Positions 1 to 64,000 of a DNA stretch of 64,000 bases are shown one piece after another. The position numbers and the translations under genes were made by a program. The notes beneath the pieces are model-generated. The model did no database searches and was not told the origin of the DNA. It worked only from the letters and a program-made list of their open reading frames with translations. Every line of letters starts with the position of its first letter. Position 1 is the first letter of the stretch. The DNA is from an uncultured delta proteobacterium. GTDB taxonomy: Bacteria; Desulfobacterota; Binatia; UBA9968. The stretch is from positions 352,001-416,000 of the forward strand of contig CAVSHR010000009.1 of assembly GCA_963727625.1 (NCBI GenBank). Reading direction: 5' to 3'.

Positions 1-660
<660 letters not shown>

Positions 661-661
661 T

Positions 662-678
662 TATGAATGGAGCTCATA
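662..678. promoter_or_regulatory. Putative LysR binding box (TATGA-N7-TCATA, contains T-N11-A)
   Basis: Palindrome tatga-atggagc-tcata lies immediately upstream of the LysR start, in the divergent intergenic region. Confidence 0.55.
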
Positions 679-783
679 GGTCCATGCGAAATCTACCCTC
701 TAATCACACGCCTCCGCAACTGTTACATTTCCTTCATCAGACAAATGAACTTGGATTGAATGCGCCAAGAAAGGAATCAGAAA

Positions 784-1194
784 ATGGATATTAAAAGAAG
801 CGGCTCACAGCCTTCCGGCAAAGGACCGGCAGAGTATTTTACCGGCACTGTGCGTATCGATCCGCTGTTCGAGGCGCCCGGTCCGGCACGCGCGCGCGGC
901 ACGAGGGTCACATTCGAGCCCGGCGCCCGCTCTGCATGGCAAACCCATCCGCTGGGTCAGACCCTGATCGTCACTTCGGGGTCTGGCTGGGTGCAAAGCG
1001 AAGGTGGTCCAAAAGTGGAAATACGACCGGGCGACGTGGTCTCGTGCCCGCCGAATGAGAAGCATTGGCATGGCGCCACGCCGACTACGGCCATGACCCA
1101 CATCGCCATTCAAGAGCAGCTCGACGGCAAAGTCGTCGAGTGGATGGAGAAGGTCAGCGACGAGGAATACCAGGCCTCCAGTTCCACTCTTTGA
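784..1194 (+). CDS. Cupin domain protein
   Basis: [26 protein letters not shown]...[18 protein letters not shown]...KHWHGA; the first cupin His appears replaced by Gln. Confidence 0.85.
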
Positions 1195-2203
<1,009 letters not shown>

Positions 2204-2276
2204 TCGGCGCAATGCCATGACAAGGCGCCCGAATCCTGTGACCCCAACAACCTTCACCGGAAAGAGGTAAATCATT

Positions 2277-3311
2277 ATGCGCGCAACTATCATGTTCGGC
2301 GCCGGCGACGTTCGTATCGAGAACGTTCCCGACGCCCGTATTATCGAGCCCACCGATGCGCTCGTCGCCGTCAGCCGCGCCTGCATCTGCGGCAGCGATC
2401 TCTGGCCGTACAAAACAATGGAACACAGCGATACCGGACGGCGCATGGGACACGAGGCCATCGGTGTCGTCGAAGCCGCCGGTGCCGACCTGCGCACCAT
2501 CAAAGCCGGCGACGTCGTCGTCATGCCGTTCGCGTACTCCGACGGCACCTGTGCTTTCTGCCGTGAAGGGCTGCACACGTCGTGCGTCCACGGCGGGTTC
2601 TTCGGCATCGACGGCATGGACGGAGCACAGGCCGAAGCGCTGCGCGTCCCCCATGCGGACGGAACACTCTTCGTCCTGCCCGTCGGCAAAGACGCCGCGC
2701 TGATGCCTTCCCTCCTCACACTCTCAGACGTGATGGGCACCGGCCATCATGCCGCGGTCGCCGCCAAGGTCGGCGCTGGGAAATCAGTCGCCGTCGTCGG
2801 AGACGGCGCCGTTGGTTTGTGCGGCGTCATCGCCGCGCGGCGCCTCGGCGCCGAGCAGATCATCATCCTCGGCCGCCATGCCGACCGGATCGCGCTCGCC
2901 CGAGAGTTCGGCGCAACCGACGTTGTGAGCGAGCGGGGTGACGCGGCGGTTGAGCGCGTACGCGAGCTCACCGGCGGCTTGGGCGTTCACTCCGTCCTCG
3001 AGTGCGTCGGCCTCCAAGAGTCGATGCGCACCGCGATCGGTATCGCGCGTCCGGGCGGCGCAGTCGGCCGCGTCGGCGTTCCCCAGGACGAGACCATGCC
3101 GGCGTCGCAGCCGGCGTTCTACAACAACGTGACCGTGAGCGGCGGACCCGCCCCGGTCCGCGCCTACATCGAGGAGCTTCTGCCGGACATCATCGAGGGC
3201 AGGATCGAGCCCGGCCGGGTCTTCGACCGGGTCGTGCCCCTCGACGAGGTGCCTGACGGCTACCGCGCGATGGATGAACGCGAGGCGATCAAGGTCATGG
3301 TCAAGCCCTGA
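2277..3311 (+). CDS. Zinc-dependent alcohol dehydrogenase (MDR family)
   Basis: CICGSDL, GHEAIG and GDGAVG motifs. Confidence 0.9.
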   Translation: MRATIMFGAGDVRIENVPDARIIEPTDALVAVSRACICGSDLWPYKTMEHSDTGRRMGHEAIGVVEAAGADLRTIKAGDVVVMPFAYSDGTCAFCREGLHTSCVHGGFFGIDGMDGAQAEALRVPHADGTLFVLPVGKDAALMPSLLTLSDVMGTGHHAAVAAKVGAGKSVAVVGDGAVGLCGVIAARRLGAEQIIILGRHADRIALAREFGATDVVSERGDAAVERVRELTGGLGVHSVLECVGLQESMRTAIGIARPGGAVGRVGVPQDETMPASQPAFYNNVTVSGGPAPVRAYIEELLPDIIEGRIEPGRVFDRVVPLDEVPDGYRAMDEREAIKVMVKP

Positions 3312-3350
3312 GGCGGCCAACCACACGGCAGCACAGAAGGAGGAACGCAG

Positions 3351-3755
3351 ATGACCGCATGGACAAGCGACGATCTCGATAAGATCGGAACAGCGGAAGA
3401 ACTAAAGATCGCATCACTGCGACGCGACGGCAGGCTGCGCAACCCGGTGACGATCTGGGTCGTCCGCCGCGGCGACGACCTCTACGTCCGTTCTGCCTAC
3501 GGGCGTACCTCCGGCTGGTTCCGCGGCACCCAGGAGCGCCACGAAGGTCACATCCGTGCCGGCGACATCGACAAGGACGTTCGCTTCGTCGAAGCCGACG
3601 AGGAAGTCAATGACGAGATCGACGCCGCCAACCGCACCAAGTACCGCCGCTACTCCGCCCGATACGTCGACCCCATCGTAGCCTCTGAGGCGCGCTCCGC
3701 GACGATCAAGCTCGTGCCGCGCTCAACCAGTCGCGCGACAGGCAACGCGAGGTGA
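3351..3755 (+). CDS. DUF2255-family protein
   Basis: MTAWTSDDLDKIG...PVTIWVVR.GDDLYVRSAYG; RBS aggagg upstream. Confidence 0.75.
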   Translation: MTAWTSDDLDKIGTAEELKIASLRRDGRLRNPVTIWVVRRGDDLYVRSAYGRTSGWFRGTQERHEGHIRAGDIDKDVRFVEADEEVNDEIDAANRTKYRRYSARYVDPIVASEARSATIKLVPRSTSRATGNAR

Positions 3756-4507
3756 GATCTAGGAATCGGGAGTATTTTCCCGGCGGCATCTTTCGTGATG
3801 AACCAGGTGAGTTGTCCGTTCGATGGCTGGACTCGGCCCGCTGGATAATCAAACGACTTCGAATCCGCGCCGAATAAATGTCCCGCAATCGCCGACTTGC
3901 TAGCGCCGGCGACCAGAAAACTCACCTGCGCGGCATTGTTGATGACCGGAAGGGTCAGCGTCAAGCGGTGGGTCTTGAACTTTTCGACGTAGGGCGCTGC
4001 AACCAGATGGTCCAGCTCGTTCAACGCCGTCGTGCCGGGAAACAGCGACGCGGTATGACCGTCCTCGCCGAAGCCGAGCAGGATTAAATCGAAGCGCGGC
4101 AGTTGATCTGGGGCCAATTTGAAGAAATCGCGCAGCTCGCCTTCATAATCCGCGGCCGCCTCGTTTGGTTCTTTCTCGCCGGCCATACGGTGGATATTTT
4201 GCCCAGGAATCTGAATCTTACTCAGCAGGGCTTCCTTGACCATGCGAAAATTACTTTCGGCATGATCCGCTGGAACGCAGCGTTCATCGCCCCAGAAAAG
4301 ATGGACGCAAGCCCAATCAATACGCTCACGGTAGTCGGGCGACGCCAACAACGAATAGAGTGCTTTCGGCGTCGAGCCGCCGGAGAGCGCGACTGCGAAG
4401 CGTCCCGAACGCGCTATCGATTCGTTCGCCGATGCGATGAATTGCGCCGCGGCCTTGCGGTTCAATTCGTCGACGTCCCGGCAGATGATGAGTTCAGGTT
4501 TAGTCAC
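3650..4507 (-). CDS. pgl: 6-phosphogluconolactonase
   Basis: ALSGGSTP, FWGDERCV and GEDGHTASLFP motifs; last gene of the PPP operon. The C-terminus overlaps the convergent DUF2255 gene. Confidence 0.92.
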   Translation of the reverse strand: MTKPELIICRDVDELNRKAAAQFIASANESIARSGRFAVALSGGSTPKALYSLLASPDYRERIDWACVHLFWGDERCVPADHAESNFRMVKEALLSKIQIPGQNIHRMAGEKEPNEAAADYEGELRDFFKLAPDQLPRFDLILLGFGEDGHTASLFPGTTALNELDHLVAAPYVEKFKTHRLTLTLPVINNAAQVSFLVAGASKSAIAGHLFGADSKSFDYPAGRVQPSNGQLTWFITKDAAGKILPIPRSHLALPVARLVERGTSLIVAERASEATMGSTYRAE

Positions 4508-5501
4508 CGGAAATAAATGCCGCGTAATAGGCGGCGCCGCGCAGCGCCGCTCGCTCGTTCAAGACGACTTGAACCGGCATCGCCGCCAGTAAATCGGTGT
4601 AGCGCCCCTTGTCGAGGAAGGCGCGCATGAACGTGCCGTCCTTGAGCTTGTCGAGGATCTTCGGCGCGATGCCGCCGCCGATGTAGAGCCCGCGCACTGA
4701 TTTCGCGCGCAGCGCGAGATTGCCAGCTTCGGCGCCGTAAACCGAGACGAAAAGATTCAGCGCTTCGACGCAGATCGCCGCCTCTCCGGCGAGCGCTGCC
4801 TTGGAAATCTCCGCGCTCGGATCTTCCGCCGCGGCCAGCCGCGCGCTCAGCCACTCCGGCTCCTCGAGGCGGCGAACCTCTTTTAAAAATTGATAAATAT
4901 TGAACAGCCCGGGTCCGGATGCCACCCGTTCGTAGCTCACATGGCCGAAGCGGCCGATCAAGTAGCGCAGGAGCTCGATTTCCAACTCATTGCGCGGCGC
5001 GAAGTCGCCGTGGCCGCCCTCGGAAGCCGACGGCTGGAATCGCCGACCGTCGTCGAACAGGATCGCTTGTCCCAAGCCGGTGCCCGCGGCGATCAAAGCT
5101 TTGTTCCCGGCGTGGCGCATGGTGCCTTCGTTGAGCGTGAAGAACTCATCGTTCTCGAGCGTGAACAGACCGTAGGCGGTGGCTTCCAGATCGTTGAGCA
5201 AGCTCACGCCGTCGAGCTTCAGAACCCGGCGCAAGTCTTCGATATCGACCATCCAGGGAAGATTCGGAGTCTTAACCTTGCCGTCGACCACCGCGCCGGC
5301 GATGCCGAAACAGGCGGCCTCGATAGCCGGATGGGACTCGGCAAGAAAATCTTCCAACACCGGGACCAAACCGGAATAGCGCTTGCTGGAAAAAGTTTTC
5401 AGCCCCTCCGAATGGAGCGCCTCGCCATGCACCGAGAACAGCGCCAAATTGGTCTTGGTGCCGCCGATGTCGCCAGCGAGGACGAGTTTTTTGCCAGCCA
5501 T
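4500..5501 (-). CDS. glk: Glucokinase
   Basis: LAGDIGGTKT, LLNDLEA, GTGLG, SEGGH and GGGIAPK motifs. Confidence 0.93.
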   Translation of the reverse strand: MAGKKLVLAGDIGGTKTNLALFSVHGEALHSEGLKTFSSKRYSGLVPVLEDFLAESHPAIEAACFGIAGAVVDGKVKTPNLPWMVDIEDLRRVLKLDGVSLLNDLEATAYGLFTLENDEFFTLNEGTMRHAGNKALIAAGTGLGQAILFDDGRRFQPSASEGGHGDFAPRNELEIELLRYLIGRFGHVSYERVASGPGLFNIYQFLKEVRRLEEPEWLSARLAAAEDPSAEISKAALAGEAAICVEALNLFVSVYGAEAGNLALRAKSVRGLYIGGGIAPKILDKLKDGTFMRAFLDKGRYTDLLAAMPVQVVLNERAALRGAAYYAAFISGD

Positions 5502-5545
5502 AGTCTAATTTTACCACTCCCCGGAGAGTTCGATTTTTCTTATTC

Positions 5546-7090
5546 TCACGGCTTGCGCCAACGGCGCCCGTCTTTCTGCATGAATTCGTCGGCCTCTCTC
5601 GGTCCCCAGGAGCCACCCTCGTAATTGGGAAAATTTTTCGGCTTGCTCAGACTCCAGACCTGGACGATCGGATCCATCAGCGCCCAAGCCAGTTCGACCC
5701 AGTCGTGGCGTGTGAACAGCGTCGAATTGCCTTCTATGCAATCTTCCAAAAGCGTTTCGTAGGAGTCCGGCGGGCTGTTGCCGAAGGACTCCTCATAGTT
5801 GAAATTCAAACTCAGCGGGCTCATGCAGATATCCGGTCCGGGCGGCTTGACCTCGAAGGTGAGCGAGATGCCTTCGTCTGGCTGAATACGAATGACCAAT
5901 ACGTTGGGGGTCACGTCATCGACCGCGCAAGCCTTGAACAGCAACATGGGCGGACGCTTGAATTGGATGGCGATTTCCGTGACCCGCTTGGCCATGCGCT
6001 TGCCCGAGCGCAGGTAAAACGGCACTCCTTCCCAGCGCCAGCTGTCGATCCACAGCTTCATCCCCGCGTAGGTAACAGTATTCGATTGTTTCGCCACCCC
6101 GGATTCCGCGCGATAGCCCGGCACCGATTTGTTGCCTATTTTTCCGACGCCGTATTGGCCGCGCACCGCCGCCGTTGAAACCTCCTCGGGCGCGATCGGC
6201 CGCACCGCGCGCAGCAGCTTGCCCTTTTCATCGCGCACTTCTTCGGCGTTGAAGCTCACCGCCGGTTCCATCGCCGTCAGGCAAAGCAACTGCAGCAGAT
6301 GGTTCTGAAACATATCGCGTACGACGCCGGCCTCTTCGTAATAACCGCCGCGATTTTCCACGCCGACGCTTTCCGCCGCGGTGATCTGCACATGGTCGAC
6401 GTAGCGGCGGTTCCAGATCGGCTCGAAAACCGCGTTGGCGAAGCGGAACACCATGATATTTTGCACGGTCTCTTTGCCGAGATAGTGATCGATGCGATAG
6501 ATCTGCTTTTCATCGAGCACGTCATGCACGCGGCGGTTGAGCTCCCGCGCGGTTTCCAGATCGGTGCCGAAGGGTTTTTCGATCACCACCCGGGCGCGCG
6601 ATTCGTCGTCGCCTTCCTTGACCGCCAACCCCGCCGCGGAGATTCTCTCGACCACCGAGCCGTAAAGATCCGGCGGTGTCGCCAGATAAAAAACTCGCGC
6701 CGGCAGAACCCGCCCGCCGCGATCGAAGCCCTCGACGAATTCCTTGAGGTTTTGATAACCTTGCGGATCTTCGTAGCCGCCGCGGACGTAATACAGCGTG
6801 GCCGCGAACTGCTGCCAAATACTGTCGTCACTTAACCCGGTGCGGGAAAACTCTTTGACCGCGTCGCGCATCTTGTCGCGAAACGCCTCATGGGTCATCT
6901 CGCTGCGCGCGTAGCCGACTACGGTAAAACGCTCGGGTAAACGTTTTTCCAGAGCCAGGTTGTAGAGCGCCGGCATCAGTTTGCGCTTGGTGAGATCGCC
7001 GGAAGCGCCGAAAATCACCAGCACACAGGAGTGCGGTTTTTTCGCTGCGTTGAGCCCTTCGAGAACGTAATCATGCGGATCGCTCGCCAT
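5546..7090 (-). CDS. zwf: Glucose-6-phosphate 1-dehydrogenase
   Basis: GASGDL, EKPFG and RIDHYLGKE motifs. Confidence 0.96.
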   Translation of the reverse strand: MASDPHDYVLEGLNAAKKPHSCVLVIFGASGDLTKRKLMPALYNLALEKRLPERFTVVGYARSEMTHEAFRDKMRDAVKEFSRTGLSDDSIWQQFAATLYYVRGGYEDPQGYQNLKEFVEGFDRGGRVLPARVFYLATPPDLYGSVVERISAAGLAVKEGDDESRARVVIEKPFGTDLETARELNRRVHDVLDEKQIYRIDHYLGKETVQNIMVFRFANAVFEPIWNRRYVDHVQITAAESVGVENRGGYYEEAGVVRDMFQNHLLQLLCLTAMEPAVSFNAEEVRDEKGKLLRAVRPIAPEEVSTAAVRGQYGVGKIGNKSVPGYRAESGVAKQSNTVTYAGMKLWIDSWRWEGVPFYLRSGKRMAKRVTEIAIQFKRPPMLLFKACAVDDVTPNVLVIRIQPDEGISLTFEVKPPGPDICMSPLSLNFNYEESFGNSPPDSYETLLEDCIEGNSTLFTRHDWVELAWALMDPIVQVWSLSKPKNFPNYEGGSWGPREADEFMQKDGRRWRKP

Positions 7091-7092
7091 CG

Positions 7093-7989
7093 TTAGCCTT
7101 TCTTCACGGCGTGGCCGCCGAATTCATTGCGCAGCGCGGCGATCACTTTGGCCGAGAACGAATCCTCCTGGCGCGAGGCAAAGCGCGCGAACAACGAAAG
7201 CATCAGCACCGGCGCCGGCACGCTCCGCTCAATCGCTTCCTGCACGGTCCAGCGCCCTTCGCCGGAATCGTCCACGTAGCCTTTGATCGCTGCCAGCTGC
7301 GGATCTTTTTGAAAGGCACTTTCGGCCAATTCCAACAACCAGGAGCGCACCACGCTGCCCTGGTTCCAGAGGTGGGAGATCTTGGCGAGATCGAGCTCGT
7401 ACTGCGAGGCCTTGAGCAATTCGAATCCTTCGCCGTAGGCTTGCAGCATGCCGTACTCGATGCCGTTGTGAATCATTTTGACGTAATGGCCGGCGCCATT
7501 GGGACCGACGTGGAGATAACCGTCCGGCGGCGCCAGGGTTTTGAAGATCGGCTCGAGCCGTTCGACGATTTCCTTTTCGCCGCCGATCATCAGGCAGTAG
7601 CCGACCTGCAGTCCCCAAACCCCGCCGCTCGTGCCGGCATCGACGAAATGCATGCCCTGCGCCGTCAATTTCTCGGCGCGGCGAATGGAGTCTTTGTAGT
7701 TCGAATTGCCGCCGTCGATGAGCACATCGCCCTTGGTAAGATTGGGCAGCAGTTGGTCGATGGTCTGGTCCACCGGATCGCCCGACGGCACCATCAGCCA
7801 AATGGCCCGCGGCGCCGTCAATTGTTTGACGAAATCGGCCAGCGAGTGGGCACCCAGCGCGCCTTTGTCGACAACTCTCTGAATCGCCTCGGCGCTCCGA
7901 TCGTAGCTTACGATGCGATGACCGCCGAGCACCAACCGTTCGGTCATGTTGGCACCCATGCGGCCAAGCCCGATCATCCCCAGTTCCAT
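7093..7989 (-). CDS. gnd: 6-phosphogluconate dehydrogenase (decarboxylating, short type)
   Basis: GLGRMG, DGGNS, KMIHNGIEYG and LRNEFGGHAV motifs. Confidence 0.93.
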   Translation of the reverse strand: MELGMIGLGRMGANMTERLVLGGHRIVSYDRSAEAIQRVVDKGALGAHSLADFVKQLTAPRAIWLMVPSGDPVDQTIDQLLPNLTKGDVLIDGGNSNYKDSIRRAEKLTAQGMHFVDAGTSGGVWGLQVGYCLMIGGEKEIVERLEPIFKTLAPPDGYLHVGPNGAGHYVKMIHNGIEYGMLQAYGEGFELLKASQYELDLAKISHLWNQGSVVRSWLLELAESAFQKDPQLAAIKGYVDDSGEGRWTVQEAIERSVPAPVLMLSLFARFASRQEDSFSAKVIAALRNEFGGHAVKKG

Positions 7990-8014
7990 GTTCGTTTCCC
8001 CTTTCGTGGAGACT

Positions 8015-10768
8015 CTACGAAAGCAAGTTTTTAGCCAACTGTTTCAAGCCGCCCGCACGATCACCGCCCAAGTTCACTCGGAGGACGCGCCGGCGCCGCT
8101 GTTTGAGCGCGGTAAAGTCGCCCAAGCCCTGGGCTCGAATCAAGGCGTCGAAAGTATAATCATTTTCCGGCACCGCCAAGTTTTCACTCGGCTGGTCGAC
8201 GATCTGCAGAACCAGCACCGAGTTAGGACCGCCCTTGTGCAGCTGGCCGGTGGAGTGCAGGAAGCGCGGACCGAATCCGAGAGTCGTCGCCACACCCAAC
8301 CGGCTCTGCAGCGCTGCACAAATTTCCGCCAGCAATGCGCGATGCTCCGCCGACGGATCGATGTAGGCCTGCACGGAAATGTAGTCGCGATTTTTTTTCC
8401 TCTCGAGCCATGACGCGACGGCTTGCGGCAAGCCATCGGCACCGGCCGCGATTTCATTTTTACCGGCACCGGCGCTTTTGCCGCCGCGCGCAGCCATGGC
8501 CTTTTTTGCCAGGTCCTTGGCCAGCTGCACATCGGGCTGGTTAAACGGATTGATCTCGAGCACCGCGCCGGCCGCCGCCACCGCGAACTCCCAGCGGAAA
8601 AACTCCTGGCCGATATCGTACTTGTCTTTCAAATCGACGCGCGCCACCGGGTGGCCGTTGGCGGCCAGGGCCGCGAGCCGGCGATCGAGGGCGAGGTTAT
8701 CGTCGGATTCGAGGCGAAGGTAGACAAAGAAACGGTCCGCACCGTATTTTTCCGGCGCAGCGAAATATTCTCCGGCCACGGGCACGATGCCTTTGCGCTC
8801 TTTGCCGGTGCTCTCGGCGATCAATTGCTCGACCCAGCAAGGAAACGCGCCGAGCGACGGCGAGCAGAGAAAAGTCACCTTATCGCGCTTGGCCAAAGTC
8901 AATTCGCCTAGCACCGCGCCGAGTAACAGCCCCGGATTGCGCCCGTCCGCAACAGACGGGCCACAGGCCTCGCTCATGCGCCGCGCGCGGGCGAGCACGG
9001 CGCCGACATCGACGCCGATCAGCGCCGCCGGCACGAGGCCGAACACGGTGAGCGCCGAATAACGCCCGCCGACTTCCACCGGCGCGCTGAAGGTCGCCCG
9101 GAAGTGGCGCTCCTTGGCGAGGACTTCCAAAGGCGTGCCGGGATCGGTGATAGCGACAAAGTGGCCGCCCGGCGCATCTTCGATTTGTCTGAGCTTGTCC
9201 CAGAAATAGCAGAAGAACGAATGGGTCTCTGTGGTCGTACCGGACTTGCTCGACACGACAAACAGCGTGCGCGCCAGGTCGACGCGCGCTTCGATCGCTT
9301 TGACCGCCGACGGGTGGGTGCTGTCGAGCACCTGCAAGGCTGGATAGCCCGCCGCGTTGCCAAAGGTCTGTTGAAATACTTCCGGCGCCAAGCTCGATCC
9401 GCCCATGCCGAGGAGCACGACATGGCGGATGCCGTCCGCCTTGACCTGATCGGCCAGGGCGCGCAGCTGCGCAACTTGCTGCGCCATCGACTCGGGTAAT
9501 TCGAGCCAGCCCAGGCGGTCGGCCAGTTCCGGCTGCGGCTGCGCGGACCAAAGCGTATAGTCTTTTTCCCACAGGCGGCCGGCGAATCGACCGTCTTGCC
9601 ATTGGCGCAAGCGCCGGTCGACACGCCGTTTGTAGCCCCCGAGCTGGAGCTCGAGCCGGGCCAATTCGGCGCCGAGCATGGCGCCGCGCTTTTTTTCCAG
9701 CGCCGCCATCAATTGATCGAAGGACGCCGCAAACGCCGCCACGCCGTCTTCCTGCAGCTTTTCGGTAACCGCGTCGAGGTCGATGCCGAGGCTCGCCAGC
9801 CGCGCCAGCGCGCCGTCGGCTTCAGCCAACCCTTCTTTCACGGTGGCGCCGGGAATCTTGCCGTGCTCGCGAAACGCGTTGATGGTATCTGGCGGCAGCG
9901 TGTTGACGGTTTCCGACCCGATCAGATTTTCGACGTAGAGAACATCCGAATAGGCCGGATTTTTCGTGCCCGTGCTCGCCCACAACGGGCGCTGCACACG
10001 CGCGCCGCGCTGGCGCAGGGCCGCAAAGCCCTCGCCGTGAAAAATCTCCAGGAAGCGGCGATAAACCACTTTAGAATTGGCGATGGCAATTTTTCCCGCC
10101 AGCGACTTCGCATCGTCCGTGCCGATCGCCTCCAGAGCCTTATCGACCATCGTGTCGACGCGGCTGACAAAGAAAGAAGCCACCGACGCAACCTTTGATG
10201 GATCGGCGCAGCGCTCCAGGCCTTTGATATAAGCCCGCGCCACCGCTTCGTAGTGGCTCATGGAGAACATCAAGGTCACGTTAATGTTCACTCCCTCAGC
10301 GATCAGCCGCTCGATGGCGGGAATGCCCGCGGCCGTGGCCGGCACTTTGACCATCAAGTTGGGCCGGTTCACCGCAGCTTTGAGTCGTTTCGCCTCGCTG
10401 ATGGTTTTTTCGGTGTCGCCGGCCAGATGAGGTGAGACTTCCAGGCTGACGTAGCCGTCGTCGCCTTGGGTGGCGTCGTAAACCGCGCGCAGCACGTCGG
10501 CCGCCGCTTGAATATCTTCGATGGCGAGCGGCTCGTAAAGCTTGCCGACTTCGGCGTCCTGACTTTCTGCAAGCATGGCGCGCAGCGCCGCGTCGTAGTC
10601 GGTGCTGCCGGCGATCGCCTTCTCGAAGATTGTCGGGTTGCTGGTGACGCCGCGAATGCCGTCTTCTTCGACGAGCCGCTTGAGCTCGCCGCTGCGAATC
10701 AGATTGCGCCGAATGTAATCCAACCAGATCGACTGTCCTTGTTCCGCCAGTGCTTTCAAAGGATTCAT
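8015..10768 (-). CDS. tal-pgi: Bifunctional transaldolase / glucose-6-phosphate isomerase
   Basis: N-terminal [16 protein letters not shown] and VKVPAT; C-terminal GMGGSSL, SSKSGTT, GGRYS and NPFNQPDV. Start placed at MNPLK, after an RBS. Confidence 0.92.
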
Positions 10769-10779
10769 CTTGTTCTCCC

Positions 10780-11238
10780 CTAAGATGATTTTCCGTAGCG
10801 CCGTTCCAGCGCCCGGATCTTCTCTATCCGGCGGCAATGGCGCTCTTCGCCGTTGAATTTTGCCGTCAGGAAATTATCCACAAGTTCGCGCGCCAGTGCG
10901 ACACCGATGACGCGCGCGCCGAGAACTAGTACGTTCATGTCGTCATGCTCCACGCCCTGGCGCGCCGCATAAGTATTGTGGCAAAGACCGGCGCGAATGC
11001 CGGGCATCTTGTTGGCCGCAACCGAAGCACCGACCCCGCTACCGCAAATCAACACGCCGCGCTCGGCTTCGCCGCCGATTAGCGCCTTGCCCACCGCCTC
11101 GGCAAAATCCGGATAATCCACCGGCTGATCGCTATCGGTGCCTTTGTCGATGACCTCGTGGCCGAGATGGCGCAAATAGGCGGCAATGATCTGCTTGAGG
11201 TCATAGCCGGCATGGTCCGCGCCGATAACGATGCGCAT
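10780..11238 (-). CDS. rpiB: Ribose-5-phosphate isomerase B
   Basis: GADHAG, VDYPD and [13 protein letters not shown] motifs. Confidence 0.95.
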
Positions 11239-11240
11239 GC

Positions 11241-13298
11241 TTACCTCGCTTGGCTGAGCTGCTCCTTAGCGGCGGCGACGACATTATCCACCGTAAAGCC
11301 GAATTTTTTCTGCAACTGCTGGTACGGCGCCGAAGCGCCGAACCGCTCCATGCCGATCACTGCGCCGTTGACGCCAACGTACTTCGCCCAGCCGAGCGTC
11401 GAACCCTGCTCCACCGCGACGCGCGCGCTTACGGACATAGGCAATACCTGCTCGCGATACTCCTTGGGCTGGCGCTCGAACAGCTCCCACGACGGCATGC
11501 TGACCACGCGCGCCCGGACGCCGTCTTTATTCAGCCGCTCGTGAGCTTCGACGCAAAGCGACACTTCGCTGCCGGTGGCGAGCAAAATGACCTGAGGCTT
11601 GCCGCCGTCGGCATCGGCCAGAATGTAGGCGCCCTTCGCCAAACCCGCTGCCGGCGCGTACTTCGCGCGATCGAGCGTCGGCAACGCTTGGCGCGTCAGC
11701 GCCAGCGCCACCGGCTCATGTTTCAATTCCATAATCACTCGCCAAGCTTCGGCGACTTCATTGGCGTCCGCCGGGCGCATCACCACCATCCCTGGCATGG
11801 CGCGTAGCGACGCCAGGTGCTCCACCGGCTGGTGCGTCGGGCCGTCTTCGCCGACACCGATAGAATCATGGGTGAAGACATGAAGCTGGGGAATTTCCAT
11901 CAGTGCCGCCAGGCGCAGCGCTGGCCGCGCATAGTCGCTGAAAATTAAAAAGCCGGCGCCAAAGGCGCGCAAGCCGCACAGCACCATGCCGTTGACGATG
12001 GCGGCCATGGCGTGCTCGCGCACGCCGAAGTGAAAATTGCGCGCGCCGTAGCGGCCGGCCTCGAAGTCGGCCGCGCCGTCGAAAGTCAAGCGCGTCTTGG
12101 TCGACGGCGCCAAGTCCGCCGAGCCGCCGATCAGCCATGGAACATTTTTGGCAAGGGCGTTTAACACTTTGCCGGACGAATCGCGTGTCGCCAGCCCCTT
12201 CGGATCGGCGGGAAAACTCGGAATGTCTTTGTCCCAGCCCGCCGGCAGCTCGCGCCGCTGCATGGTCTCGAGCTGATCTGCGAGCTCGGGATACTTACTC
12301 TTATACTCTTGATACTTCGCCATCCAGGCGTCGCGCTCAGCCTGGCCGCGTTTGCCGAGCACTCGGGCGAAGCGTTCCTGCACCCCTTCGGGGACGAAAA
12401 ATTTTTGCTCTTCCGGCCAGCCGTAATTTTTCTTTGCCAGCTTGATTTCTTCTTCGCCGAGCGGTTCGCCATGCGCTGCGGCGGTGTCTTGCTTGTTGGG
12501 CGCGCCGAAGGCGATATGGCTGTCGACGATAACAAATGTCGGCCGATCGTTGGCCTGGCGGAAGCTTTCGAGCGCGCGGCTCAGCGCTTCGCAATCGTTG
12601 GCATCGCTCACGCGCCCCACGTTCCAGCCGTAGGCTTGGAAGCGCTTGCCGACATCTTCGGACAGCGCCAGTTTGGTGCTGCCTTCGATGGAAATCCGGT
12701 TGCTGTCGTAGATCCAGCAAAGATTGGAAAGTTTTAAGTGGCCGGCCAACGACGCCGCTTCGCCGCTGATGCCTTCCATCATATCGCCGTCGCCGCAAAG
12801 CGCGTAAACGGCAAAATCGAACAGTTCGAAGCCCGGCCGATTGAAGTATGACCCAAGCCACTTCGAAGCGATCGCCATGCCGACGCTGTTGGCGACACCT
12901 TGCCCCAGAGGTCCGGTGGTGGTCTCCACGCCTGAGGTTAATCCGTACTCCGGATGGCCGGGCGTCTTGCTGTCGAGCTGGCGGAATTTCTTGATGTCGT
13001 CCAGCGTTAGCGCCGGTTGATTCAGCGGCTGATGTTTTTCATCCACCGCGCGCACGCCGGCGAGCAAAAGCGTCGAATAGAGCAGCATTGAGGCATGTCC
13101 GATGGAAAGCACGAAGCGATCGCGGTTGGGCCAGAGCGGATCGGCCGGGTCGTATTTCAAATGGTGTTGCCAGAGCTCGTACATCACCGGCGCCATCGCC
13201 ATCGGCGTGCCCGGATGGCCCGAGTTGGCCTGCTGCACCGCGTCCATCGCCAAGGTGCGGATGGTGTTGATGCACAACTGATCGATCGATTCACTCAT
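11241..13298 (-). CDS. tkt: Transketolase
   Basis: [21 protein letters not shown] and [16 protein letters not shown] motifs. Confidence 0.96.
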
Positions 13299-13366
13299 AT
13301 TAAAGATCTCCCCGGTCATGGTAACGCTCGGATGCAGCGATGCTCCCCCTTTAGGGGACGCTGGAC

Positions 13367-15187
13367 TCAATACTTCTCACTACTAAGCGCACGGTCAAGG
13401 TTAAAGGCGGCGCTGATCAGGCCGAGGTGGGTAAAGGCCTGCGGAAAATTGCCCAACGCTTCGCCGCGATGACTGATTTCTTCGGCGTAAAGTCCGACAT
13501 GATTAGCATAACCGAGCATTTTTTCGAACAGTAAGCGCGCCTCTTCGATTTGCCCGGCGCGGGTCAACGCCTCGACCAACCAGAAACTGCAAATACTAAA
13601 GGCCCCCTCGCGCCCGCTCAGACCGTCCAGAGAATCCGCGTCGCCGAGCCGGTAACGATGCACCAAGCCGTCCAGCGCCAGGCTTTGCCGAGTACGCTCG
13701 ATGGTCCGGAGCATGCGCGGATCCGTCGGCGAAACGAAAAACACCAACGGCATCAAAAGATTACTCGCGTCCAAATCGTCGCTATCGTAAGCCAGCACGA
13801 ACGAATTCGCGCCTTGACGCCAACCTCGCTCCATAATTTCCAGATAAATTTCGTCGCGGTTTTTTAGCCAGCGTTCATAGGGCGCCGGGAAGCTTCTCTT
13901 GCCGGCCAGTCTCAGGCCGCGGTCCATAGCTACCCAGCACATGAGCTTGGAATAGACGTAGTGGCGCGGCTCGCTGCGCATCTCCCAGATGCCGGCGTCG
14001 GGATCCCGCCAGTGCTTGCATACATGCTCCAGTTGGCGCAGCAGCTCGCGCCACAGATCGTAGGAAATCGGCGTGCCGTACTTATTGTAGAGATAAACCG
14101 AATCGAGCAGCTCGCCGTAGATATCGATCTGCGACTGGCAGTAGGCCGCGTTGCCGATGCGCACCGGCTTGGAGCCCCGGTAGCCGTCCAGGTGTTCGAG
14201 CTCCGACTCCGGCAGCTGATGGCGGCCATCGATGCCATAGAACGGTTGCAGCGAGCCGTCGGGTTTGAGCTCGTGGCAGCGCTGTTCGAGCCAACCCATG
14301 AAGCGTTCGGCCTCCTGGCTGAAACCCAAGCGCATCAGACCGTAAATCGTGAAGCTGGCGTCGCGAATCCAGCAGTAGCGGTAATCCCAGTTGCGCACCC
14401 CGCCGGTCTCCTCCGGCAAACTGGTGGTCGGAGCGGCGACAATGGCGCCCGTCGGCTCATAGGTCAGCAGTTTCAAAACCAGCGCCGAACGCTGTACCAT
14501 CTCGCGCCAGCGACCGGTGTAGGCGCATTGCGCAAGCCAGCGCTTCCAAAAGTCCACCGTGCGGCGAAAAGCGTCTTGGCCGCTCTCTTCGGGAATTAGC
14601 AGGTTCGCCTCGCTGCCCTGATCGACTTGGCGCAAATAAAACGTCATCGATTGGCCATGATCGAGTGAAAAGTCGGCTTCCACGCCGCGGCCCGTGACCG
14701 CCAGCGGCACCCGCGACACCAAGCCCACCGACATGAAAGGACTAACGAAGGCCGCGCCTTGCGGAAACAAGTGGACCTCGTGCGCTGCCCGCGCGTAATC
14801 GAATGCCGGGAAACACTCGAGGCAAAAGTGCATGTTGCCTGCCACACTGCTGACGCGCCGGATAATCTGATGGTAGTTGGCTCGCTTGCCTTGCACCGTG
14901 CGCGGTTCGATGGGCATAAAATCGGTAATCTCGGCGATGCCTTCGTCGCCGAAGAAGCGCGTGATCAAGACGTTGGTTTCGGGAATGTAGAGTTGCTTGC
15001 GACGTGGTTCTCCGACCGGGCTAATCTTGAAATAGCCGCCCTTGTGATCATCGAGCAACGCGCCGAAGACGCTCGGCGAATCGAAGTTCGGCAGGCAACA
15101 CCAATCGATGGAGCCGTCGATGCCAACCAACGCGACGGAATGCAAGTCGCCGATGATGCCGTAATTTTCAATCGGTTTGTAGGCCAT
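13367..15187 (-). CDS. Glycoside hydrolase family 15 (trehalase/glucoamylase-like)
   Basis: [36 protein letters not shown] and [10 protein letters not shown] motifs. Confidence 0.92.
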
Positions 15188-15373
15188 CCCTGTCTCTGGA
15201 TCGAACCGGCTGGAGCGCAGGCCCGTTGACTGTTTATGTTCAGCCGAGCTGCGCCCTTTTTTAATCCTAGCACATCGACAATTGTCCGCTAGGCAGTTCG
15301 GCGAACAAATTTACCGAGCGTCAGGATCAAGGCTGGTTTAGAGCTTTGCCCCATGGGCACGGCGCGCTGGCCC

Positions 15374-16051
15374 TTAGAGATCGTCCCAGCGTTGCAGCAA
15401 ACCTAGCGTGGATTTAACCCGCGCCGCCGCCGCGGTGCCTAAATGGCGCAGCCGCTCGAGATCGGCAGGCGTATCGACGTCGAACCAGACCGGCAGTTGG
15501 CGCGTCGGTATGTTAAACGCGGCAAGCTTGGCGAGGGTCCGGGCCATCACTTGGTCATGACTCCAGGTCATATTGCGAAAAATTTCCAGCACCGGATCGT
15601 TCATGCCGACGAGATAGTAACCGCCGTCTTGGCTCGGTCCCAAAACCACTCGAGCCGACGGCGCAGCCAGGAACCCGAAGGCCTGGTCTAAATAGTCCAA
15701 GGGAAAAGCTGGCAAGTCGCTGCCGATGAGAACAATGCTCCGATGGCCGCGTGTCCACAGATCGGTAAACACGGCCGCCATACGGACGCCGAGATCTAGT
15801 CCGCGCTGCGCGATCAAGTGAAACTTGGCCCCGGCGATGGCGCTCATCAAAGACCCGGCATTGTCAGGGGCGTAGCAAACATAGCGCTCCACGCCGCTCA
15901 GCTCCTGCAACTGATCGAGCAGATCCAAAAGCAAGGCGCGGCTGAGTTCCGCCGCCTGTGCGCTGGTTAACGGCGGCACCAGGCGAGTCTTAACCGTACC
16001 GGCGATCGGCGCCTTGGCCATCACCGCCAGTGCGTTAGTGTGTGTCGGCAT
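15374..16051 (-). CDS. TIGR04282/DUF2064-type glycosyltransferase-like protein (arsenosugar-cluster associated)
   Basis: MAKAPIAGTVKTRL, QRGLDLG.RM, IGSDLP, GPSQDGGYYLVG and DVDTPADL motifs. Confidence 0.85.
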   Translation of the reverse strand: MPTHTNALAVMAKAPIAGTVKTRLVPPLTSAQAAELSRALLLDLLDQLQELSGVERYVCYAPDNAGSLMSAIAGAKFHLIAQRGLDLGVRMAAVFTDLWTRGHRSIVLIGSDLPAFPLDYLDQAFGFLAAPSARVVLGPSQDGGYYLVGMNDPVLEIFRNMTWSHDQVMARTLAKLAAFNIPTRQLPVWFDVDTPADLERLRHLGTAAAARVKSTLGLLQRWDDL

Positions 16052-16712
16052 AGAATTGCTTTAAGCGCGCCGGCGACACGCCGGCCAGGTAGAGAAGCTT
16101 GAGCGTCCACATTCGGAGCATCGTGCGCCATACTCCGTCGCTCTCCCAGCGCCGCGCCGAGGTCACCGCCCGGCTGCGCAGACAAGCCACGGCGCCGAGG
16201 CGCTTCAGCGTCCGGCAAAAAGCGATGTCCTCCATCAAAGGGATGTCGGGATAGCCGCCCATGCGCTCGAAGACTTCGCGGCGCACGAAAATGGCCTGAT
16301 CACCAGTGCAGACTTTGGTGGCCCGCGAGCGGTAATTGATCATGGCGCCGACGAGCTTGAGCATCCAGTGGGCGCCCTCCAGCTCGACGTCGAAACGGCC
16401 GCCAAGGCAGCGCGGATCGTTCAGCGCCGCTTGGATGTCATGAAACGCCGAAGGCGGCAAGCGTGTGTCGGCATGCAAGAACAGCAGGACCTGGCCGACT
16501 GCCCGTGCCGCGCCGCAATTCATTTGCCGGGCGCGGCCGCGCTCGGAGGTAACGATTTCGACGGCGAATTGCCGGCAAATTTCCACCGTTCGATCCCTGC
16601 TGCCGCCGTCAACGACGATGGTTTCCTGAGGACCGAGCGCGCTCAAGGCACGCAGCGACGATGCAATTGACTTTTCTTCGTTGAGGGCGGGAATAATGAC
16701 GGAGATCTTCAT
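16035..16712 (-). CDS. TIGR04283-type GT2 glycosyltransferase (arsenosugar-cluster associated)
   Basis: ISVIIPALNEE, VDGGS.D, GRARQMN, LFLHADT, GDQAIF, PLMED and TSARRW motifs. Confidence 0.88.
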   Translation of the reverse strand: MKISVIIPALNEEKSIASSLRALSALGPQETIVVDGGSRDRTVEICRQFAVEIVTSERGRARQMNCGAARAVGQVLLFLHADTRLPPSAFHDIQAALNDPRCLGGRFDVELEGAHWMLKLVGAMINYRSRATKVCTGDQAIFVRREVFERMGGYPDIPLMEDIAFCRTLKRLGAVACLRSRAVTSARRWESDGVWRTMLRMWTLKLLYLAGVSPARLKQFYADTH

Positions 16713-16800
16713 CGCCAAAGTCGTGGTCGAGAGTATCGCTGATGCTGTGTCCCGCCAAGGCCGTGGAAAACATCCACTCCGTCAGCGGAACTAAGCTTGC

Positions 16801-17640
16801 TTATGGTTTACCGTCCGCGCCGTTCAGTCGCCAGTCGTAATCATGGGTTAGACCGCCGTTGTATTTCTCCAACGCGTCGGCCAATTTCGGATTGGCGTAC
16901 TTTTGCCAGTGCTCCATCAAACCCTCGGCGTCGCGACCAAAATCCTCCTGAAACCAGACGTAGATGCTCGACACCTTAAGGTGATTATTTTGGATATCCA
17001 CACCGCGCGGATGATTGATGAATTCGCTCGCGCCTTTTTCCAATAACGCTTCTGTGTTCTCGCCGGTAAAAGCCAGCGGTTGAAGATTGGGACAACCGAG
17101 GCTGGCGCAGTTCACCGCGTAATGCACCCGGTTGTCTTTCCAGATCGGCCTGAGAATGCGATGCTCGATATCGTCGAGCGACAGTTTTTCCTCTTCGACG
17201 CTGAAAAGCTTCGCGCCCCAAGGTCCGCGCGTTAAAAATCCCGGCGAGATATTGATGTCGCGAATCGATGCCACCGGGTAGCGCGACAGGACCACGTCCA
17301 CGGTCACAGCGTTGTACACGTTGATCCAGTAGGCTTTTTGCTCGGCGCGGTTGTAATTCGAGATCGCCACGCCGCGCATGGCGTCGAGGTAGCCTTTCAA
17401 TAAATTTACACCCTCCGCGGCCGCGGCTTGATAGCGCACGCGATTGACGCCGGACGGATGCGGCGCGACGACGAATTGCTTGAGAAATTTATCCCAGGCG
17501 CCATGATCGATTTTGGCCGTGCTCGCCGGATCGTGCTTTTGCCAGCGCGGCCACAGATCGGCCTTCGGCGCCGCCTGTGCCATAGCGAAGCCAAGCCCCA
17601 GCGCAACAATCGTCAAAACTCCAATCAAAATTCTTTTCAT
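16801..17640 (-). CDS. DUF547 domain exported protein
   Basis: Signal peptide; AYWINVYNA, LDDIEH.ILR, HYAVNCASLGCP and YDWRLN motifs. Confidence 0.88.
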   Translation of the reverse strand: MKRILIGVLTIVALGLGFAMAQAAPKADLWPRWQKHDPASTAKIDHGAWDKFLKQFVVAPHPSGVNRVRYQAAAAEGVNLLKGYLDAMRGVAISNYNRAEQKAYWINVYNAVTVDVVLSRYPVASIRDINISPGFLTRGPWGAKLFSVEEEKLSLDDIEHRILRPIWKDNRVHYAVNCASLGCPNLQPLAFTGENTEALLEKGASEFINHPRGVDIQNNHLKVSSIYVWFQEDFGRDAEGLMEHWQKYANPKLADALEKYNGGLTHDYDWRLNGADGKP

Positions 17641-17679
17641 GAATACGCCTGACTCCTTGCCCTTGGCGCCTCACCGTTC

Positions 17680-19923
17680 CTACCGCCGCCACGCTAGCCA
17701 TTGCAAGAAAAGCTTCTTCACCGTTGGCGTCAGCTTCGTGCGCATATACGCGTCGCCGATCTTGCGCAGCGCTTCGACTTGCGTCGGATAAGAATGAATC
17801 GTCGAGGAAAGCACGCCGACGCTCTGCTTGGCGACCATCGCCAGCGTCACCTCCCCGAGCATCTCGCCGGCGTGGCGCGCCACGATCGTGCCGCCGAGAA
17901 TCTTACCAGTTTTTCTGTCGTAGTGAACGCGGGCGAAGCCGTCGTCCTCACCGTCGAGCACCGCCCGGTCGACGTCATGCAGCGGCTGGGTGATCGTCGC
18001 GATATCGAAGCCGGCGGCGCGGCCGTCTTTCTCGTAATAACCCACGTGGGCGATTTCCGGGTCGGTATAGGTGCACCAGGGGATCACCAGATCCGTAACT
18101 TTACGCCGCGCCAGGAAGAGCGCATTGGCGATCACGATGCGCGCCATCGCGTCGGCAGCATGGGTGAATTTATAACGCGAGCAAATGTCGCCGGCGGCAA
18201 AAACTCGCGGGTTGGAGGTACGCAGCCGCTCATCCACGTGAACGCCGCGCGTCCAGAAATCGATCCCCGCCGCATCCAAGCCGAGATTTTCGAGATTTGG
18301 CGCGCGCCCGACGGCGACCAAGATTGCGTCGCAATCGATCGTCGCATCGCGCCCGCCTGCCGTGATCGACAAACTTTTAGCGCCGTTGTGCGCTTGCGCC
18401 TGGCGAATCTCGGCGCCGGTGATAATCCGCACGCCGTCCTTTTCTAGAGAGTTACACACGATCGCCGCAGCGTCGCTATCTTCTTTGGGCAAAATCGCGC
18501 TGCCATGAGTCATTAAGACAACTTCACTGCCAAAGCGTTGAAAAGCCTGGGCGAGCTCACAGCCGACCGGCCCCGCACCGATTACCGCCAGGCGGCGCGG
18601 CAACTCGGTCAGCGCAAAGATCGTTTCGTTGGTGTAGAAACCGGCTTCGCTCAAGCCGGCGATCGGCGGCATGGCAGCGCGCGCGCCGGTGGCGATTACG
18701 GCGCGGTGGAAACTAAGGCGCTTGCCGTCGACTTCCACCGCGTCTGGGCCGGTGAAGCGGCCATTGCCGATATAGACGTCGATGCCGAGACTGCGAAAAC
18801 GTTCGGCGGAATCATGGCCGCTGAGATCCGCGCGCAGTTTGCGCATCCGTTCCATGGCAGCGCTGAACGCCACCTGCGGCTCGCTCGCGAGACGAACGCC
18901 GAACTCTTGGCCGTTGCGCGCCTCATAGACCGCGCGCGCCGCGCGAATGATTCCCTTTGACGGGACGCAGCCGCTGTTGAGACAGTCGCCGCCCATAAGA
19001 TTGCGCTCGATGAGCGCCACCTTGGCGCCGAGACCGGCGGCACCGGCAGCGCTGACGAGCCCTGCTGTGCCGGCGCCGATAACGAGCAAATTATATTTTC
19101 CTATGGGCTTAGGGTTGTTCCACTTGGGCGGGTGGCAATTTTCGATCAGCCGGCGATCGTGCACATCATCGACCAGCAGCATGTCGCTGAACGGCGTCGG
19201 TTTGTGATCGGCGTCCAAGCGCGGCTTTGCCATTACCACACCGCCTTCGTTGGATTGCTCGGCTTCACGCAAAGCTTTGCGCGCGACGCGCGTCACCAGC
19301 ACGACCACCGCAAACGTCGCGGCCAGGCCGACGTACTTTAAAAGTTGCTGATAGAAATCGGTTGAAGCCGGCTGGCCGGCCAGCGCGTCGCGCGCCGCCG
19401 CGCCGATATAAACGAAGAGAAACGTCCCGGGCAGCATGCCGAGAAGATTTGCCAGGACATAAGCGCCGGTTCGCACGGCGGTTAGGCCGAGTAGATAATT
19501 GAGCAGCACGAAGGGAAACACCGGACTCAAGCGGGTGAGAAAAACCATTTTGAAGCCCTGCTGGCCGATCGCTTGATCGAGGGAACGAAACTTCGGTTTG
19601 GCTTGGGCCCATTGGGTGACTCTTTCCCGAAGAAATGTGCGGGCTAGCAGGAACGCGCAAAGCGCGCCGAGATTGGCGCCTAGGAAGACGACTAGAAACC
19701 CGATGGACAGTCCAAATAAACCACCGGCGGCAATGGTCAATGCGCTCCCTGGAACGAAGAGTACGGTGGTCACTACGTAAACAATCGCAAAAATCACCGG
19801 ACCGAGCGCGCCCAGACTTTGGATGTAAATTTCCAGGGCTTCTAGCCACTGTCGAACCGGAAGAAATAAAAAACCGACAGCGACAATCACGACCGCTAAA
19901 GCGATGAAAACAGACTTCAACAT
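17680..19923 (-). CDS. TVP38/VTT membrane domain fused to a MerA-like pyridine nucleotide-disulfide oxidoreductase
   Basis: N-terminal RLSPVFPF..LNY membrane domain; GAGTAG, GGDCLNSGCVPSK, GAGPVG and FTHAAD. It lacks the C-terminal CC of a true MerA. Confidence 0.85.
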   Translation of the reverse strand: MLKSVFIALAVVIVAVGFLFLPVRQWLEALEIYIQSLGALGPVIFAIVYVVTTVLFVPGSALTIAAGGLFGLSIGFLVVFLGANLGALCAFLLARTFLRERVTQWAQAKPKFRSLDQAIGQQGFKMVFLTRLSPVFPFVLLNYLLGLTAVRTGAYVLANLLGMLPGTFLFVYIGAAARDALAGQPASTDFYQQLLKYVGLAATFAVVVLVTRVARKALREAEQSNEGGVVMAKPRLDADHKPTPFSDMLLVDDVHDRRLIENCHPPKWNNPKPIGKYNLLVIGAGTAGLVSAAGAAGLGAKVALIERNLMGGDCLNSGCVPSKGIIRAARAVYEARNGQEFGVRLASEPQVAFSAAMERMRKLRADLSGHDSAERFRSLGIDVYIGNGRFTGPDAVEVDGKRLSFHRAVIATGARAAMPPIAGLSEAGFYTNETIFALTELPRRLAVIGAGPVGCELAQAFQRFGSEVVLMTHGSAILPKEDSDAAAIVCNSLEKDGVRIITGAEIRQAQAHNGAKSLSITAGGRDATIDCDAILVAVGRAPNLENLGLDAAGIDFWTRGVHVDERLRTSNPRVFAAGDICSRYKFTHAADAMARIVIANALFLARRKVTDLVIPWCTYTDPEIAHVGYYEKDGRAAGFDIATITQPLHDVDRAVLDGEDDGFARVHYDRKTGKILGGTIVARHAGEMLGEVTLAMVAKQSVGVLSSTIHSYPTQVEALRKIGDAYMRTKLTPTVKKLFLQWLAWRR

Positions 19924-20197
19924 TCGATGACATCGACGCTGTAGAGTAAATGTGGGCACCTTGCGGTTTCAAATAATCGACCCTGGTGGAGCGATGCCTT
20001 TGCGGCTAACTCACAGGGTAGATCCAGTGTGTAAACCCTCCAGTTTGTTATTACGGACAAATCCAGGTTCCGCCTTATCGTCAACGGCCAAGAAGCCAAT
20101 TAGTTCCGTGTTGTGACGGCTCCTAGTTTGATTCAGTGATTTTGCCGCTCGCGAAAACGCTCGTCCTTCGGGTCTCGCGGTGCCTCGGACTGTTTGT

Positions 20198-21910
20198 CTA
20201 CGGAAGAAGTCGCCCTTGCCAGGAAAGCCGAGCGTCGTGGCGCCGTTGCCACTTTAGGGCTGGGACGCAATAGCGCGCTTGCTCGCCGACAGCCTTTAGG
20301 ATCAGCGAATTGATCGACTTATTGCCTTGAAAGAAATGCTCGCGGTAACTGCCGTCGCCGAGAAATCCGTCGGCCCGGTTAAATAGATTCACCCGGAGTT
20401 TGTTGCTTGGCAGATGGTTCTTGCCATACAGGAGATCGCGGAAAGCGGACGGCATCCAGGGGAAAGAAGCATAGAGGGCGCGGATTTCCGCGGCAGCGCG
20501 GTCGATTTCGCACTCATCATCGGGGTTAACCTGCTCGATCAGCGTGTCGATTTTTTCCTGAAGCTGGAAGAAGGGGACAAAACCGCCACCGGCCAACTTG
20601 AGACCGCGCAATTGAGCCAGATAATCGGCGCGGGTTCTCGAGTACAGGCGAGCCATGTTGAGTTTAAGATATTCGAGATAGGCGCCTAATAGCCATAAAA
20701 TGGAGTACACCGACCAGAGTTTGTAATTCGCCCAAGACTTATACGAGTTCGCCGCCAGGCGATCATTCATTTCAACGTAGCGCAGAGTCATTTCCTCAAG
20801 AGGGGCGAATGCCTCCCTGCTGTAATCACCGGTCTGGTGCGCCTTTAGAATCAAATCGGCGGCCAGAATCACACCCATGTGGGTCAGGTACAAACCTTTC
20901 GAATAAAGCGGATCGATAAAACCGGCGGCGTGCGCTAACAAACAAAAGCGATCGCCCACGACGTGCCGCGCCGAATATTGCAGGCGATCGGAGCGTATCC
21001 AAGGACGGACGGCGCGGGCGCGCTTGAACTGCCCGCGAAGATCGGGAAATTGACCGATGAACGCAAAAAATTCTTGCTCAGGAGTAAGATCGGCGCGCAG
21101 CGGGTAAATGCGCGGATCGAGTTGCAAACCCACGCTACATAGAGGATTCGTAGCTTGGGCGTGATTATTGAACGGGATCACCCAGAGCCAGCCGCCTTTG
21201 AAGAGGTGATGCAGCGTCCCTTCACAAAGCCGAAACGGATGACCAAATTGCTCGCGCGAAGCGCCGACTTCGTTAAAACAGGGGACATCGACCATGTGGG
21301 TGTAAATGGTCCGGCTATGGGTCTTTAAGTCGCGGTGCCGCCAAGCGAGTTTTTCGGCTAGCATCGACTTCATGCCTCCCGCGTCGACAAGATACTCGGC
21401 TCGATAGCTCTGCTTATCGGTGGTCAGCTCGACTCCATCGGGCGCCAGGGCGACATCCCGCACCGGAGTACCCTGCAAGATGTCCACTCCGTACGAAATC
21501 GCGATGGCGGTGAGCAGGTAATCTGAATCCTGACGGTAAAGGTGCATCTCATGCCCGTACGGCAATCTGGGGATAACCGCCTGCAAGCTTTTTCGCCAGT
21601 CCTGGCGTTCGCCCGGCTTGTGATACAAGAAGCCGAAGTGCCGCTTTACGCCGTGCGAGGTGCCGACGAGGGAGTAGTAATTTTCCGAGCTGAAGTAGGC
21701 CAGCTCGGGGACGTCATAAAATTCCGCCAGGGCGCGCATCGTTTCGGACGTCTCCAGGATCATTGATTCACCGATTGTAAAACGTGGATGCACGCCTGCT
21801 TCGAACGCGATCACGGACAATCCCTGTCGCGCCAAAACGGCGGCCAGCGTCGAGCCGCCAATCCCGGTACCGATAATTGCCACGTCGTATTTTGAAGTCG
21901 AATTATTCAT
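20198..21910 (-). CDS. Flavin-dependent halogenase, PrnC-like
   Basis: [23 protein letters not shown] (catalytic Lys), [15 protein letters not shown] (WxWxIP) and FIDPLYSKG; length and motif order recall PrnC. Confidence 0.85.
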
Positions 21911-22139
21911 CGCGCCCGTTTTGCGTGACCATTGTTTTTGCGAACGGGGAATTTTTATCCTCTACGATGCCTTGTCCGTCACCGAAGCCGGCAGCAAGAG
22001 TGAAATCGATCCGAAACCAAACACCGCTGTCGGAGCGCGTCGCACATTTGTAGGCGCGTGAGCGTCAATCTGCTCAGATAGAACACCTTCTGTCCCGCTC
22101 GCAATCAGCATCGGCTTTTACGGTCGCGATCAGTAAGAC

Positions 22140-23261
22140 CTAAGCGAAGCTTCGCAACAGGATAAAACTTGCTGCTGAAAGTAGCGCGGCGGCGGGGAGA
22201 GTCAACACCCACGCTAATAGAATCGTCCGGATCGTCTGCCATTGCGCCCGTCCATTGGCGATCCCGATGCCGAAGAGCGCACCGCAGGACACATGGGTCG
22301 TCGATACCGGCATGCCCCATTTGGAGGCGAAAATTACCAGAAAACTAGTGACCAGATTAGCCCAGAGTCCGTGATCGGGTTCCATGCCGGTAATTTTCTT
22401 GCTGACCGTCTGCGCCACCGCTCTGGCGTTGAGTAAGCCGCCCAGCGCCATCGTCGCGGCGACCAGTTGGATGGAAAAGCGCAAATTCAACGTCCCGGCG
22501 ACCAGCCCGAGTGCGACGATCTTCGGCGTATCGTTGAGCCCGCGCGCGAAGCTGACGGCGCCCGCGCTAAAAAAATGACCGGCGTCGAGCAGCTTCCGGC
22601 CATTGATACCGAGTATCTTCCCTGACTGCGGCTGGGCACAAACCGCTTCGCGATCCACGATCACGCGTAAACCGGGCGTTGTCTCGACGAAGGAGAGGCC
22701 TTCGGCAGAGACCATGGCCGGAGTCCCGGCTTCGACGCATAAGCAATTTTCCCGGTTGAGACCGGCTCGCTTGAGGACGAAGCTCAGTAATGGAAAGCCC
22801 AAACTGGCGATCGCCACGGCACATAACGGACTGATCAATAGCGGCATCATAAATTTTACCGCCAGCGCCTTGAAGCCGAGGTCGAGGCCGACTGCGACCA
22901 GGCCGGTGCCGAAAAGCGCGCCGGTCAGACTATGGGTGGTCGAGATCGGCATGCCGAACTTGGTGGCGAGCATGACGGTCAACGCCGCGCCCAACACCAC
23001 GGCAGCGATAAACGGCTCGGACTCGGCGAGTTGCGCCGGCACCAATCCCTTGCCCTGAAAGACTGAAATCAGCTTGGTGGCGAGAAACAATGCGGCCAAG
23101 GATCCCGCGAAAGTCGTGATCGTCGCCCAGCCAAGCGCCCTGCGGTAATCCGTCGCGCCGCTGCCGAAGAGCGTCGCCACGCCTTTGAAATTATCGTTGG
23201 CGCCGTTGGCATAAGCGACAAAAAGTGTCGCGCCGATTACCATGACCGTCAAATCAAACAT
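22140..23261 (-). CDS. PiT-family inorganic phosphate/anion transporter
   Basis: NGANDN, PISTTH, GLNDTPK and PVSTTH signature repeats. Confidence 0.88.
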   Translation of the reverse strand: MFDLTVMVIGATLFVAYANGANDNFKGVATLFGSGATDYRRALGWATITTFAGSLAALFLATKLISVFQGKGLVPAQLAESEPFIAAVVLGAALTVMLATKFGMPISTTHSLTGALFGTGLVAVGLDLGFKALAVKFMMPLLISPLCAVAIASLGFPLLSFVLKRAGLNRENCLCVEAGTPAMVSAEGLSFVETTPGLRVIVDREAVCAQPQSGKILGINGRKLLDAGHFFSAGAVSFARGLNDTPKIVALGLVAGTLNLRFSIQLVAATMALGGLLNARAVAQTVSKKITGMEPDHGLWANLVTSFLVIFASKWGMPVSTTHVSCGALFGIGIANGRAQWQTIRTILLAWVLTLPAAALLSAASFILLRSFA

Positions 23262-23277
23262 CTCACGTGCACCTCAA

Positions 23278-24237
23278 TCAGACCAACGAGCCACCGCAGC
23301 TGCTGCCTGCGCCCGCCGTGCAGGCGTAGCAGTGATCGCCGGTGATAATTTCTCGCTGAGCGACTTGCTCCGGAGTCAAAGAAGAGATCGTCAAACGCGC
23401 GCCGCTGCCGTCGCTGAGCGGCAGATCAAGCATCTGGTTAAAGTCGCAGTCGTACACCGAGCCCTCCCAGCCGACGCTGATCAAATTGCGACACATCACC
23501 TGCTCCAGCGTCGCGGCGTTGAAGCTGCTTTCCAGTAATTCCAAATAGCGGTCGTACTCGCCACGCAACTTGAGATGAATCGCGTAGCGGGTGATCGGCA
23601 TGTTGGTTAGGCAGTAAAGATGATTGAACATAATGCCGAACTTTTCAGCGAGCATTCGTGCATAGTCCTGCTCCAACTTCGCTTGCGGCGGCGGCAAGTG
23701 CGGGCCGACCGGATTGTAGACCAGATTCAAGACCAGGCCGGCGTCGGCTTGGCCGTAACCGATTTCGTTTAACCGCTGCAGGGCACGGATGCTGGCATCG
23801 AAAGTCCCCTTGCCGCGCTGTTTGTCGACGTTTTCTTCGGAATAACAGGGCAAGGAACAAATCAGCTCGACCCCATGCTCTTTAAAAAACGCCGGTAGAT
23901 ATTCCTTACCGGGCTCGAAAATGACGGTTAGATTGCAGCGGTCCATCACGTGGCGGCCGAGGCGCCGCGCTGCTGTGACTAAATAATCGAAATCGGCATG
24001 CAGCTCCGGCGCGCCGCCGGTGAGATCCAAGGTTGGAATCTCGCTGCGCGCAAGAAAACCCAAGACTGCCTCGACGTTCTCCCGGCTCATCATCTCCTTG
24101 CGCGCCGGCCCCGACTCGACGTGGCAGTGAATGCAGGCGAGATTGCAGTAACGTCCCAGGTTGACTTGAAGAACGTCGACCGCGCGGCGCTTAAGGCTCC
24201 CGCCGCACTCAGAAAGTTTTTCGACGAAACTTTGCAT
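23278..24237 (-). CDS. arsS: Arsenosugar biosynthesis radical SAM protein (Cys form)
   Basis: LQVNLGRYCNLACIHCHV, LTGGAPE, SLPCY, YDCDFNQML and C-terminal CYACTAGAGSSCGG. Confidence 0.85.
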   Translation of the reverse strand: MQSFVEKLSECGGSLKRRAVDVLQVNLGRYCNLACIHCHVESGPARKEMMSRENVEAVLGFLARSEIPTLDLTGGAPELHADFDYLVTAARRLGRHVMDRCNLTVIFEPGKEYLPAFFKEHGVELICSLPCYSEENVDKQRGKGTFDASIRALQRLNEIGYGQADAGLVLNLVYNPVGPHLPPPQAKLEQDYARMLAEKFGIMFNHLYCLTNMPITRYAIHLKLRGEYDRYLELLESSFNAATLEQVMCRNLISVGWEGSVYDCDFNQMLDLPLSDGSGARLTISSLTPEQVAQREIITGDHCYACTAGAGSSCGGSLV

Positions 24238-24305
24238 AGTGACGCGAGAGGAGTTGATTTTTATCGGTACCGTTTTTAATTTTCAAATTTTCAATTCTTA
24301 ATTTC

Positions 24306-25508
24306 CTACGGGCAGCAATTCGAGCCCGGTCCGCAAACACTGCCGGATAATCGAGTGACGTTGAACTCAACGCCTTTGGTCTCGCGGGGGTGGCGTTTGT
24401 GATCGCGTGCGCAGTCGAACCGGCCGGCGTTTTCCGGTGCGATTTCCTCGCGCGGCGGCACCAGGATGAACTGGCCGGCATAGGGTGGCTGCGCATAGAG
24501 TTTGAACGTTTTGTCGCACACCGCCATACGCGCGCCACGTTCCAGCGTATGGCCGTCGTCATCGACCACTTGCTTCCAGGGGCCTCGGTAAATGACCGCC
24601 TGGTCACGCTCGATGCACGGCCCTTCCTTGCCCTTGTAGGCGGTCACGGTGACGGCGCGAAACTCGATGCCTTCGACGGTCTGATAAGGTTCCGAACTGA
24701 AGTCCTCGATCTGGATGCCGTGGAACTTGGCTTTTTCGAAAGCGCGGAGAAATTCCTCCTCTTGGAAGGCGCCGGAGACGCAGGCGCTCCAGAGACTCGG
24801 GTCCTTGGCTAGATGATCCGGCACCGGTTCGTCGCTGACGATGTCGGAAATCGCGACTCGGCCGCCGCGCTTGAGCACGCGGTACATCTCGGCGAACAGC
24901 GGCTTTTTATCCTCCGGCCGCACCAGGTTGAGCACGCAGTTGGAAACGATCACGTCGATGGAGTCATCGGCGATCAGCGGCTGCTCGCGCCGAATTTTGT
25001 TTTGGAATTCTTCCAAGCGCGCCAGATCGGCGACCGAGCCGATTGGATTGCGCCGCAAATAACGGTCGATTAATTCTAGATTGGTTTGCAGGTCTTGAAT
25101 CTTGCCCCGACGAAACTCGACGTTGTGGTAGCCGAGTCGGTCGCCGATGGACTTGCGGTATTTGCGCGCCAACTCCAGCATCGGCGGATTGAAGTCGATG
25201 CCGATGACTTTGCCCTGGGCGCCGACGATCTGGCCGATGATGTAGCATGCTTTGCCGCTGCCGGAGCCCAGGTCCAAAACCGTTTCGCCTCGATGAATAT
25301 AGCGCGACGGATCGCCGCAACCGTAGTCTTTTTCGATAATCTCGTCAGGGATAACGGTCAGCAAAGATTTGTCATAACTCACCGGCAGGCAGAGACAAGC
25401 CTCGACTTCTTCTGCAGCGTTGCCGTAGCGCTGTAATACTGCCGTTTCGGGGTTAAATCTCTTGCTTGAAATTGTGTCGTTGTTTGAGCCGTTCAAATCC
25501 ATATCCAT
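24306..25508 (-). CDS. ArsM-like SAM-dependent methyltransferase
   Basis: CLC, YGCGDP, VLDLGSGSG, SNCVLNL, WSACVSGA and C-terminal CC; adjacent to arsS. Confidence 0.8.
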   Translation of the reverse strand: MDMDLNGSNNDTISSKRFNPETAVLQRYGNAAEEVEACLCLPVSYDKSLLTVIPDEIIEKDYGCGDPSRYIHRGETVLDLGSGSGKACYIIGQIVGAQGKVIGIDFNPPMLELARKYRKSIGDRLGYHNVEFRRGKIQDLQTNLELIDRYLRRNPIGSVADLARLEEFQNKIRREQPLIADDSIDVIVSNCVLNLVRPEDKKPLFAEMYRVLKRGGRVAISDIVSDEPVPDHLAKDPSLWSACVSGAFQEEEFLRAFEKAKFHGIQIEDFSSEPYQTVEGIEFRAVTVTAYKGKEGPCIERDQAVIYRGPWKQVVDDDGHTLERGARMAVCDKTFKLYAQPPYAGQFILVPPREEIAPENAGRFDCARDHKRHPRETKGVEFNVTRLSGSVCGPGSNCCP

Positions 25509-25690
25509 CTGCCTTCCTCGTAACGCGATTGGCTTTAATTGCACCAGCTTGGCTCAATCCAAGCCGGCGGACAAGTAAGCCCAACATCGCCTGCGTCCGC
25601 TTTGGCTGTTGATTAAACGAAAAAAGGTGCAAAAAGTTCCGGGTTTGCGGATAGCTTGAAACTTTATGTACCGAGCCGGCTTGGGCCGAC

Positions 25691-26801
25691 TTAGGAATTC
25701 ACCGGCTCATCGGCCTGCATCAGGTACGCTTCTATGAATTGATCGATATCGCCGTCGAGCACCGCATCCGCGTTGCCGACTTCGACGTTAGTTCGGTGAT
25801 CTTTAACCATGCGGTAGGGATGAAGCACATAGGAACGGATCTGGCTGCCAAAGCCGATGTCCTTCTTGGTTTTGTGGTAGGTCTCCATTTTCTCTTTCTG
25901 CTTTTCGATTTCGAGCTCGTAGAGACGTGATTTTAAAATTTTCATCGCCATGGCGCGATTTTTATGTTGCGAGCGCTCGTTTTGACAGGCTACGACGATG
26001 CCGGTGGGAAGATGGGTCAGGCGCACGGCAGAGTCGGTCTTGTTCACATGCTGGCCGCCGGCGCCGCTCGAACGATAGGTATCGACGCGCAGGTCGGCTT
26101 CGTCGATCTCGACTTTGATATCGTCGTCCACTTCCGGATAGACAAAGACTGAAGCAAACGAAGTATGGCGCCGCGAGTTGGCGTCGAAAGGCGAGATCCG
26201 CACCAGGCGGTGAATACCGGCTTCGGCCTTTAAATAGCCGTAGGCGTAGTCGCCCTCCACCAGAAAGGTCACGCTTTTTACCCCCGCCTCTTCACCAGGC
26301 TGATATTCGAGAATTTCTTTCCGGTAGCCGCGCCGGTCGCACCAGCGCAGATACAGACGCAAGAGGATTTCGGCCCAATCCTGCGCCTCCGTGCCGCCGG
26401 CGCCCGGATGGAGCGTGACGATGGCATTGCGCCGGTCGTCCGGCCCGCCGAGCAACTGGGTAAGCTCGGTCTGCGCCATCTCCTTGCCGACGGCAGCGAC
26501 TTTGGCGACGGCCTCGGTCAATGCCTCGTCGCTCTTTTCCGCTTCGGCCACGTCGAGAAAAAAACGCGCCTCTTCGAGGTCGGCGTGATGTTTCGTCCAT
26601 GCGTCGATGACGCCTTTGAGAGCGGACTGTTCCTTGAAAATCGCCTGAGCTTTTTCCGCGTCGGTCCAGAAATCGGGTTGAGAGGTGATCTTGTTTAGTT
26701 CTGCGATCCGCTTTTGCTTGGTCTCGACGTCAAAGACGCCTCCGCAAAAGCTCGAGCCGCTCTTCCAAGTGGGTCAATTCCTCGCCGGTTTCTTCTAACA
26801 T
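25691..26801 (-). CDS. prfB: Peptide chain release factor 2, with programmed +1 frameshift
   Basis: ATG at 26801 gives MLEETGEELTHLEERLELLRRRL, then CTT TGA C; the downstream frame has SPF and GGQHVNKT. Confidence 0.96.
26729..26743 (-). promoter_or_regulatory. prfB +1 ribosomal frameshift site with internal Shine-Dalgarno
   Basis: Minus strand reads GGAGG CGT CTT TGA C. Confidence 0.93.
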
Positions 26802-26870
26802 TTAGGCTCTTTCTCGCACTGTAACTCGTGCATCGGACTCCTGAATTTGGGGATTTGAGGATCGCTGTGA

Positions 26871-27320
26871 TTATAGCCCGATTAAGCCCCGCTCACAAAG
26901 CTGCCGATAAATTTTCCGCTCCAGCCGCTTCATGACCAGGGCGTCTTTTGCCGAACGCTCGTGATCGTAGCCGAGCAAATGGACCACGCCGTGAATCAAC
27001 AGCGTGACCATCTCATGGTCCAAAGTATGCCGTCGCTCCTTGGCCTGTTGCGCGGCTTTCTCCACCGAAATGATCACGTCGCCGAGCAGCGGCGTCCCAA
27101 GCTGCAGATCCGTGCCGGCGGGAAAGGACAACACATCGGTCGGATAGTTCTTGTGCCGGTATCGGGAGTTGAGCTTTTGCATTTCGTCGTTGCCGATCAA
27201 CGCAAGGCTCAGCTCTGCGGTCTTCTGGCCGGTCAACTCGAGCACGGCCAAGGCAATTTTTTTGAACGTCCGGCTTGGATATTTCGTCCCGGCGCCGCGC
27301 CGGGCGATTTCAGCGGGCAT
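26871..27320 (-). CDS. ybeY: rRNA maturation endoribonuclease
   Basis: TDVLSFP, LGDVIIS and HGVVHLLGYDH motifs. Confidence 0.93.
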   Translation of the reverse strand: MPAEIARRGAGTKYPSRTFKKIALAVLELTGQKTAELSLALIGNDEMQKLNSRYRHKNYPTDVLSFPAGTDLQLGTPLLGDVIISVEKAAQQAKERRHTLDHEMVTLLIHGVVHLLGYDHERSAKDALVMKRLERKIYRQLCERGLIGL

Positions 27321-27362
27321 GTTCGGATACTAACGTTTCGACGGAAGACTTACGAGGCGGCG

Positions 27363-28436
27363 CTAGCGAACATTGAAGATCTGATTGTAAGAAGCGATCA
27401 GTTCATTCAAGTTCGGACCGATGGTCGCCGGATTCACGAACACGAACTCTTTTTTGTAGAGTTCTTGATGGCGCGGAATCTGTTTGATCCCCTTGCGCAG
27501 TGTCATGCGCGGGATTTGCTGGGCCAAAACCGTTTGGCCTTCCTCGGAAAGCATCCAGTCGATGAAGAGTATGGAGGCGTACGGATGGGCGGAACGACGC
27601 ATGAGCGCAAGCCCGCTGGGTTCGGCCGGATAAGGATCGAGCAAGCGGTAATCGATCGGCGCGCCTTTTTCTTTGTACTCGGTGGCACGCCGGCCCCGCG
27701 CGGCGATAGCGAGCGCCGACTCGCCGGCAAGCATGAGCTGCAAACGCATGACGCTGCTGCTGCCGGGAATATGGAGCTCTTGGCGCGCCAGCGCGCGCAT
27801 GAAATCCAACCCTTTGGCCTTGCCCATGCCGTCGAGCATGACCGAGTACCAGGCGTACTCGTCGCTACCGAAATTCATCTTGCCTTTCCATTTTGGCTGC
27901 AGCAGCTCTTGATAGCTGCGCGGCGCTTGGTCCGGTGGCGCCAGCTTGGTGTTAAAGGCCAGCACGAGCGGCGTCACCTCTGTCGACGACCAAAAGCCCT
28001 GCGGATCGTAGGAACCGGTCGGGAAGGCTTTCAGCTCCGGCGAAAGGTAGGGTGCCGAATAGCCCTGTAGTTTAAGCTCCCACATCTCCACCGGCGCTGA
28101 GCCGACCACATCGACCGCAAAGCGACCGGCCCGGGCCTCGGTTTCGACCTTGGGCATGATCGATGACTGGGACAATCTGTTTACCGTCACCTTGACGTAG
28201 GGCACGGCTTTTTCGAAGGCGCCGACGATCTTGGGAAAATCGGTCAAGCTCATCGAAGTGTACCAGACGACTTCCCCTTCTTTACGCGCACCTTCCTCAA
28301 GCGCCGCTTTTCGTTGTCCAGGCGCAAGATTTCTCAGGTTTTTAACGACGTCTGCGACCGTCGCTGCCTGGCCGTGGGCGATCGGAGAGAACAGCGGCCA
28401 TAGCGCCGCTAGCAATATAGCTCGGACAAACCGCAT
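27363..28436 (-). CDS. ABC-type extracellular solute-binding protein (Fe3+/thiamine-like family), orphan
   Basis: Signal peptide, EGEVVWYTS, ELLQPKWKG and HPYASILFIDWMLSEEGQ. Confidence 0.8.
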   Translation of the reverse strand: MRFVRAILLAALWPLFSPIAHGQAATVADVVKNLRNLAPGQRKAALEEGARKEGEVVWYTSMSLTDFPKIVGAFEKAVPYVKVTVNRLSQSSIMPKVETEARAGRFAVDVVGSAPVEMWELKLQGYSAPYLSPELKAFPTGSYDPQGFWSSTEVTPLVLAFNTKLAPPDQAPRSYQELLQPKWKGKMNFGSDEYAWYSVMLDGMGKAKGLDFMRALARQELHIPGSSSVMRLQLMLAGESALAIAARGRRATEYKEKGAPIDYRLLDPYPAEPSGLALMRRSAHPYASILFIDWMLSEEGQTVLAQQIPRMTLRKGIKQIPRHQELYKKEFVFVNPATIGPNLNELIASYNQIFNVR

Positions 28437-28592
28437 ATCTAGTCGCAATGAATTGCGCCTGATTTAACACCAAGTCGTTAAGCGGTCAAGCCGCTGTGAG
28501 CGAGCGCCGCAATCTTGCCCGCATGCTGACTTAATTGACTTGCGAAAGTCGATTTGCTAAAAAAAGTGAAGTTCGATTCTCAGGAGGATAAG

Positions 28593-28865
28593 ATGACGTA
28601 CATCATTGCTGAGCCCTGCATCGATATCAAAGACACTGCTTGTGTCGATGTCTGCCCGGTCGATTGCATTCACCCAACCAAAAACGAAACCGAAGAATTT
28701 GAGAAGGAAAATAAGCTCTATATCGATCCGGAGGAGTGCATTGATTGCGGTGCCTGCGAACCGGTCTGCCCTGTGGAAGCGATCTTCGAAGAAGCCGCGA
28801 CGCCGGACAAATGGAAGAAATTCATCCAAATCGACGCCGACTGGTATAAAGCGAAAAAGGGCTGA
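28593..28865 (+). CDS. Ferredoxin (FdxA-like)
   Basis: MTYIIAEPCIDIKDTACVDVCPVDCI...CIDCGACEPVCP; RBS aggagg. Confidence 0.93.
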   Translation: MTYIIAEPCIDIKDTACVDVCPVDCIHPTKNETEEFEKENKLYIDPEECIDCGACEPVCPVEAIFEEAATPDKWKKFIQIDADWYKAKKG

Positions 28866-28901
28866 TCAACAGCTCCTTTCCCGCGCGCTAAAGTTGCCCA
28901 C

Positions 28902-28929
28902 GGGCTGAGTTAAAACTCAGCCCTTTTTT
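28902..28929 (+). terminator. Rho-independent terminator
   Basis: gggctgagtt-aa-aactcagccc followed by tttttt. Confidence 0.85.
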
Positions 28930-28954
28930 GTTGCGCACCCGGTTTTCACCCGCT

Positions 28955-30184
28955 CTAGTTTACCCTGACCCGGATCACACCGTTGCTGCTTCCTCCCTTG
29001 CCGTCGGCGACGCGATAAACAAAACCATCGATGATGTTCGACTGGCGAGCCGGTGGCCAATACCGCACAAACGAGCCGCGCAGTTGTACGGCGCCACCGC
29101 GACTGGATCGGTCATGGGGCAGTGAAAATCGTAGCGGATCGCCGTTGGCATCGAAGGTTAGATAATCCAGATTGATCGTGACCGGAGTATTTGCAGGCGT
29201 CGCAACCGCGGTGTTGAACGCTTTGGGCTTTAGGTTGCCGGGAAAAATCAACTTGAGTTTTTGCAGGATTTCGATCATCCGCCTGGCTATGCTTTTCACC
29301 GCGCCTCGTTCAATGCCGAGGTAACCATGATACGTCAGCGCGTTACAGGGGGCCGGATCCAACTCGAACCCGCCGACCACACCGTTTAAGGCCGAAGATA
29401 CGCCCGCGGCGAGAAAGTCGTTGTGCAAAGCCACCGCATCGACCGGCTTGGTTACCGCACAACCATCCTGTTTATGGGCAAGAACATGAACCGGGACGCT
29501 GACAAAGTCAGGTTTCAAGCGCGGGTGCGTCGAAGTGGCACCAATCCATAGATTCTGCGGATTTCCGCTCGGCGAGGTAACAGGGCTTGAAAGCATGCTC
29601 CCTATGCCCAGCATATTCTGAGCGGTTACGGAAATCGTCCCTCGACTGGTGCCCGCGAGAAAAACATTCAGATGCTGCGTGCCGTATTGTTTGGTGACCG
29701 CCGCCAATACCGTGGCGATGTCCTGCGCGTGAGCGGGGCTGACCCGATATTGATCGAACTCCGCATTTGAAAAACCTTGAGTGGTGGACGGCCGATCGAT
29801 GGTCACCGCAAGAAAACCAAATTCGGCAAAAAGCTGCGCGCTACGAACCAGAAAATTGTTGCCCACCGCGGCCACCCCACCCGTACCGTCCGGGGTAATG
29901 CCGGTCCCACCCGCACCGCCGGAAAAAAGCATGACGACCGCCTTCGGAGCGCCCATAGGCAGGTGCACCATGTACTGCACGGTGACATCCAGATCGTTTC
30001 CGACGCCGTTCTCCTGACGCGTGCTGATAATGCCGTAAAGACCGCAAGGCGCCGAGTCGATAATGTTGTTGGCGTCTTGGCTGTTCACCACGCATTCCGG
30101 CAGGGATGCGGCGCGACCGTCGCTAACTGCGTTTGCACCGATCAAGAAGCAGACAAACAAAAACAGCGCTGCTCGTTTGACCAT
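28955..30184 (-). CDS. Secreted alpha/beta-hydrolase-like protein with a C-terminal Ig-like (Big_9/cadherin-like) domain
   Basis: Signal peptide; GTSRG nucleophile elbow; H..D.C and HGYLG; tail DANGDPL...DGFVYRVADGKGG. Confidence 0.65.
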   Translation of the reverse strand: MVKRAALFLFVCFLIGANAVSDGRAASLPECVVNSQDANNIIDSAPCGLYGIISTRQENGVGNDLDVTVQYMVHLPMGAPKAVVMLFSGGAGGTGITPDGTGGVAAVGNNFLVRSAQLFAEFGFLAVTIDRPSTTQGFSNAEFDQYRVSPAHAQDIATVLAAVTKQYGTQHLNVFLAGTSRGTISVTAQNMLGIGSMLSSPVTSPSGNPQNLWIGATSTHPRLKPDFVSVPVHVLAHKQDGCAVTKPVDAVALHNDFLAAGVSSALNGVVGGFELDPAPCNALTYHGYLGIERGAVKSIARRMIEILQKLKLIFPGNLKPKAFNTAVATPANTPVTINLDYLTFDANGDPLRFSLPHDRSSRGGAVQLRGSFVRYWPPARQSNIIDGFVYRVADGKGGSSNGVIRVRVN

Positions 30185-30401
30185 AAGTTACCTCCTGCTT
30201 GCCGCCCATTTTACTGAAACTGCGCCGCAAACCTCAATGGATATCGCGATTTTTCACTCGGCCGGCAGCCTGTCAGGTTGAACCATTGAGAGAAATAATG
30301 CGACACTCGCGTCATCATGAAGAAAATTCTTTTGGAAAATTTGACTTGATCCCTCCGCGTTCTCTGTTGTACGCATGCAATTGACGAGAAGGGAGCATCC
30401 T

Positions 30402-31471
30402 ATGGTTTTAGTTTTAAAAAACGATCAGATGGAAAATCTGCTGCCGATGTCCGAGGAGATCGACGCCATCGAGCAAGCCTACCGCGAACTGGGCCAGGGT
30501 AAGGCAATGAATGCGCCGCGGTCGCGCTTGAGAACCCCGTGGAAAGAAGAAGGCGGCCAGTATTATTTCAATAACATCATGGGGCTGGTGCCCGGCATGA
30601 AGTCGATGGCGCTGCGCATCGACTCGAGCTTTTCTAAAGAAGTTCAGGTCGGAGGGAGCAAGCGACGCGTTTACCCCGGCGACTTCATCGGCCTGGTCAT
30701 GCTTTTCGACATGGATACTTGCGAAATCCTCGCGCTGATGGACGATCATTTCATATCGACCATGAGGGTCGGCGCCACCAGCGCGGTCGCCAGTAAGTAC
30801 CTTGCGCGCAAAGATGCCCAGGTGATGGGGCTGCTCGGCGCCGGTGAGCAGGCCAAGACCCAGCTGACGGCTCACGCCGTCGTGCGGAAGCTGAGCAAGG
30901 TCAAAGTGTACAGCCCGACCAAAGCGAACCGTGAACGCTTTGCCAACGAGATGAGCCGGAAGAGTCCGGCATCGAGGTCGTGCCGGTCGACTCCGCCGAA
31001 GCGGCGATCCGCGGCAGCGACATCGTCACCGCGGCGACCAACACCGTCGATCCGGTGATTCAAGGAAAATGGGTCGAAGACGGCATGCACCTGAACAGCA
31101 TCGTCGGCGGCGACGGATTTTTACCGCGCAGAGAGCTCGACGACGAGGCCGTGATGAAGGCCGGGCTTATCGTCGTCGGCTTCAAGCAACAAATTTTTCT
31201 CGACAAGCAGGCCGAGTTTCATGATCGACTCGCGCGCGGATTGGTTAAAGCCGAGGATCTCCACGAGCTCGGCGACTTGGTCAACGGCAACTGCCGCGGC
31301 CGGCGCGATGATCAAGAGATTACATTTTTTAAAAACAACACCGGCATGGGCATTCAATTCGCCGCCACCGCGCGGAAAATGTACGAGAAGGCCAGGGAGA
31401 AGGGCCTCGGCACCGAATTGCCGCTGGACTTGTTCATGACCAAGCGCGGCGATAAATTGTATTCGCCGTGA
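30402..31471 (+). pseudogene. Ornithine cyclodeaminase/mu-crystallin family protein, frameshifted near 30960
   Basis: RVGATSAVA and GAGEQA in one frame; SDIVTAATN and FKNNTGMGIQ in another. Confidence 0.8.
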
Positions 31472-31527
31472 GGAAGAAACGTCAACGGTCAGGCGCTAGG
31501 GATGAGGCGTCCCCTATCCACCGGCAT

Positions 31528-31589
31528 TTCAACGGTTTGAACGGAGCGCACCGATTGAACAGAGCGAAGCGGTTGAACGGCTTGGACGA
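31528..31589. repeat. Intergenic TTGAAC-type short repeat cluster (REP-like)
   Basis: ttcaacggtttgaacggagcgcaccgattgaacagagcgaagcggttgaacggcttggacg; a related cluster lies at 61864-61939. Confidence 0.6.
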
Positions 31590-31667
31590 ATATCCTGCTC
31601 AGAGACACGCCAGTTTCAGCCACAGGCAAGAAGCACTTGACAGGCTAAATAGATGGGAGATGTGAGT

Positions 31668-32375
31668 ATGCGCGATTGGGAAGCTTTTGTTCCGGAAGAA
31701 GAACGAAAAATCTACGAAAAGGCCGGCTATAAAGGCAAAGAAAAGTTCGGCGTCAACCCGGCGCTGATCATCATCGATGTCATCACCGGTTTCACCGGCA
31801 CCAAGCCGATGCCGGTGATGGACGCCATCGATGAATTCCCCACCAGCTGCGGCCAGGTGGCTTGGGACGCGCTGCCAAAAATTCAGCAATTGCTCCAAGC
31901 CTGCCGCGCCGCCGACGTTCCGGTGATTTACTCCACCAGCGATCCGGAATTCAAAGCCGCCTTCGGAAACGCAACCAAGCGCGGCGTCGACAAGACCGAC
32001 TTCGAAAAGCTCGCCGTCGAATTTCCCGACATGATCAAACCGCGCGACAACGAATTTATCGTTCGCAAGGCGCGCGCCAGCGCTTTCTTCGGCACCCACT
32101 TAATCACTTATCTGGTCCGCAAAAAAATTGATTGCCTGCTGATCGCCGGCACCAGCACCTGCGGCTGCGTGCGCGGCACGGTCCTCGACGGCTATTCCTA
32201 TGGTTACCCGGTGTTTCCCGTTGAAGAATGTATCTTCGACCGTTCACGCACCTCGCATCTGGTAAATCTTTTCGAGATGAACGCCAAGTACGCCAGCGTG
32301 ATTCAGTTAAGCGAAGCGCTCGACTACGTCGGCAAGATCAAGCGAATGGAAGGTAGAAAGGCGATCGCCAGCTAA
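31668..32375 (+). CDS. Isochorismatase-family cysteine hydrolase
   Basis: PALIIIDV, K.RASAFFGT and GTSTCGCVRGT motifs. Confidence 0.88.
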   Translation: MRDWEAFVPEEERKIYEKAGYKGKEKFGVNPALIIIDVITGFTGTKPMPVMDAIDEFPTSCGQVAWDALPKIQQLLQACRAADVPVIYSTSDPEFKAAFGNATKRGVDKTDFEKLAVEFPDMIKPRDNEFIVRKARASAFFGTHLITYLVRKKIDCLLIAGTSTCGCVRGTVLDGYSYGYPVFPVEECIFDRSRTSHLVNLFEMNAKYASVIQLSEALDYVGKIKRMEGRKAIAS

Positions 32376-32488
32376 GAGCGAATAAAGGTAGGCGGGGCAT
32401 TTTCCCCCGCGAGGCAGATTGGATAGTTCGCCCTGCCAGTGCCGTTATTTGTTGCAGGTTCGCTGCCCGTGCTAGACTTAGTTGATCG

Positions 32489-32986
32489 ATGGAGAAAACC
32501 CTACAAGTTCTGAACGATCTGGTGCGCGATGGCGTCCTTACCCACTATGCAATCGGCGGCGCTATGGGAGCGACATTCTATGTCGAGCCAGTTCTCACCT
32601 TCGACTTAGACATTTTCGTAATTCTGCCCCAAACAGGCTCCACCCGACTGACGCTTGAACCTTTGTACACGGCGCTGCGAGCGCGCGGTTATGTGGAGGA
32701 AAGCGAGTGCGTAAACATTGAAGGTGTGCCAGTGCAGTTCTTACCGGCTTACAATGACTTGACAATAGAGGCGTTGAACCAAGCTCGCGAGGTTTTGTAC
32801 GAGCAAACTCCCGCAAGAGTGATCCGCGCGGAGCATCTTTTAGCCATCGCCCTACAAACTGGACGCGACAAAGACCGGGAACGGGTACGATTGCTCAGAG
32901 AACAAACAAAACTCGATGCTGAATTGCTCGACAGCCTGTTGCGACGCCACGGGTTAGAAGGAAAATGGAAACCATGGTCACCGTGA
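32489..32986 (+). CDS. Putative nucleotidyltransferase-fold protein (DUF6036-like)
   Basis: YAIGGAMG...TFDLDIFV...GRDKD (Pol-beta-type GG/DxD motif). Confidence 0.65.
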   Translation: MEKTLQVLNDLVRDGVLTHYAIGGAMGATFYVEPVLTFDLDIFVILPQTGSTRLTLEPLYTALRARGYVEESECVNIEGVPVQFLPAYNDLTIEALNQAREVLYEQTPARVIRAEHLLAIALQTGRDKDRERVRLLREQTKLDAELLDSLLRRHGLEGKWKPWSP

Positions 32987-33234
32987 ATCCAATCATCGAT
33001 AAATTGATCGCGGCAAAGGAGTGCCGTCGGCGCAAGCTTGCGGCCCTGCCGTTCGCCGAAAAAGTACGGCTGGTGGTGAAGCTACAGCAACTAGCGGCCC
33101 CCGTTTTGCGCGCACGCGGCCTTTCCGTCCATGTGTGGTCGCTGGAGGCCGGAAACCCCGGCATTATGGAAAACTCTGCAACGGATGGTTTCGCTGCATC
33201 CGGTAGGTTGCAAAGCCGCGGCGGTCCAAAGTAA
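32974..33234 (+). CDS. Small basic partner of the nucleotidyltransferase (hypothetical)
   Basis: Overlaps the NTase stop; AAKECRRRKLAALPFAEKVRLVVKLQ. Confidence 0.5.
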   Translation: MVTVNPIIDKLIAAKECRRRKLAALPFAEKVRLVVKLQQLAAPVLRARGLSVHVWSLEAGNPGIMENSATDGFAASGRLQSRGGPK

Positions 33235-33577
33235 AGACCTTGTCGGTCTCAAGTTCCTCCGCCAGCGCCATCAACGTGGCGTCGGCGAAATTCATCGTCA
33301 CGTTGCGATACCCTTCCATCAGCGCCGCGACCCGTTGCAAACTGGCCACTGAAGAAAGAATCACCTGGAACACGCCTCTAAGAACAAATTCTAGACAAAC
33401 TTTTTGCCCGCGCCAGTACGGCCCGACCAAGTAGAGCGTCTCGGTCAAAGCCGCTTCGGTGGTGACCACAGGTCCGGACCATTGTTCCAGCGCGCCGACG
33501 CGCGCGCCGTGCATTTTCTCGTCGCGGTCGATGAGGGCGACGAAAGTGCCGGTATCGAGCAACAGCTCATCGACCAC
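33164..33577 (-). CDS. PIN-domain (VapC-like) toxin
   Basis: LLLDTG, TTEAALTETLYL, FADATL and TLDRRGF; GTG start overlaps the antitoxin stop. Confidence 0.8.
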   Translation of the reverse strand: MVDELLLDTGTFVALIDRDEKMHGARVGALEQWSGPVVTTEAALTETLYLVGPYWRGQKVCLEFVLRGVFQVILSSVASLQRVAALMEGYRNVTMNFADATLMALAEELETDKVFTLDRRGFATYRMQRNHPLQSFP

Positions 33578-33797
33578 GGCGCAGCCTGCGGACGAGATAA
33601 TTGCGATGGCGCTGGCCCAGGTCGGGCCGGCCGCTGGCGACGCTGCCGAGCAGGTCGCGTAGCTGATCGATCGGGCGCACTTCCGGTTCGCTGTTGAGAT
33701 ATTGCTCCAACTCCGCGCGCACGACATCCGAGCGATTGCGTTTGAGCCGCTTGGCCGAGTGTTCCAGTTTCGCGGCCAGGGCCCCCGACAAACGCAT
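33567..33797 (-). CDS. RHH/CopG-type antitoxin
   Basis: QLTMRLSGALAAKLE...RSDVVRAELEQYL...DLLGSVASGRPDL, directly upstream of the PIN gene. Confidence 0.75.
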   Translation of the reverse strand: MRLSGALAAKLEHSAKRLKRNRSDVVRAELEQYLNSEPEVRPIDQLRDLLGSVASGRPDLGQRHRNYLVRRLRRGR

Positions 33798-33971
33798 AGT
33801 TAATTGACTTTCCAGCGGCGCACTATCTTCAGCGATGCATAGTGGTGCACAGTAAAAAAGTACTTGCTCCAAATGCTTTAAAAGTGTATGTGCGACAAGA
33901 GTCGTACACATAGTACTTGCGAACTATATAACCTTTGATCCTGGGACTAACAATAATGAGGAGGGAATTTT

Positions 33972-34241
33972 ATGGCTAGCAAGACATACCATGGGGTTAC
34001 TGAGGAAATATTCAAGTGCGTCAAAACCAAGAGCCACAGTGAGCACGGCACGATTTACGATCCCCCGACGGGAAACAAGGGAACCGCAACAACCTCCATC
34101 CCCGTGTTAGGAAAAATAGTATTGGGCTACGATCTGCAACCCAATAGGGACCTGACGTACACCATTATCGAAAAGCCGGGCCTGGCTCCTGAAGGCGAAA
34201 TTTGGAGCGGTATTGAGAAAACCATCAACGGCTGCCGATAA
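33972..34241 (+). CDS. Small hypothetical protein (89 aa, two Cys)
   Basis: RBS gaggga, natural composition, followed by a long hairpin. Confidence 0.65.
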   Translation: MASKTYHGVTEEIFKCVKTKSHSEHGTIYDPPTGNKGTATTSIPVLGKIVLGYDLQPNRDLTYTIIEKPGLAPEGEIWSGIEKTINGCR

Positions 34242-34264
34242 GGGCAGTCGTGAGTTTGGAACGC

Positions 34265-34308
34265 ACCAGAAATGGGGCACTCGGACGTAAGAGTGCCCCA
34301 TTTCTGGT
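34265..34308. terminator. 18-bp perfect stem-loop after the 89-aa gene
   Basis: accagaaatggggcactc-ggacgtaa-gagtgccccatttctggt. Confidence 0.65.
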
Positions 34309-34637
34309 CTCATCGCGTTCCCCATGCTGTAACGTGGTTTTCGTGACATGTTTGTCATGACTGGCCGTAAAGCGCTGCAGCCACTGCCCTGGCTGACTCC
34401 CTCATGATTATTTCGCGCCGTTTGGCAGAGCCGCTGTCGGGCCACCTGAACTCGCGCCGCCCACACCGATGCGGCCGGAGTCTTCCGCAAGCGATTCCGC
34501 ATTGGCAGCCAACCATTCGAGCGTGCCATGGAGAATCTGTCTGACCGCAGCAATCCGTGGTACAAGTCAATCTCCGTTTTCATGTCCCGTAGTCGTTCGA
34601 TGCGCTTACAAGTCACATACGAGAGAGAATAATTGAA

Positions 34638-36240
34638 ATGAACGTCCCTTCACAAAGTGATCCCGAGTGGAACAATTGGTCTGAAAATCTGGTACACAAG
34701 CCCGCAACGAGTGGTGAGTTCTATTACTTTTGCCCTGCGAATCGCGAGGAACTAAAAAACATCGTGCTGGAAGCTCAAGCCGCGGACGTACAGATACGCG
34801 TGTCGGGTCAACGTCATTCACAACCGCCCCTGGTTATCGACGACAACCGCGGCAATCGTTCATATAAGTCCAAAACATGGCTGGTGGACCTTTCCTGTTA
34901 TGCGGACCTCGGTCCGGATGGCAACGAACAGATAACGGTTGATATGGAAAAAAACACAGTCACCGTTAATGCAGGCGTGAGAGAAGACTACCTGGATGCC
35001 TATTTGGCAACCAAAAATCTGATCTTGGAAACGGTTACTGCCGGGGGGTTTTTCAGCGTTGGCGGCATGACGGCGGTTGATGTCCATGGAGCCACTTTTC
35101 ACGCGCCCATCTTTGCGGAGACCGCTGTCGCATTTTCCGTAATGGGACCGGATGGAGAAGTAACAGTAATTGACGAAACCACTCCTGGCATAGGTGATTG
35201 GAGAGCCATCCAGTTTGCGCGCGTCTCCCTCGGCGCGTTGGGAATTGTCACGTCTGTCACGATCTCAGTTCTGGAGCGGAAGTGGGCGACAACGTTGAGC
35301 TCCGGGGTCGATCGGGTCACGCTGTCCGATAAGACGCGCTTTTGTTTCCAAGTACCTGCAGTTGTTCAAAGATCATCAACGCGCTGAGTCGTTTTATAAC
35401 CCTTACAATAATGAGTTCCTGATCCTGTGGTATGATCTGGCAAAAGACCCTTCTTGGAAGGCTCCGAATAGCAGTAAAATTTCTGTGCCCACGTCCTGTG
35501 AATTTGCCGGCCAGGGTACTCACGGCGCACCTTACGAACCTGCACTGGTGGAATGGTTAGCACAGGGTACTATCGGTTGGATACAGCTGCATAAGTTCAA
35601 GAAACTGGCCAAGTGGGCTATCGACGCGGCCTATCTCGAGATCAGGAGCATGTTTAGCAAAGCTCAAAAACTTTACACGGATCTCTGGCTGACGGCGGCG
35701 GCACGCACCACCTTCCTTTCTTATTTCATCGAACTCCCCCAGCTCGATGAAGACGGACTGAGTAAAACTTGGGAGGCGTTGCAAAAGGTACCGGAGCTGT
35801 TGAAGCAATCAGATTACTTTCTGGTTGCAGGTCCACTGGAGTTCCGTTTTATCAATGGAGGCAATTCCGCACTCTCAGGCGCTTACACAGCTAACAAAGA
35901 TAGCTATTTTGTGAATCTGGACCTGATTGGATTCGTACCCAAGGTTTCTGCTGACCAATACCCCAAAGAGATGCTCGATTTTTTTGCAGCCGTTGAGAGG
36001 TCGTGGTACGGCGAATACAAGGGCATGCCGCACAATGGCAAGATGTATGGTTTTTACGATCCGATGGTCAGCGGCGATGACTCCACACCCCCATTCAACA
36101 AGGAATTCATTGCAAACCTTGCAAAGCGGCGCGGCGACCGGCTTACGCAATTCGAGGCCTACCGGAAAACCCGGGATCCCAACGGACTGTTCTGCAACGA
36201 CTATCTTCGAGCCGGGTCGATTGGCACCACTAAGAAATAG
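34638..36240 (+). pseudogene. FAD-linked oxidase (FAD_binding_4/ALO-like), paralog 1, +1 frameshift near 35337
   Basis: WNNWSEN, RVSGQRHSQPP, TAGGFFS.GG, DVHG and ARVSLGALG. Removing one base in aagacgcgcttttg restores KTAFVSKYLQLFK...PLEFRF...PHNGKMYG. Confidence 0.85.
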
Positions 36241-36245
36241 CTGCT

Positions 36246-37981
36246 TCAGTTCCAGATGCTGTTAAAAGATTTTTTCGGATTCATGGCTGTATACGGGATG
36301 TCGAGCCGCCGATTGCGAGCATCTATTGCGACAGAAATCTCGTTTAGCGCTTTAAGCCAGTTTGCGATGTTTTCTTTGACCCCCGCAGGCCAGCCGTTCG
36401 TGAAATCGTCGTCGTATTTCCCCAATTGGTTGCTGTCGGTGTGCGCAAAGTCGGCAGAGGCGAGGAGCGCGTTACCAGCGATTGCATACGATATAGGAGG
36501 CAAGCGATCGGAAACCTCGCTGAGTTTGAGTTTTGCGTTCGCTTCCTGCGGCGCTGCCAGCCGGTACAAGGGAGGGTTGGCTGGTGTATAAGCATAATTT
36601 AACGCGCCGTTCTCAATCGAACTGTGCCTGGAAGTCACAGTGAACAATACCGATGTAATGATCTGGTGAAGAGCCTCTCTGGTTTCTATTTTGCCTTGTG
36701 CGTTAACCGGAAGCCCAACAATTCCGGCCCCATCTGTTGATGCCATCTCCGCCATCCAAGCCTGTAGCTCCAAGTCGTTCAGCACATCGGCATCGCTCTT
36801 GTAAAAAAGGCCTAGCATGGATTTTACGTAACCGAGATCCGCTTCCCATAATTTCAATGCATCATCCCGGTAATAGAAATGGGGAAGCGCGTCCACGTCG
36901 TCCACTCCGCGTTTTCTAAAGTTGCAATTGGGATCGTAATCGCGGAAATCAAAATGCTTGAACAACTCGGATACCATTTGGTTTTGGCCCGCCAAGCCCG
37001 TTCCGAGGATCTCCGTTTGGGCTCCGTTTTCGTTATCCATAGTTCCTTTCACTTCATAGGTAATTAACAGAGTTCCCCAGAAATGGGGTTTCAGGAGTGC
37101 GTACACGGGGTGTTCGGCGGGCAGCGTGCGATTCGCCGAAGTCCAGACATTGCACATGACAAAGTGCATAAGTATGGTGTGGCTGTAAATGGCATGAACT
37201 AGACTATCCGCACATGAAGCATGAATCTTTACCGCCAACCAGGTATTCGGATCGCGATTCGGTGTAAAGATGGGGTTGGTGAGAGAACTGTCCGGATACA
37301 ACTGAATCCCAAGAGGCATGAGCTGGCCGATTTCATTCACACAAAACAGGCTTGTCGGGGCGGTCATCACATGACCGTGGGCGGGCGGTGCACCATTCAG
37401 CTCCGCACTGTGACACATAGTAAAGGCGGCGGGCGCTCGCCAAGGTCGCCAGCGTCTGATTGGCTGGCAGCAATCCGTCAAGCATGGCATCGGTAACTGG
37501 AAAATTGCGCTGAAACGCTGCCAGGTTTACGACCCTTTGGATGAACCAGGGGTACATGCCATTTAACCGCTGCGATGCAAATATGGCGTCTTGCTGCCAG
37601 AGGTTGTTTTTGCCGACCATGGGCAGCGAGTCCTCGGTGAATAACGCAGCGTATTCTTCAAACGGTTTGCCCTGCTTCGCCAATGTTTAGTCTCGTACAC
37701 TTATTAAGTGCCCATTGCATCAGTTTTGGTGATTAGAATTCGGCCACCCGCTTCCATAAGCAACGCCTATTCTTTGAGTGGTTGTTCGCGTCGCGGAAGA
37801 TCGTAAAAGTATTTTGCCTAATGGAAGGCGGATAGCCTTGCCACGAATGATCGAATACGTATTCTTTACAATTTTTTTCAACTTCCTTTTTCCTGGCATC
37901 CCGCTGGTCTGGCGTACAGTTCTGCGGCAAGCTGAGAGTTCCAGTGGTATTCAACAGGGTAGGGTCATTTGAGTTTGTCAT
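36246..37981 (-). pseudogene. Lipoxygenase, in three fragments (frameshifts/stops near 37690-37740 and ~37405)
   Basis: WQQDAIFASQRLNGMYP; WLAVK; H-x4-H-x4-H-x17-H-x8-H (HAIYSHTILMH...HPVYALLKPHF); YRDDALKLW; DLELQAW; HSSIE; C-terminal NSIWN. Confidence 0.85.
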
Positions 37982-38313
37982 GACGATTTTTCTCCGCCGG
38001 ACTAGGGGACAATTTCTTTTGTTAGCTCAAAAAATCGAGGCTTTAATGGTGAGGCCTACGTTCGAATCCGGCCTGGACTTTACCAGGGGGTATAACCCAG
38101 GTCCTTAGACCGTGTAAAGTCTCCCGGGTAGAATTGCAGGTGGGACCGCCGGGGTAAGGGCCAACTGATCATTGGCATTTTAAACCCACCCTTTCTATCC
38201 GAGTCGATATCATCTAGAGCGGACGAGGTAGCAATTTATATTTTTGTCAGCGCACAACCGGCGCATCCGGAGTCAAATCGAGCATCATGTGCCTAACGCC
38301 AGAAAACTTGCCC

Positions 38314-40395
38314 TTAATTTGTGTCTCCCAACACCGCGCGCAGATAATCGTTATAGAAGCGACCTCCTGGATCCATGCTCTTGCGGTATTCATTGAAGGC
38401 CTTCAGTCGATCGTCGCGACGCCGACGCAGATCAGCCAAGAAGTTTACGTTGAACGGCGCCGTGTGAGTGCCTGTCGGCTGATCCGGGTCGTAAAAGCCG
38501 TACATCTTGCCCTGATGCGGAAAGCCGCCCATTGCAACCCACTGCCGCTCCACGTCGGCGAAAAACTGCAATAGCTTTGCGGGGTATTGAGACGGCGTCT
38601 TGTTCTCTTCCACAAAGCCAATCAAATCTAGGTTGACGAACCATGTGTTAGCGGTATTAACCGTATACGCGCCCGACATGGCCGAGTTACCACCCTTGAC
38701 GAAGCGAAACTCCATCGGCGCCGCAATGTGGAAGTTGCCGTTTGTGTTGACGATCCTCGAAACGACATCTAGCCCGTCCCACACTTTCTCGAGCCCAGCC
38801 TTGTCGAGGTTAGGTAGCGAAATGTAATAAGACATGAAAATGACGCGCACCGCACCTGCCAACCACAAATCCGAATGCGACTTGTTGGCTTTATCAACAT
38901 CCGACTCGATTTCGATGAGGGTGGCCGCGGCAACTTCAGCGGCCCCTGTAATCGCCCAATCAAAATACTGTGCCTTTTGCGCAAACTCGGCACCGTCTTT
39001 GCCAATCCCCCCCAAAATCGGTGCACCATATTGCTGTTTTTTAGCTAGTTGGCAAGCGTCATCGACTCGCGGCTTCGTGTTACCGGGACCAGAGTCAAGT
39101 TTTACATTCCACCACAGCACCAGAAAGTTCTTAACGAGCGGTCGGCCGGTTGCGTATGGAGTAAAGAACACCTCAAGGCGATCGTGTGTCACCAATTTCA
39201 AAAATTCTGTCACGAAGTCGTGCTTGTTAGGAAGTTGTAATTCTTCGGTCCCCCCCTGAAGCGTCGTCGCAAATGGTCGGGGCAAAACATCGATTGTGAC
39301 CGACGTCACAATACCCAACCCGCCCAGCGACACCCGCGCGAACTGTAACTGCGACCATTTCCCGACCGGCCCCGAGTTCGCGTCGATCGTAATTATTTCT
39401 CCGCTGCCCCGCACAATCGTGAACGCCGACACCGTTTCGGCAAAAATCGGCGCGTCTATCGTTCCCCCATGGACGTCGACCACGGTCATGCCGCCAAGAC
39501 TAAAGAATCCCCCCGCCGTGACGGTCTTGAGCATTAGATTGTTCGCGGTCAAAAACGCGTCCAACTCGTCCTCGCGCACGCCGGCATTCACCGTAACCTG
39601 ATTTTTTTCGGGTCCCAGCACGATGCGTTGGTCAAAGTTAGGTCCCAAATCTGCGTAACAGGACATGTCGACGAGCCAGGTCTTCCTGGTCGCAGGCGAC
39701 CCGCTACGATTGTCGTTAATCACCAGGGGCGGCTGTGAATGCCGCTGTCCAGATACTCGGATGGTCACTTCGTCTTGGTCTTGCGCAGCTCCAGCGAGTA
39801 CAAGCCTTAATTCCTCCATATTGTGCGGCATGTAATAATAATCCCCAGTTACCGGCGTATGGACGATGTTTCCGCTCCAGTTTTGCCAGTCTACTTCCCA
39901 TCCCAACTGCATGAAGTGCCCATCGGCGGGGTCAGCTCTCCACAACTTTCCATTTTGAACAACGTACAGCGCAGCACTCCCCCAAGCCTGCATGGCAGTC
40001 ATCGCTGCCGTGTCATTCCAATGTTGCCCCTCTCCCAATTGCTCATATTTTCCGGTCCCTGGGTCAGCTCTCCACAGCATGCCATTCTGAATCACGTACA
40101 GCCACCTACCCCAAGCAGTCATCGCCGCCGTTTCATTCCAATGTTGCCCCTCTCCCAGTTGCGTAGGCTTTCCCGTCTCCGGGTCTGCGCTCCACAACTT
40201 GCCCTTCTGAATCACGAATAGCAGTTTGCCCAACGCAGTCATCGCCGCTGTTTCATGCCATTCTTCTATTCCTAGTTGCTTATACGCTCCCGACCGCGGG
40301 TCTGCTCTCCACAACTTGCCATTTTGAATAATGTACAACCACCCATCCAAAGCGGTCATCGCTGCTGTGCCCTTCCAGGGTTGCGATTCTGCCAC
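38314..40395 (-). CDS. FAD-linked oxidase, paralog 2, with four N-terminal ~40-aa beta-propeller-like repeats
   Basis: Repeats W..TAAMTA...LYVIQNGKLWRADP..G.Y.QLG, then WQNWSGN, SGQRHSQPP, PMEFRF and PHQGKMYG; RBS aggagg 7 nt before the GTG. Confidence 0.88.
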   Translation of the reverse strand: MAESQPWKGTAAMTALDGWLYIIQNGKLWRADPRSGAYKQLGIEEWHETAAMTALGKLLFVIQKGKLWSADPETGKPTQLGEGQHWNETAAMTAWGRWLYVIQNGMLWRADPGTGKYEQLGEGQHWNDTAAMTAMQAWGSAALYVVQNGKLWRADPADGHFMQLGWEVDWQNWSGNIVHTPVTGDYYYMPHNMEELRLVLAGAAQDQDEVTIRVSGQRHSQPPLVINDNRSGSPATRKTWLVDMSCYADLGPNFDQRIVLGPEKNQVTVNAGVREDELDAFLTANNLMLKTVTAGGFFSLGGMTVVDVHGGTIDAPIFAETVSAFTIVRGSGEIITIDANSGPVGKWSQLQFARVSLGGLGIVTSVTIDVLPRPFATTLQGGTEELQLPNKHDFVTEFLKLVTHDRLEVFFTPYATGRPLVKNFLVLWWNVKLDSGPGNTKPRVDDACQLAKKQQYGAPILGGIGKDGAEFAQKAQYFDWAITGAAEVAAATLIEIESDVDKANKSHSDLWLAGAVRVIFMSYYISLPNLDKAGLEKVWDGLDVVSRIVNTNGNFHIAAPMEFRFVKGGNSAMSGAYTVNTANTWFVNLDLIGFVEENKTPSQYPAKLLQFFADVERQWVAMGGFPHQGKMYGFYDPDQPTGTHTAPFNVNFLADLRRRRDDRLKAFNEYRKSMDPGGRFYNDYLRAVLGDTN
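39905..40380 (-). repeat. Intragenic tandem repeats, period ~117-120 bp
   Basis: gc(a/g)gtcatcgc(t/c)gc(c/t)gt recurs at ~39995, 40115, 40235 and 40352. Confidence 0.85.
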
Positions 40396-40789
40396 TTTCA
40401 ATCCTCCTATTCCAAGTCAACCGTCAATTCAGTGCGAAGCATTAACAGTTCATATGACACGAGGCAGCAAGCTAGGTGACGCGCGGAAATTAGGGACCAC
40501 TGGGTTTCTCAAATTAGCCCACTCGGAAAAAAACGTCTTGCTATAAACTAACTAACCGATATATACGACTAAAATTGTAATACAAGACAAATATTGCGGG
40601 GATTTACCGCAAATTAACGCTTGTAGACGATCTTATTCGTATGGATCGCGCCCCAGCTATAGACGCTGAGCGGTAGTCGCAACGCTAGATTCCGGGAGTT
40701 CTCCGCTCGAACAGCTCCTCTAGCGCAGGGGGATTTGTTTAGTTGCTCAAGGTTGCAATCGTAGCACTCTCGCTTTGCGCAAACGATTT

Positions 40790-42976
40790 ATGAAGTCGCT
40801 TCACAAAACCCGCGTAGAGCACCGCTTGCTTGCTTTGACCAAGCCGTGGCTCTCATCCTGTCTTTTGGGAGTCGGTTTGGCTTTCTGTACTGGTGCGGCC
40901 GCAGCGCAAACGCCCTCGCCAAATCAAGAAATCGAAGAACTCAAATTCAAAGACATCGAAGAGCTGAACCTTGAGAAGCTCCTCGATATCACCATCTCCC
41001 TTGCTGCTGGCCGGGCGCAGCGCGTTGAAGATGCGCCGGGCATCGCGTCAGTTATTACTGACGAAGAGATTCGCCGCCTCGGCGCCCGCACTTTGTCCGA
41101 TGTCCTCCAATTCGTGCCTGGTTTCGAGGTCATAAAGGACGCTCTCGGCCGGGACAAGATCGTCGTGCGCGGCACGACTTCTGGGTTGACCAACAGCTCC
41201 TCGGAGAGTGTCTTGATCCTGTTTAACGGTCATCGGTTGAATCAAGGGACCGACGGCGATGCGATAAGCATCAACCTGGAAATCCCGGTGGACAACCTCA
41301 AGCGCATCGAGATCATCCGCGGACCGGGTTCGGCGCTATTCGGCGCCAACGCCTTTCTGGGCGTGATCAACCTCGTCCCTTACACGGCAAACGATATACA
41401 AGGCATCCGCCTGTCATCCGGAGGTGGATCCTTTGGCACTCAACAACACAACATCTTAGGGGGCTACAAGCGCGGGGATTTCAGCATATCGGGTTTCGCT
41501 CAATTCAAAGACACCGATGGCCCAAGGCTTCTTGTTCCGGCGGACGCGCAAACAGCCTTCGACAACCTGCTTGCGCCCTTCGGTTTCCCTCCCATTTCGC
41601 GAGCGCCGAGCCGGACACGTGACAACAGCAGCGCCGTGGATGCCAATCTTCAGCTTACCTATAAAAACTTTACCGCGAATGCGAGATTTCAGGACACGCA
41701 CTCCGGCGGATTCATCGGCGCCACGGAGGTGCTCGGAAATTCCCGGTTTGACACACAACAAATTTTATTCGACGCGGGATACCGCTATCCGCTCGGCGAC
41801 AAGGGGAGCTTGCTGGCCAAGTTTAGCTTCAACCAAAATAAAGATCGACGATTGCAGGAATATTTCCCGCCGGGATTTGTCGTTTTTACCCCTGGGTTTG
41901 GGTTCGCGGTCCTACCTGCCGGCTTTGGCCTCGATTGGAGTATCAATACCAGGCGGTACGCCGGTGAAACCGTTCTCGAATATCAGTTGTTCAAAAACCA
42001 CCACTTTACGCTGGGCATGGAATACGACTACGAGTCCACTTACGATATTAAAACCAAATCTACGTTCGATTCGAGCACGGTGCCGCTGACGCCGCTTCTA
42101 TCTCTGCAGCGCCCGCCCTGGCAAATTTTGCCGCCCACCAGCCGTAAGCTCTTCAGCGTCTACGGCCAGCATATTTGGACTCCCTTATCGCAATTGGATC
42201 TCACCACCGGCGTCCGCTACGACCATTACAGCGACTTCGGCGACACGGTCAATCCGCGCGTGGGTCTCGTATGGCGCTTCGCCAAAGACTTTAACCTGAA
42301 GCTGCTCTACGGTCGCGCCTTTCGCGCGCCAAGTTTTTACGAAAGCCGCGAAAGCATCCCCAACTTGCTGGTTGGTGGCGATCTGAAGCCTACGACACTG
42401 CAGACCGTCGAAGCCGGCATTGGCTATAGCAGTCAAAACAAGTTTCACGTCAGCGCGACTTACTTCGCCACTTTCATCCGCGACTTCATCGTCCCGACCG
42501 ATACGCTTCTGGTCCCAAAAACAGACCGTTCCTTTGCCAACGCGGACGCTTACGACATTCAGGGACTGGAGTTCGAAACAAAGCTCAATTTGTGGGACCA
42601 TACTCTGTTTGCGAACTACACTTTTCAGCACTCGAAAGACAAATCCACGGGCGAGTCTCTCCCCGATGTCCCCGCACATATCGGCAGCTTGGGTCTAACT
42701 CTTGCCCTCGGCGATTACTTTAAGCTCACGCCTGCGGCGATTTTCCGAGGCAGCCGGCCGAGGTTTGTGACCGACACTCGTAAGGACGCTCCGGGATACG
42801 CTTTGTTTAATTTGACGCTTCAGGCCAAGACTCCGATTCCCGGGCTAGAGCTGTCGGGAAGCATTTATAACTTGTTTGACAAAAACTATACCAACCCGGC
42901 GCCGGTTAACGGCGTGCCGGGAGACTATCCGAGGCCAGGACGGAGTTTTTTCTTAAAGGCAATTTACAAATTTTAG
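40790..42976 (+). CDS. TonB-dependent receptor, copy 1 (YfiR-associated type)
   Basis: Signal peptide; LNLEKLLDITIS; plug RIEIIRGPGSALFGANAFLGVIN; C-terminal NLFDKNY...GRSFFLKAIYKF. Confidence 0.92.
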   Translation: MKSLHKTRVEHRLLALTKPWLSSCLLGVGLAFCTGAAAAQTPSPNQEIEELKFKDIEELNLEKLLDITISLAAGRAQRVEDAPGIASVITDEEIRRLGARTLSDVLQFVPGFEVIKDALGRDKIVVRGTTSGLTNSSSESVLILFNGHRLNQGTDGDAISINLEIPVDNLKRIEIIRGPGSALFGANAFLGVINLVPYTANDIQGIRLSSGGGSFGTQQHNILGGYKRGDFSISGFAQFKDTDGPRLLVPADAQTAFDNLLAPFGFPPISRAPSRTRDNSSAVDANLQLTYKNFTANARFQDTHSGGFIGATEVLGNSRFDTQQILFDAGYRYPLGDKGSLLAKFSFNQNKDRRLQEYFPPGFVVFTPGFGFAVLPAGFGLDWSINTRRYAGETVLEYQLFKNHHFTLGMEYDYESTYDIKTKSTFDSSTVPLTPLLSLQRPPWQILPPTSRKLFSVYGQHIWTPLSQLDLTTGVRYDHYSDFGDTVNPRVGLVWRFAKDFNLKLLYGRAFRAPSFYESRESIPNLLVGGDLKPTTLQTVEAGIGYSSQNKFHVSATYFATFIRDFIVPTDTLLVPKTDRSFANADAYDIQGLEFETKLNLWDHTLFANYTFQHSKDKSTGESLPDVPAHIGSLGLTLALGDYFKLTPAAIFRGSRPRFVTDTRKDAPGYALFNLTLQAKTPIPGLELSGSIYNLFDKNYTNPAPVNGVPGDYPRPGRSFFLKAIYKF

Positions 42977-43696
42977 ACGAACACAGAGGAACAAGTCGCA
43001 AGTTGAATTGAGTGCAAGGAAAGTCACGCTGGCATGAAACGTTGGACGACATACTTGAGCAGAGCTTGGATCAGCGCACTCCTGTGTCTGGCGCTGCTCA
43101 TGCCGCGCCCGGTTTGGGCCGAGGACGTTCCGGTGCCGGCCAGCGTTCAAGTGCCGATCTTCCTCAAGGTGCTCACCTTCGACAGAAATTTTGACGAACG
43201 GGTCAAGTCGCAATTGAAGATCGGCATCGTGTACGCCGAGGAAGACCCTGAGTCCCGACAAGCCAAAGACAACATGGTGAAAATCCTCGATGGCTATGCG
43301 GACAAGACGATCAAGCAGCTGCCGATCACCTATGTTTTGATGCGCTACACGACCGAGCAGAATGTGGTGGAATCTGCCAAGTCCCAGGGAGTTAACGTCC
43401 TTTACGTCACTCCGGGAAACGCCAAACATCTAGCGGCCTTGCTTCGAGTCAGTCAGAAGCTCCGAATCATCACGGTCACCGGGGTGCCGCAGTACGTCGA
43501 ACAGGGAGTCACGGTTGGTCTCGGTTTAAAGAGCGATAAGAAAACTCAAATACTGATCAATCTCAAGTCGTCGAAAATCGAAGGCGCGGCCTTCGACGCC
43601 AATCTGTTGAGACTCGCCACCGTGATGTAATAAATGCCGCAAGTCGGTGGCGTTAGAATCGCTGCCGCACAAAAACAGAGCAAAACTCTATGCGTG
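40858..43696 (+). repeat. ~2.8-kb direct repeat, copy A (TBDR+YfiR); copy B at ~48083-50923
   Basis: Long identical stretches, YfiR proteins identical, offset ~7227 bp. Confidence 0.95.
43034..43630 (+). CDS. YfiR/DUF4154-family periplasmic protein, copy 1
   Basis: Signal peptide, IFLKVLTFD and ILINL......GAAFDANLLRLA; directly after the TBDR. Confidence 0.8.
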   Translation: MKRWTTYLSRAWISALLCLALLMPRPVWAEDVPVPASVQVPIFLKVLTFDRNFDERVKSQLKIGIVYAEEDPESRQAKDNMVKILDGYADKTIKQLPITYVLMRYTTEQNVVESAKSQGVNVLYVTPGNAKHLAALLRVSQKLRIITVTGVPQYVEQGVTVGLGLKSDKKTQILINLKSSKIEGAAFDANLLRLATVM

Positions 43697-43737
43697 TCCT
43701 TCACAGGCTGAACATTCAGCGCAGCACAGGGGGCTAA
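43690..43737 (+). pseudogene. 5' remnant of a sensor kinase gene
   Basis: MRVLHRLNIQR(STGG*) sits at the position where copy B starts the kinase [13 protein letters not shown]. Confidence 0.65.
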
Positions 43738-44067
43738 CTCACCCTGACCCGCTGGTGGCCCCCTTGAGCTGCGTATTTGTCAATAGTGCGCAGTCTGTCT
43801 TATGAAAACAATCCCTCGAGCTTAGAGCGAGCATTGCGAGAGGTAACACCGATAAAATGCGCTCGAGCCCCAAGCGGTGCAAGTCAGGGCAGACGAGACT
43901 GGAATCGTCATTTAACATGGCAAACCAAAAATGGCGTTGACAATTTTTCTACCCGGCGGTATGGCAGGGCCAAGAAAACGAACCTCTCCACCCAACGCTC
44001 AATCGTGGTGTCTCGTAGTCGGGCGCTCGGCAATCACGCTCCGCGACCACGAAAGGAACTTAAAAAT

Positions 44068-45636
44068 ATGAGTAATACATCTGGCGCGGTCTATTCCGAC
44101 ACAACGTGGCAAAACTGGTCTCGCAATTTATACTATCCATTGGCAGCCAACCAACAATCGTATTTCATTCCGAAAAATCTCCAGGACTTACGCAGTAGAG
44201 TTTTGCAAGCGGCGAGCACGGGCAAAAAAGTGCGCGTGTCAGGGCAACGACATGCGCAACCGCCTCTGGTTGCCAACGCGCCGCAAGCCGACCCGAATCT
44301 GATTTTGATCGACATGTCTTGCTATGCCGATCTTGGTGATGGCACTCAACGCATGGTTTTGAACGATGACCAGCTCACTGTAAATACCGGTGTGCGGGAA
44401 GATGAACTCGACACCTTTTTGACCCAGAACAATAAGATACTGCCGACGGTTACCGCAGGCGGTTTTTTCAGTATCGGCGGCATGACCGCCGTCGATGTGC
44501 ATGGGGCCACCACTGGCTACCCGATTTTTGCCGAAACCGCTACTGCTTATACCATCATGGGGCCCGATGGGAATAAAACCACCTTTACCCAAACCAGCCC
44601 AGCCCCCGCAGGTTTCAATGCACTGCAATTTGCCCGCGTGTCGTTTGGTGCGCTGGGTGTGGTTACGTCGGTCACATTGCAAGTGTTGCCGCGCCCGTTT
44701 GCCAATACGCTTAGCGGCGGCATTGAAGAGGGTAAGTGGCAAATTGAAGCCGATTTTGTGCAGGGCTTTGGCGCACTGCTGGCGAGCAAAACCCGCGTGG
44801 AATCGTTTTTCAACCCCTATGATTCGATCAGTCCCTTTCTCTGCTGCTGGTGGAATGTGAACAATGGTTCAGGCCCGGGCAATTCGCCGGCGCCCGTTGA
44901 TAACGCTTGCCAACTGGCGGGCAACCAGCAATACGGCGCACCGTATATCGGAGAACTCGCGGTCGATGCCGGAGTGGCAGCGCAAGAAACTTCCTCCTCG
45001 GTTCCCGCTTCTTTAACGTCTGAGGCAGCGATTGCTGTTATTTACACAAAGGTCACTACGGCGAACGCCAATGCATCGGACTTATGGCTTGATGACGCGG
45101 CGCGCACGATTTTTATGTCGTATTTTATCGAATTGCCCGACCTGCGCGAGAAGGGCTTGGACATTGTGTGGCGTGCTCTGCAAGCAGTCCGTCGACGGGT
45201 TGTCGCGGACAATAACTTTCACGTTGCCGCTCCGCTCGAATTTCGCTTTGTGCGCGGTGGCAATACGCTGCTGGCGGGGACATATTCCGAGCGCCCGAAC
45301 AGCGTGTTCGTCAACCTCGATTTGATCGGCTTTGCGTTGGAAAATGAGGATAAAACTGGTTTAGTCTACAGTGACAAACTCCTGCAATTTTTTGCCGACG
45401 TCGAACGTGATTGGGTCGTAACGCTGGGCGGTATGCCCCACGGTGGTAAGATGTATGGTTTTTATGATCCCAATGGCCCTGCCCGCAATTTCAGCTTGCC
45501 GTTCAACCCGAAGTTTGTCGATTTCATCCGCAACAAACGCGCGAGCCGCGTTGCGGCGTTCAATGCCTTTCGACAACAACGCGATCCCAAGGGCATGTTT
45601 TGCAACCCGTTCGTGGCGCAGATGATTGGCGCCTAA
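44068..45636 (+). CDS. FAD-linked oxidase, paralog 3
   Basis: WQNWSRN, SGQRHAQPP, TAGGFFSIGG, PLEFRF and PHGGKMYG; RBS aagga before ATG 44068. Confidence 0.88.
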   Translation: MSNTSGAVYSDTTWQNWSRNLYYPLAANQQSYFIPKNLQDLRSRVLQAASTGKKVRVSGQRHAQPPLVANAPQADPNLILIDMSCYADLGDGTQRMVLNDDQLTVNTGVREDELDTFLTQNNKILPTVTAGGFFSIGGMTAVDVHGATTGYPIFAETATAYTIMGPDGNKTTFTQTSPAPAGFNALQFARVSFGALGVVTSVTLQVLPRPFANTLSGGIEEGKWQIEADFVQGFGALLASKTRVESFFNPYDSISPFLCCWWNVNNGSGPGNSPAPVDNACQLAGNQQYGAPYIGELAVDAGVAAQETSSSVPASLTSEAAIAVIYTKVTTANANASDLWLDDAARTIFMSYFIELPDLREKGLDIVWRALQAVRRRVVADNNFHVAAPLEFRFVRGGNTLLAGTYSERPNSVFVNLDLIGFALENEDKTGLVYSDKLLQFFADVERDWVVTLGGMPHGGKMYGFYDPNGPARNFSLPFNPKFVDFIRNKRASRVAAFNAFRQQRDPKGMFCNPFVAQMIGA

Positions 45637-45813
45637 TCCCTGGCGGGGCATTCATTTCGACGCGTCACCGTCTGCTCGGTCTCCTTCGTCAACAAAACCG
45701 AGGCATTGACAGATTGCCTTTTTTATCTTTTTCGTCTCCGTCCCCAATCGATTAGTACCATGTCTCAGCAATTCAACTCTTTCTACGGCTATAGCAGCTT
45801 AGGCAAAAAGTCG

Positions 45814-47514
45814 TTATTTAATGATCAAGTTCGTCGGTGGATTTGGAACTGGTTGTGTAGAACTGGCTTCGCCCAGTACGTCGCGTAGATAGTCGTTGTA
45901 GAAGAGGCCGTCTGGATCCATTTGCTGGCGGAAATTTTTAAAGGCTTGCAGTCGCTCACCGCGGCGCCGACGCAGCTCGGCCAGAAAGTTCACGTTGAAC
46001 GGCGCCGTGTGAGTGCCTGTCGGCTGATCCGGGTCGTAAAAGCCGTACATCTTGCCCTGATGCGGAAAGCCGCCCATTGCAACCCACTGCCGCTCGACGT
46101 CGGCGAAAAACTGTAGAAGCTTGTCGGGATACTCCGACGCTGTTTTATTGTCCTCGACAAATCCGATCAGGTCCAAGTTGACGAACCAAGTATTTGGATC
46201 GTCTGTATACGTTCCCGACATGGCGGTGTTGCCACCCTTGACGAAACGGAACTCCATCGGCGCCGCGATGTGAAAGTTACCGTCTTTCAAAACAATCTGG
46301 GAAACCACATCTAACCCGTCCCACACTTTGCCAAGCCCATTCTTGTCGAGGCCAGGCAGCGGAATGTAATAAGACATGAAAATGACGCGCACCGCACCTG
46401 TCAACCACAAATCCGAATGCGACTTGTTGGCATCGGCCACTTCAGGCTCGATCACGTCGAAGGTGATTGCCGCGATAACAGCGGGATTGTCGATGGGATT
46501 TGCACCCCGTATATCGTTACCTGGGTCGTATCGATATTGTGCCCTTTGGGCCGAGTCGGCACCGTATTTCTGCAACCAACCTGTCAGATACGGCGCTCCG
46601 TATTCGGGAGGATTTTTGCCCGCGAGAACACACGCGTTTGGTGGAGACGTTGCCTGGTTACTAATATTCGATGACGGATTATCTTGCACATCCCACCACA
46701 ACACGAGAAAGTTCTTCGTATACAAAGGGAAGCCTACGCTGCCAGTGGCGTAAGGTGTGAAAAACACCTCCAGCCGAGTGTGGGCCTTCACCAACGACTG
46801 AAATTTATCCACAAAGGCGTCTTTGTCAGCGAGTCCTAGTCGCTCTGTGCCGCCCTGCAGCGTCGTCGCATACGGGCGGGGCAGGACATCGATCGTGACC
46901 GCCGTAACGATGCCCAACCCGCCCAACGACACCCGCGCGAACTGCAGCGGCGACCAATTCCCGTCCTGCGTCGACTGCTTATCAATAGTGACCTCCGAAC
47001 CGTCGGCTCGCACAATCCTGAACGCCGATACCGTTTCGGCAAATATCGGCGCGTCTATCGTGCCGCCGTGGACGTCGACCGCGGTCATGCCGCCAAGACT
47101 AAAGAACCCGCCGGCCGTGACGGTCTTGAGCATTAGATTGTTAGCGGTCAGAAACGCGTCCAGCTCGTCCTCGCGCACACCTGTATTCACCGTAACCTGG
47201 TTTTCTCCAGGTCCTCGCTCAATGCGTTCGTTGCGGTCCGGGCCTAGATCCGCGTAGCAGGACAGGTCGATCAGCCAGGTCTTCGCGGTCGAAGGCGGTG
47301 CCCCCTTACGATTGTCGTCCACCACCAGGGGCGGCTGTGAATGGCGCTGTCCGGTAACCCGGATGACCACATTATTGCTACGAGCGTTGAGAATCACAAT
47401 TCTCAACTCTTCCACGTTCCTCGGCATATAGTAATAGTTTTCTCCGTTGACGGGGTTATGGACGAGGTTGCAACTCCAGTTCTGCCACACAGGCGCAGTC
47501 GGATTTTCCGCCAT
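45814..47514 (-). CDS. FAD-linked oxidase, paralog 4
   Basis: WQNWSCN, TGQRHSQPP, PMEFRF and PHQGKMYG; RBS aggagg; extra tail PVPNPPTNLIIK. Confidence 0.88.
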   Translation of the reverse strand: MAENPTAPVWQNWSCNLVHNPVNGENYYYMPRNVEELRIVILNARSNNVVIRVTGQRHSQPPLVVDDNRKGAPPSTAKTWLIDLSCYADLGPDRNERIERGPGENQVTVNTGVREDELDAFLTANNLMLKTVTAGGFFSLGGMTAVDVHGGTIDAPIFAETVSAFRIVRADGSEVTIDKQSTQDGNWSPLQFARVSLGGLGIVTAVTIDVLPRPYATTLQGGTERLGLADKDAFVDKFQSLVKAHTRLEVFFTPYATGSVGFPLYTKNFLVLWWDVQDNPSSNISNQATSPPNACVLAGKNPPEYGAPYLTGWLQKYGADSAQRAQYRYDPGNDIRGANPIDNPAVIAAITFDVIEPEVADANKSHSDLWLTGAVRVIFMSYYIPLPGLDKNGLGKVWDGLDVVSQIVLKDGNFHIAAPMEFRFVKGGNTAMSGTYTDDPNTWFVNLDLIGFVEDNKTASEYPDKLLQFFADVERQWVAMGGFPHQGKMYGFYDPDQPTGTHTAPFNVNFLAELRRRRGERLQAFKNFRQQMDPDGLFYNDYLRDVLGEASSTQPVPNPPTNLIIK

Positions 47515-48015
47515 TTTCAACCCTCCTTTTATTATCTCAGCACAAAACTGTGCGCTGCTACCCTCTCATTTCGCGCAAGCTCTGAATAAGCTCGGGCGAG
47601 AGATATCCGAAAACATACTCGCTGGCAACCCTCCCCGAGCGCAGTAGACTTTAAACTGGCGCGATATACCCGCTTTTATCTCCCGAGCCTAATCATTGGG
47701 GCAGTATGTCCGCCTGTCCGAATCATCAGGATATCCCCCTTGAGCTTTTAAAATTAATTCTTGCAATTTTCTTATCGAGTTAAGTATATTTCATCCTTCT
47801 GCGGACTCGCAGCGTAGACAGTGCCTTCAGATTGGGATTGACGCGTAAAGTCAGGAATCGTCCGTGGATGCTGTTCTCGTGCGGCTCCAGTAAGTTTCAG
47901 ACGATGTGATAACAGCGGCCATGCTGGCTTCGAGGCGGTATTGCGGAATGGCATCTTTCCTTACCCAGGCGAGTTTTCAGGCGGTTTGTAAAACGGCGAC
48001 CATCTTTAAAGCCCG

Positions 48016-50202
48016 ATGAAGTCCGTTTGTACAACCGGTCAGCGCCACAACCCGGCTACATTAAAAGCGACAGGGCTCTTGCTCTGTCTTTTGGGCATCA
48101 GTTTGGCTTTCTGTACTGGTGCGGCCGCAGCGCAAACGCCCTCGCCAAATCAAGAAATCGAAGAACTCAAATTCAAAGACATCGAAGAGCTGAACCTTGA
48201 GAAGCTCCTCGATATCACCATCTCCCTTGCTGCTGGCCGGGCGCAGCGCGTTGAAGATGCGCCGGGCATCGCGTCAGTTATTACTGACGAAGAGATTCGC
48301 CGCCTCGGCGCCCGCACTTTGTCCGATGTCCTCCAATTCGTGCCGGGCTTCGAGGTCATAAAGGACGCTCTCGGCCGGGACAAGATCATCGTGCGCGGCA
48401 AGACTTCGGGGTTGACAAACGGCTCCTCCGAGAGCGTTTTGATTCTTTTCAACGGCCATCGCTTGAATCAGGGGCTCGATGGCGATGCGATGACCATCAA
48501 CCTGGAGATCCCGGTGGACAACCTCAAGCGCATTGAGATCATCCGCGGGCCCGGCTCGGCGCTTTTCGGCGCCAACGCCTTTCTCGGTGTGATCAACCTG
48601 GTCCCTTACACGGCGAACGATATACAAGGCATCCGTCTGTCATCTGGAGGTGGATCCTTTGGCACTCAACAACACAACATCTTAGGGGGCTATACGCGCG
48701 GGGATTTCAGCATATCGGGTTTCGCTCAATTCAAAGACACCGATGGCCCAAGGCTGCTTGTTCCCGTGGACCTGCAAACCACCTTCGACAGCCTGCTTGC
48801 GCCCTTCGGGGTGCCGCCAGTTTCACGAGCGCCTGGCAGGACGCGCGATAATCGAAGGAACGTGGATGCCAACCTTCAGCTTACCTATAAAAACTTTACC
48901 GCGAACGCGAGATTTCAGGACACGCACTCTGGCGGATTCATCGGCCCCACGGAGGTGCTCGGAAATTCCCGGTTTGACGGCCAACAATTATTGTTCGACG
49001 CGGGATACCGCTATCCGCTCGGCGACAAGGGGAGCCTGCTGGCGAAGTTCAGTTTTAACCAGAACAAAGACCATCGATTCCTGGAACTTTTTCCGCCGGG
49101 ATTCACCTTTTTCACCCCTGGGTTTGGCTTCACTGTGAACCCTGCTGGCTCGATTATCGATTTCACCATCAACACCAGGCGGTACGCCGGAGAAACCGTG
49201 CTCGAATACCAGTTGTTCAAAGACCATCATTTTACGCTCGGACTGGAATATGAGTACGAGTCCACCTACGATATTAAAACCAAATCTACGTTCGATTCGA
49301 ACACTCGGCCATCTACACCACTCCCCTCGCTGCAGCGCCCGCCATGGGACATTTTGCCGCCCACCAGCCGTAAGCTCTTCAGCGTCTATGGCCAGCATAT
49401 TTGGACTCCCTTATCGCAGTTGGATCTCACCACCGGCGTCCGCTACGACCATTACAGCGACTTCGGCGATACGGTAAACCCCCGCGTGGGTCTCGTATGG
49501 CGCTTCGCCAAAGACTTTAACCTCAAGCTGCTTTACGGCCGCGCTTTTCGCGCGCCTACTTTTTTCGAGAGCCGCGAGAGCATCCCCAACTTGCTGGTTG
49601 GTGGCGATCTGAAGCCTACGACACTGCAGACCGTCGAAGCCGGCATTGGCTATAGCAGTCAAAACAAGTTTCACGTCAGCGCGACTTACTTCGCCACTTT
49701 CATCCGCGACTTCATCGTCCCGACCGCATCTTTGCTCCAAGTGGATACAAGCCGCGCCTTCAGCAACGCCGACGCTTTCGACATTCAGGGACTGGAGTTC
49801 GAAACAAAGCTCAATTTGTGGGACCATACTCTGTTTGCGAACTACACTTTTCAGCACTCGAAAGACAAATCCACGGGCGAGTCTCTCCCCGATGTCCCCG
49901 CACATATCGGCAGCTTGGGTCTAACTCTTGCCCTCGGCGATTACTTTAAGCTCACGCCTGCGGCGATTTTCCGAGGCAGCCGACCGAGGTTTGTGACCGA
50001 CACTCGTAAGGACGCTCCGGGATACGCTTTGTTTAATTTGACGCTTCAGGCCAAGACTCCGATTCCCGGGCTAGAGCTGTCGGGAAGCATTTATAACTTG
50101 TTTGACAAAAACTATACCAACCCGGCGCCGGTTAACGGCGTGCCGGGAGACTATCCGAGGCCAGGACGGAGTTTTTTCTTAAAGGCCATTTACAAATTTT
50201 AG
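48016..50202 (+). CDS. TonB-dependent receptor, copy 2 (YfiR-associated type)
   Basis: Near-identical to 40790-42976. Confidence 0.92.
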   Translation: MKSVCTTGQRHNPATLKATGLLLCLLGISLAFCTGAAAAQTPSPNQEIEELKFKDIEELNLEKLLDITISLAAGRAQRVEDAPGIASVITDEEIRRLGARTLSDVLQFVPGFEVIKDALGRDKIIVRGKTSGLTNGSSESVLILFNGHRLNQGLDGDAMTINLEIPVDNLKRIEIIRGPGSALFGANAFLGVINLVPYTANDIQGIRLSSGGGSFGTQQHNILGGYTRGDFSISGFAQFKDTDGPRLLVPVDLQTTFDSLLAPFGVPPVSRAPGRTRDNRRNVDANLQLTYKNFTANARFQDTHSGGFIGPTEVLGNSRFDGQQLLFDAGYRYPLGDKGSLLAKFSFNQNKDHRFLELFPPGFTFFTPGFGFTVNPAGSIIDFTINTRRYAGETVLEYQLFKDHHFTLGLEYEYESTYDIKTKSTFDSNTRPSTPLPSLQRPPWDILPPTSRKLFSVYGQHIWTPLSQLDLTTGVRYDHYSDFGDTVNPRVGLVWRFAKDFNLKLLYGRAFRAPTFFESRESIPNLLVGGDLKPTTLQTVEAGIGYSSQNKFHVSATYFATFIRDFIVPTASLLQVDTSRAFSNADAFDIQGLEFETKLNLWDHTLFANYTFQHSKDKSTGESLPDVPAHIGSLGLTLALGDYFKLTPAAIFRGSRPRFVTDTRKDAPGYALFNLTLQAKTPIPGLELSGSIYNLFDKNYTNPAPVNGVPGDYPRPGRSFFLKAIYKF

Positions 50203-50923
50203 ACAAACACAGAGGAACAAGTCGCAAGTTGAGTTGAGTGGTAGGAAAGTCACGACCGGCATGAAACGTTGGACGACATACTTGAGCAGAGCTTGGATCA
50301 GCGCACTCCTGTGTCTGGCGCTGCTCATGCCGCGCCCGGTTTGGGCCGAGGACGTTCCGGTGCCGGCCAGCGTTCAAGTGCCGATCTTCCTCAAGGTGCT
50401 CACCTTCGACAGAAATTTTGACGAACGGGTCAAGTCGCAATTGAAGATCGGCATCGTGTACGCCGAGGAAGACCCTGAGTCCCGACAAGCCAAAGACAAC
50501 ATGGTGAAAATCCTCGATGGCTATGCGGACAAGACGATCAAGCAGCTGCCGATCACCTATGTTTTGATGCGCTACACGACCGAGCAGAATGTGGTGGAAT
50601 CTGCCAAGTCCCAGGGAGTTAACGTCCTTTACGTCACTCCGGGAAACGCCAAACATCTAGCGGCCTTGCTTCGAGTCAGTCAGAAGCTCCGAATCATCAC
50701 GGTCACCGGGGTGCCGCAGTACGTCGAACAGGGAGTCACGGTTGGTCTCGGTTTAAAGAGCGATAAGAAAACTCAAATACTGATCAATCTCAAGTCGTCG
50801 AAAATCGAAGGCGCGGCCTTCGACGCCAATCTGTTGAGACTCGCCACCGTGATGTAATAAATGCCGCAAGTCGGTGGCGTTAGAATCGCTGCCGCACAAA
50901 AACAGAGCAAAACTCTATGCGTG
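48083..50923 (+). repeat. ~2.8-kb direct repeat, copy B (TBDR+YfiR)
   Basis: Matches 40858-43696. Confidence 0.95.
50261..50857 (+). CDS. YfiR/DUF4154-family protein, copy 2
   Basis: Protein identical to 43034-43630. Confidence 0.8.
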   Translation: MKRWTTYLSRAWISALLCLALLMPRPVWAEDVPVPASVQVPIFLKVLTFDRNFDERVKSQLKIGIVYAEEDPESRQAKDNMVKILDGYADKTIKQLPITYVLMRYTTEQNVVESAKSQGVNVLYVTPGNAKHLAALLRVSQKLRIITVTGVPQYVEQGVTVGLGLKSDKKTQILINLKSSKIEGAAFDANLLRLATVM

Positions 50924-53214
50924 GTTTTCGTACCCTGACCATTCAGCGCAAGCTCACCGTCATCATCATGTTGACGAGCAGCGTCGCGCTGTTCTTGGGC
51001 GCGGCCGGATATGGCATCTACGATCTGCTCTCTTTACGCCGCTCGATGGTAAGGGATCTTGGGATCCTGGCTGAAGTCATCGGCACCAACAGCAGGGCGG
51101 CATTGGTCTTCAACGATCAGAAGTCGGCTGAAGAGACGCTCGCAGCGATCGTCGCAGAAGAACATATCGTCGCGGCGATCCTCTACACCCATGATGGCAG
51201 GGTTTTCGCCAAATACCTGCGAAGCGACATCAAGGCTGGCTTTACCCCGCCAAGCGCCCAACCCGTTGGTTATGCTTTCGAGACCCATTATCTCAATATG
51301 TTTCAGCGTATCGAGCGTCAGGGTGAGGTGATCGGGACGATCTACTTACGGTCGGACCTGGGAATATTTTACTCTCGCTTGAAGGAATTAGTCGGCATCG
51401 GCGCACTGGTCATGTTGGCGGTATCCTTCGTGGCCTTTTTGCTGTCGTCCAGACTCCAAAAAATCATTTCCGGGCCGATTTTGCTGCTAACCCAGACCGC
51501 TCGTGTCGTTTCCGAGGACAAAGACTACTCGGTTCGCGCGGTCAAGACGAGTGACGACGAGCTGGGGTTTTTGATCGATCGGTTTAACGAAATGCTGGCG
51601 CGGATTCAGGATCGCGACGTGGAGCTGATGGCCGCGAAGGAAAACGCGGAGAGCGCGACCCGTGCCAAATCGGAGTTCCTCGCTAGCATGTCGCACGAGC
51701 TTAGGACGCCTTTGAACGCGATTATCGGATACAGCGAGATGCTGGAGGAAGAGGCCGGCGACCTTGGACAGGAGGAATTCATTCCCGACCTCAAGAAGAT
51801 TCAAAGCGCAGGCAAGCATCTGATGTCGCTGATCAACAACATCCTCGATCTTTCCAAGATCGAAGCCGGCAAGATGGATCTCTACTTGGAACAGTTCGAG
51901 ATCGCGCCGATGATTGACGAAGTTGCCAGCATGGTCAAACCGCTGGTCGAAAAAAACGCCAACCACTTGCAAGTAATCTACGCACCCGATCTCGGCAAAA
52001 TGACGGCGGATCTCACCAAGGTCCGTCAGACGCTATTTAATCTGGTCAGTAACGCTTGCAAATTCACTGAGCGCGGCAAGGTGGCCCTCGGCGCCGCGCG
52101 CAAGCATGACGGGACTGGAGACTGGATAGACTTTACCGTTGCCGACACGGGCATCGGCATGACTCCCGAGCAGGCCGCCAAAATCTTTCAGCCCTTCACC
52201 CAAGCCGATGCATCAACCACGCGTCGCTACGGCGGGACCGGTTTGGGACTGGCCATTAGCCAGAGATTTTGCGAAATCATGGGTGGATCAATAAATGTCT
52301 CCAGCGAGCCTGGACACGGATCAACGTTCACGGTACAACTGCCGGCTCTCGTGATGGATTCCGTCAGTGGCGGGGCCTCCGTCGAATCCGCTGAGAAACC
52401 AGCGGCTAAGACATTGCCAACCAGCGATGGCAGTCCGTTGGTATTAGTCATCGACGATGACCCCACGGTACATGACTTGATGGGCAAGTTTCTCAAAAAA
52501 GAAGGGTTGCGCATGGCGGCAGCGACGCGCGGCGAAGAGGGCTTGCTTCTCGCCAAAGAATTGCATCCGTCGCTAATCACCTTGGACGTGATAATGCCTG
52601 GACTGGACGGCTGGATGGTGCTGGCGGCACTCAAAGCGGACGCTGCGTTGTCCGATATTCCGGTCGTCATGATGTCGATTACCGACGAGCATCAGAAGGG
52701 ATATGCTCTGGGCGCGGCCGAGTATCTGACCAAACCGATCGACTGGGACCGATTTGCCAACGTCTTGCAAAAATATGAGCAAGCTCTTGTCCCTCATCGG
52801 ATCTTGATCATAGAGGACGACGAAGCCATGCGCGCTCTCTTGGCGCGGCGTTTGGAAAAGGATAAATGGACGGTCGTCGAAGCCGCCAATGGCCGGACAG
52901 CGTTAGAACAAATACAAAAGATGCCTCCCGATCTGATCTTGCTTGATTTGATGATGCCGGAAATGGACGGCTTTCAATTCTTAGAGGAGTTGCGCAAAAG
53001 GGCAGACTGGAGATCGATTCCTATCATTGTCCTAACCGCCAAAGACCTGTCTAGCCAGGATCACCAACGACTCACAGGCTCGGTGCAGAAAATTCTCCAA
53101 AAAGGCGCCTATAGCCGAGATGATCTGTTCAATCAGGTCCACGACTTGATTGCCGCGTCGGTGCACCAAAAAATCCGTCAAGGTATCTCCCATGGCGAAA
53201 ATTTTACTGGTTGA
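50917..53214 (+). CDS. Hybrid sensor histidine kinase (CHASE8-like periplasmic domain, HAMP, HisKA, HATPase, two REC)
   Basis: TM-AALVFND-TM; [12 protein letters not shown]; SHELRTPLN; [10 protein letters not shown]; DTGIG; GGTGLGL; two receiver domains. Confidence 0.92.
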
Positions 53215-53569
53215 AGACAACGAGATGAACCGCGACATGCTGTCGCGCCGTTTGCAGCGGCGCGGCTACGAAGTGGTGGTTGCCGTTGACGGTGAACAAG
53301 GAGTGGCGCTGGCTCAAACGGTAATCCCCGACCTCATATTAATGGATATGAGTTTGCCGATCCTCGACGGTTGGGAAGCGACTCGGCAGATTAAATCCGG
53401 CACCCGGACCCAGTCGATTCCTGTTATCGCCTTGACGGCACATGCCATGGTGGGTGATCGAGACAAAGCCATTGAAGCGGGATGCGATGACTACGATACT
53501 AAGCCCATCGATCTGACGCGCCTGTTGGAGAAAATGGACAAGATTTTAAGCAAAGCCGGACGGGGATGA
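53192..53569 (+). CDS. Single-domain response regulator (DivK-like)
   Basis: [29 protein letters not shown] and TKPI motifs. Confidence 0.92.
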
Positions 53570-54642
53570 ATAGTAAAAACGATCAAGAAGAACCGGCGCA
53601 GAAGACGGCGCCGGCGGCGGACGAAAACGCCGCAAGCGCAGCAGCCCAGCTCTCCAACCAAGCCTTGGCGGACGCCCGCCATTCTCTGCGCACCCCGCTC
53701 AATCATATCATCGGCTACAGTGAGATGCTGATCGAAGAGGCCGAAGAAAATCATCTGGAACGTTTTGCTGCCGACCTGCATAAGATTCACGCCGCGGGAA
53801 AGCAATTGCTTGGCGCGCTTGATCAATTCTTGGGCGCGAAGCCGAAGCAAAGCAAGTCGAGCCGCACGAACGAAATAAATGTTCTTGGTGAACTTGCTCC
53901 AAAACCATTGGCGCTGGTCGAGAACATACCTGACGTTACTCGTTCCGGTCTCATTCTGGTCGTCGATGACGACCCTGGCAACCGCGATATTTTGGCGCGC
54001 CGCCTCGAACATGAGGGCTACACGCTTAAGTGCGCGGTCGATGGCAAGGACGCGCTGGAGCGTTTGGCAACGGATGCGATAGACTTGATCCTGCTCGACG
54101 TGATGATGCCAGGGATGAGTGGCTACGAAGTGCTTGATACGATTAAGCAAGACACCCGGTGGCACGATATCCCAGTGATCATGATTTCCGCCTTGGATGA
54201 TCTGCAAAGCGTCGTGCGCTGCATCGAACACGGTGCGGAAGATTACCTACCCAAACCCTTCGACCCGGTCCTCCTGCGCGCGCGCATCGGCGCCTGCATG
54301 GAAAAGAAACGACTGCGAGATCAGGAAGTCCTATATTTAAAGGACGTTGCCCAGGTAACCGAAGCCGCTGCAACGGTCGAAGGAGGCGATTTCGTCCCGG
54401 AAAGCCTGATCTCTGTAGCGGCGCGCGGCGACGAGCTCGGCCGCTTGGCGAGGGTGTTTCAACGCATGGCACTAGAAGTGCAAGCGCGGGAGCAGCGTTT
54501 AAGACAACAGATTCAACAGCTGCGCATCGAGGTCGACGACGCGAGAAAATCCCAGCAGGTTGCCGAGATCACCGAGACCGATTACTTCCACGATCTGCGC
54601 GAGAAGGCCCGCACGCTGCGCAATAAAGTGCGCGGCTCTTAG
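53566..54642 (+). CDS. Signalling protein: HisKA (no ATPase) - REC - HAMP-like - coiled-coil tail
   Basis: [18 protein letters not shown]; VVDDD...LLDVMMP...PKPF; RGDELGRLARVF; IEVDDARKSQQVAEITETDYF. Confidence 0.85.
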   Translation: MNSKNDQEEPAQKTAPAADENAASAAAQLSNQALADARHSLRTPLNHIIGYSEMLIEEAEENHLERFAADLHKIHAAGKQLLGALDQFLGAKPKQSKSSRTNEINVLGELAPKPLALVENIPDVTRSGLILVVDDDPGNRDILARRLEHEGYTLKCAVDGKDALERLATDAIDLILLDVMMPGMSGYEVLDTIKQDTRWHDIPVIMISALDDLQSVVRCIEHGAEDYLPKPFDPVLLRARIGACMEKKRLRDQEVLYLKDVAQVTEAAATVEGGDFVPESLISVAARGDELGRLARVFQRMALEVQAREQRLRQQIQQLRIEVDDARKSQQVAEITETDYFHDLREKARTLRNKVRGS

Positions 54643-54694
54643 GAAACGGAAACTAGCGACGTAAAATTTTCCAGATTCGCAACCCGAGAGCGCC

Positions 54695-55450
54695 ATGCCC
54701 ATAATTGTTTCCATACACTCCTATCGAGGCGGTACGGGGAAATCGAATTGCACTGCCAATCTTGCGGTTCTGTTGGCCGCCAAGGGCTGGCGCGTCGGCG
54801 TCGTTGATACCGATATTCAATCACCCGGGATTCATGTATTGTTTGGTTTGGACGAATCTGTGATCGTCTATTCGCTGAATGACTATCTCTGGGGTCGCTG
54901 CGAGATTCGGGACGCGGCTTACGATGTCAGCGAACGATTGGAACAGCGGATTTCGGGCCGGATTTATCTTATTCCGTCCAGCATCAAGGCCGGCGAAATC
55001 GCCCGCGTGCTGCGCGAAGGTTACGACGTGAGTCTGCTCAATGACGGCTTCCACGATTTAATCGCTGCGCTCAATTTGGACGCGCTGCTGATCGATACCC
55101 ATCCAGGGCTGAACGAAGAAACGCTCTTATCGATTGCCGTCTCGGACACGCTCCTGATTATCCTCCGCCCGGATCAACAGGACTACCTCGGCACCGGTGT
55201 CACCATCGAAGTGGCGCGCCAGCTCAGCGTGCCCCGAATGCTCATGATCGTTAACAAAGTGCCAGCCGCATTCGACAGCGCCGAAGTGATATCCCGGGTT
55301 GAAGAAACGTACAAATGCCCGGTAGCAGGCGTCTTGCACCATGCCGATGAAATGATGGCATTGGGTAGCGCGGGGATCTTTGTGCTGCGCTATCCCGATC
55401 ATCCGGTCTCGGCCGTGTTGAGGCAAGTCGCAGAAGTATTAGTGAAGTAG
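54695..55450 (+). CDS. MinD/ParA-family ATPase
   Basis: SIHSYRGGTGKSN (deviant Walker A), VDTDIQSPG, IDTHPGL and IVNKV motifs. Confidence 0.88.
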   Translation: MPIIVSIHSYRGGTGKSNCTANLAVLLAAKGWRVGVVDTDIQSPGIHVLFGLDESVIVYSLNDYLWGRCEIRDAAYDVSERLEQRISGRIYLIPSSIKAGEIARVLREGYDVSLLNDGFHDLIAALNLDALLIDTHPGLNEETLLSIAVSDTLLIILRPDQQDYLGTGVTIEVARQLSVPRMLMIVNKVPAAFDSAEVISRVEETYKCPVAGVLHHADEMMALGSAGIFVLRYPDHPVSAVLRQVAEVLVK

Positions 55451-55474
55451 TCTGGAAACCCACGGAAAATCACC

Positions 55475-57988
55475 TTGAGCGCCCAATCCGCAAACTACTA
55501 CGCCGAAATTTTAGCCAAGGTAAAACTCTTCGCCGGCCTCGAGCGGGTCGATTTTGCGCGCTTGGCGGGTTACGCCGAGTCGCAGCCGGTAAAAGACGGC
55601 ATTACGGTATGCCGCGAGGGGGACAAGCTTGACTGTATTTACGTCGTCGCGCGCGGCGCCTTCGGCATATTTGCGTCAACACCCGACGGTCTTGGTGAAG
55701 TGCGGCGGGAAGGTTTGGCGCCGGGCGATTTTTTCGGTGATATGGCGCTCATCGATGACGCGGCCGTAGCACCCACCGTGCGCGCTGAATCCGAAGGCGA
55801 ACTCTTGCGCTTGGACCGCGCGCGCGTGATCGAATTCCTTCATTTGCAGCCGACGACTCTCCGCGCGGTAACCGCGATTTTGCACCGCGGCCAAACACAG
55901 AACGACACGCCAAGCGCTACGCCGGCGCGAAAGCGCGGGGGAGCGGCGCAACGCAGTGTGGCGCAGGAGCGTATGGCCCGCGCGCTGATGATGGTCGAGC
56001 TCGGACGCTTGCCAGCCGAGCGCCTCAACCGAGTATTACAAGCCAGCGTGTTGGAGGAAGTTTCTTTACCGGCGTTACATCTGCTTTTTAACGAAGCAGC
56101 GGATGTGGTTGCCCGCGACTTGAGCGAGCTAGGTATCCGGCGCGACCGCAACAGCAAGTCCACGCTGCAAGCGTTGCGCGTGCGATTCGAACAAGAACAC
56201 GGCAAAGAAGCGACCGCAGAATTTCTTCGGAACGCCATCGAAAGCTTAACTGGCGCGCAGCGCTGGGACGAAGCGTTGGCAATCTTAAATCGCATCGGTG
56301 ACCGCACACACTTGGTCAAAACCCTGGGTGAAGCGCTCCGCGCCACCCCGCCCTTGTCTAGCGAGCGCGCAAAACAGTGGCTGGAATCGCTCAGCGATGA
56401 CGATACATTAGCCGATGGCCAAGTGCTGCTTGGGCGCGCCGCCAAATTGGAAAGCCAAGGCGAGCGGGAAGCGGCGGCGCGCTTGCTGCGGCGCGGGCTC
56501 GGAAGCGGTCTGGCCGGCGCCGATCCGATCATCGGCCAGCAAATGGCGAGCGAGCTGTCGCGTCTGGCCACCGAGGCAACCAAACCGCGAGGAAGCTCGA
56601 CGCGCAAAGGCAACGCTACAGGAAACATCGTTGCGATCAGCGTTTCTGTGCTGCTCGCCATCATCGCGGCATTCTTGGGACCGGCCAATGCTCAAGGAAA
56701 ATTTCTATTGCTGCTGCCGGCGGGTCTGGTGCTTTGGATCAGCGGGGTCTTGCCGGAATTTGCCGCCGGATTCCTTCTCGTAAGTTCCTGGGTTCTATTC
56801 GGTGTCGTTAAGCCGGCGCAGGCAATGGCAGGTTTCGCGTCATCAAATTGGGTCTTTGTGGTTTCGATACTTGGGCTGGCAGCGGCAATTTCTAGCTCTG
56901 GACTTTTGTTTCGAGTCGGTTTGCTGCTCGTGCGTCGCATGCCTCACAGCTTGTTTGGACAATCTTTAACTCTATTGCTCACGGGTGTTATCTTGTCACC
57001 CCTGCTGCCGCAGAATAAGGGTCGAGTAACCCTAACCACTCCGCTTGCGCTTAGCCTGAGTGACGCTCTTCGCTTAAAGGAGCGGAGTCCGGCCGCGGTC
57101 GTGTTAGGCATGGCGACCTGGGTGGGCTCGACTCAACTTAGTTTTATGTTCTTAAACGGCGGGGCACTTAATCTCTTGGCGTGGGGACTTTTGCCCGAAG
57201 GCAGCCGTTTTCACTTCGATTGGATTCGCTGGCTCATCGCCGCTGCGCCACTCGGGATATTCGCTGGCATAGGAGTCCTCGCGAGCATGTTCCTGGTACT
57301 TCGGCCCAAAGCCACTACTGGCGTTTCACGTGAGCGAGTCAACTTCCAACTTGCCGTCCTTGGGCCTTTCACGAAACGCGAGTGGATCATGACATTGATA
57401 ATTATCCTAATGGTGATCGGCTGGGCAGGTGCCACCGTGTTTCGTTTGGACATGGGCGTGATTGCATTGCTTGGGCTACTCGCCTCGGTGGCAACTGGGA
57501 TCTTCGATAAAAAAGCGTTCAATCAGCTCGACTGGAACTACCTGATTTTATTTGGCGTGATCGCAGGAGTTTCCCAAATCATTGCTTCCCTGGGACTGGA
57601 TAAAACTTTAGCCGAAGTCGCCGGCACAGCTCTCCTTCGATTTGGCCATCAACCGTTTTTCGTTATCCTAGGCATAGCGAGTCTGAGCATGCTTCTCAAC
57701 CTGCTATTATCGCAACAAACAGCACTACTGATAATTGGTGTCACCTTAATTCCCGTTGCTCCGCTGATCAGTATGGAGCCATGGGTTGTTATCGTCACAG
57801 CTTTGTCAGTCTCTTCCATGTGGTTTTTGCCCACCCAGACCACAAGCTATTTATTGGCATACTCGACATCAGAAGGCAAACTTTTTTCCCATAGCCAAGC
57901 ACGCCAAGTTTCGTTTATCTTCGCGGCCGTGATACTCGTGGGATTGGTTCTTACGGTTCCATACTGGCGTTGGCTTGGTTTGCTTTAG
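55475..57988 (+). CDS. cNMP-binding domain + helical region + SLC13/DASS-like permease
   Basis: LFAGL...REGD...YVV..G...GDFFGDMAL at the N-terminus; multi-TM C-terminal half with AMAGFASS.W.FV, LG..T.RE and LDWN.LILFG. Confidence 0.75.
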   Translation: MSAQSANYYAEILAKVKLFAGLERVDFARLAGYAESQPVKDGITVCREGDKLDCIYVVARGAFGIFASTPDGLGEVRREGLAPGDFFGDMALIDDAAVAPTVRAESEGELLRLDRARVIEFLHLQPTTLRAVTAILHRGQTQNDTPSATPARKRGGAAQRSVAQERMARALMMVELGRLPAERLNRVLQASVLEEVSLPALHLLFNEAADVVARDLSELGIRRDRNSKSTLQALRVRFEQEHGKEATAEFLRNAIESLTGAQRWDEALAILNRIGDRTHLVKTLGEALRATPPLSSERAKQWLESLSDDDTLADGQVLLGRAAKLESQGEREAAARLLRRGLGSGLAGADPIIGQQMASELSRLATEATKPRGSSTRKGNATGNIVAISVSVLLAIIAAFLGPANAQGKFLLLLPAGLVLWISGVLPEFAAGFLLVSSWVLFGVVKPAQAMAGFASSNWVFVVSILGLAAAISSSGLLFRVGLLLVRRMPHSLFGQSLTLLLTGVILSPLLPQNKGRVTLTTPLALSLSDALRLKERSPAAVVLGMATWVGSTQLSFMFLNGGALNLLAWGLLPEGSRFHFDWIRWLIAAAPLGIFAGIGVLASMFLVLRPKATTGVSRERVNFQLAVLGPFTKREWIMTLIIILMVIGWAGATVFRLDMGVIALLGLLASVATGIFDKKAFNQLDWNYLILFGVIAGVSQIIASLGLDKTLAEVAGTALLRFGHQPFFVILGIASLSMLLNLLLSQQTALLIIGVTLIPVAPLISMEPWVVIVTALSVSSMWFLPTQTTSYLLAYSTSEGKLFSHSQARQVSFIFAAVILVGLVLTVPYWRWLGLL

Positions 57989-58104
57989 AAATTACATCCT
58001 CCGAACTGATTTTAATTGCCGGAAGTGACTGCGATTCTGCTGGGGCAAGACAACCCCAAGGGTTTGGTTGGCATCGCCGATTCGAGCCGCCTGACGGCAA
58101 AAGG

Positions 58105-58209
58105 TTACATATCCGCCTTTACCCCATTCTTAGCGCGCTCGTCAGCAAACATCTTTTTTATCCACTCGTCGCCTTCTTCAAACTCGATCTGCTCGACGCC
58201 GCGCTCTTC
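58105..58209 (-). pseudogene. Displaced duplicate of the last 35 codons (stop included) of the cupin gene at 58789-58893
   Basis: Encodes EERGVEQIEFEEGDEWIKKMFADERAKNGVKADM*, versus EERGVEQIEFEEGDQWMRQMFAKECAKNGVKVDM* in the intact gene. Confidence 0.85.
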
Positions 58210-58292
58210 GTCCGGGTATCATCGTGCAGAAATTTAGGCAGAGCGTTATCGGCGCTATGGCTCCGGCGAGTTTTGCGCTATCATTGGAACTT

Positions 58293-58532
58293 ATGAGTCC
58301 TACGGTCTTCCGAGAAAAAGGATATCGGTTTTATTTCTTTTCTCGCGAGGAATCACGAACTCATGTTCACGTGTATTGCGGCGACGGAGAAGCAAAATTC
58401 TGGCTAGATCCGCAAATCGAATTGGCGAGAAACTATCGCTTGACAAGGACCCAGATCAAGGAGATCGAATTAATTATCGAGGATCACTACGATGAGCTTA
58501 AGCGCGCTTGGCAAGAACACTTTCCCGATTGA
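58293..58532 (+). CDS. DUF4160-family protein (TA-like pair)
   Basis: MSPTVFREKGYRFYFFSREESRTHVHV...EAKFWL...AWQEHF. Confidence 0.85.
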   Translation: MSPTVFREKGYRFYFFSREESRTHVHVYCGDGEAKFWLDPQIELARNYRLTRTQIKEIELIIEDHYDELKRAWQEHFPD

Positions 58533-58752
58533 AGTTACCCAGGTTTCGAGCCATGGCATTTGGTTGTTAACCAATGACCACGAGCTGTTCATATCTTATG
58601 AGCATTTTCCATGGTTTAAAGATGTTTCCGTGGGAAAGATTCTCAACGTCCAAGAACCAACTCCTGGCCACTTTTATTGGCCTGATCTCGACGTCGATCT
58701 GAGCGAAGAAATCATCGCCCACCCAGAGAGGTTTCCTTTAAAATCCAAGTAG
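58492..58752 (+). CDS. DUF2442-family protein (TA-like pair)
   Basis: EVTQVSSHGIWLL...FPWF...YWPDLDVDL...HPERFPL. Confidence 0.85.
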   Translation: MSLSALGKNTFPIEVTQVSSHGIWLLTNDHELFISYEHFPWFKDVSVGKILNVQEPTPGHFYWPDLDVDLSEEIIAHPERFPLKSK

Positions 58753-58788
58753 CTGAGAGACGGGTTTACGAAACCCGGAGCAGGTGTT

Positions 58789-59841
58789 TCACATATCCAC
58801 TTTCACCCCATTCTTAGCGCACTCCTTGGCAAACATTTGCCGCATCCACTGGTCGCCTTCCTCGAACTCGATCTGCTCGACGCCGCGCTCTTCCCCTTGC
58901 ACCGCCGTGTTGGCGTGCAGGGCGACGAACTTACAGGGCTGGTTGCCCGTGTTGTAATGCTGGTGCCAGGCGCCCGCCGGCGGCGAGATCACCGTGCCTT
59001 CATGCCAGTCGTAGCGTTGCGGCTTTTCGCCATCCTGCCACATCAGCGTGTATCCGGTGGAGTCGAGCAGAAACACATGGGCGCCGGGACCGTGGCGGTG
59101 GGCTTTTTTGTAACGGCCGACGGGGAACTCCGAAACATGGGCGAGCATGGAACCTCCCGACATGTGGATATACATATTGCGCGTGCCCTTGCCGCGTTTT
59201 TCCCTCGGCACTAGATTGATCTTGCGGATGTCTGGAATGAAGTTGGAATGCAGGATGCCGCCGTAATATTCCGTGAAGTACTTGCCTTCCTTTGAAAAAA
59301 ATTCGGGATCGCCGGGGTCGAAGCGGTCCTTGAATTGATAATTGGTATTATAGATAAATTCCGGATCGCGGTAGAGCTCGAAGGCCACGGGCTGGCTGGT
59401 AAGCGCAAAATACCGGCAGGGCTCCGTGCCGCTGGCGTTGAAGTGTTGAAACCACGAGTTGAGCGGGATGGCGAACGTCGAACCTCTTTCCCACTCGAAG
59501 GTCCGCTTCGCCGTGCCTTCGTACCAGATCGACGTGGCGCCCCGTCCCGCGGCGACCGTGACAATCTCTTCGTAAAGTTGGCGCTGCGGCTGGGCTTGCT
59601 TTCCCGGATCGATCTCCGCGATGTAGGCGTCGGCGACCATTTGATCCGAAAAAGTGCAGATCGCGCCGTTGCAGCCTTTGCGCTTCCAGTCGCCGAGCTT
59701 TTCGGTACGTACGTCCTGGACAAAGGCGCCGCCGATAATAGGCACGCCCTCGGACTCGATCCATTTCCTATAAGGACTGTACTTGTCCAGCATGAATTGG
59801 ACATAGGGATGAACTTCAAATTCCTTCGTAGGTCCCGCCAT
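58789..59841 (-). CDS. Bicupin protein (gentisate-dioxygenase-like fold)
   Basis: FEWERGSTFAIPLNSWFQHFN and KAHRHGPGAH...WHQHYNTG; RBS gaggagg. Confidence 0.8.
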   Translation of the reverse strand: MAGPTKEFEVHPYVQFMLDKYSPYRKWIESEGVPIIGGAFVQDVRTEKLGDWKRKGCNGAICTFSDQMVADAYIAEIDPGKQAQPQRQLYEEIVTVAAGRGATSIWYEGTAKRTFEWERGSTFAIPLNSWFQHFNASGTEPCRYFALTSQPVAFELYRDPEFIYNTNYQFKDRFDPGDPEFFSKEGKYFTEYYGGILHSNFIPDIRKINLVPREKRGKGTRNMYIHMSGGSMLAHVSEFPVGRYKKAHRHGPGAHVFLLDSTGYTLMWQDGEKPQRYDWHEGTVISPPAGAWHQHYNTGNQPCKFVALHANTAVQGEERGVEQIEFEEGDQWMRQMFAKECAKNGVKVDM

Positions 59842-59950
59842 AAACCATAACCTCCTCATGGGCCCGATGACAGCGAAGTTACAGCGCGCATGGAAGCCCT
59901 GTCAATTCGCTGCCCGCCGTCACGACGGCGCCGGGATGACCGCCTGCTTG

Positions 59951-59994
59951 TTGACAAGAAAATTTCACTACGATAAATGAAACAAAAGTTTCAT
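59951..59994 (+). promoter_or_regulatory. Putative rpiR promoter (TTGACA) and palindromic operator ATGAAAC-N4-GTTTCAT
   Basis: ttgaca at 59951; perfect 7-bp inverted repeat at 59977-59994 overlapping the start codon. Confidence 0.6.
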
Positions 59995-60835
59995 GGCCGC
60001 CATCAAAGAAATCCTGACCAAGGTCAAATCACTCAACGGGGCGCAGCGCAGGCTCGGCAACTATCTGCAAAACGATAGTTCCGCCTTGCTGCTTTCCAAC
60101 GTGAACGATCTTGCTCAGGCGGTGGGCGTCAGCAAAGCGACCGTCGTTCGTTTTGCAAAGACCTTGGGTTACACGGGATTTCCCGAGCTCAAGCGCGACA
60201 TCCAGAAAGAGATGCGCCGCAAGCTGCGCGCCGCGGACCGGATGAAGGAGACCTTCGCCGAACTGGGCGACGATGAAAATATTTTCGCCAAGTTGATCAA
60301 GCGCGACATTCAGCTGCTGCAAGAGACTCTGCAGGCGGCTTCGTTCACAGAATTTCAAAAGGCCGTGGAAGTGATCTTACACGCCCGCAAGGTTTTTCTC
60401 ATCGGGCTCAACGCCTCAACGGCGCTTGCTTACATTCTCTATTTTAGGCTCGTGCGGGTAAAAAAAGACGCTCATTGGATCTTTTTAACCGGCGGTACTT
60501 CGCTGGTGGAGCAACTCGCATTCATGGAACCGGCGGACGTCCTGATCGCCATCGATTTTCTAGAAGTGCCTCGCGAAGTCCAGAGCGCGCTGCATCACGC
60601 CAAGAAAATCGGCGCGCCGATTCTCGGTATCACCGACTTTCCAAGTTCACCCATTGCCAAGGCAGCAAAGGTCTGCCTTTATGCAAAGCGCGGGCTACAT
60701 ACTTCGGTCAACTCGCTGACCCCGGCCTTCTCGCTGGTCAATGCTTTGGCGATCGCCGTCGGCTGGGCAAAGAAGTCCGACTCGATCAAAGCGCTCACAG
60801 ATTTAGACACATTATTGGAAGAACGCGGGCTGTAG
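59993..60835 (+). CDS. RpiR/MurR-family transcriptional regulator
   Basis: LAQAVGVSKATVVRFAKTLGYTGFPELK HTH followed by an SIS domain. Confidence 0.9.
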   Translation: MAAIKEILTKVKSLNGAQRRLGNYLQNDSSALLLSNVNDLAQAVGVSKATVVRFAKTLGYTGFPELKRDIQKEMRRKLRAADRMKETFAELGDDENIFAKLIKRDIQLLQETLQAASFTEFQKAVEVILHARKVFLIGLNASTALAYILYFRLVRVKKDAHWIFLTGGTSLVEQLAFMEPADVLIAIDFLEVPREVQSALHHAKKIGAPILGITDFPSSPIAKAAKVCLYAKRGLHTSVNSLTPAFSLVNALAIAVGWAKKSDSIKALTDLDTLLEERGL

Positions 60836-60861
60836 CACGGCCCAAACAAAGAAGGAGAACG

Positions 60862-61857
60862 ATGATGGCGACAAAATTAAAATTTGGGCTGCTCTTACCC
60901 CACTTCGGCGAATTCGCTTCAGTGGAACGGTGCATCGAAGGATCGAAGAAAGCCGAGGCCTACGGCTTCGACTCGGTTTGGGTGCGTGATCACTTGGTCT
61001 TCGAACCGCATGGCATGGAAGGCCACGATAATTCCCATATTGAAGGGCTGCTGATGCTCGCGGCGATCTCTTCGGTGTGTAAGAAGCTCACACTCGGCAC
61101 CGGTACGGTCATCTCGCACAGACATCCGATCCACCTGGCTCAAGCAATGGCCGGTTTGAGTGCGCTTTCCGACGGCAAAGTGATCATGGCAATCGGGCTC
61201 GGAACGTTCAAGCATGAATTCGAAGCGGCCGGGTTTAAAGGCAATACATTGCAGGACCGGGCGGATCTTGCGAGAATCAACTCCGAACTCTGCCGCCGAC
61301 TTTGGCAGGGCGAGAAGGTGACGTATAAAGATCGGTTTTTTGATTTCGCCGATGTCGACTTGAAGCCAACGCCAAAGCAGCCGATTCCGATCTGGTACGG
61401 CGGCGGCACTCCGGCTTCTTGCCGGCGCGCAGCGGAGTACTGCGATGGCTGGATGCCCGGACGCATCCCGATGTTGACCTTTATTAAAATGGTCGGTTAC
61501 CTCCGCGAGCAGTACAAAGCGCAGGGACGGCCGATGGGTACCGTCGGCGCGATTCCGATTGTCAGCATCGACAAGGATCTCGATACCGCGCTTAGCAAAG
61601 TCAACACGCCGGGATTGATCAAGGAAGGTAACAATCCCAGCAAGAAGACTTGGGTTAATTTCGGCAACTTCAAGAGCTATGACGATATCCGCGGTCTCCT
61701 GCTGGCGGGCAAGCCTGAAGATGTCGTAAAGGATACAAAGGAGTACGAGAAGAACGGTTTAGACCACATCGTTTACGATTTGCGTTTCCGCTACGCGGAT
61801 TGGTACGAGCAGATCGATTACCTGGGCAAAGAAGTGTTGCCGGCACTAAGAGCGTAA
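60862..61857 (+). CDS. LLM-class flavin-dependent oxidoreductase
   Basis: FGLLLPH, GFDSVWVRDH, PIWYGG and DGWMP motifs; RBS aaggag. Confidence 0.88.
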   Translation: MMATKLKFGLLLPHFGEFASVERCIEGSKKAEAYGFDSVWVRDHLVFEPHGMEGHDNSHIEGLLMLAAISSVCKKLTLGTGTVISHRHPIHLAQAMAGLSALSDGKVIMAIGLGTFKHEFEAAGFKGNTLQDRADLARINSELCRRLWQGEKVTYKDRFFDFADVDLKPTPKQPIPIWYGGGTPASCRRAAEYCDGWMPGRIPMLTFIKMVGYLREQYKAQGRPMGTVGAIPIVSIDKDLDTALSKVNTPGLIKEGNNPSKKTWVNFGNFKSYDDIRGLLLAGKPEDVVKDTKEYEKNGLDHIVYDLRFRYADWYEQIDYLGKEVLPALRA

Positions 61858-61863
61858 ACGCCC

Positions 61864-61939
61864 TTCAAGTCGTTCAAAACGTTGTGCAGGTCGGAATCAG
61901 ACGATTTGAACTGTTTGAACGAATTGAACGGATTGAACC
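61864..61939. repeat. Intergenic TTCAA/TTGAAC inverted repeat cluster (REP-like)
   Basis: ttcaagtcgttcaaaacgtt ... gatttgaactgtttgaacgaattgaacggattgaacc. Confidence 0.65.
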
Positions 61940-61960
61940 AGATCAATAGTGGAGTTCAAA

Positions 61961-62881
61961 ATGCGTACCGAAAAAGTTAACTTTTACAGTGAGGGCATAA
62001 AGCTCGCCGGCGTGCTCTACCTGCCGGATTCCGATCAGGGCAAGCCGTTTCCGGGAATCGTCCAAGGACCCGGCTTTCTCGGCCTCAAGGACGCCAAGCA
62101 CTACATCATGATGTTCGACAAGCTTTGCGCGGCCGGCTACGCTTGCCTTTGCTTCGACTATCGCGGCTGGGGCGACAGCGAAGGCGACCAACGCGGCTGG
62201 GTCATGCCCAAATGGCAGGCGGAAGACATCCGCAGCGCGCTCAGTTACCTGGAAAGCCGTCCGGAAATCGATGCCGATCGCCTTGCCACCTACGGCTCCG
62301 GCGGCACCGGCGGCGGCAATGCCGTCTATGTCGCGGCCATCGACTCGCGGGTCAAGTGCTGCGTCAGTTATCTCGGTGTCAGCAGCGGCCGCGAGTGGCT
62401 GCACTCGATGCGCCGGGAATATGAATGGGTCGATTATTTGAAAAGCATCGAGGTCGACCGCAAGCAGCGGGCGCTCACCGGCAAAGGTGCGATCGTCAGC
62501 GCGCGCGAAGGCGGTATCATGGTGCAAACCCCGGAGCGCCAAGCGACGACAATTAAAAAAGAGGTCGCGGATAAAATTCCCGACGCCATGCCGCTCGCCT
62601 GCGCCGAGGCGATCTTGGAATACAGCCCCATCGACGTGGTCCAGAAGATTTCTCCCCGGGGCGTGCTGTTCATTGCCGTCGAGAACGATGCCGTCACCCC
62701 GGAACAGCAGTCTTACGATCTATACGAAAAAGCGGGTGAGCCCAAGAAACTTGTTCTCTACAAAAAAACCACGCACTACGGCATCTACAACGATTACTTC
62801 GACGATGTCGCAGCCAACGTCGTTGACTGGTACAATCGCCATCTCAGGTACCACAGGGTCGAAATCACCGAAAAGCAATAG
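61961..62881 (+). CDS. Alpha/beta hydrolase (X-Pro peptidase/AidA-like fold)
   Basis: LAGVLYLP, FDYRGWGDSEG, YGSGGTGGG, ENDAV and THYGIY motifs. Confidence 0.8.
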   Translation: MRTEKVNFYSEGIKLAGVLYLPDSDQGKPFPGIVQGPGFLGLKDAKHYIMMFDKLCAAGYACLCFDYRGWGDSEGDQRGWVMPKWQAEDIRSALSYLESRPEIDADRLATYGSGGTGGGNAVYVAAIDSRVKCCVSYLGVSSGREWLHSMRREYEWVDYLKSIEVDRKQRALTGKGAIVSAREGGIMVQTPERQATTIKKEVADKIPDAMPLACAEAILEYSPIDVVQKISPRGVLFIAVENDAVTPEQQSYDLYEKAGEPKKLVLYKKTTHYGIYNDYFDDVAANVVDWYNRHLRYHRVEITEKQ

Positions 62882-62890
62882 GAGCTAGCC

Positions 62891-63913
62891 ATGAATAAGA
62901 TTTCCTTTGGCGTGAGAGTGCCGAATTCAGGTCCGCTTTCCAGCATCGAAAACATCGTCAACGCTGCCAAGTCGGCCGAAGATTTAGGCTTCGATGCGCT
63001 CTGGGTGCACGACCACGTGGTGTGGAGCTCGGAGATGCACCGCCATCATATTTCATCCGGCGCGGCCGAAGCGCTCGCCGATACCCAGGATGCCAACTTC
63101 TTCGAAGCCACGACGATGCTTTCTTACCTCGCTGCGGAAACGAAAAAGATTGTTTTGGGCGTCGCCTGTTTGGTCATGCCCTGCCGCAATCCGATATACG
63201 CCGCGAAACAATACTCGACTCTGGATCACCTCGCCAAAGGCCGTCTGCTGATCGGCGTTGGTCTTGGCTCCAAGGCGACGCGCGAGTCGGACGAATTCGG
63301 CGTTTTCGGTGTGCCCTACGAGCGGCGCGGGGACCGCACCGATGAATATATCCAAGCGATGAAAGAGATTTGGACTCAACCCCTCGCCGCTTACAAAGGC
63401 GATTTCATCGAGTTCAAAAATGCCGAAGTCTATCCGAAGCCGTTTCAGAAACCGCATCCGCCCGTGTGGGTCGGCGGCTGGATGAAGCTCGCCGCCAAAC
63501 GGGCCGGCAAATATGGCGAAGGCTGGATTCCCGGCTGGCTTTCGCCCAAGGAGATGAAAGTCGGCTGCGGCATCTTGGCGCAAACCGCGAAGGACAACGG
63601 CCGCGATCCCTCGAAGATCACCATCGCCGTTGAGAAACTCGCGACCATCGCCAAGACGCGCGACGAAGGCCTGAATCTAGCGATGCCCACACTCAAGACC
63701 AGCAGCGAGAGCTACGAGCGCGACATCGACAGTATGCAGTTCGCCCTCGACCGCCATATATTCGGCTCGGTAGACGACGTGCGCCGGCGCGTCGATGAAT
63801 TCATCGAAAACGGCGTGCAGCACTTCGAGCTCAAGGTCATCTACCCGACCATGGATAGCTTGAACCAGCAAATGGAGCTCTGGGCGGAAAACATTCTGCC
63901 GCGGTACAATTAA
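62891..63913 (+). CDS. LLM-class flavin-dependent oxidoreductase
   Basis: FGVRVPN, GFDALWVHDHV and PKPFQKPHPPVWVGG motifs. Confidence 0.88.
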   Translation: MNKISFGVRVPNSGPLSSIENIVNAAKSAEDLGFDALWVHDHVVWSSEMHRHHISSGAAEALADTQDANFFEATTMLSYLAAETKKIVLGVACLVMPCRNPIYAAKQYSTLDHLAKGRLLIGVGLGSKATRESDEFGVFGVPYERRGDRTDEYIQAMKEIWTQPLAAYKGDFIEFKNAEVYPKPFQKPHPPVWVGGWMKLAAKRAGKYGEGWIPGWLSPKEMKVGCGILAQTAKDNGRDPSKITIAVEKLATIAKTRDEGLNLAMPTLKTSSESYERDIDSMQFALDRHIFGSVDDVRRRVDEFIENGVQHFELKVIYPTMDSLNQQMELWAENILPRYN

Positions 63914-63915
63914 AG

Positions 63916-63994
63916 ATTGGAGTGTTGGAATAATGGAGTAAATGAGTATTGGGTCGAGAAATCACCCATGACTCCCATGCTCCATTACTCCAAT
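63916..63994. repeat. Palindromic TGGAGTA/TACTCCA 8-mer repeat element (REP-like)
   Basis: attggagtgttggaataatggagtaaatgagtattggg ... cccatgactcccatgctccattactccaat. Confidence 0.7.
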
Positions 63995-64000
63995 GAGTTG

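Follow-up and report, generated by a model that had tools for sequence, protein, structure and literature searches.

A region of probable mosaic origin combining a YfiR-CHASE8 sensor module with oxidase genes in an uncultured delta proteobacterium

Do four oxidases, a lipoxygenase, two receptor units, and a sensor kinase that lie together in the genome of an uncultured delta proteobacterium form one pathway? We analyzed a window of 64,000 nucleotides (the whole stretch of DNA around these genes). An earlier note had read the region as a single signaling system, in which the enzymes make a signal that duplicated TBDR-YfiR units detect, with a CHASE8 kinase and a MinD-like ATPase as output. Every gene that it listed (four oxidases, lipoxygenase, two TBDR-YfiR units, and the run from kinase to SLC13 transporter) was confirmed at its position by the open reading frame (ORF) list, Pfam, and NCBIfam, and the run was as closely spaced as described (Table 1). 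We propose that the region is probably a horizontally acquired, strain-specific island of ~24 kb whose modules have separate evolutionary histories, and not one pathway. The statement that no described system combines these parts holds, because the region would be a mosaic island.

Table 1. Features of the region and its flanks (window positions)
Feature	Coordinates	Strand	Evidence and remarks
VapBC-like toxin-antitoxin pair, left flank	33164..33911	-	Pfam: PIN 37.1 bits (33164-33727), ribbon-helix-helix RHH_1 21.4 bits (33567-33911)
89-aa ORF, unnamed small family P0141	33972..34241	+	Begins exactly at the start of the region
ox1, VAO/ALO-type flavoprotein	34638..36240	+	FAD_binding_4 46.7 bits, ALO 42.8 bits
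Lipoxygenase, frame-broken	36246..37936	-	PF00305 104.8 bits on 414-aa piece
ox2, intact oxidase	38314..40401	-	Pfam ALO and FAD_binding_4
TBDR1, plug and barrel, duplicate copy	40775..42976	+	Plug 77.6 bits, barrel 166.6 bits
YfiR-like periplasmic protein, copy 1	43034..43630	+	PF13689 (DUF4154) 44.3 bits, cutoff 24.9
Copy of YfiR2-kinase spacer, with kinase stub	43631..43723	+	Includes ~34 nt from the 5' end of the kinase gene
ox3, intact oxidase, third subtype	~44068..45636	+	Pfam; ORF opens at 43777, Met at 44068 the likely start
ox4, intact oxidase	45814..47520	-	Pfam
TBDR2, ancestral copy joined to kinase operon	48016..50202	+	Pfam
YfiR-like periplasmic protein, copy 2	50258..50857	+	PF13689 44.1 bits; ORF opens at 50234
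Hybrid histidine kinase, CHASE8-HAMP-HisKA-HATPase-REC-REC	50917..53214	+	Pfam; NF053592
Single-domain response regulator (REC)	53192..53569	+	REC 90.4 bits; overlaps kinase end
HisKA-REC-coil protein	53566..54642	+	Pfam HisKA, REC, HAMP; 4-nt overlap with preceding gene
ParA/MinD-superfamily P-loop ATPase	54695..55450	+	AAA_31, ParA, CbiA matches; 52-nt gap before
cNMP-binding and DASS/SLC13 transporter fusion	55475..57988	+	cNMP_binding 60.7 bits, Na_sulph_symp 89.4 bits; 24-nt gap before
DUF4160 cassette, right flank	58224-58532		DUF4160 68.5 bits; flank element spans 58107..58893

The region in its genome and genus

In comparison with 30 other genomes of the genus, synteny held up to about window position 33120 and resumed at 58791 (query position 14791, where the right-flank matches start). 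The flanking genes lay 0.6 to 5 kb apart in these genomes (e.g., G006 C282 and G007 C168), and the island was found in none of the 30. The region thereby appears to be a strain-specific insertion of ~24 kb. It is flanked on both sides by mobile toxin-antitoxin cassettes. DNA of the left VapBC-like pair is 73 to 82% identical to genus genomes on contigs other than the syntenic ones, and the pair is therefore likely mobile within the genus. The right DUF4160 cassette is bracketed by 103-nt direct repeats (58107-58209 and 58791-58893; repeat family D10, 84% identity). No oxidase was detected in 40 relatives (24 from the genus and 16 from the order), and no YfiR-like protein in the 30 genus genomes, except for one 27% match to canonical DUF4154. 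By genome-wide search, the oxidase family, DUF4154, and CHASE8 were confined to one locus in this genome: DUF4154 occurred in two places, both of them the YfiR-like copies, and the kinase was the only CHASE8 protein. This co-location is more than chance.

Some features would fit an unreal juxtaposition, with the island as a chimeric join: the genome was assembled from metagenome data in 15 contigs, its contamination is 6.3%, frame breaks affect several genes in the window, and the stretch is present in no public sequencing run (best share of words, 0.08). Such an assembly or binning artefact is nevertheless highly improbable: genus-syntenic genes flank the island on both sides within a single contig, its relay genes are 58 to 76% identical to homologues in genus genomes, and the internal duplication described below, with graded divergence and a kinase stub, points to evolution rather than misjoining.

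The receptor-YfiR-kinase trio and its partners

Module B, the signaling core, consists of a TBDR, a YfiR-like protein, a CHASE8 hybrid kinase, a single-domain response regulator, and a HisKA-REC protein, and the genes of this module travel together in many uncultured genomes. With the YfiR-like protein as query, we collected 80 metagenome loci (sensor loci) for comparison. Where at least 300 nt of sequence was available on the side concerned, a TBDR lay directly upstream of the YfiR-like gene in 66 of 67 loci and the N terminus of a CHASE8 kinase directly downstream in 63 of 70; the order of TBDR2, YfiR-like protein, and kinase here is the same. The sensor of the kinase also scored 239.2 bits with NF053592 ("sensor histidine kinase, YfiR-like protein-associated"), above the cutoff of 194. 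These data suggest that the three form a conserved trio, and this part of the proposed signaling system stood. NCBIfam already has names for the neighborhood (NF053590-92), and a YfiR-CHASE8 core with kinase outputs was described in an earlier in silico study (PMC3375315). TBDR1, which is without an N-terminal signaling domain, scored 111 bits against NF053590 (cutoff, 645). YfiR-like copy 1 has a signal-peptide-like N terminus, as read from the sequence; the closest YfiR-like relative (P0122) is 76% identical and lies on a 30.7-kb contig.

A single-domain response regulator usually accompanies the trio, as does a HisKA-REC-nucleotide-cyclase protein. Of 27 metagenome loci with a counterpart of the regulator (56 to 83% identical), 20 have it divergent upstream, 6 convergent, and 1 co-directional; the regulator is the best-conserved partner of the sensor system. 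A HisKA-REC orthologue was present in 13 loci, with a cyclase domain in 12 and a contig end cutting the 13th; Pfam found a cyclase in all five metagenome HisKA-REC proteins scanned (one in L105 and two each in L116 and L124) and confirmed the domain in the homologue from genome G012. The usual output elsewhere is a HisKA-REC-adenylate/guanylate cyclase. Here, the HisKA-REC-coil protein has a HisKA of the phosphotransfer type and no ATPase domain, its alignment with the cyclase-bearing orthologues stops where their cyclase domain starts, and no cyclase remnant is present in the 64-kb window.

By analogy with YfiBNR, the YfiR-like protein would bind the periplasmic CHASE8 domain of the kinase and lock one signaling state, and the TBDR, on ligand binding, would capture or release YfiR at the outer membrane. 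The outer-membrane partner in YfiBNR is the lipoprotein YfiB, whereas here the TBDR would fill that place. Phosphate may pass from the kinase histidine to the kinase REC domains, then to the ATPase-less HisKA, and on to a REC domain or the small regulator. At related loci, a nucleotide cyclase forms the end of the relay; that domain is missing here. Gene order supports such a relay from TBDR through YfiR to kinase, which appears to be only partly known. Complex prediction with custom alignments gave the TBDR and YfiR-like protein an ipSAE of 0.57 (best control, 0.00), with at least 67% of contacts agreeing between runs and a partner pLDDT of at least 86; 58 of 80 solved complexes reach the mark applied, as do 2 of 110 mismatched pairs, and scores of up to 0.60 account for only 7 of the 80 solved complexes and for both mismatches. 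The prediction lends weak support to the idea that the TBDR may bind the YfiR-like protein.

The role of the MinD-like ATPase as output fared less well. Its gene was absent from all 80 metagenome sensor loci, and a 70% identical gene was seen in one genus genome (G005, unpublished), beside a homologous relay with a different sensor. The ATPase and the cNMP-gated DASS transporter may be lineage-specific additions after the relay. The ATPase itself fails curated cutoffs for MinD proper (TIGR01968, 52 versus 212.9 bits; TIGR01969, 84 versus 201.75 bits).

Oxidases, small protein, and lipoxygenase

Module A comprises the 89-aa protein, three oxidase subtypes, and the lipoxygenase. All four flavoproteins, ox1 to ox4, carry FAD_binding_4 and ALO domains (Pfam), and the GQRHS histidine and E..R pair of aldonolactone/alditol oxidases are kept in 4 of 4 copies. 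Their nearest solved sequences are L-galactono-1,4-lactone dehydrogenase (8qnr) and alditol (xylitol) oxidase (2vfr), and ox4 is 57 to 73% identical to homologues across several phyla (nearest, L018, 74%). The oxidases appear to be widespread, horizontally mobile, aldonolactone/alditol-oxidase-like flavoproteins. The earlier note had taken the four for paralogs; they are homologous, but the tree indicates three distinct subtypes, with ox2 and ox4 as the only in-place duplicate. In this tree, which needs at least three label changes, ox2 and ox4 (72% identical) are paired as sisters with support of 98, ox3 clades with L091 and Undibacterium (SH-aLRT, 100), and ox1 is sister to the oxidase of L096, a locus in a Pseudohongiella metagenome-assembled genome (SH-aLRT, 99). 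The N-terminal extension of ox2 is made of four ~40-aa repeats (39880-40401; direct-repeat families D7 and D9, periods of 117 to 132 nt). These may form a beta-propeller or lectin-like domain, with an Atlas lead to tachylectin/tectonin (scores, 0.81 to 0.82) and a Pfam DUF6923 match of 22 bits, under its cutoff.

Two genes of the module are broken. ox1 is divided between two frames near 35341-35387, giving pieces 34638-35387 and 35362-36240; tblastn with the L096 oxidase as query places the switch at 35341-35342. Stops separate the lipoxygenase into segments in three frames (37936-37826, 37683-37384, and 37400-36249). A gene for ornithine cyclodeaminase that lies beyond the region (30375-31471) is broken as well, so the breaks in ox1 and the lipoxygenase are equally likely to reflect assembly indels or real decay.

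The 89-aa protein matched no Pfam or PADLOC family. Its family counts 105 representative clusters among 1.84 billion proteins, and its model (pLDDT, 93.8) has a common alpha+beta fold. The ORF belongs with ox1 and the lipoxygenase. Within 14 kb, L096 holds the small ORF twice (51 to 58% identical to the protein here), an ox1-type oxidase, and a 60%-identical lipoxygenase, intact at 573 aa, to which the pieces in the island are 50 to 65% identical. The island thus has the small protein, ox1, and the lipoxygenase in common with this accessory locus, whose lipoxygenase had no close homologue in 40 relatives of the L096 genome. A TBDR is divergent from the oxidase in L096, and a cyclase-STAND protein lies beside the lipoxygenase.

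We also compared 80 oxidase loci from other genomes, extending up to ±10 kb. The oxidase was single copy in 79 of them; its neighbors were RHS-repeat giants, NRPS/PKS genes, or unrelated genes, and the most frequent neighbor family occurred in at most 9 loci. The 89-aa ORF was a recurrent neighbor (6/80). YfiR-like, CHASE8-kinase, MinD-like, and SLC13 homologues were found in none of the 80, a lipoxygenase only in L096, and a TBDR-like ORF, by iterated HMM, in 6, adjacent to the oxidase only in L096. Conversely, no oxidase, lipoxygenase, small ORF, MinD-like, or SLC13 gene occurred in any of the 80 sensor loci (flanks of at most 10 kb, 372,640 nt in total, with at least 5 kb upstream in 12 loci and downstream in 12). 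The earlier note had named two observations that would refute its reading, oxidase homologues without linkage to TBDR-YfiR or lipoxygenase loci elsewhere and the sensor operon without the oxidases; the counts give both.

With these counts, it is quite unlikely that an oxidized small molecule, made or modified by the oxidases and lipoxygenase and perhaps also by the small protein, is sensed through the two TBDRs, YfiR, and kinase and that its signal ends at the MinD-like ATPase. The sensor works at the cell surface, but the oxidases have no signal peptide, as read from sequence; their residues are of sugar-lactone/polyol type and not lipid-enzyme features; and ox1 and the lipoxygenase are broken. 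This reading gains from the arrival of all parts in a single island, from the likewise paired oxidase, divergent TBDR, and lipoxygenase of L096, from the G005 gene, and from the concentration of oxidase subtypes. Three subtypes of a usually single-copy family within 13 kb count against a mosaic origin and are not easily explained by pure chance accretion.

The resemblance to alditol and aldonolactone oxidases also raises the idea of a nutrient-uptake island, with TBDRs importing a polyol, sugar lactone, or glycan fragment that cytoplasmic oxidases catabolize while the YfiR-kinase pair reports availability. The divergent oxidase/TBDR pairs here and in L096, the downstream DASS transporter, and the weak lectin-like lead in ox2 are in its favor, yet we consider it unlikely: this TBDR class is tied to the YfiR-kinase pair in 66 of 67 loci without any catabolic genes, no inner-membrane importer or hydrolase adjoins the oxidases, and the neighbors of the oxidases elsewhere, rarely including a TBDR, do not fit.

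Duplication and interleaving

The YfiR-like copies are 100% identical in DNA and protein, and TBDR1 and TBDR2 are 90% identical (658/728 positions) in a mosaic pattern, which indicates duplication and not two independent units. In a blastn comparison, 40858-43723 and 48084-50950 are 93% identical overall; the ends agree completely (100%), whereas the mid-barrel is 76 to 95% identical. Positions 43600-43800 and 50827-51027 are identical through ATGCGTG and similar for ~27 nt further, and the 5' kinase stub marks the right edge of the duplication. ox2 and ox4 are 75 to 81% identical in DNA; mid-barrel divergence (76 to 86%) resembles this, which suggests that oxidase-TBDR adjacency is long-lived in the lineage of the island. 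Duplication of oxidase, TBDR, and YfiR as a unit would favor a sensed enzyme product. However, the ox2-TBDR1 and ox4-TBDR2 intergenic regions did not align (33 to 58% identity), so no shared bidirectional promoter was kept.

In the mosaic reading that we prefer, the receptor, YfiR-like protein, and kinase belong together, and the oxidases and lipoxygenase are not makers of their signal. An old duplication copied oxidase, TBDR, and YfiR along with 34 nt from the 5' end of the kinase, giving the interleaved order. Later gene conversion would have restored identity in the YfiR gene and at both ends of the TBDRs but not in the mid-barrel, which remained diverged. Two receptors of different ligand specificity would then probably feed one kinase.

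Gene content, borders and internal duplication

ORF listing combined with domain scans recovered every part of the island that an earlier sequence-only note had described: four oxidases, a lipoxygenase, two units of a TonB-dependent receptor (TBDR) with a YfiR-like (DUF4154) protein, and the run from a CHASE8 hybrid kinase to a transporter. The genes of this run are tightly coupled, as that note had stated, with overlaps followed by gaps of 52 and 24 nt. FAD_binding_4 and ALO domains were found in all four oxidases (ox1 to ox4). The oxidase family, DUF4154 and CHASE8 were each confined to a single locus in the whole genome, the island.

Features of the island (window coordinates)
Feature	Position	Strand	Basis
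89-aa ORF, no family	33972-34241	+	ORF listing, domain scans
ox1 oxidase, FAD_binding_4 + ALO, over two frames	34638-36240	+	ORFs, domain scans
Lipoxygenase, spread over three frames	36246-37936	-	ORFs, domain scans
ox2 oxidase	38314-40401	-	ORFs, domain scans
TBDR1	40775-42976	+	ORFs, domain scans
YfiR-like 1	43034-43630	+	ORFs, domain scans
ox3 oxidase	~44068-45636	+	ORFs, domain scans
ox4 oxidase	45814-47520	-	ORFs, domain scans
TBDR2	48016-50202	+	ORFs, domain scans
YfiR-like 2	50258-50857	+	ORFs, domain scans
Kinase CHASE8-HAMP-HisKA-HATPase-REC-REC	50917-53214		ORFs, domain scans
Single-domain regulator	53192-53569		ORFs, domain scans
HisKA-REC-coil protein	53566-54642		ORFs, domain scans
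ParA/MinD-like ATPase	54695-55450		ORFs, domain scans
cNMP-binding/DASS transporter	55475-57988		ORFs, domain scans

Two of these genes are broken. Guided by the intact proteins of L096, an accessory locus of a Pseudohongiella MAG, we placed the ox1 frame switch near position 35341 and found that the lipoxygenase has no single intact frame, with stops between its three pieces; its match to PF00305 (104.8 bits, profile positions 281-652) indicates that the catalytic domain is present. The breaks may reflect real decay or assembly indels: the assembly comprises 15 contigs with 6.3% contamination, and no public sequencing run was found to contain the stretch (the best shared 0.08 of sampled words). 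Outside the island, an ornithine cyclodeaminase gene (30375-31471) is itself broken into two ORFs that overlap (30375-31058 and 30980-31471), which hints at assembly indels. Scans of the window returned no Rfam match at gathering score and no tRNA, and the promoter and terminator scan of 40300-58800 was near chance (13 versus 10.2 and 34 versus 23.0, respectively, in shuffled sequence). PADLOC assigned no defence-system membership; it gave only generic REC, P-loop and cNMP-domain matches and none for the oxidases, the small ORF, the lipoxygenase or the YfiR-like proteins. Elsewhere in the window, within a pentose-phosphate gene cluster, a 940-aa ORF (8015-10837) fuses transaldolase and phosphoglucose-isomerase domains.

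The region is a mosaic, strain-specific island. In a DNA search of 30 other genomes of the genus, synteny was kept to about position 33120 and again from 58791, as judged from the strongest matches listed (206 and 232 weaker matches lie beyond them), and the two flanks lie 0.6 to 5 kb apart on one contig in genus genomes (e.g., G006 C282, G007 C168, and G014 C12). The oxidase protein was found in none of 40 relatives (24 from the genus and 16 from the order), and the YfiR-like protein in none of the 30 genus genomes, barring one 27% match to canonical DUF4154. A VapBC-like pair stands at one edge of the island and a DUF4160 cassette at the other, and genus genomes carry copies of each at other sites. 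The cassette is bracketed by 103-nt direct repeats (58107-58209 and 58791-58893; 84% identical), an arrangement that resembles the scar left by a small, separate insertion. These repeats are copies of the 3' end of a cupin gene.

Internally, the segment at 40858-43723 matches that at 48084-50950 with 93% identity. The duplicates are 100% identical at the N terminus of the receptor plug and again in a stretch that starts in the C-terminal barrel and takes in the YfiR gene, compared with 76 to 95% in the mid-barrel, and the two receptor proteins differ in patches, with 658 of 728 positions identical. Since the match does not end at the YfiR stop codon but crosses the spacer and takes in ∼34 nt at the 5' end of the kinase gene, the first unit is an incomplete duplicate of an ancestral TBDR-YfiR-kinase unit. 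The oxidases ox2 and ox4 are sisters in the tree (75 to 81% identical in DNA, 72% in protein). Between oxidase and TBDR, the intergenic sequences of one unit show no alignment with those of the other (33 to 58%). The simplest history of the two units would be a single old duplication that covered oxidase, TBDR, YfiR and the kinase stub, after which gene conversion acted on the YfiR gene and the TBDR ends.

A receptor, YfiR-like protein and CHASE8 kinase in conserved order

The YfiR-like subfamily is small, with 20 word-indexed relatives, the closest of which (P0122) is 76% identical and is encoded on a 30.7-kb contig, and a scan of metagenome contigs with the YfiR-like alignment yielded 220 relatives, from which the best 80 loci were kept. 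Of these 80, 67 have 300 nt or more of upstream sequence, and in 66 of them a TBDR gene is the immediate upstream neighbor; 70 have 300 nt or more downstream, and in 63 of them the N terminus of a CHASE8-type kinase follows immediately. Of the seven loci lacking it, three had a nearby kinase on the other strand and four had no CHASE8 match. This conserved order, together with a kinase sensor that passes the NCBIfam model NF053592 (239.2 bits versus a cutoff of 194), bears out the proposal that the TBDR, the YfiR-like protein and the CHASE8 kinase belong together. A 2.3-kb contig of a genus genome (L015, G002 C1008) carries a divergent DUF4154 gene followed by the N terminus of a CHASE8-type kinase 40% identical to that of the window.

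The relay partners are also recognizable in the sensor loci. A regulator 56 to 83% identical to that of the window occurs near 27 of them (20 divergent upstream, 6 convergent and 1 co-directional), and an orthologue of the HisKA-REC protein occurs in 13, in 12 of which a class III cyclase domain follows, the 13th ending at a contig edge. Pfam assigned HisKA-REC-Guanylate_cyc architecture to all five metagenome HisKA-REC proteins scanned (one from L105 and two each from L116 and L124) and to a homologue in the genus genome G012. Such an architecture resembles two-component-type adenylate cyclases of the cyanobacterial CyaC type. In contrast, the window protein (358 aa) stops in a HAMP-like coil at the point where the cyclase of its orthologues starts, with no cyclase remnant in the window, and a short form in the unpublished genome G005 (353 aa, 58% identical, encoded after a GAF-type hybrid kinase and regulators) ends likewise. 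Judged from these sequences, the island sensor is a duplicated, cyclase-less variant of a conserved module in which TBDR, YfiR-like protein and CHASE8 kinase are usually joined by a cyclase. Because two genus genomes pair homologous kinase-regulator-HisKA/REC relays with other sensors (dCache plus GAF, or GAF; G012 C112, L179, and the unpublished G005 C241, L178), the relay cassette appears to be reused with different inputs. Some sensor loci hold two HisKA-REC-cyclase genes (L116:2581-4422 and 5372-7033; L124:3467-5314 and 5331-6905), and an FHA-domain protein is encoded downstream in L116 and L140.

It had been proposed that the pathway ends in MinD as its output. The case for this is weak: neither the MinD-like nor the SLC13 gene was found in any of the 80 sensor loci (best 80 of 220), and the ATPase scored below both MinD models (TIGR01968, 52 bits versus 212.9; TIGR01969, 84 bits versus 201.75), leaving membership in the ParA/MinD superfamily only. 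The MinD-like and SLC13 genes are local additions and not a general output of the system. The sole comparable case is the short form in G005 (unpublished), which converges on a MinD-like gene 70% identical to that of the window; a MinD-like gene in G017 (50% identical) was rejected as a relay partner, with no relay gene within ∼10 kb. The transporter matches PF00939 (Na_sulph_symp) at 89.4 bits (cutoff 27) and TIGR00785 at 113 bits, below its cutoff of 198.6. Since REC-cyclases are present elsewhere in the genome, cNMP input to the transporter's cNMP domain is possible.

Several known systems offer points of comparison. As in YfiBNR (TpbB/DgcN) of Pseudomonas aeruginosa and E. coli, a gene for a periplasmic YfiR-fold protein stands beside one for an inner-membrane receptor of the CHASE8 type with HAMP. 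The two YfiR-like proteins match PF13689 at 44.3 and 44.1 bits (cutoff 24.9) and have an N terminus resembling a signal peptide; the kinase, the sole CHASE8 protein of the genome, matches PF17152 at 65.7 bits and HAMP at 29.6 bits. Among 14 control genomes, DUF4154 and CHASE8 both matched only E. coli. Where YfiN has a GGDEF cyclase as its output, that of the island receptor is a hybrid histidine kinase and phosphorelay: it consists of HisKA, HATPase and two REC domains, and the scanned island ORFs contain no GGDEF domain. A TBDR is the upstream neighbor where a YfiB-type OmpA/Pal lipoprotein would stand, and no OmpA-type domain was found in the scanned ORFs. YfiR has disulfides, whereas the mature island protein has no cysteine; its DUF4154 match, at 44 bits, covers profile positions 35-142 only, compared with 126 to 169 bits for canonical copies in the genus.

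TBDRs are also known to signal through sigma/anti-sigma pairs, as in transducers of the FecA-FecR-FecI type, and the island shares with these an outer-membrane TBDR as the input of trans-envelope signaling. In contrast to FecA-type receptors, those of the island consist of plug and barrel only, lacking the N-terminal signaling (STN) domain, and Pfam and NCBIfam detected no anti-sigma or ECF sigma gene in the island. Here the signal would instead run via a soluble periplasmic protein to a histidine kinase.

Part of this arrangement is known already, both from NCBIfam models named for the TBDR/YfiR-like/kinase neighborhood and from a report that the YfiR-YfiN[PAS/HAMP] core is modular, with kinase, HPT and MCP outputs, and that a Thauera system combines two YfiR homologues with a hybrid kinase (Malone et al. 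2012, PMC3375315). The text of that article nowhere mentions TonB, although its Table S4 may list such neighbors, and our literature search returned no experimental paper on the TBDR-YfiR-kinase system. The NCBIfam models NF053590 (TOL_0244 TBDR), NF053591 (TOL_0243 YfiR-like) and NF053592 (kinase near YfiR-like) describe the same gene order as the island. The island TBDRs scored 111 to 113 bits against 645 for NF053590 and the YfiR-like proteins 27 bits against 125 for NF053591, so far under the cutoffs that they form a sister subfamily rather than equivalogs.

In the mechanism we propose, the YfiR-like protein would bind the CHASE8 domain of the kinase (residues ∼40-160), and the TBDR would capture or release the YfiR-like protein according to ligand occupancy, with the two receptor paralogues widening the ligand range; the kinase would then drive a His-Asp-His-Asp relay through the ATPase-less HisKA domain. 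Binding of the YfiR-like protein to the receptor's periplasmic domain is what we infer from homology and exclusive pairing. When the mature YfiR-like protein was modeled in complex with TBDR2 (residues 41-728) from purpose-made alignments, ipSAE reached 0.57 against 0.00 for the best control. Of 80 solved complexes, 58 reach the mark, as do 2 of 110 mismatched pairs; those that reach it with scores of 0.60 or below number only 7 of the 80 and include both mismatches. Contacts agreed by at least 67% between runs, and partner pLDDT was at least 86. The prediction thus lends weak support to a TBDR2-YfiR-like complex.

The oxidase family and the small-protein trio

The oxidases belong to a widespread, highly conserved family, with 590 hits at E ≤ 1e-5 among 8000 candidates scored; the best 120 relatives are 57 to 73% identical, the closest (P0002-P0006) 72 to 73%, and bear names from Acidobacteriota, Bacteroidota, Cyanobacteriota, Myxococcota, Verrucomicrobiota and Pseudomonadota. 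Among species-representative genomes, a scan gave 110 relatives. The best 80 loci, taken with flanks of up to 10 kb on either side, were searched with the window proteins as queries (E ≤ 1e-5). This co-occurrence check did not sustain the suggested link of the oxidases and lipoxygenase to the TBDR-YfiR-kinase-MinD genes. YfiR-like, MinD-like and SLC13 proteins were each absent from all 80 oxidase loci (best 80 of 110), and no oxidase, lipoxygenase or small ORF was found in the 80 sensor loci, of which only 12 extend at least 5 kb upstream and 12 downstream. Lipoxygenase was detected in one oxidase locus (L096), the TBDR1 query matched in one (25 bits), and with an iterated TBDR profile 6 of the 80 proved to have TBDR-like ORFs, adjacent to the oxidase only in L096. 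Kinase and REC matches, in 7 to 8 of the 80, were generic.

Neighbor clustering across the same 80 loci, 79 of which hold a single oxidase copy, likewise yielded no conserved partner: no family occurred in more than nine loci, and the largest clusters were within-genus synteny (Undibacterium, Pedobacter, and Pseudomonas). The family is unnamed. The recurrent neighbors were RHS/DUF6443 giants with PhyH and 2OG oxygenases (seven loci), NRPS/PKS genes (four: L052, L087, L089, and L093) and LamG giants (two). The first group, in L062, L066 and L071 (Pedobacter) and in L046, L048, L055 and L090, comprises RHS-repeat/DUF6443 proteins of 2100 to 2700 aa together with PhyH and 2OG-Fe(II) oxygenase genes. 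In Undibacterium loci (L065-L086), repeated short ORFs with GFEPRTF-type translations lie ∼1 to 3 kb upstream of the oxidase; these may be tRNA gene arrays read as protein and could mark an insertion hotspot.

In a tree of 84 rows (quick method, SH-aLRT support), the island oxidases fall into three clades, ox1 with L096 (support 99), ox3 with L091 and Undibacterium (100), and ox2 with ox4 (98) next to L018; the starred branches force at least three label changes. All four retain the GQRHS histidine (His58), which in gulonolactone and alditol oxidases is the covalent-FAD site, and the E421/R423 pair, which aligns with the E..R motif of L-galactono-1,4-lactone dehydrogenase. Domain content, the GxxHS histidine and the E..R pair are shared with the VAO-family aldonolactone/alditol oxidoreductases (GULO, GLDH 8qnr, and alditol oxidase 2vfr). 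The island proteins are ∼100 to 130 residues longer than 2vfr (422 aa) and score so far under the curated lactone-oxidase cutoffs (TIGR01678, 59 to 77 bits versus 396.8; TIGR01679, 41 to 62 bits versus 292.25) that we treat them as a separate subfamily. No signal peptide was found in the oxidases. Together with the conserved His and E/R residues, this suggests that their substrate is cytoplasmic and of the polyol or lactone type rather than an exported lipid signal. The ox2 N terminus (39880-40401) carries four ∼40-aa repeats with the motif W..TAAMTA...LY.IQNGKLWRADP..G.Y.QLG, an extension absent from other family members in the top 120; Atlas similarities of 0.81 to 0.82 to tachylectin and tectonin (beta-propeller) clusters are leads only.

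The claimed association of oxidase and lipoxygenase held in one form only, that of the small protein, ox1 and lipoxygenase, seen in the island and in L096; lipoxygenase was otherwise lacking from the oxidase loci. Relatives of the 89-aa ORF occur in 6 of the 80 oxidase loci, although its family comprises only 105 representative clusters among 1.84 billion proteins. Within 14 kb, L096 encodes a 90-aa small protein twice, an ox1-type oxidase (the tree sister of ox1) and a 573-aa lipoxygenase 60% identical to that of the island; for this L096 lipoxygenase, 40 relatives of the MAG gave no close homologue. Unlike the island, L096 has intact genes, lacks a YfiR-like gene and a CHASE8 kinase, has a TBDR of another class and includes a cyclase-STAND-TPR protein and an SRPBCC protein. 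Because the small protein, ox1 and lipoxygenase are found together in two unrelated accessory islands, they seem to form a mobile trio. The small protein has no Pfam family, only unnamed Atlas clusters and no Foldseek match in the PDB at E ≤ 0.001 (best, 0.013). VIA-align gave best Z scores of 9 to 10, to domains of the KA1, adaptin-appendage and BamC-N types; since this alpha+beta arrangement is common and typical best Z scores are 7 to 8, only slightly lower, we draw no function from it. In a Pyrinomonadaceae MAG (L060:4461-11387), the small-protein domain forms the last 90 residues of a 2308-aa LamG-containing giant beside the oxidase.

The proposed production and perception of a signal, and a possible second route across the envelope

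The earlier note had joined these parts into one model in which the oxidases and lipoxygenase make or modify a signal that the receptors perceive. Comparison with other genomes does not back this model; we regard it as unlikely and keep it in view because of the local oxidase-TBDR-YfiR co-duplication. In its fullest and equally doubtful form, a sensor would have been recruited to an enzyme cluster, with the co-duplicated oxidases, the small protein and the lipoxygenase making, modifying or destroying compounds that two diverged receptors detect, and with a ParA/MinD-like ATPase and a cNMP-gated anion transporter replacing cNMP synthesis as the output. The sensor would then be a form of trans-envelope signaling that bypasses sigma/anti-sigma pairs and normally drives a nucleotide cyclase, and such a production-and-perception island, if true, would be a new kind of system.

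The small protein/oxidase/lipoxygenase trio offers a small lead on an uncharacterized, widely transferred flavoenzyme family. In the island, as in many metagenome contigs from soil and sediment, the TBDR gene keeps a fixed order with those for a YfiR-like periplasmic protein and a CHASE8 kinase, with a relay that usually ends in a nucleotide cyclase. The duplicated receptors of the island, identical in plug and C terminus and diverged in the barrel, provide a natural test of ligand specificity. The receptor-YfiR-kinase trio would extend the YfiBNR principle, in which a periplasmic repressor is sequestered, to a ligand-gated receptor, and it points to another route, as yet untouched by experiment, by which the outer membrane could act on second messengers.
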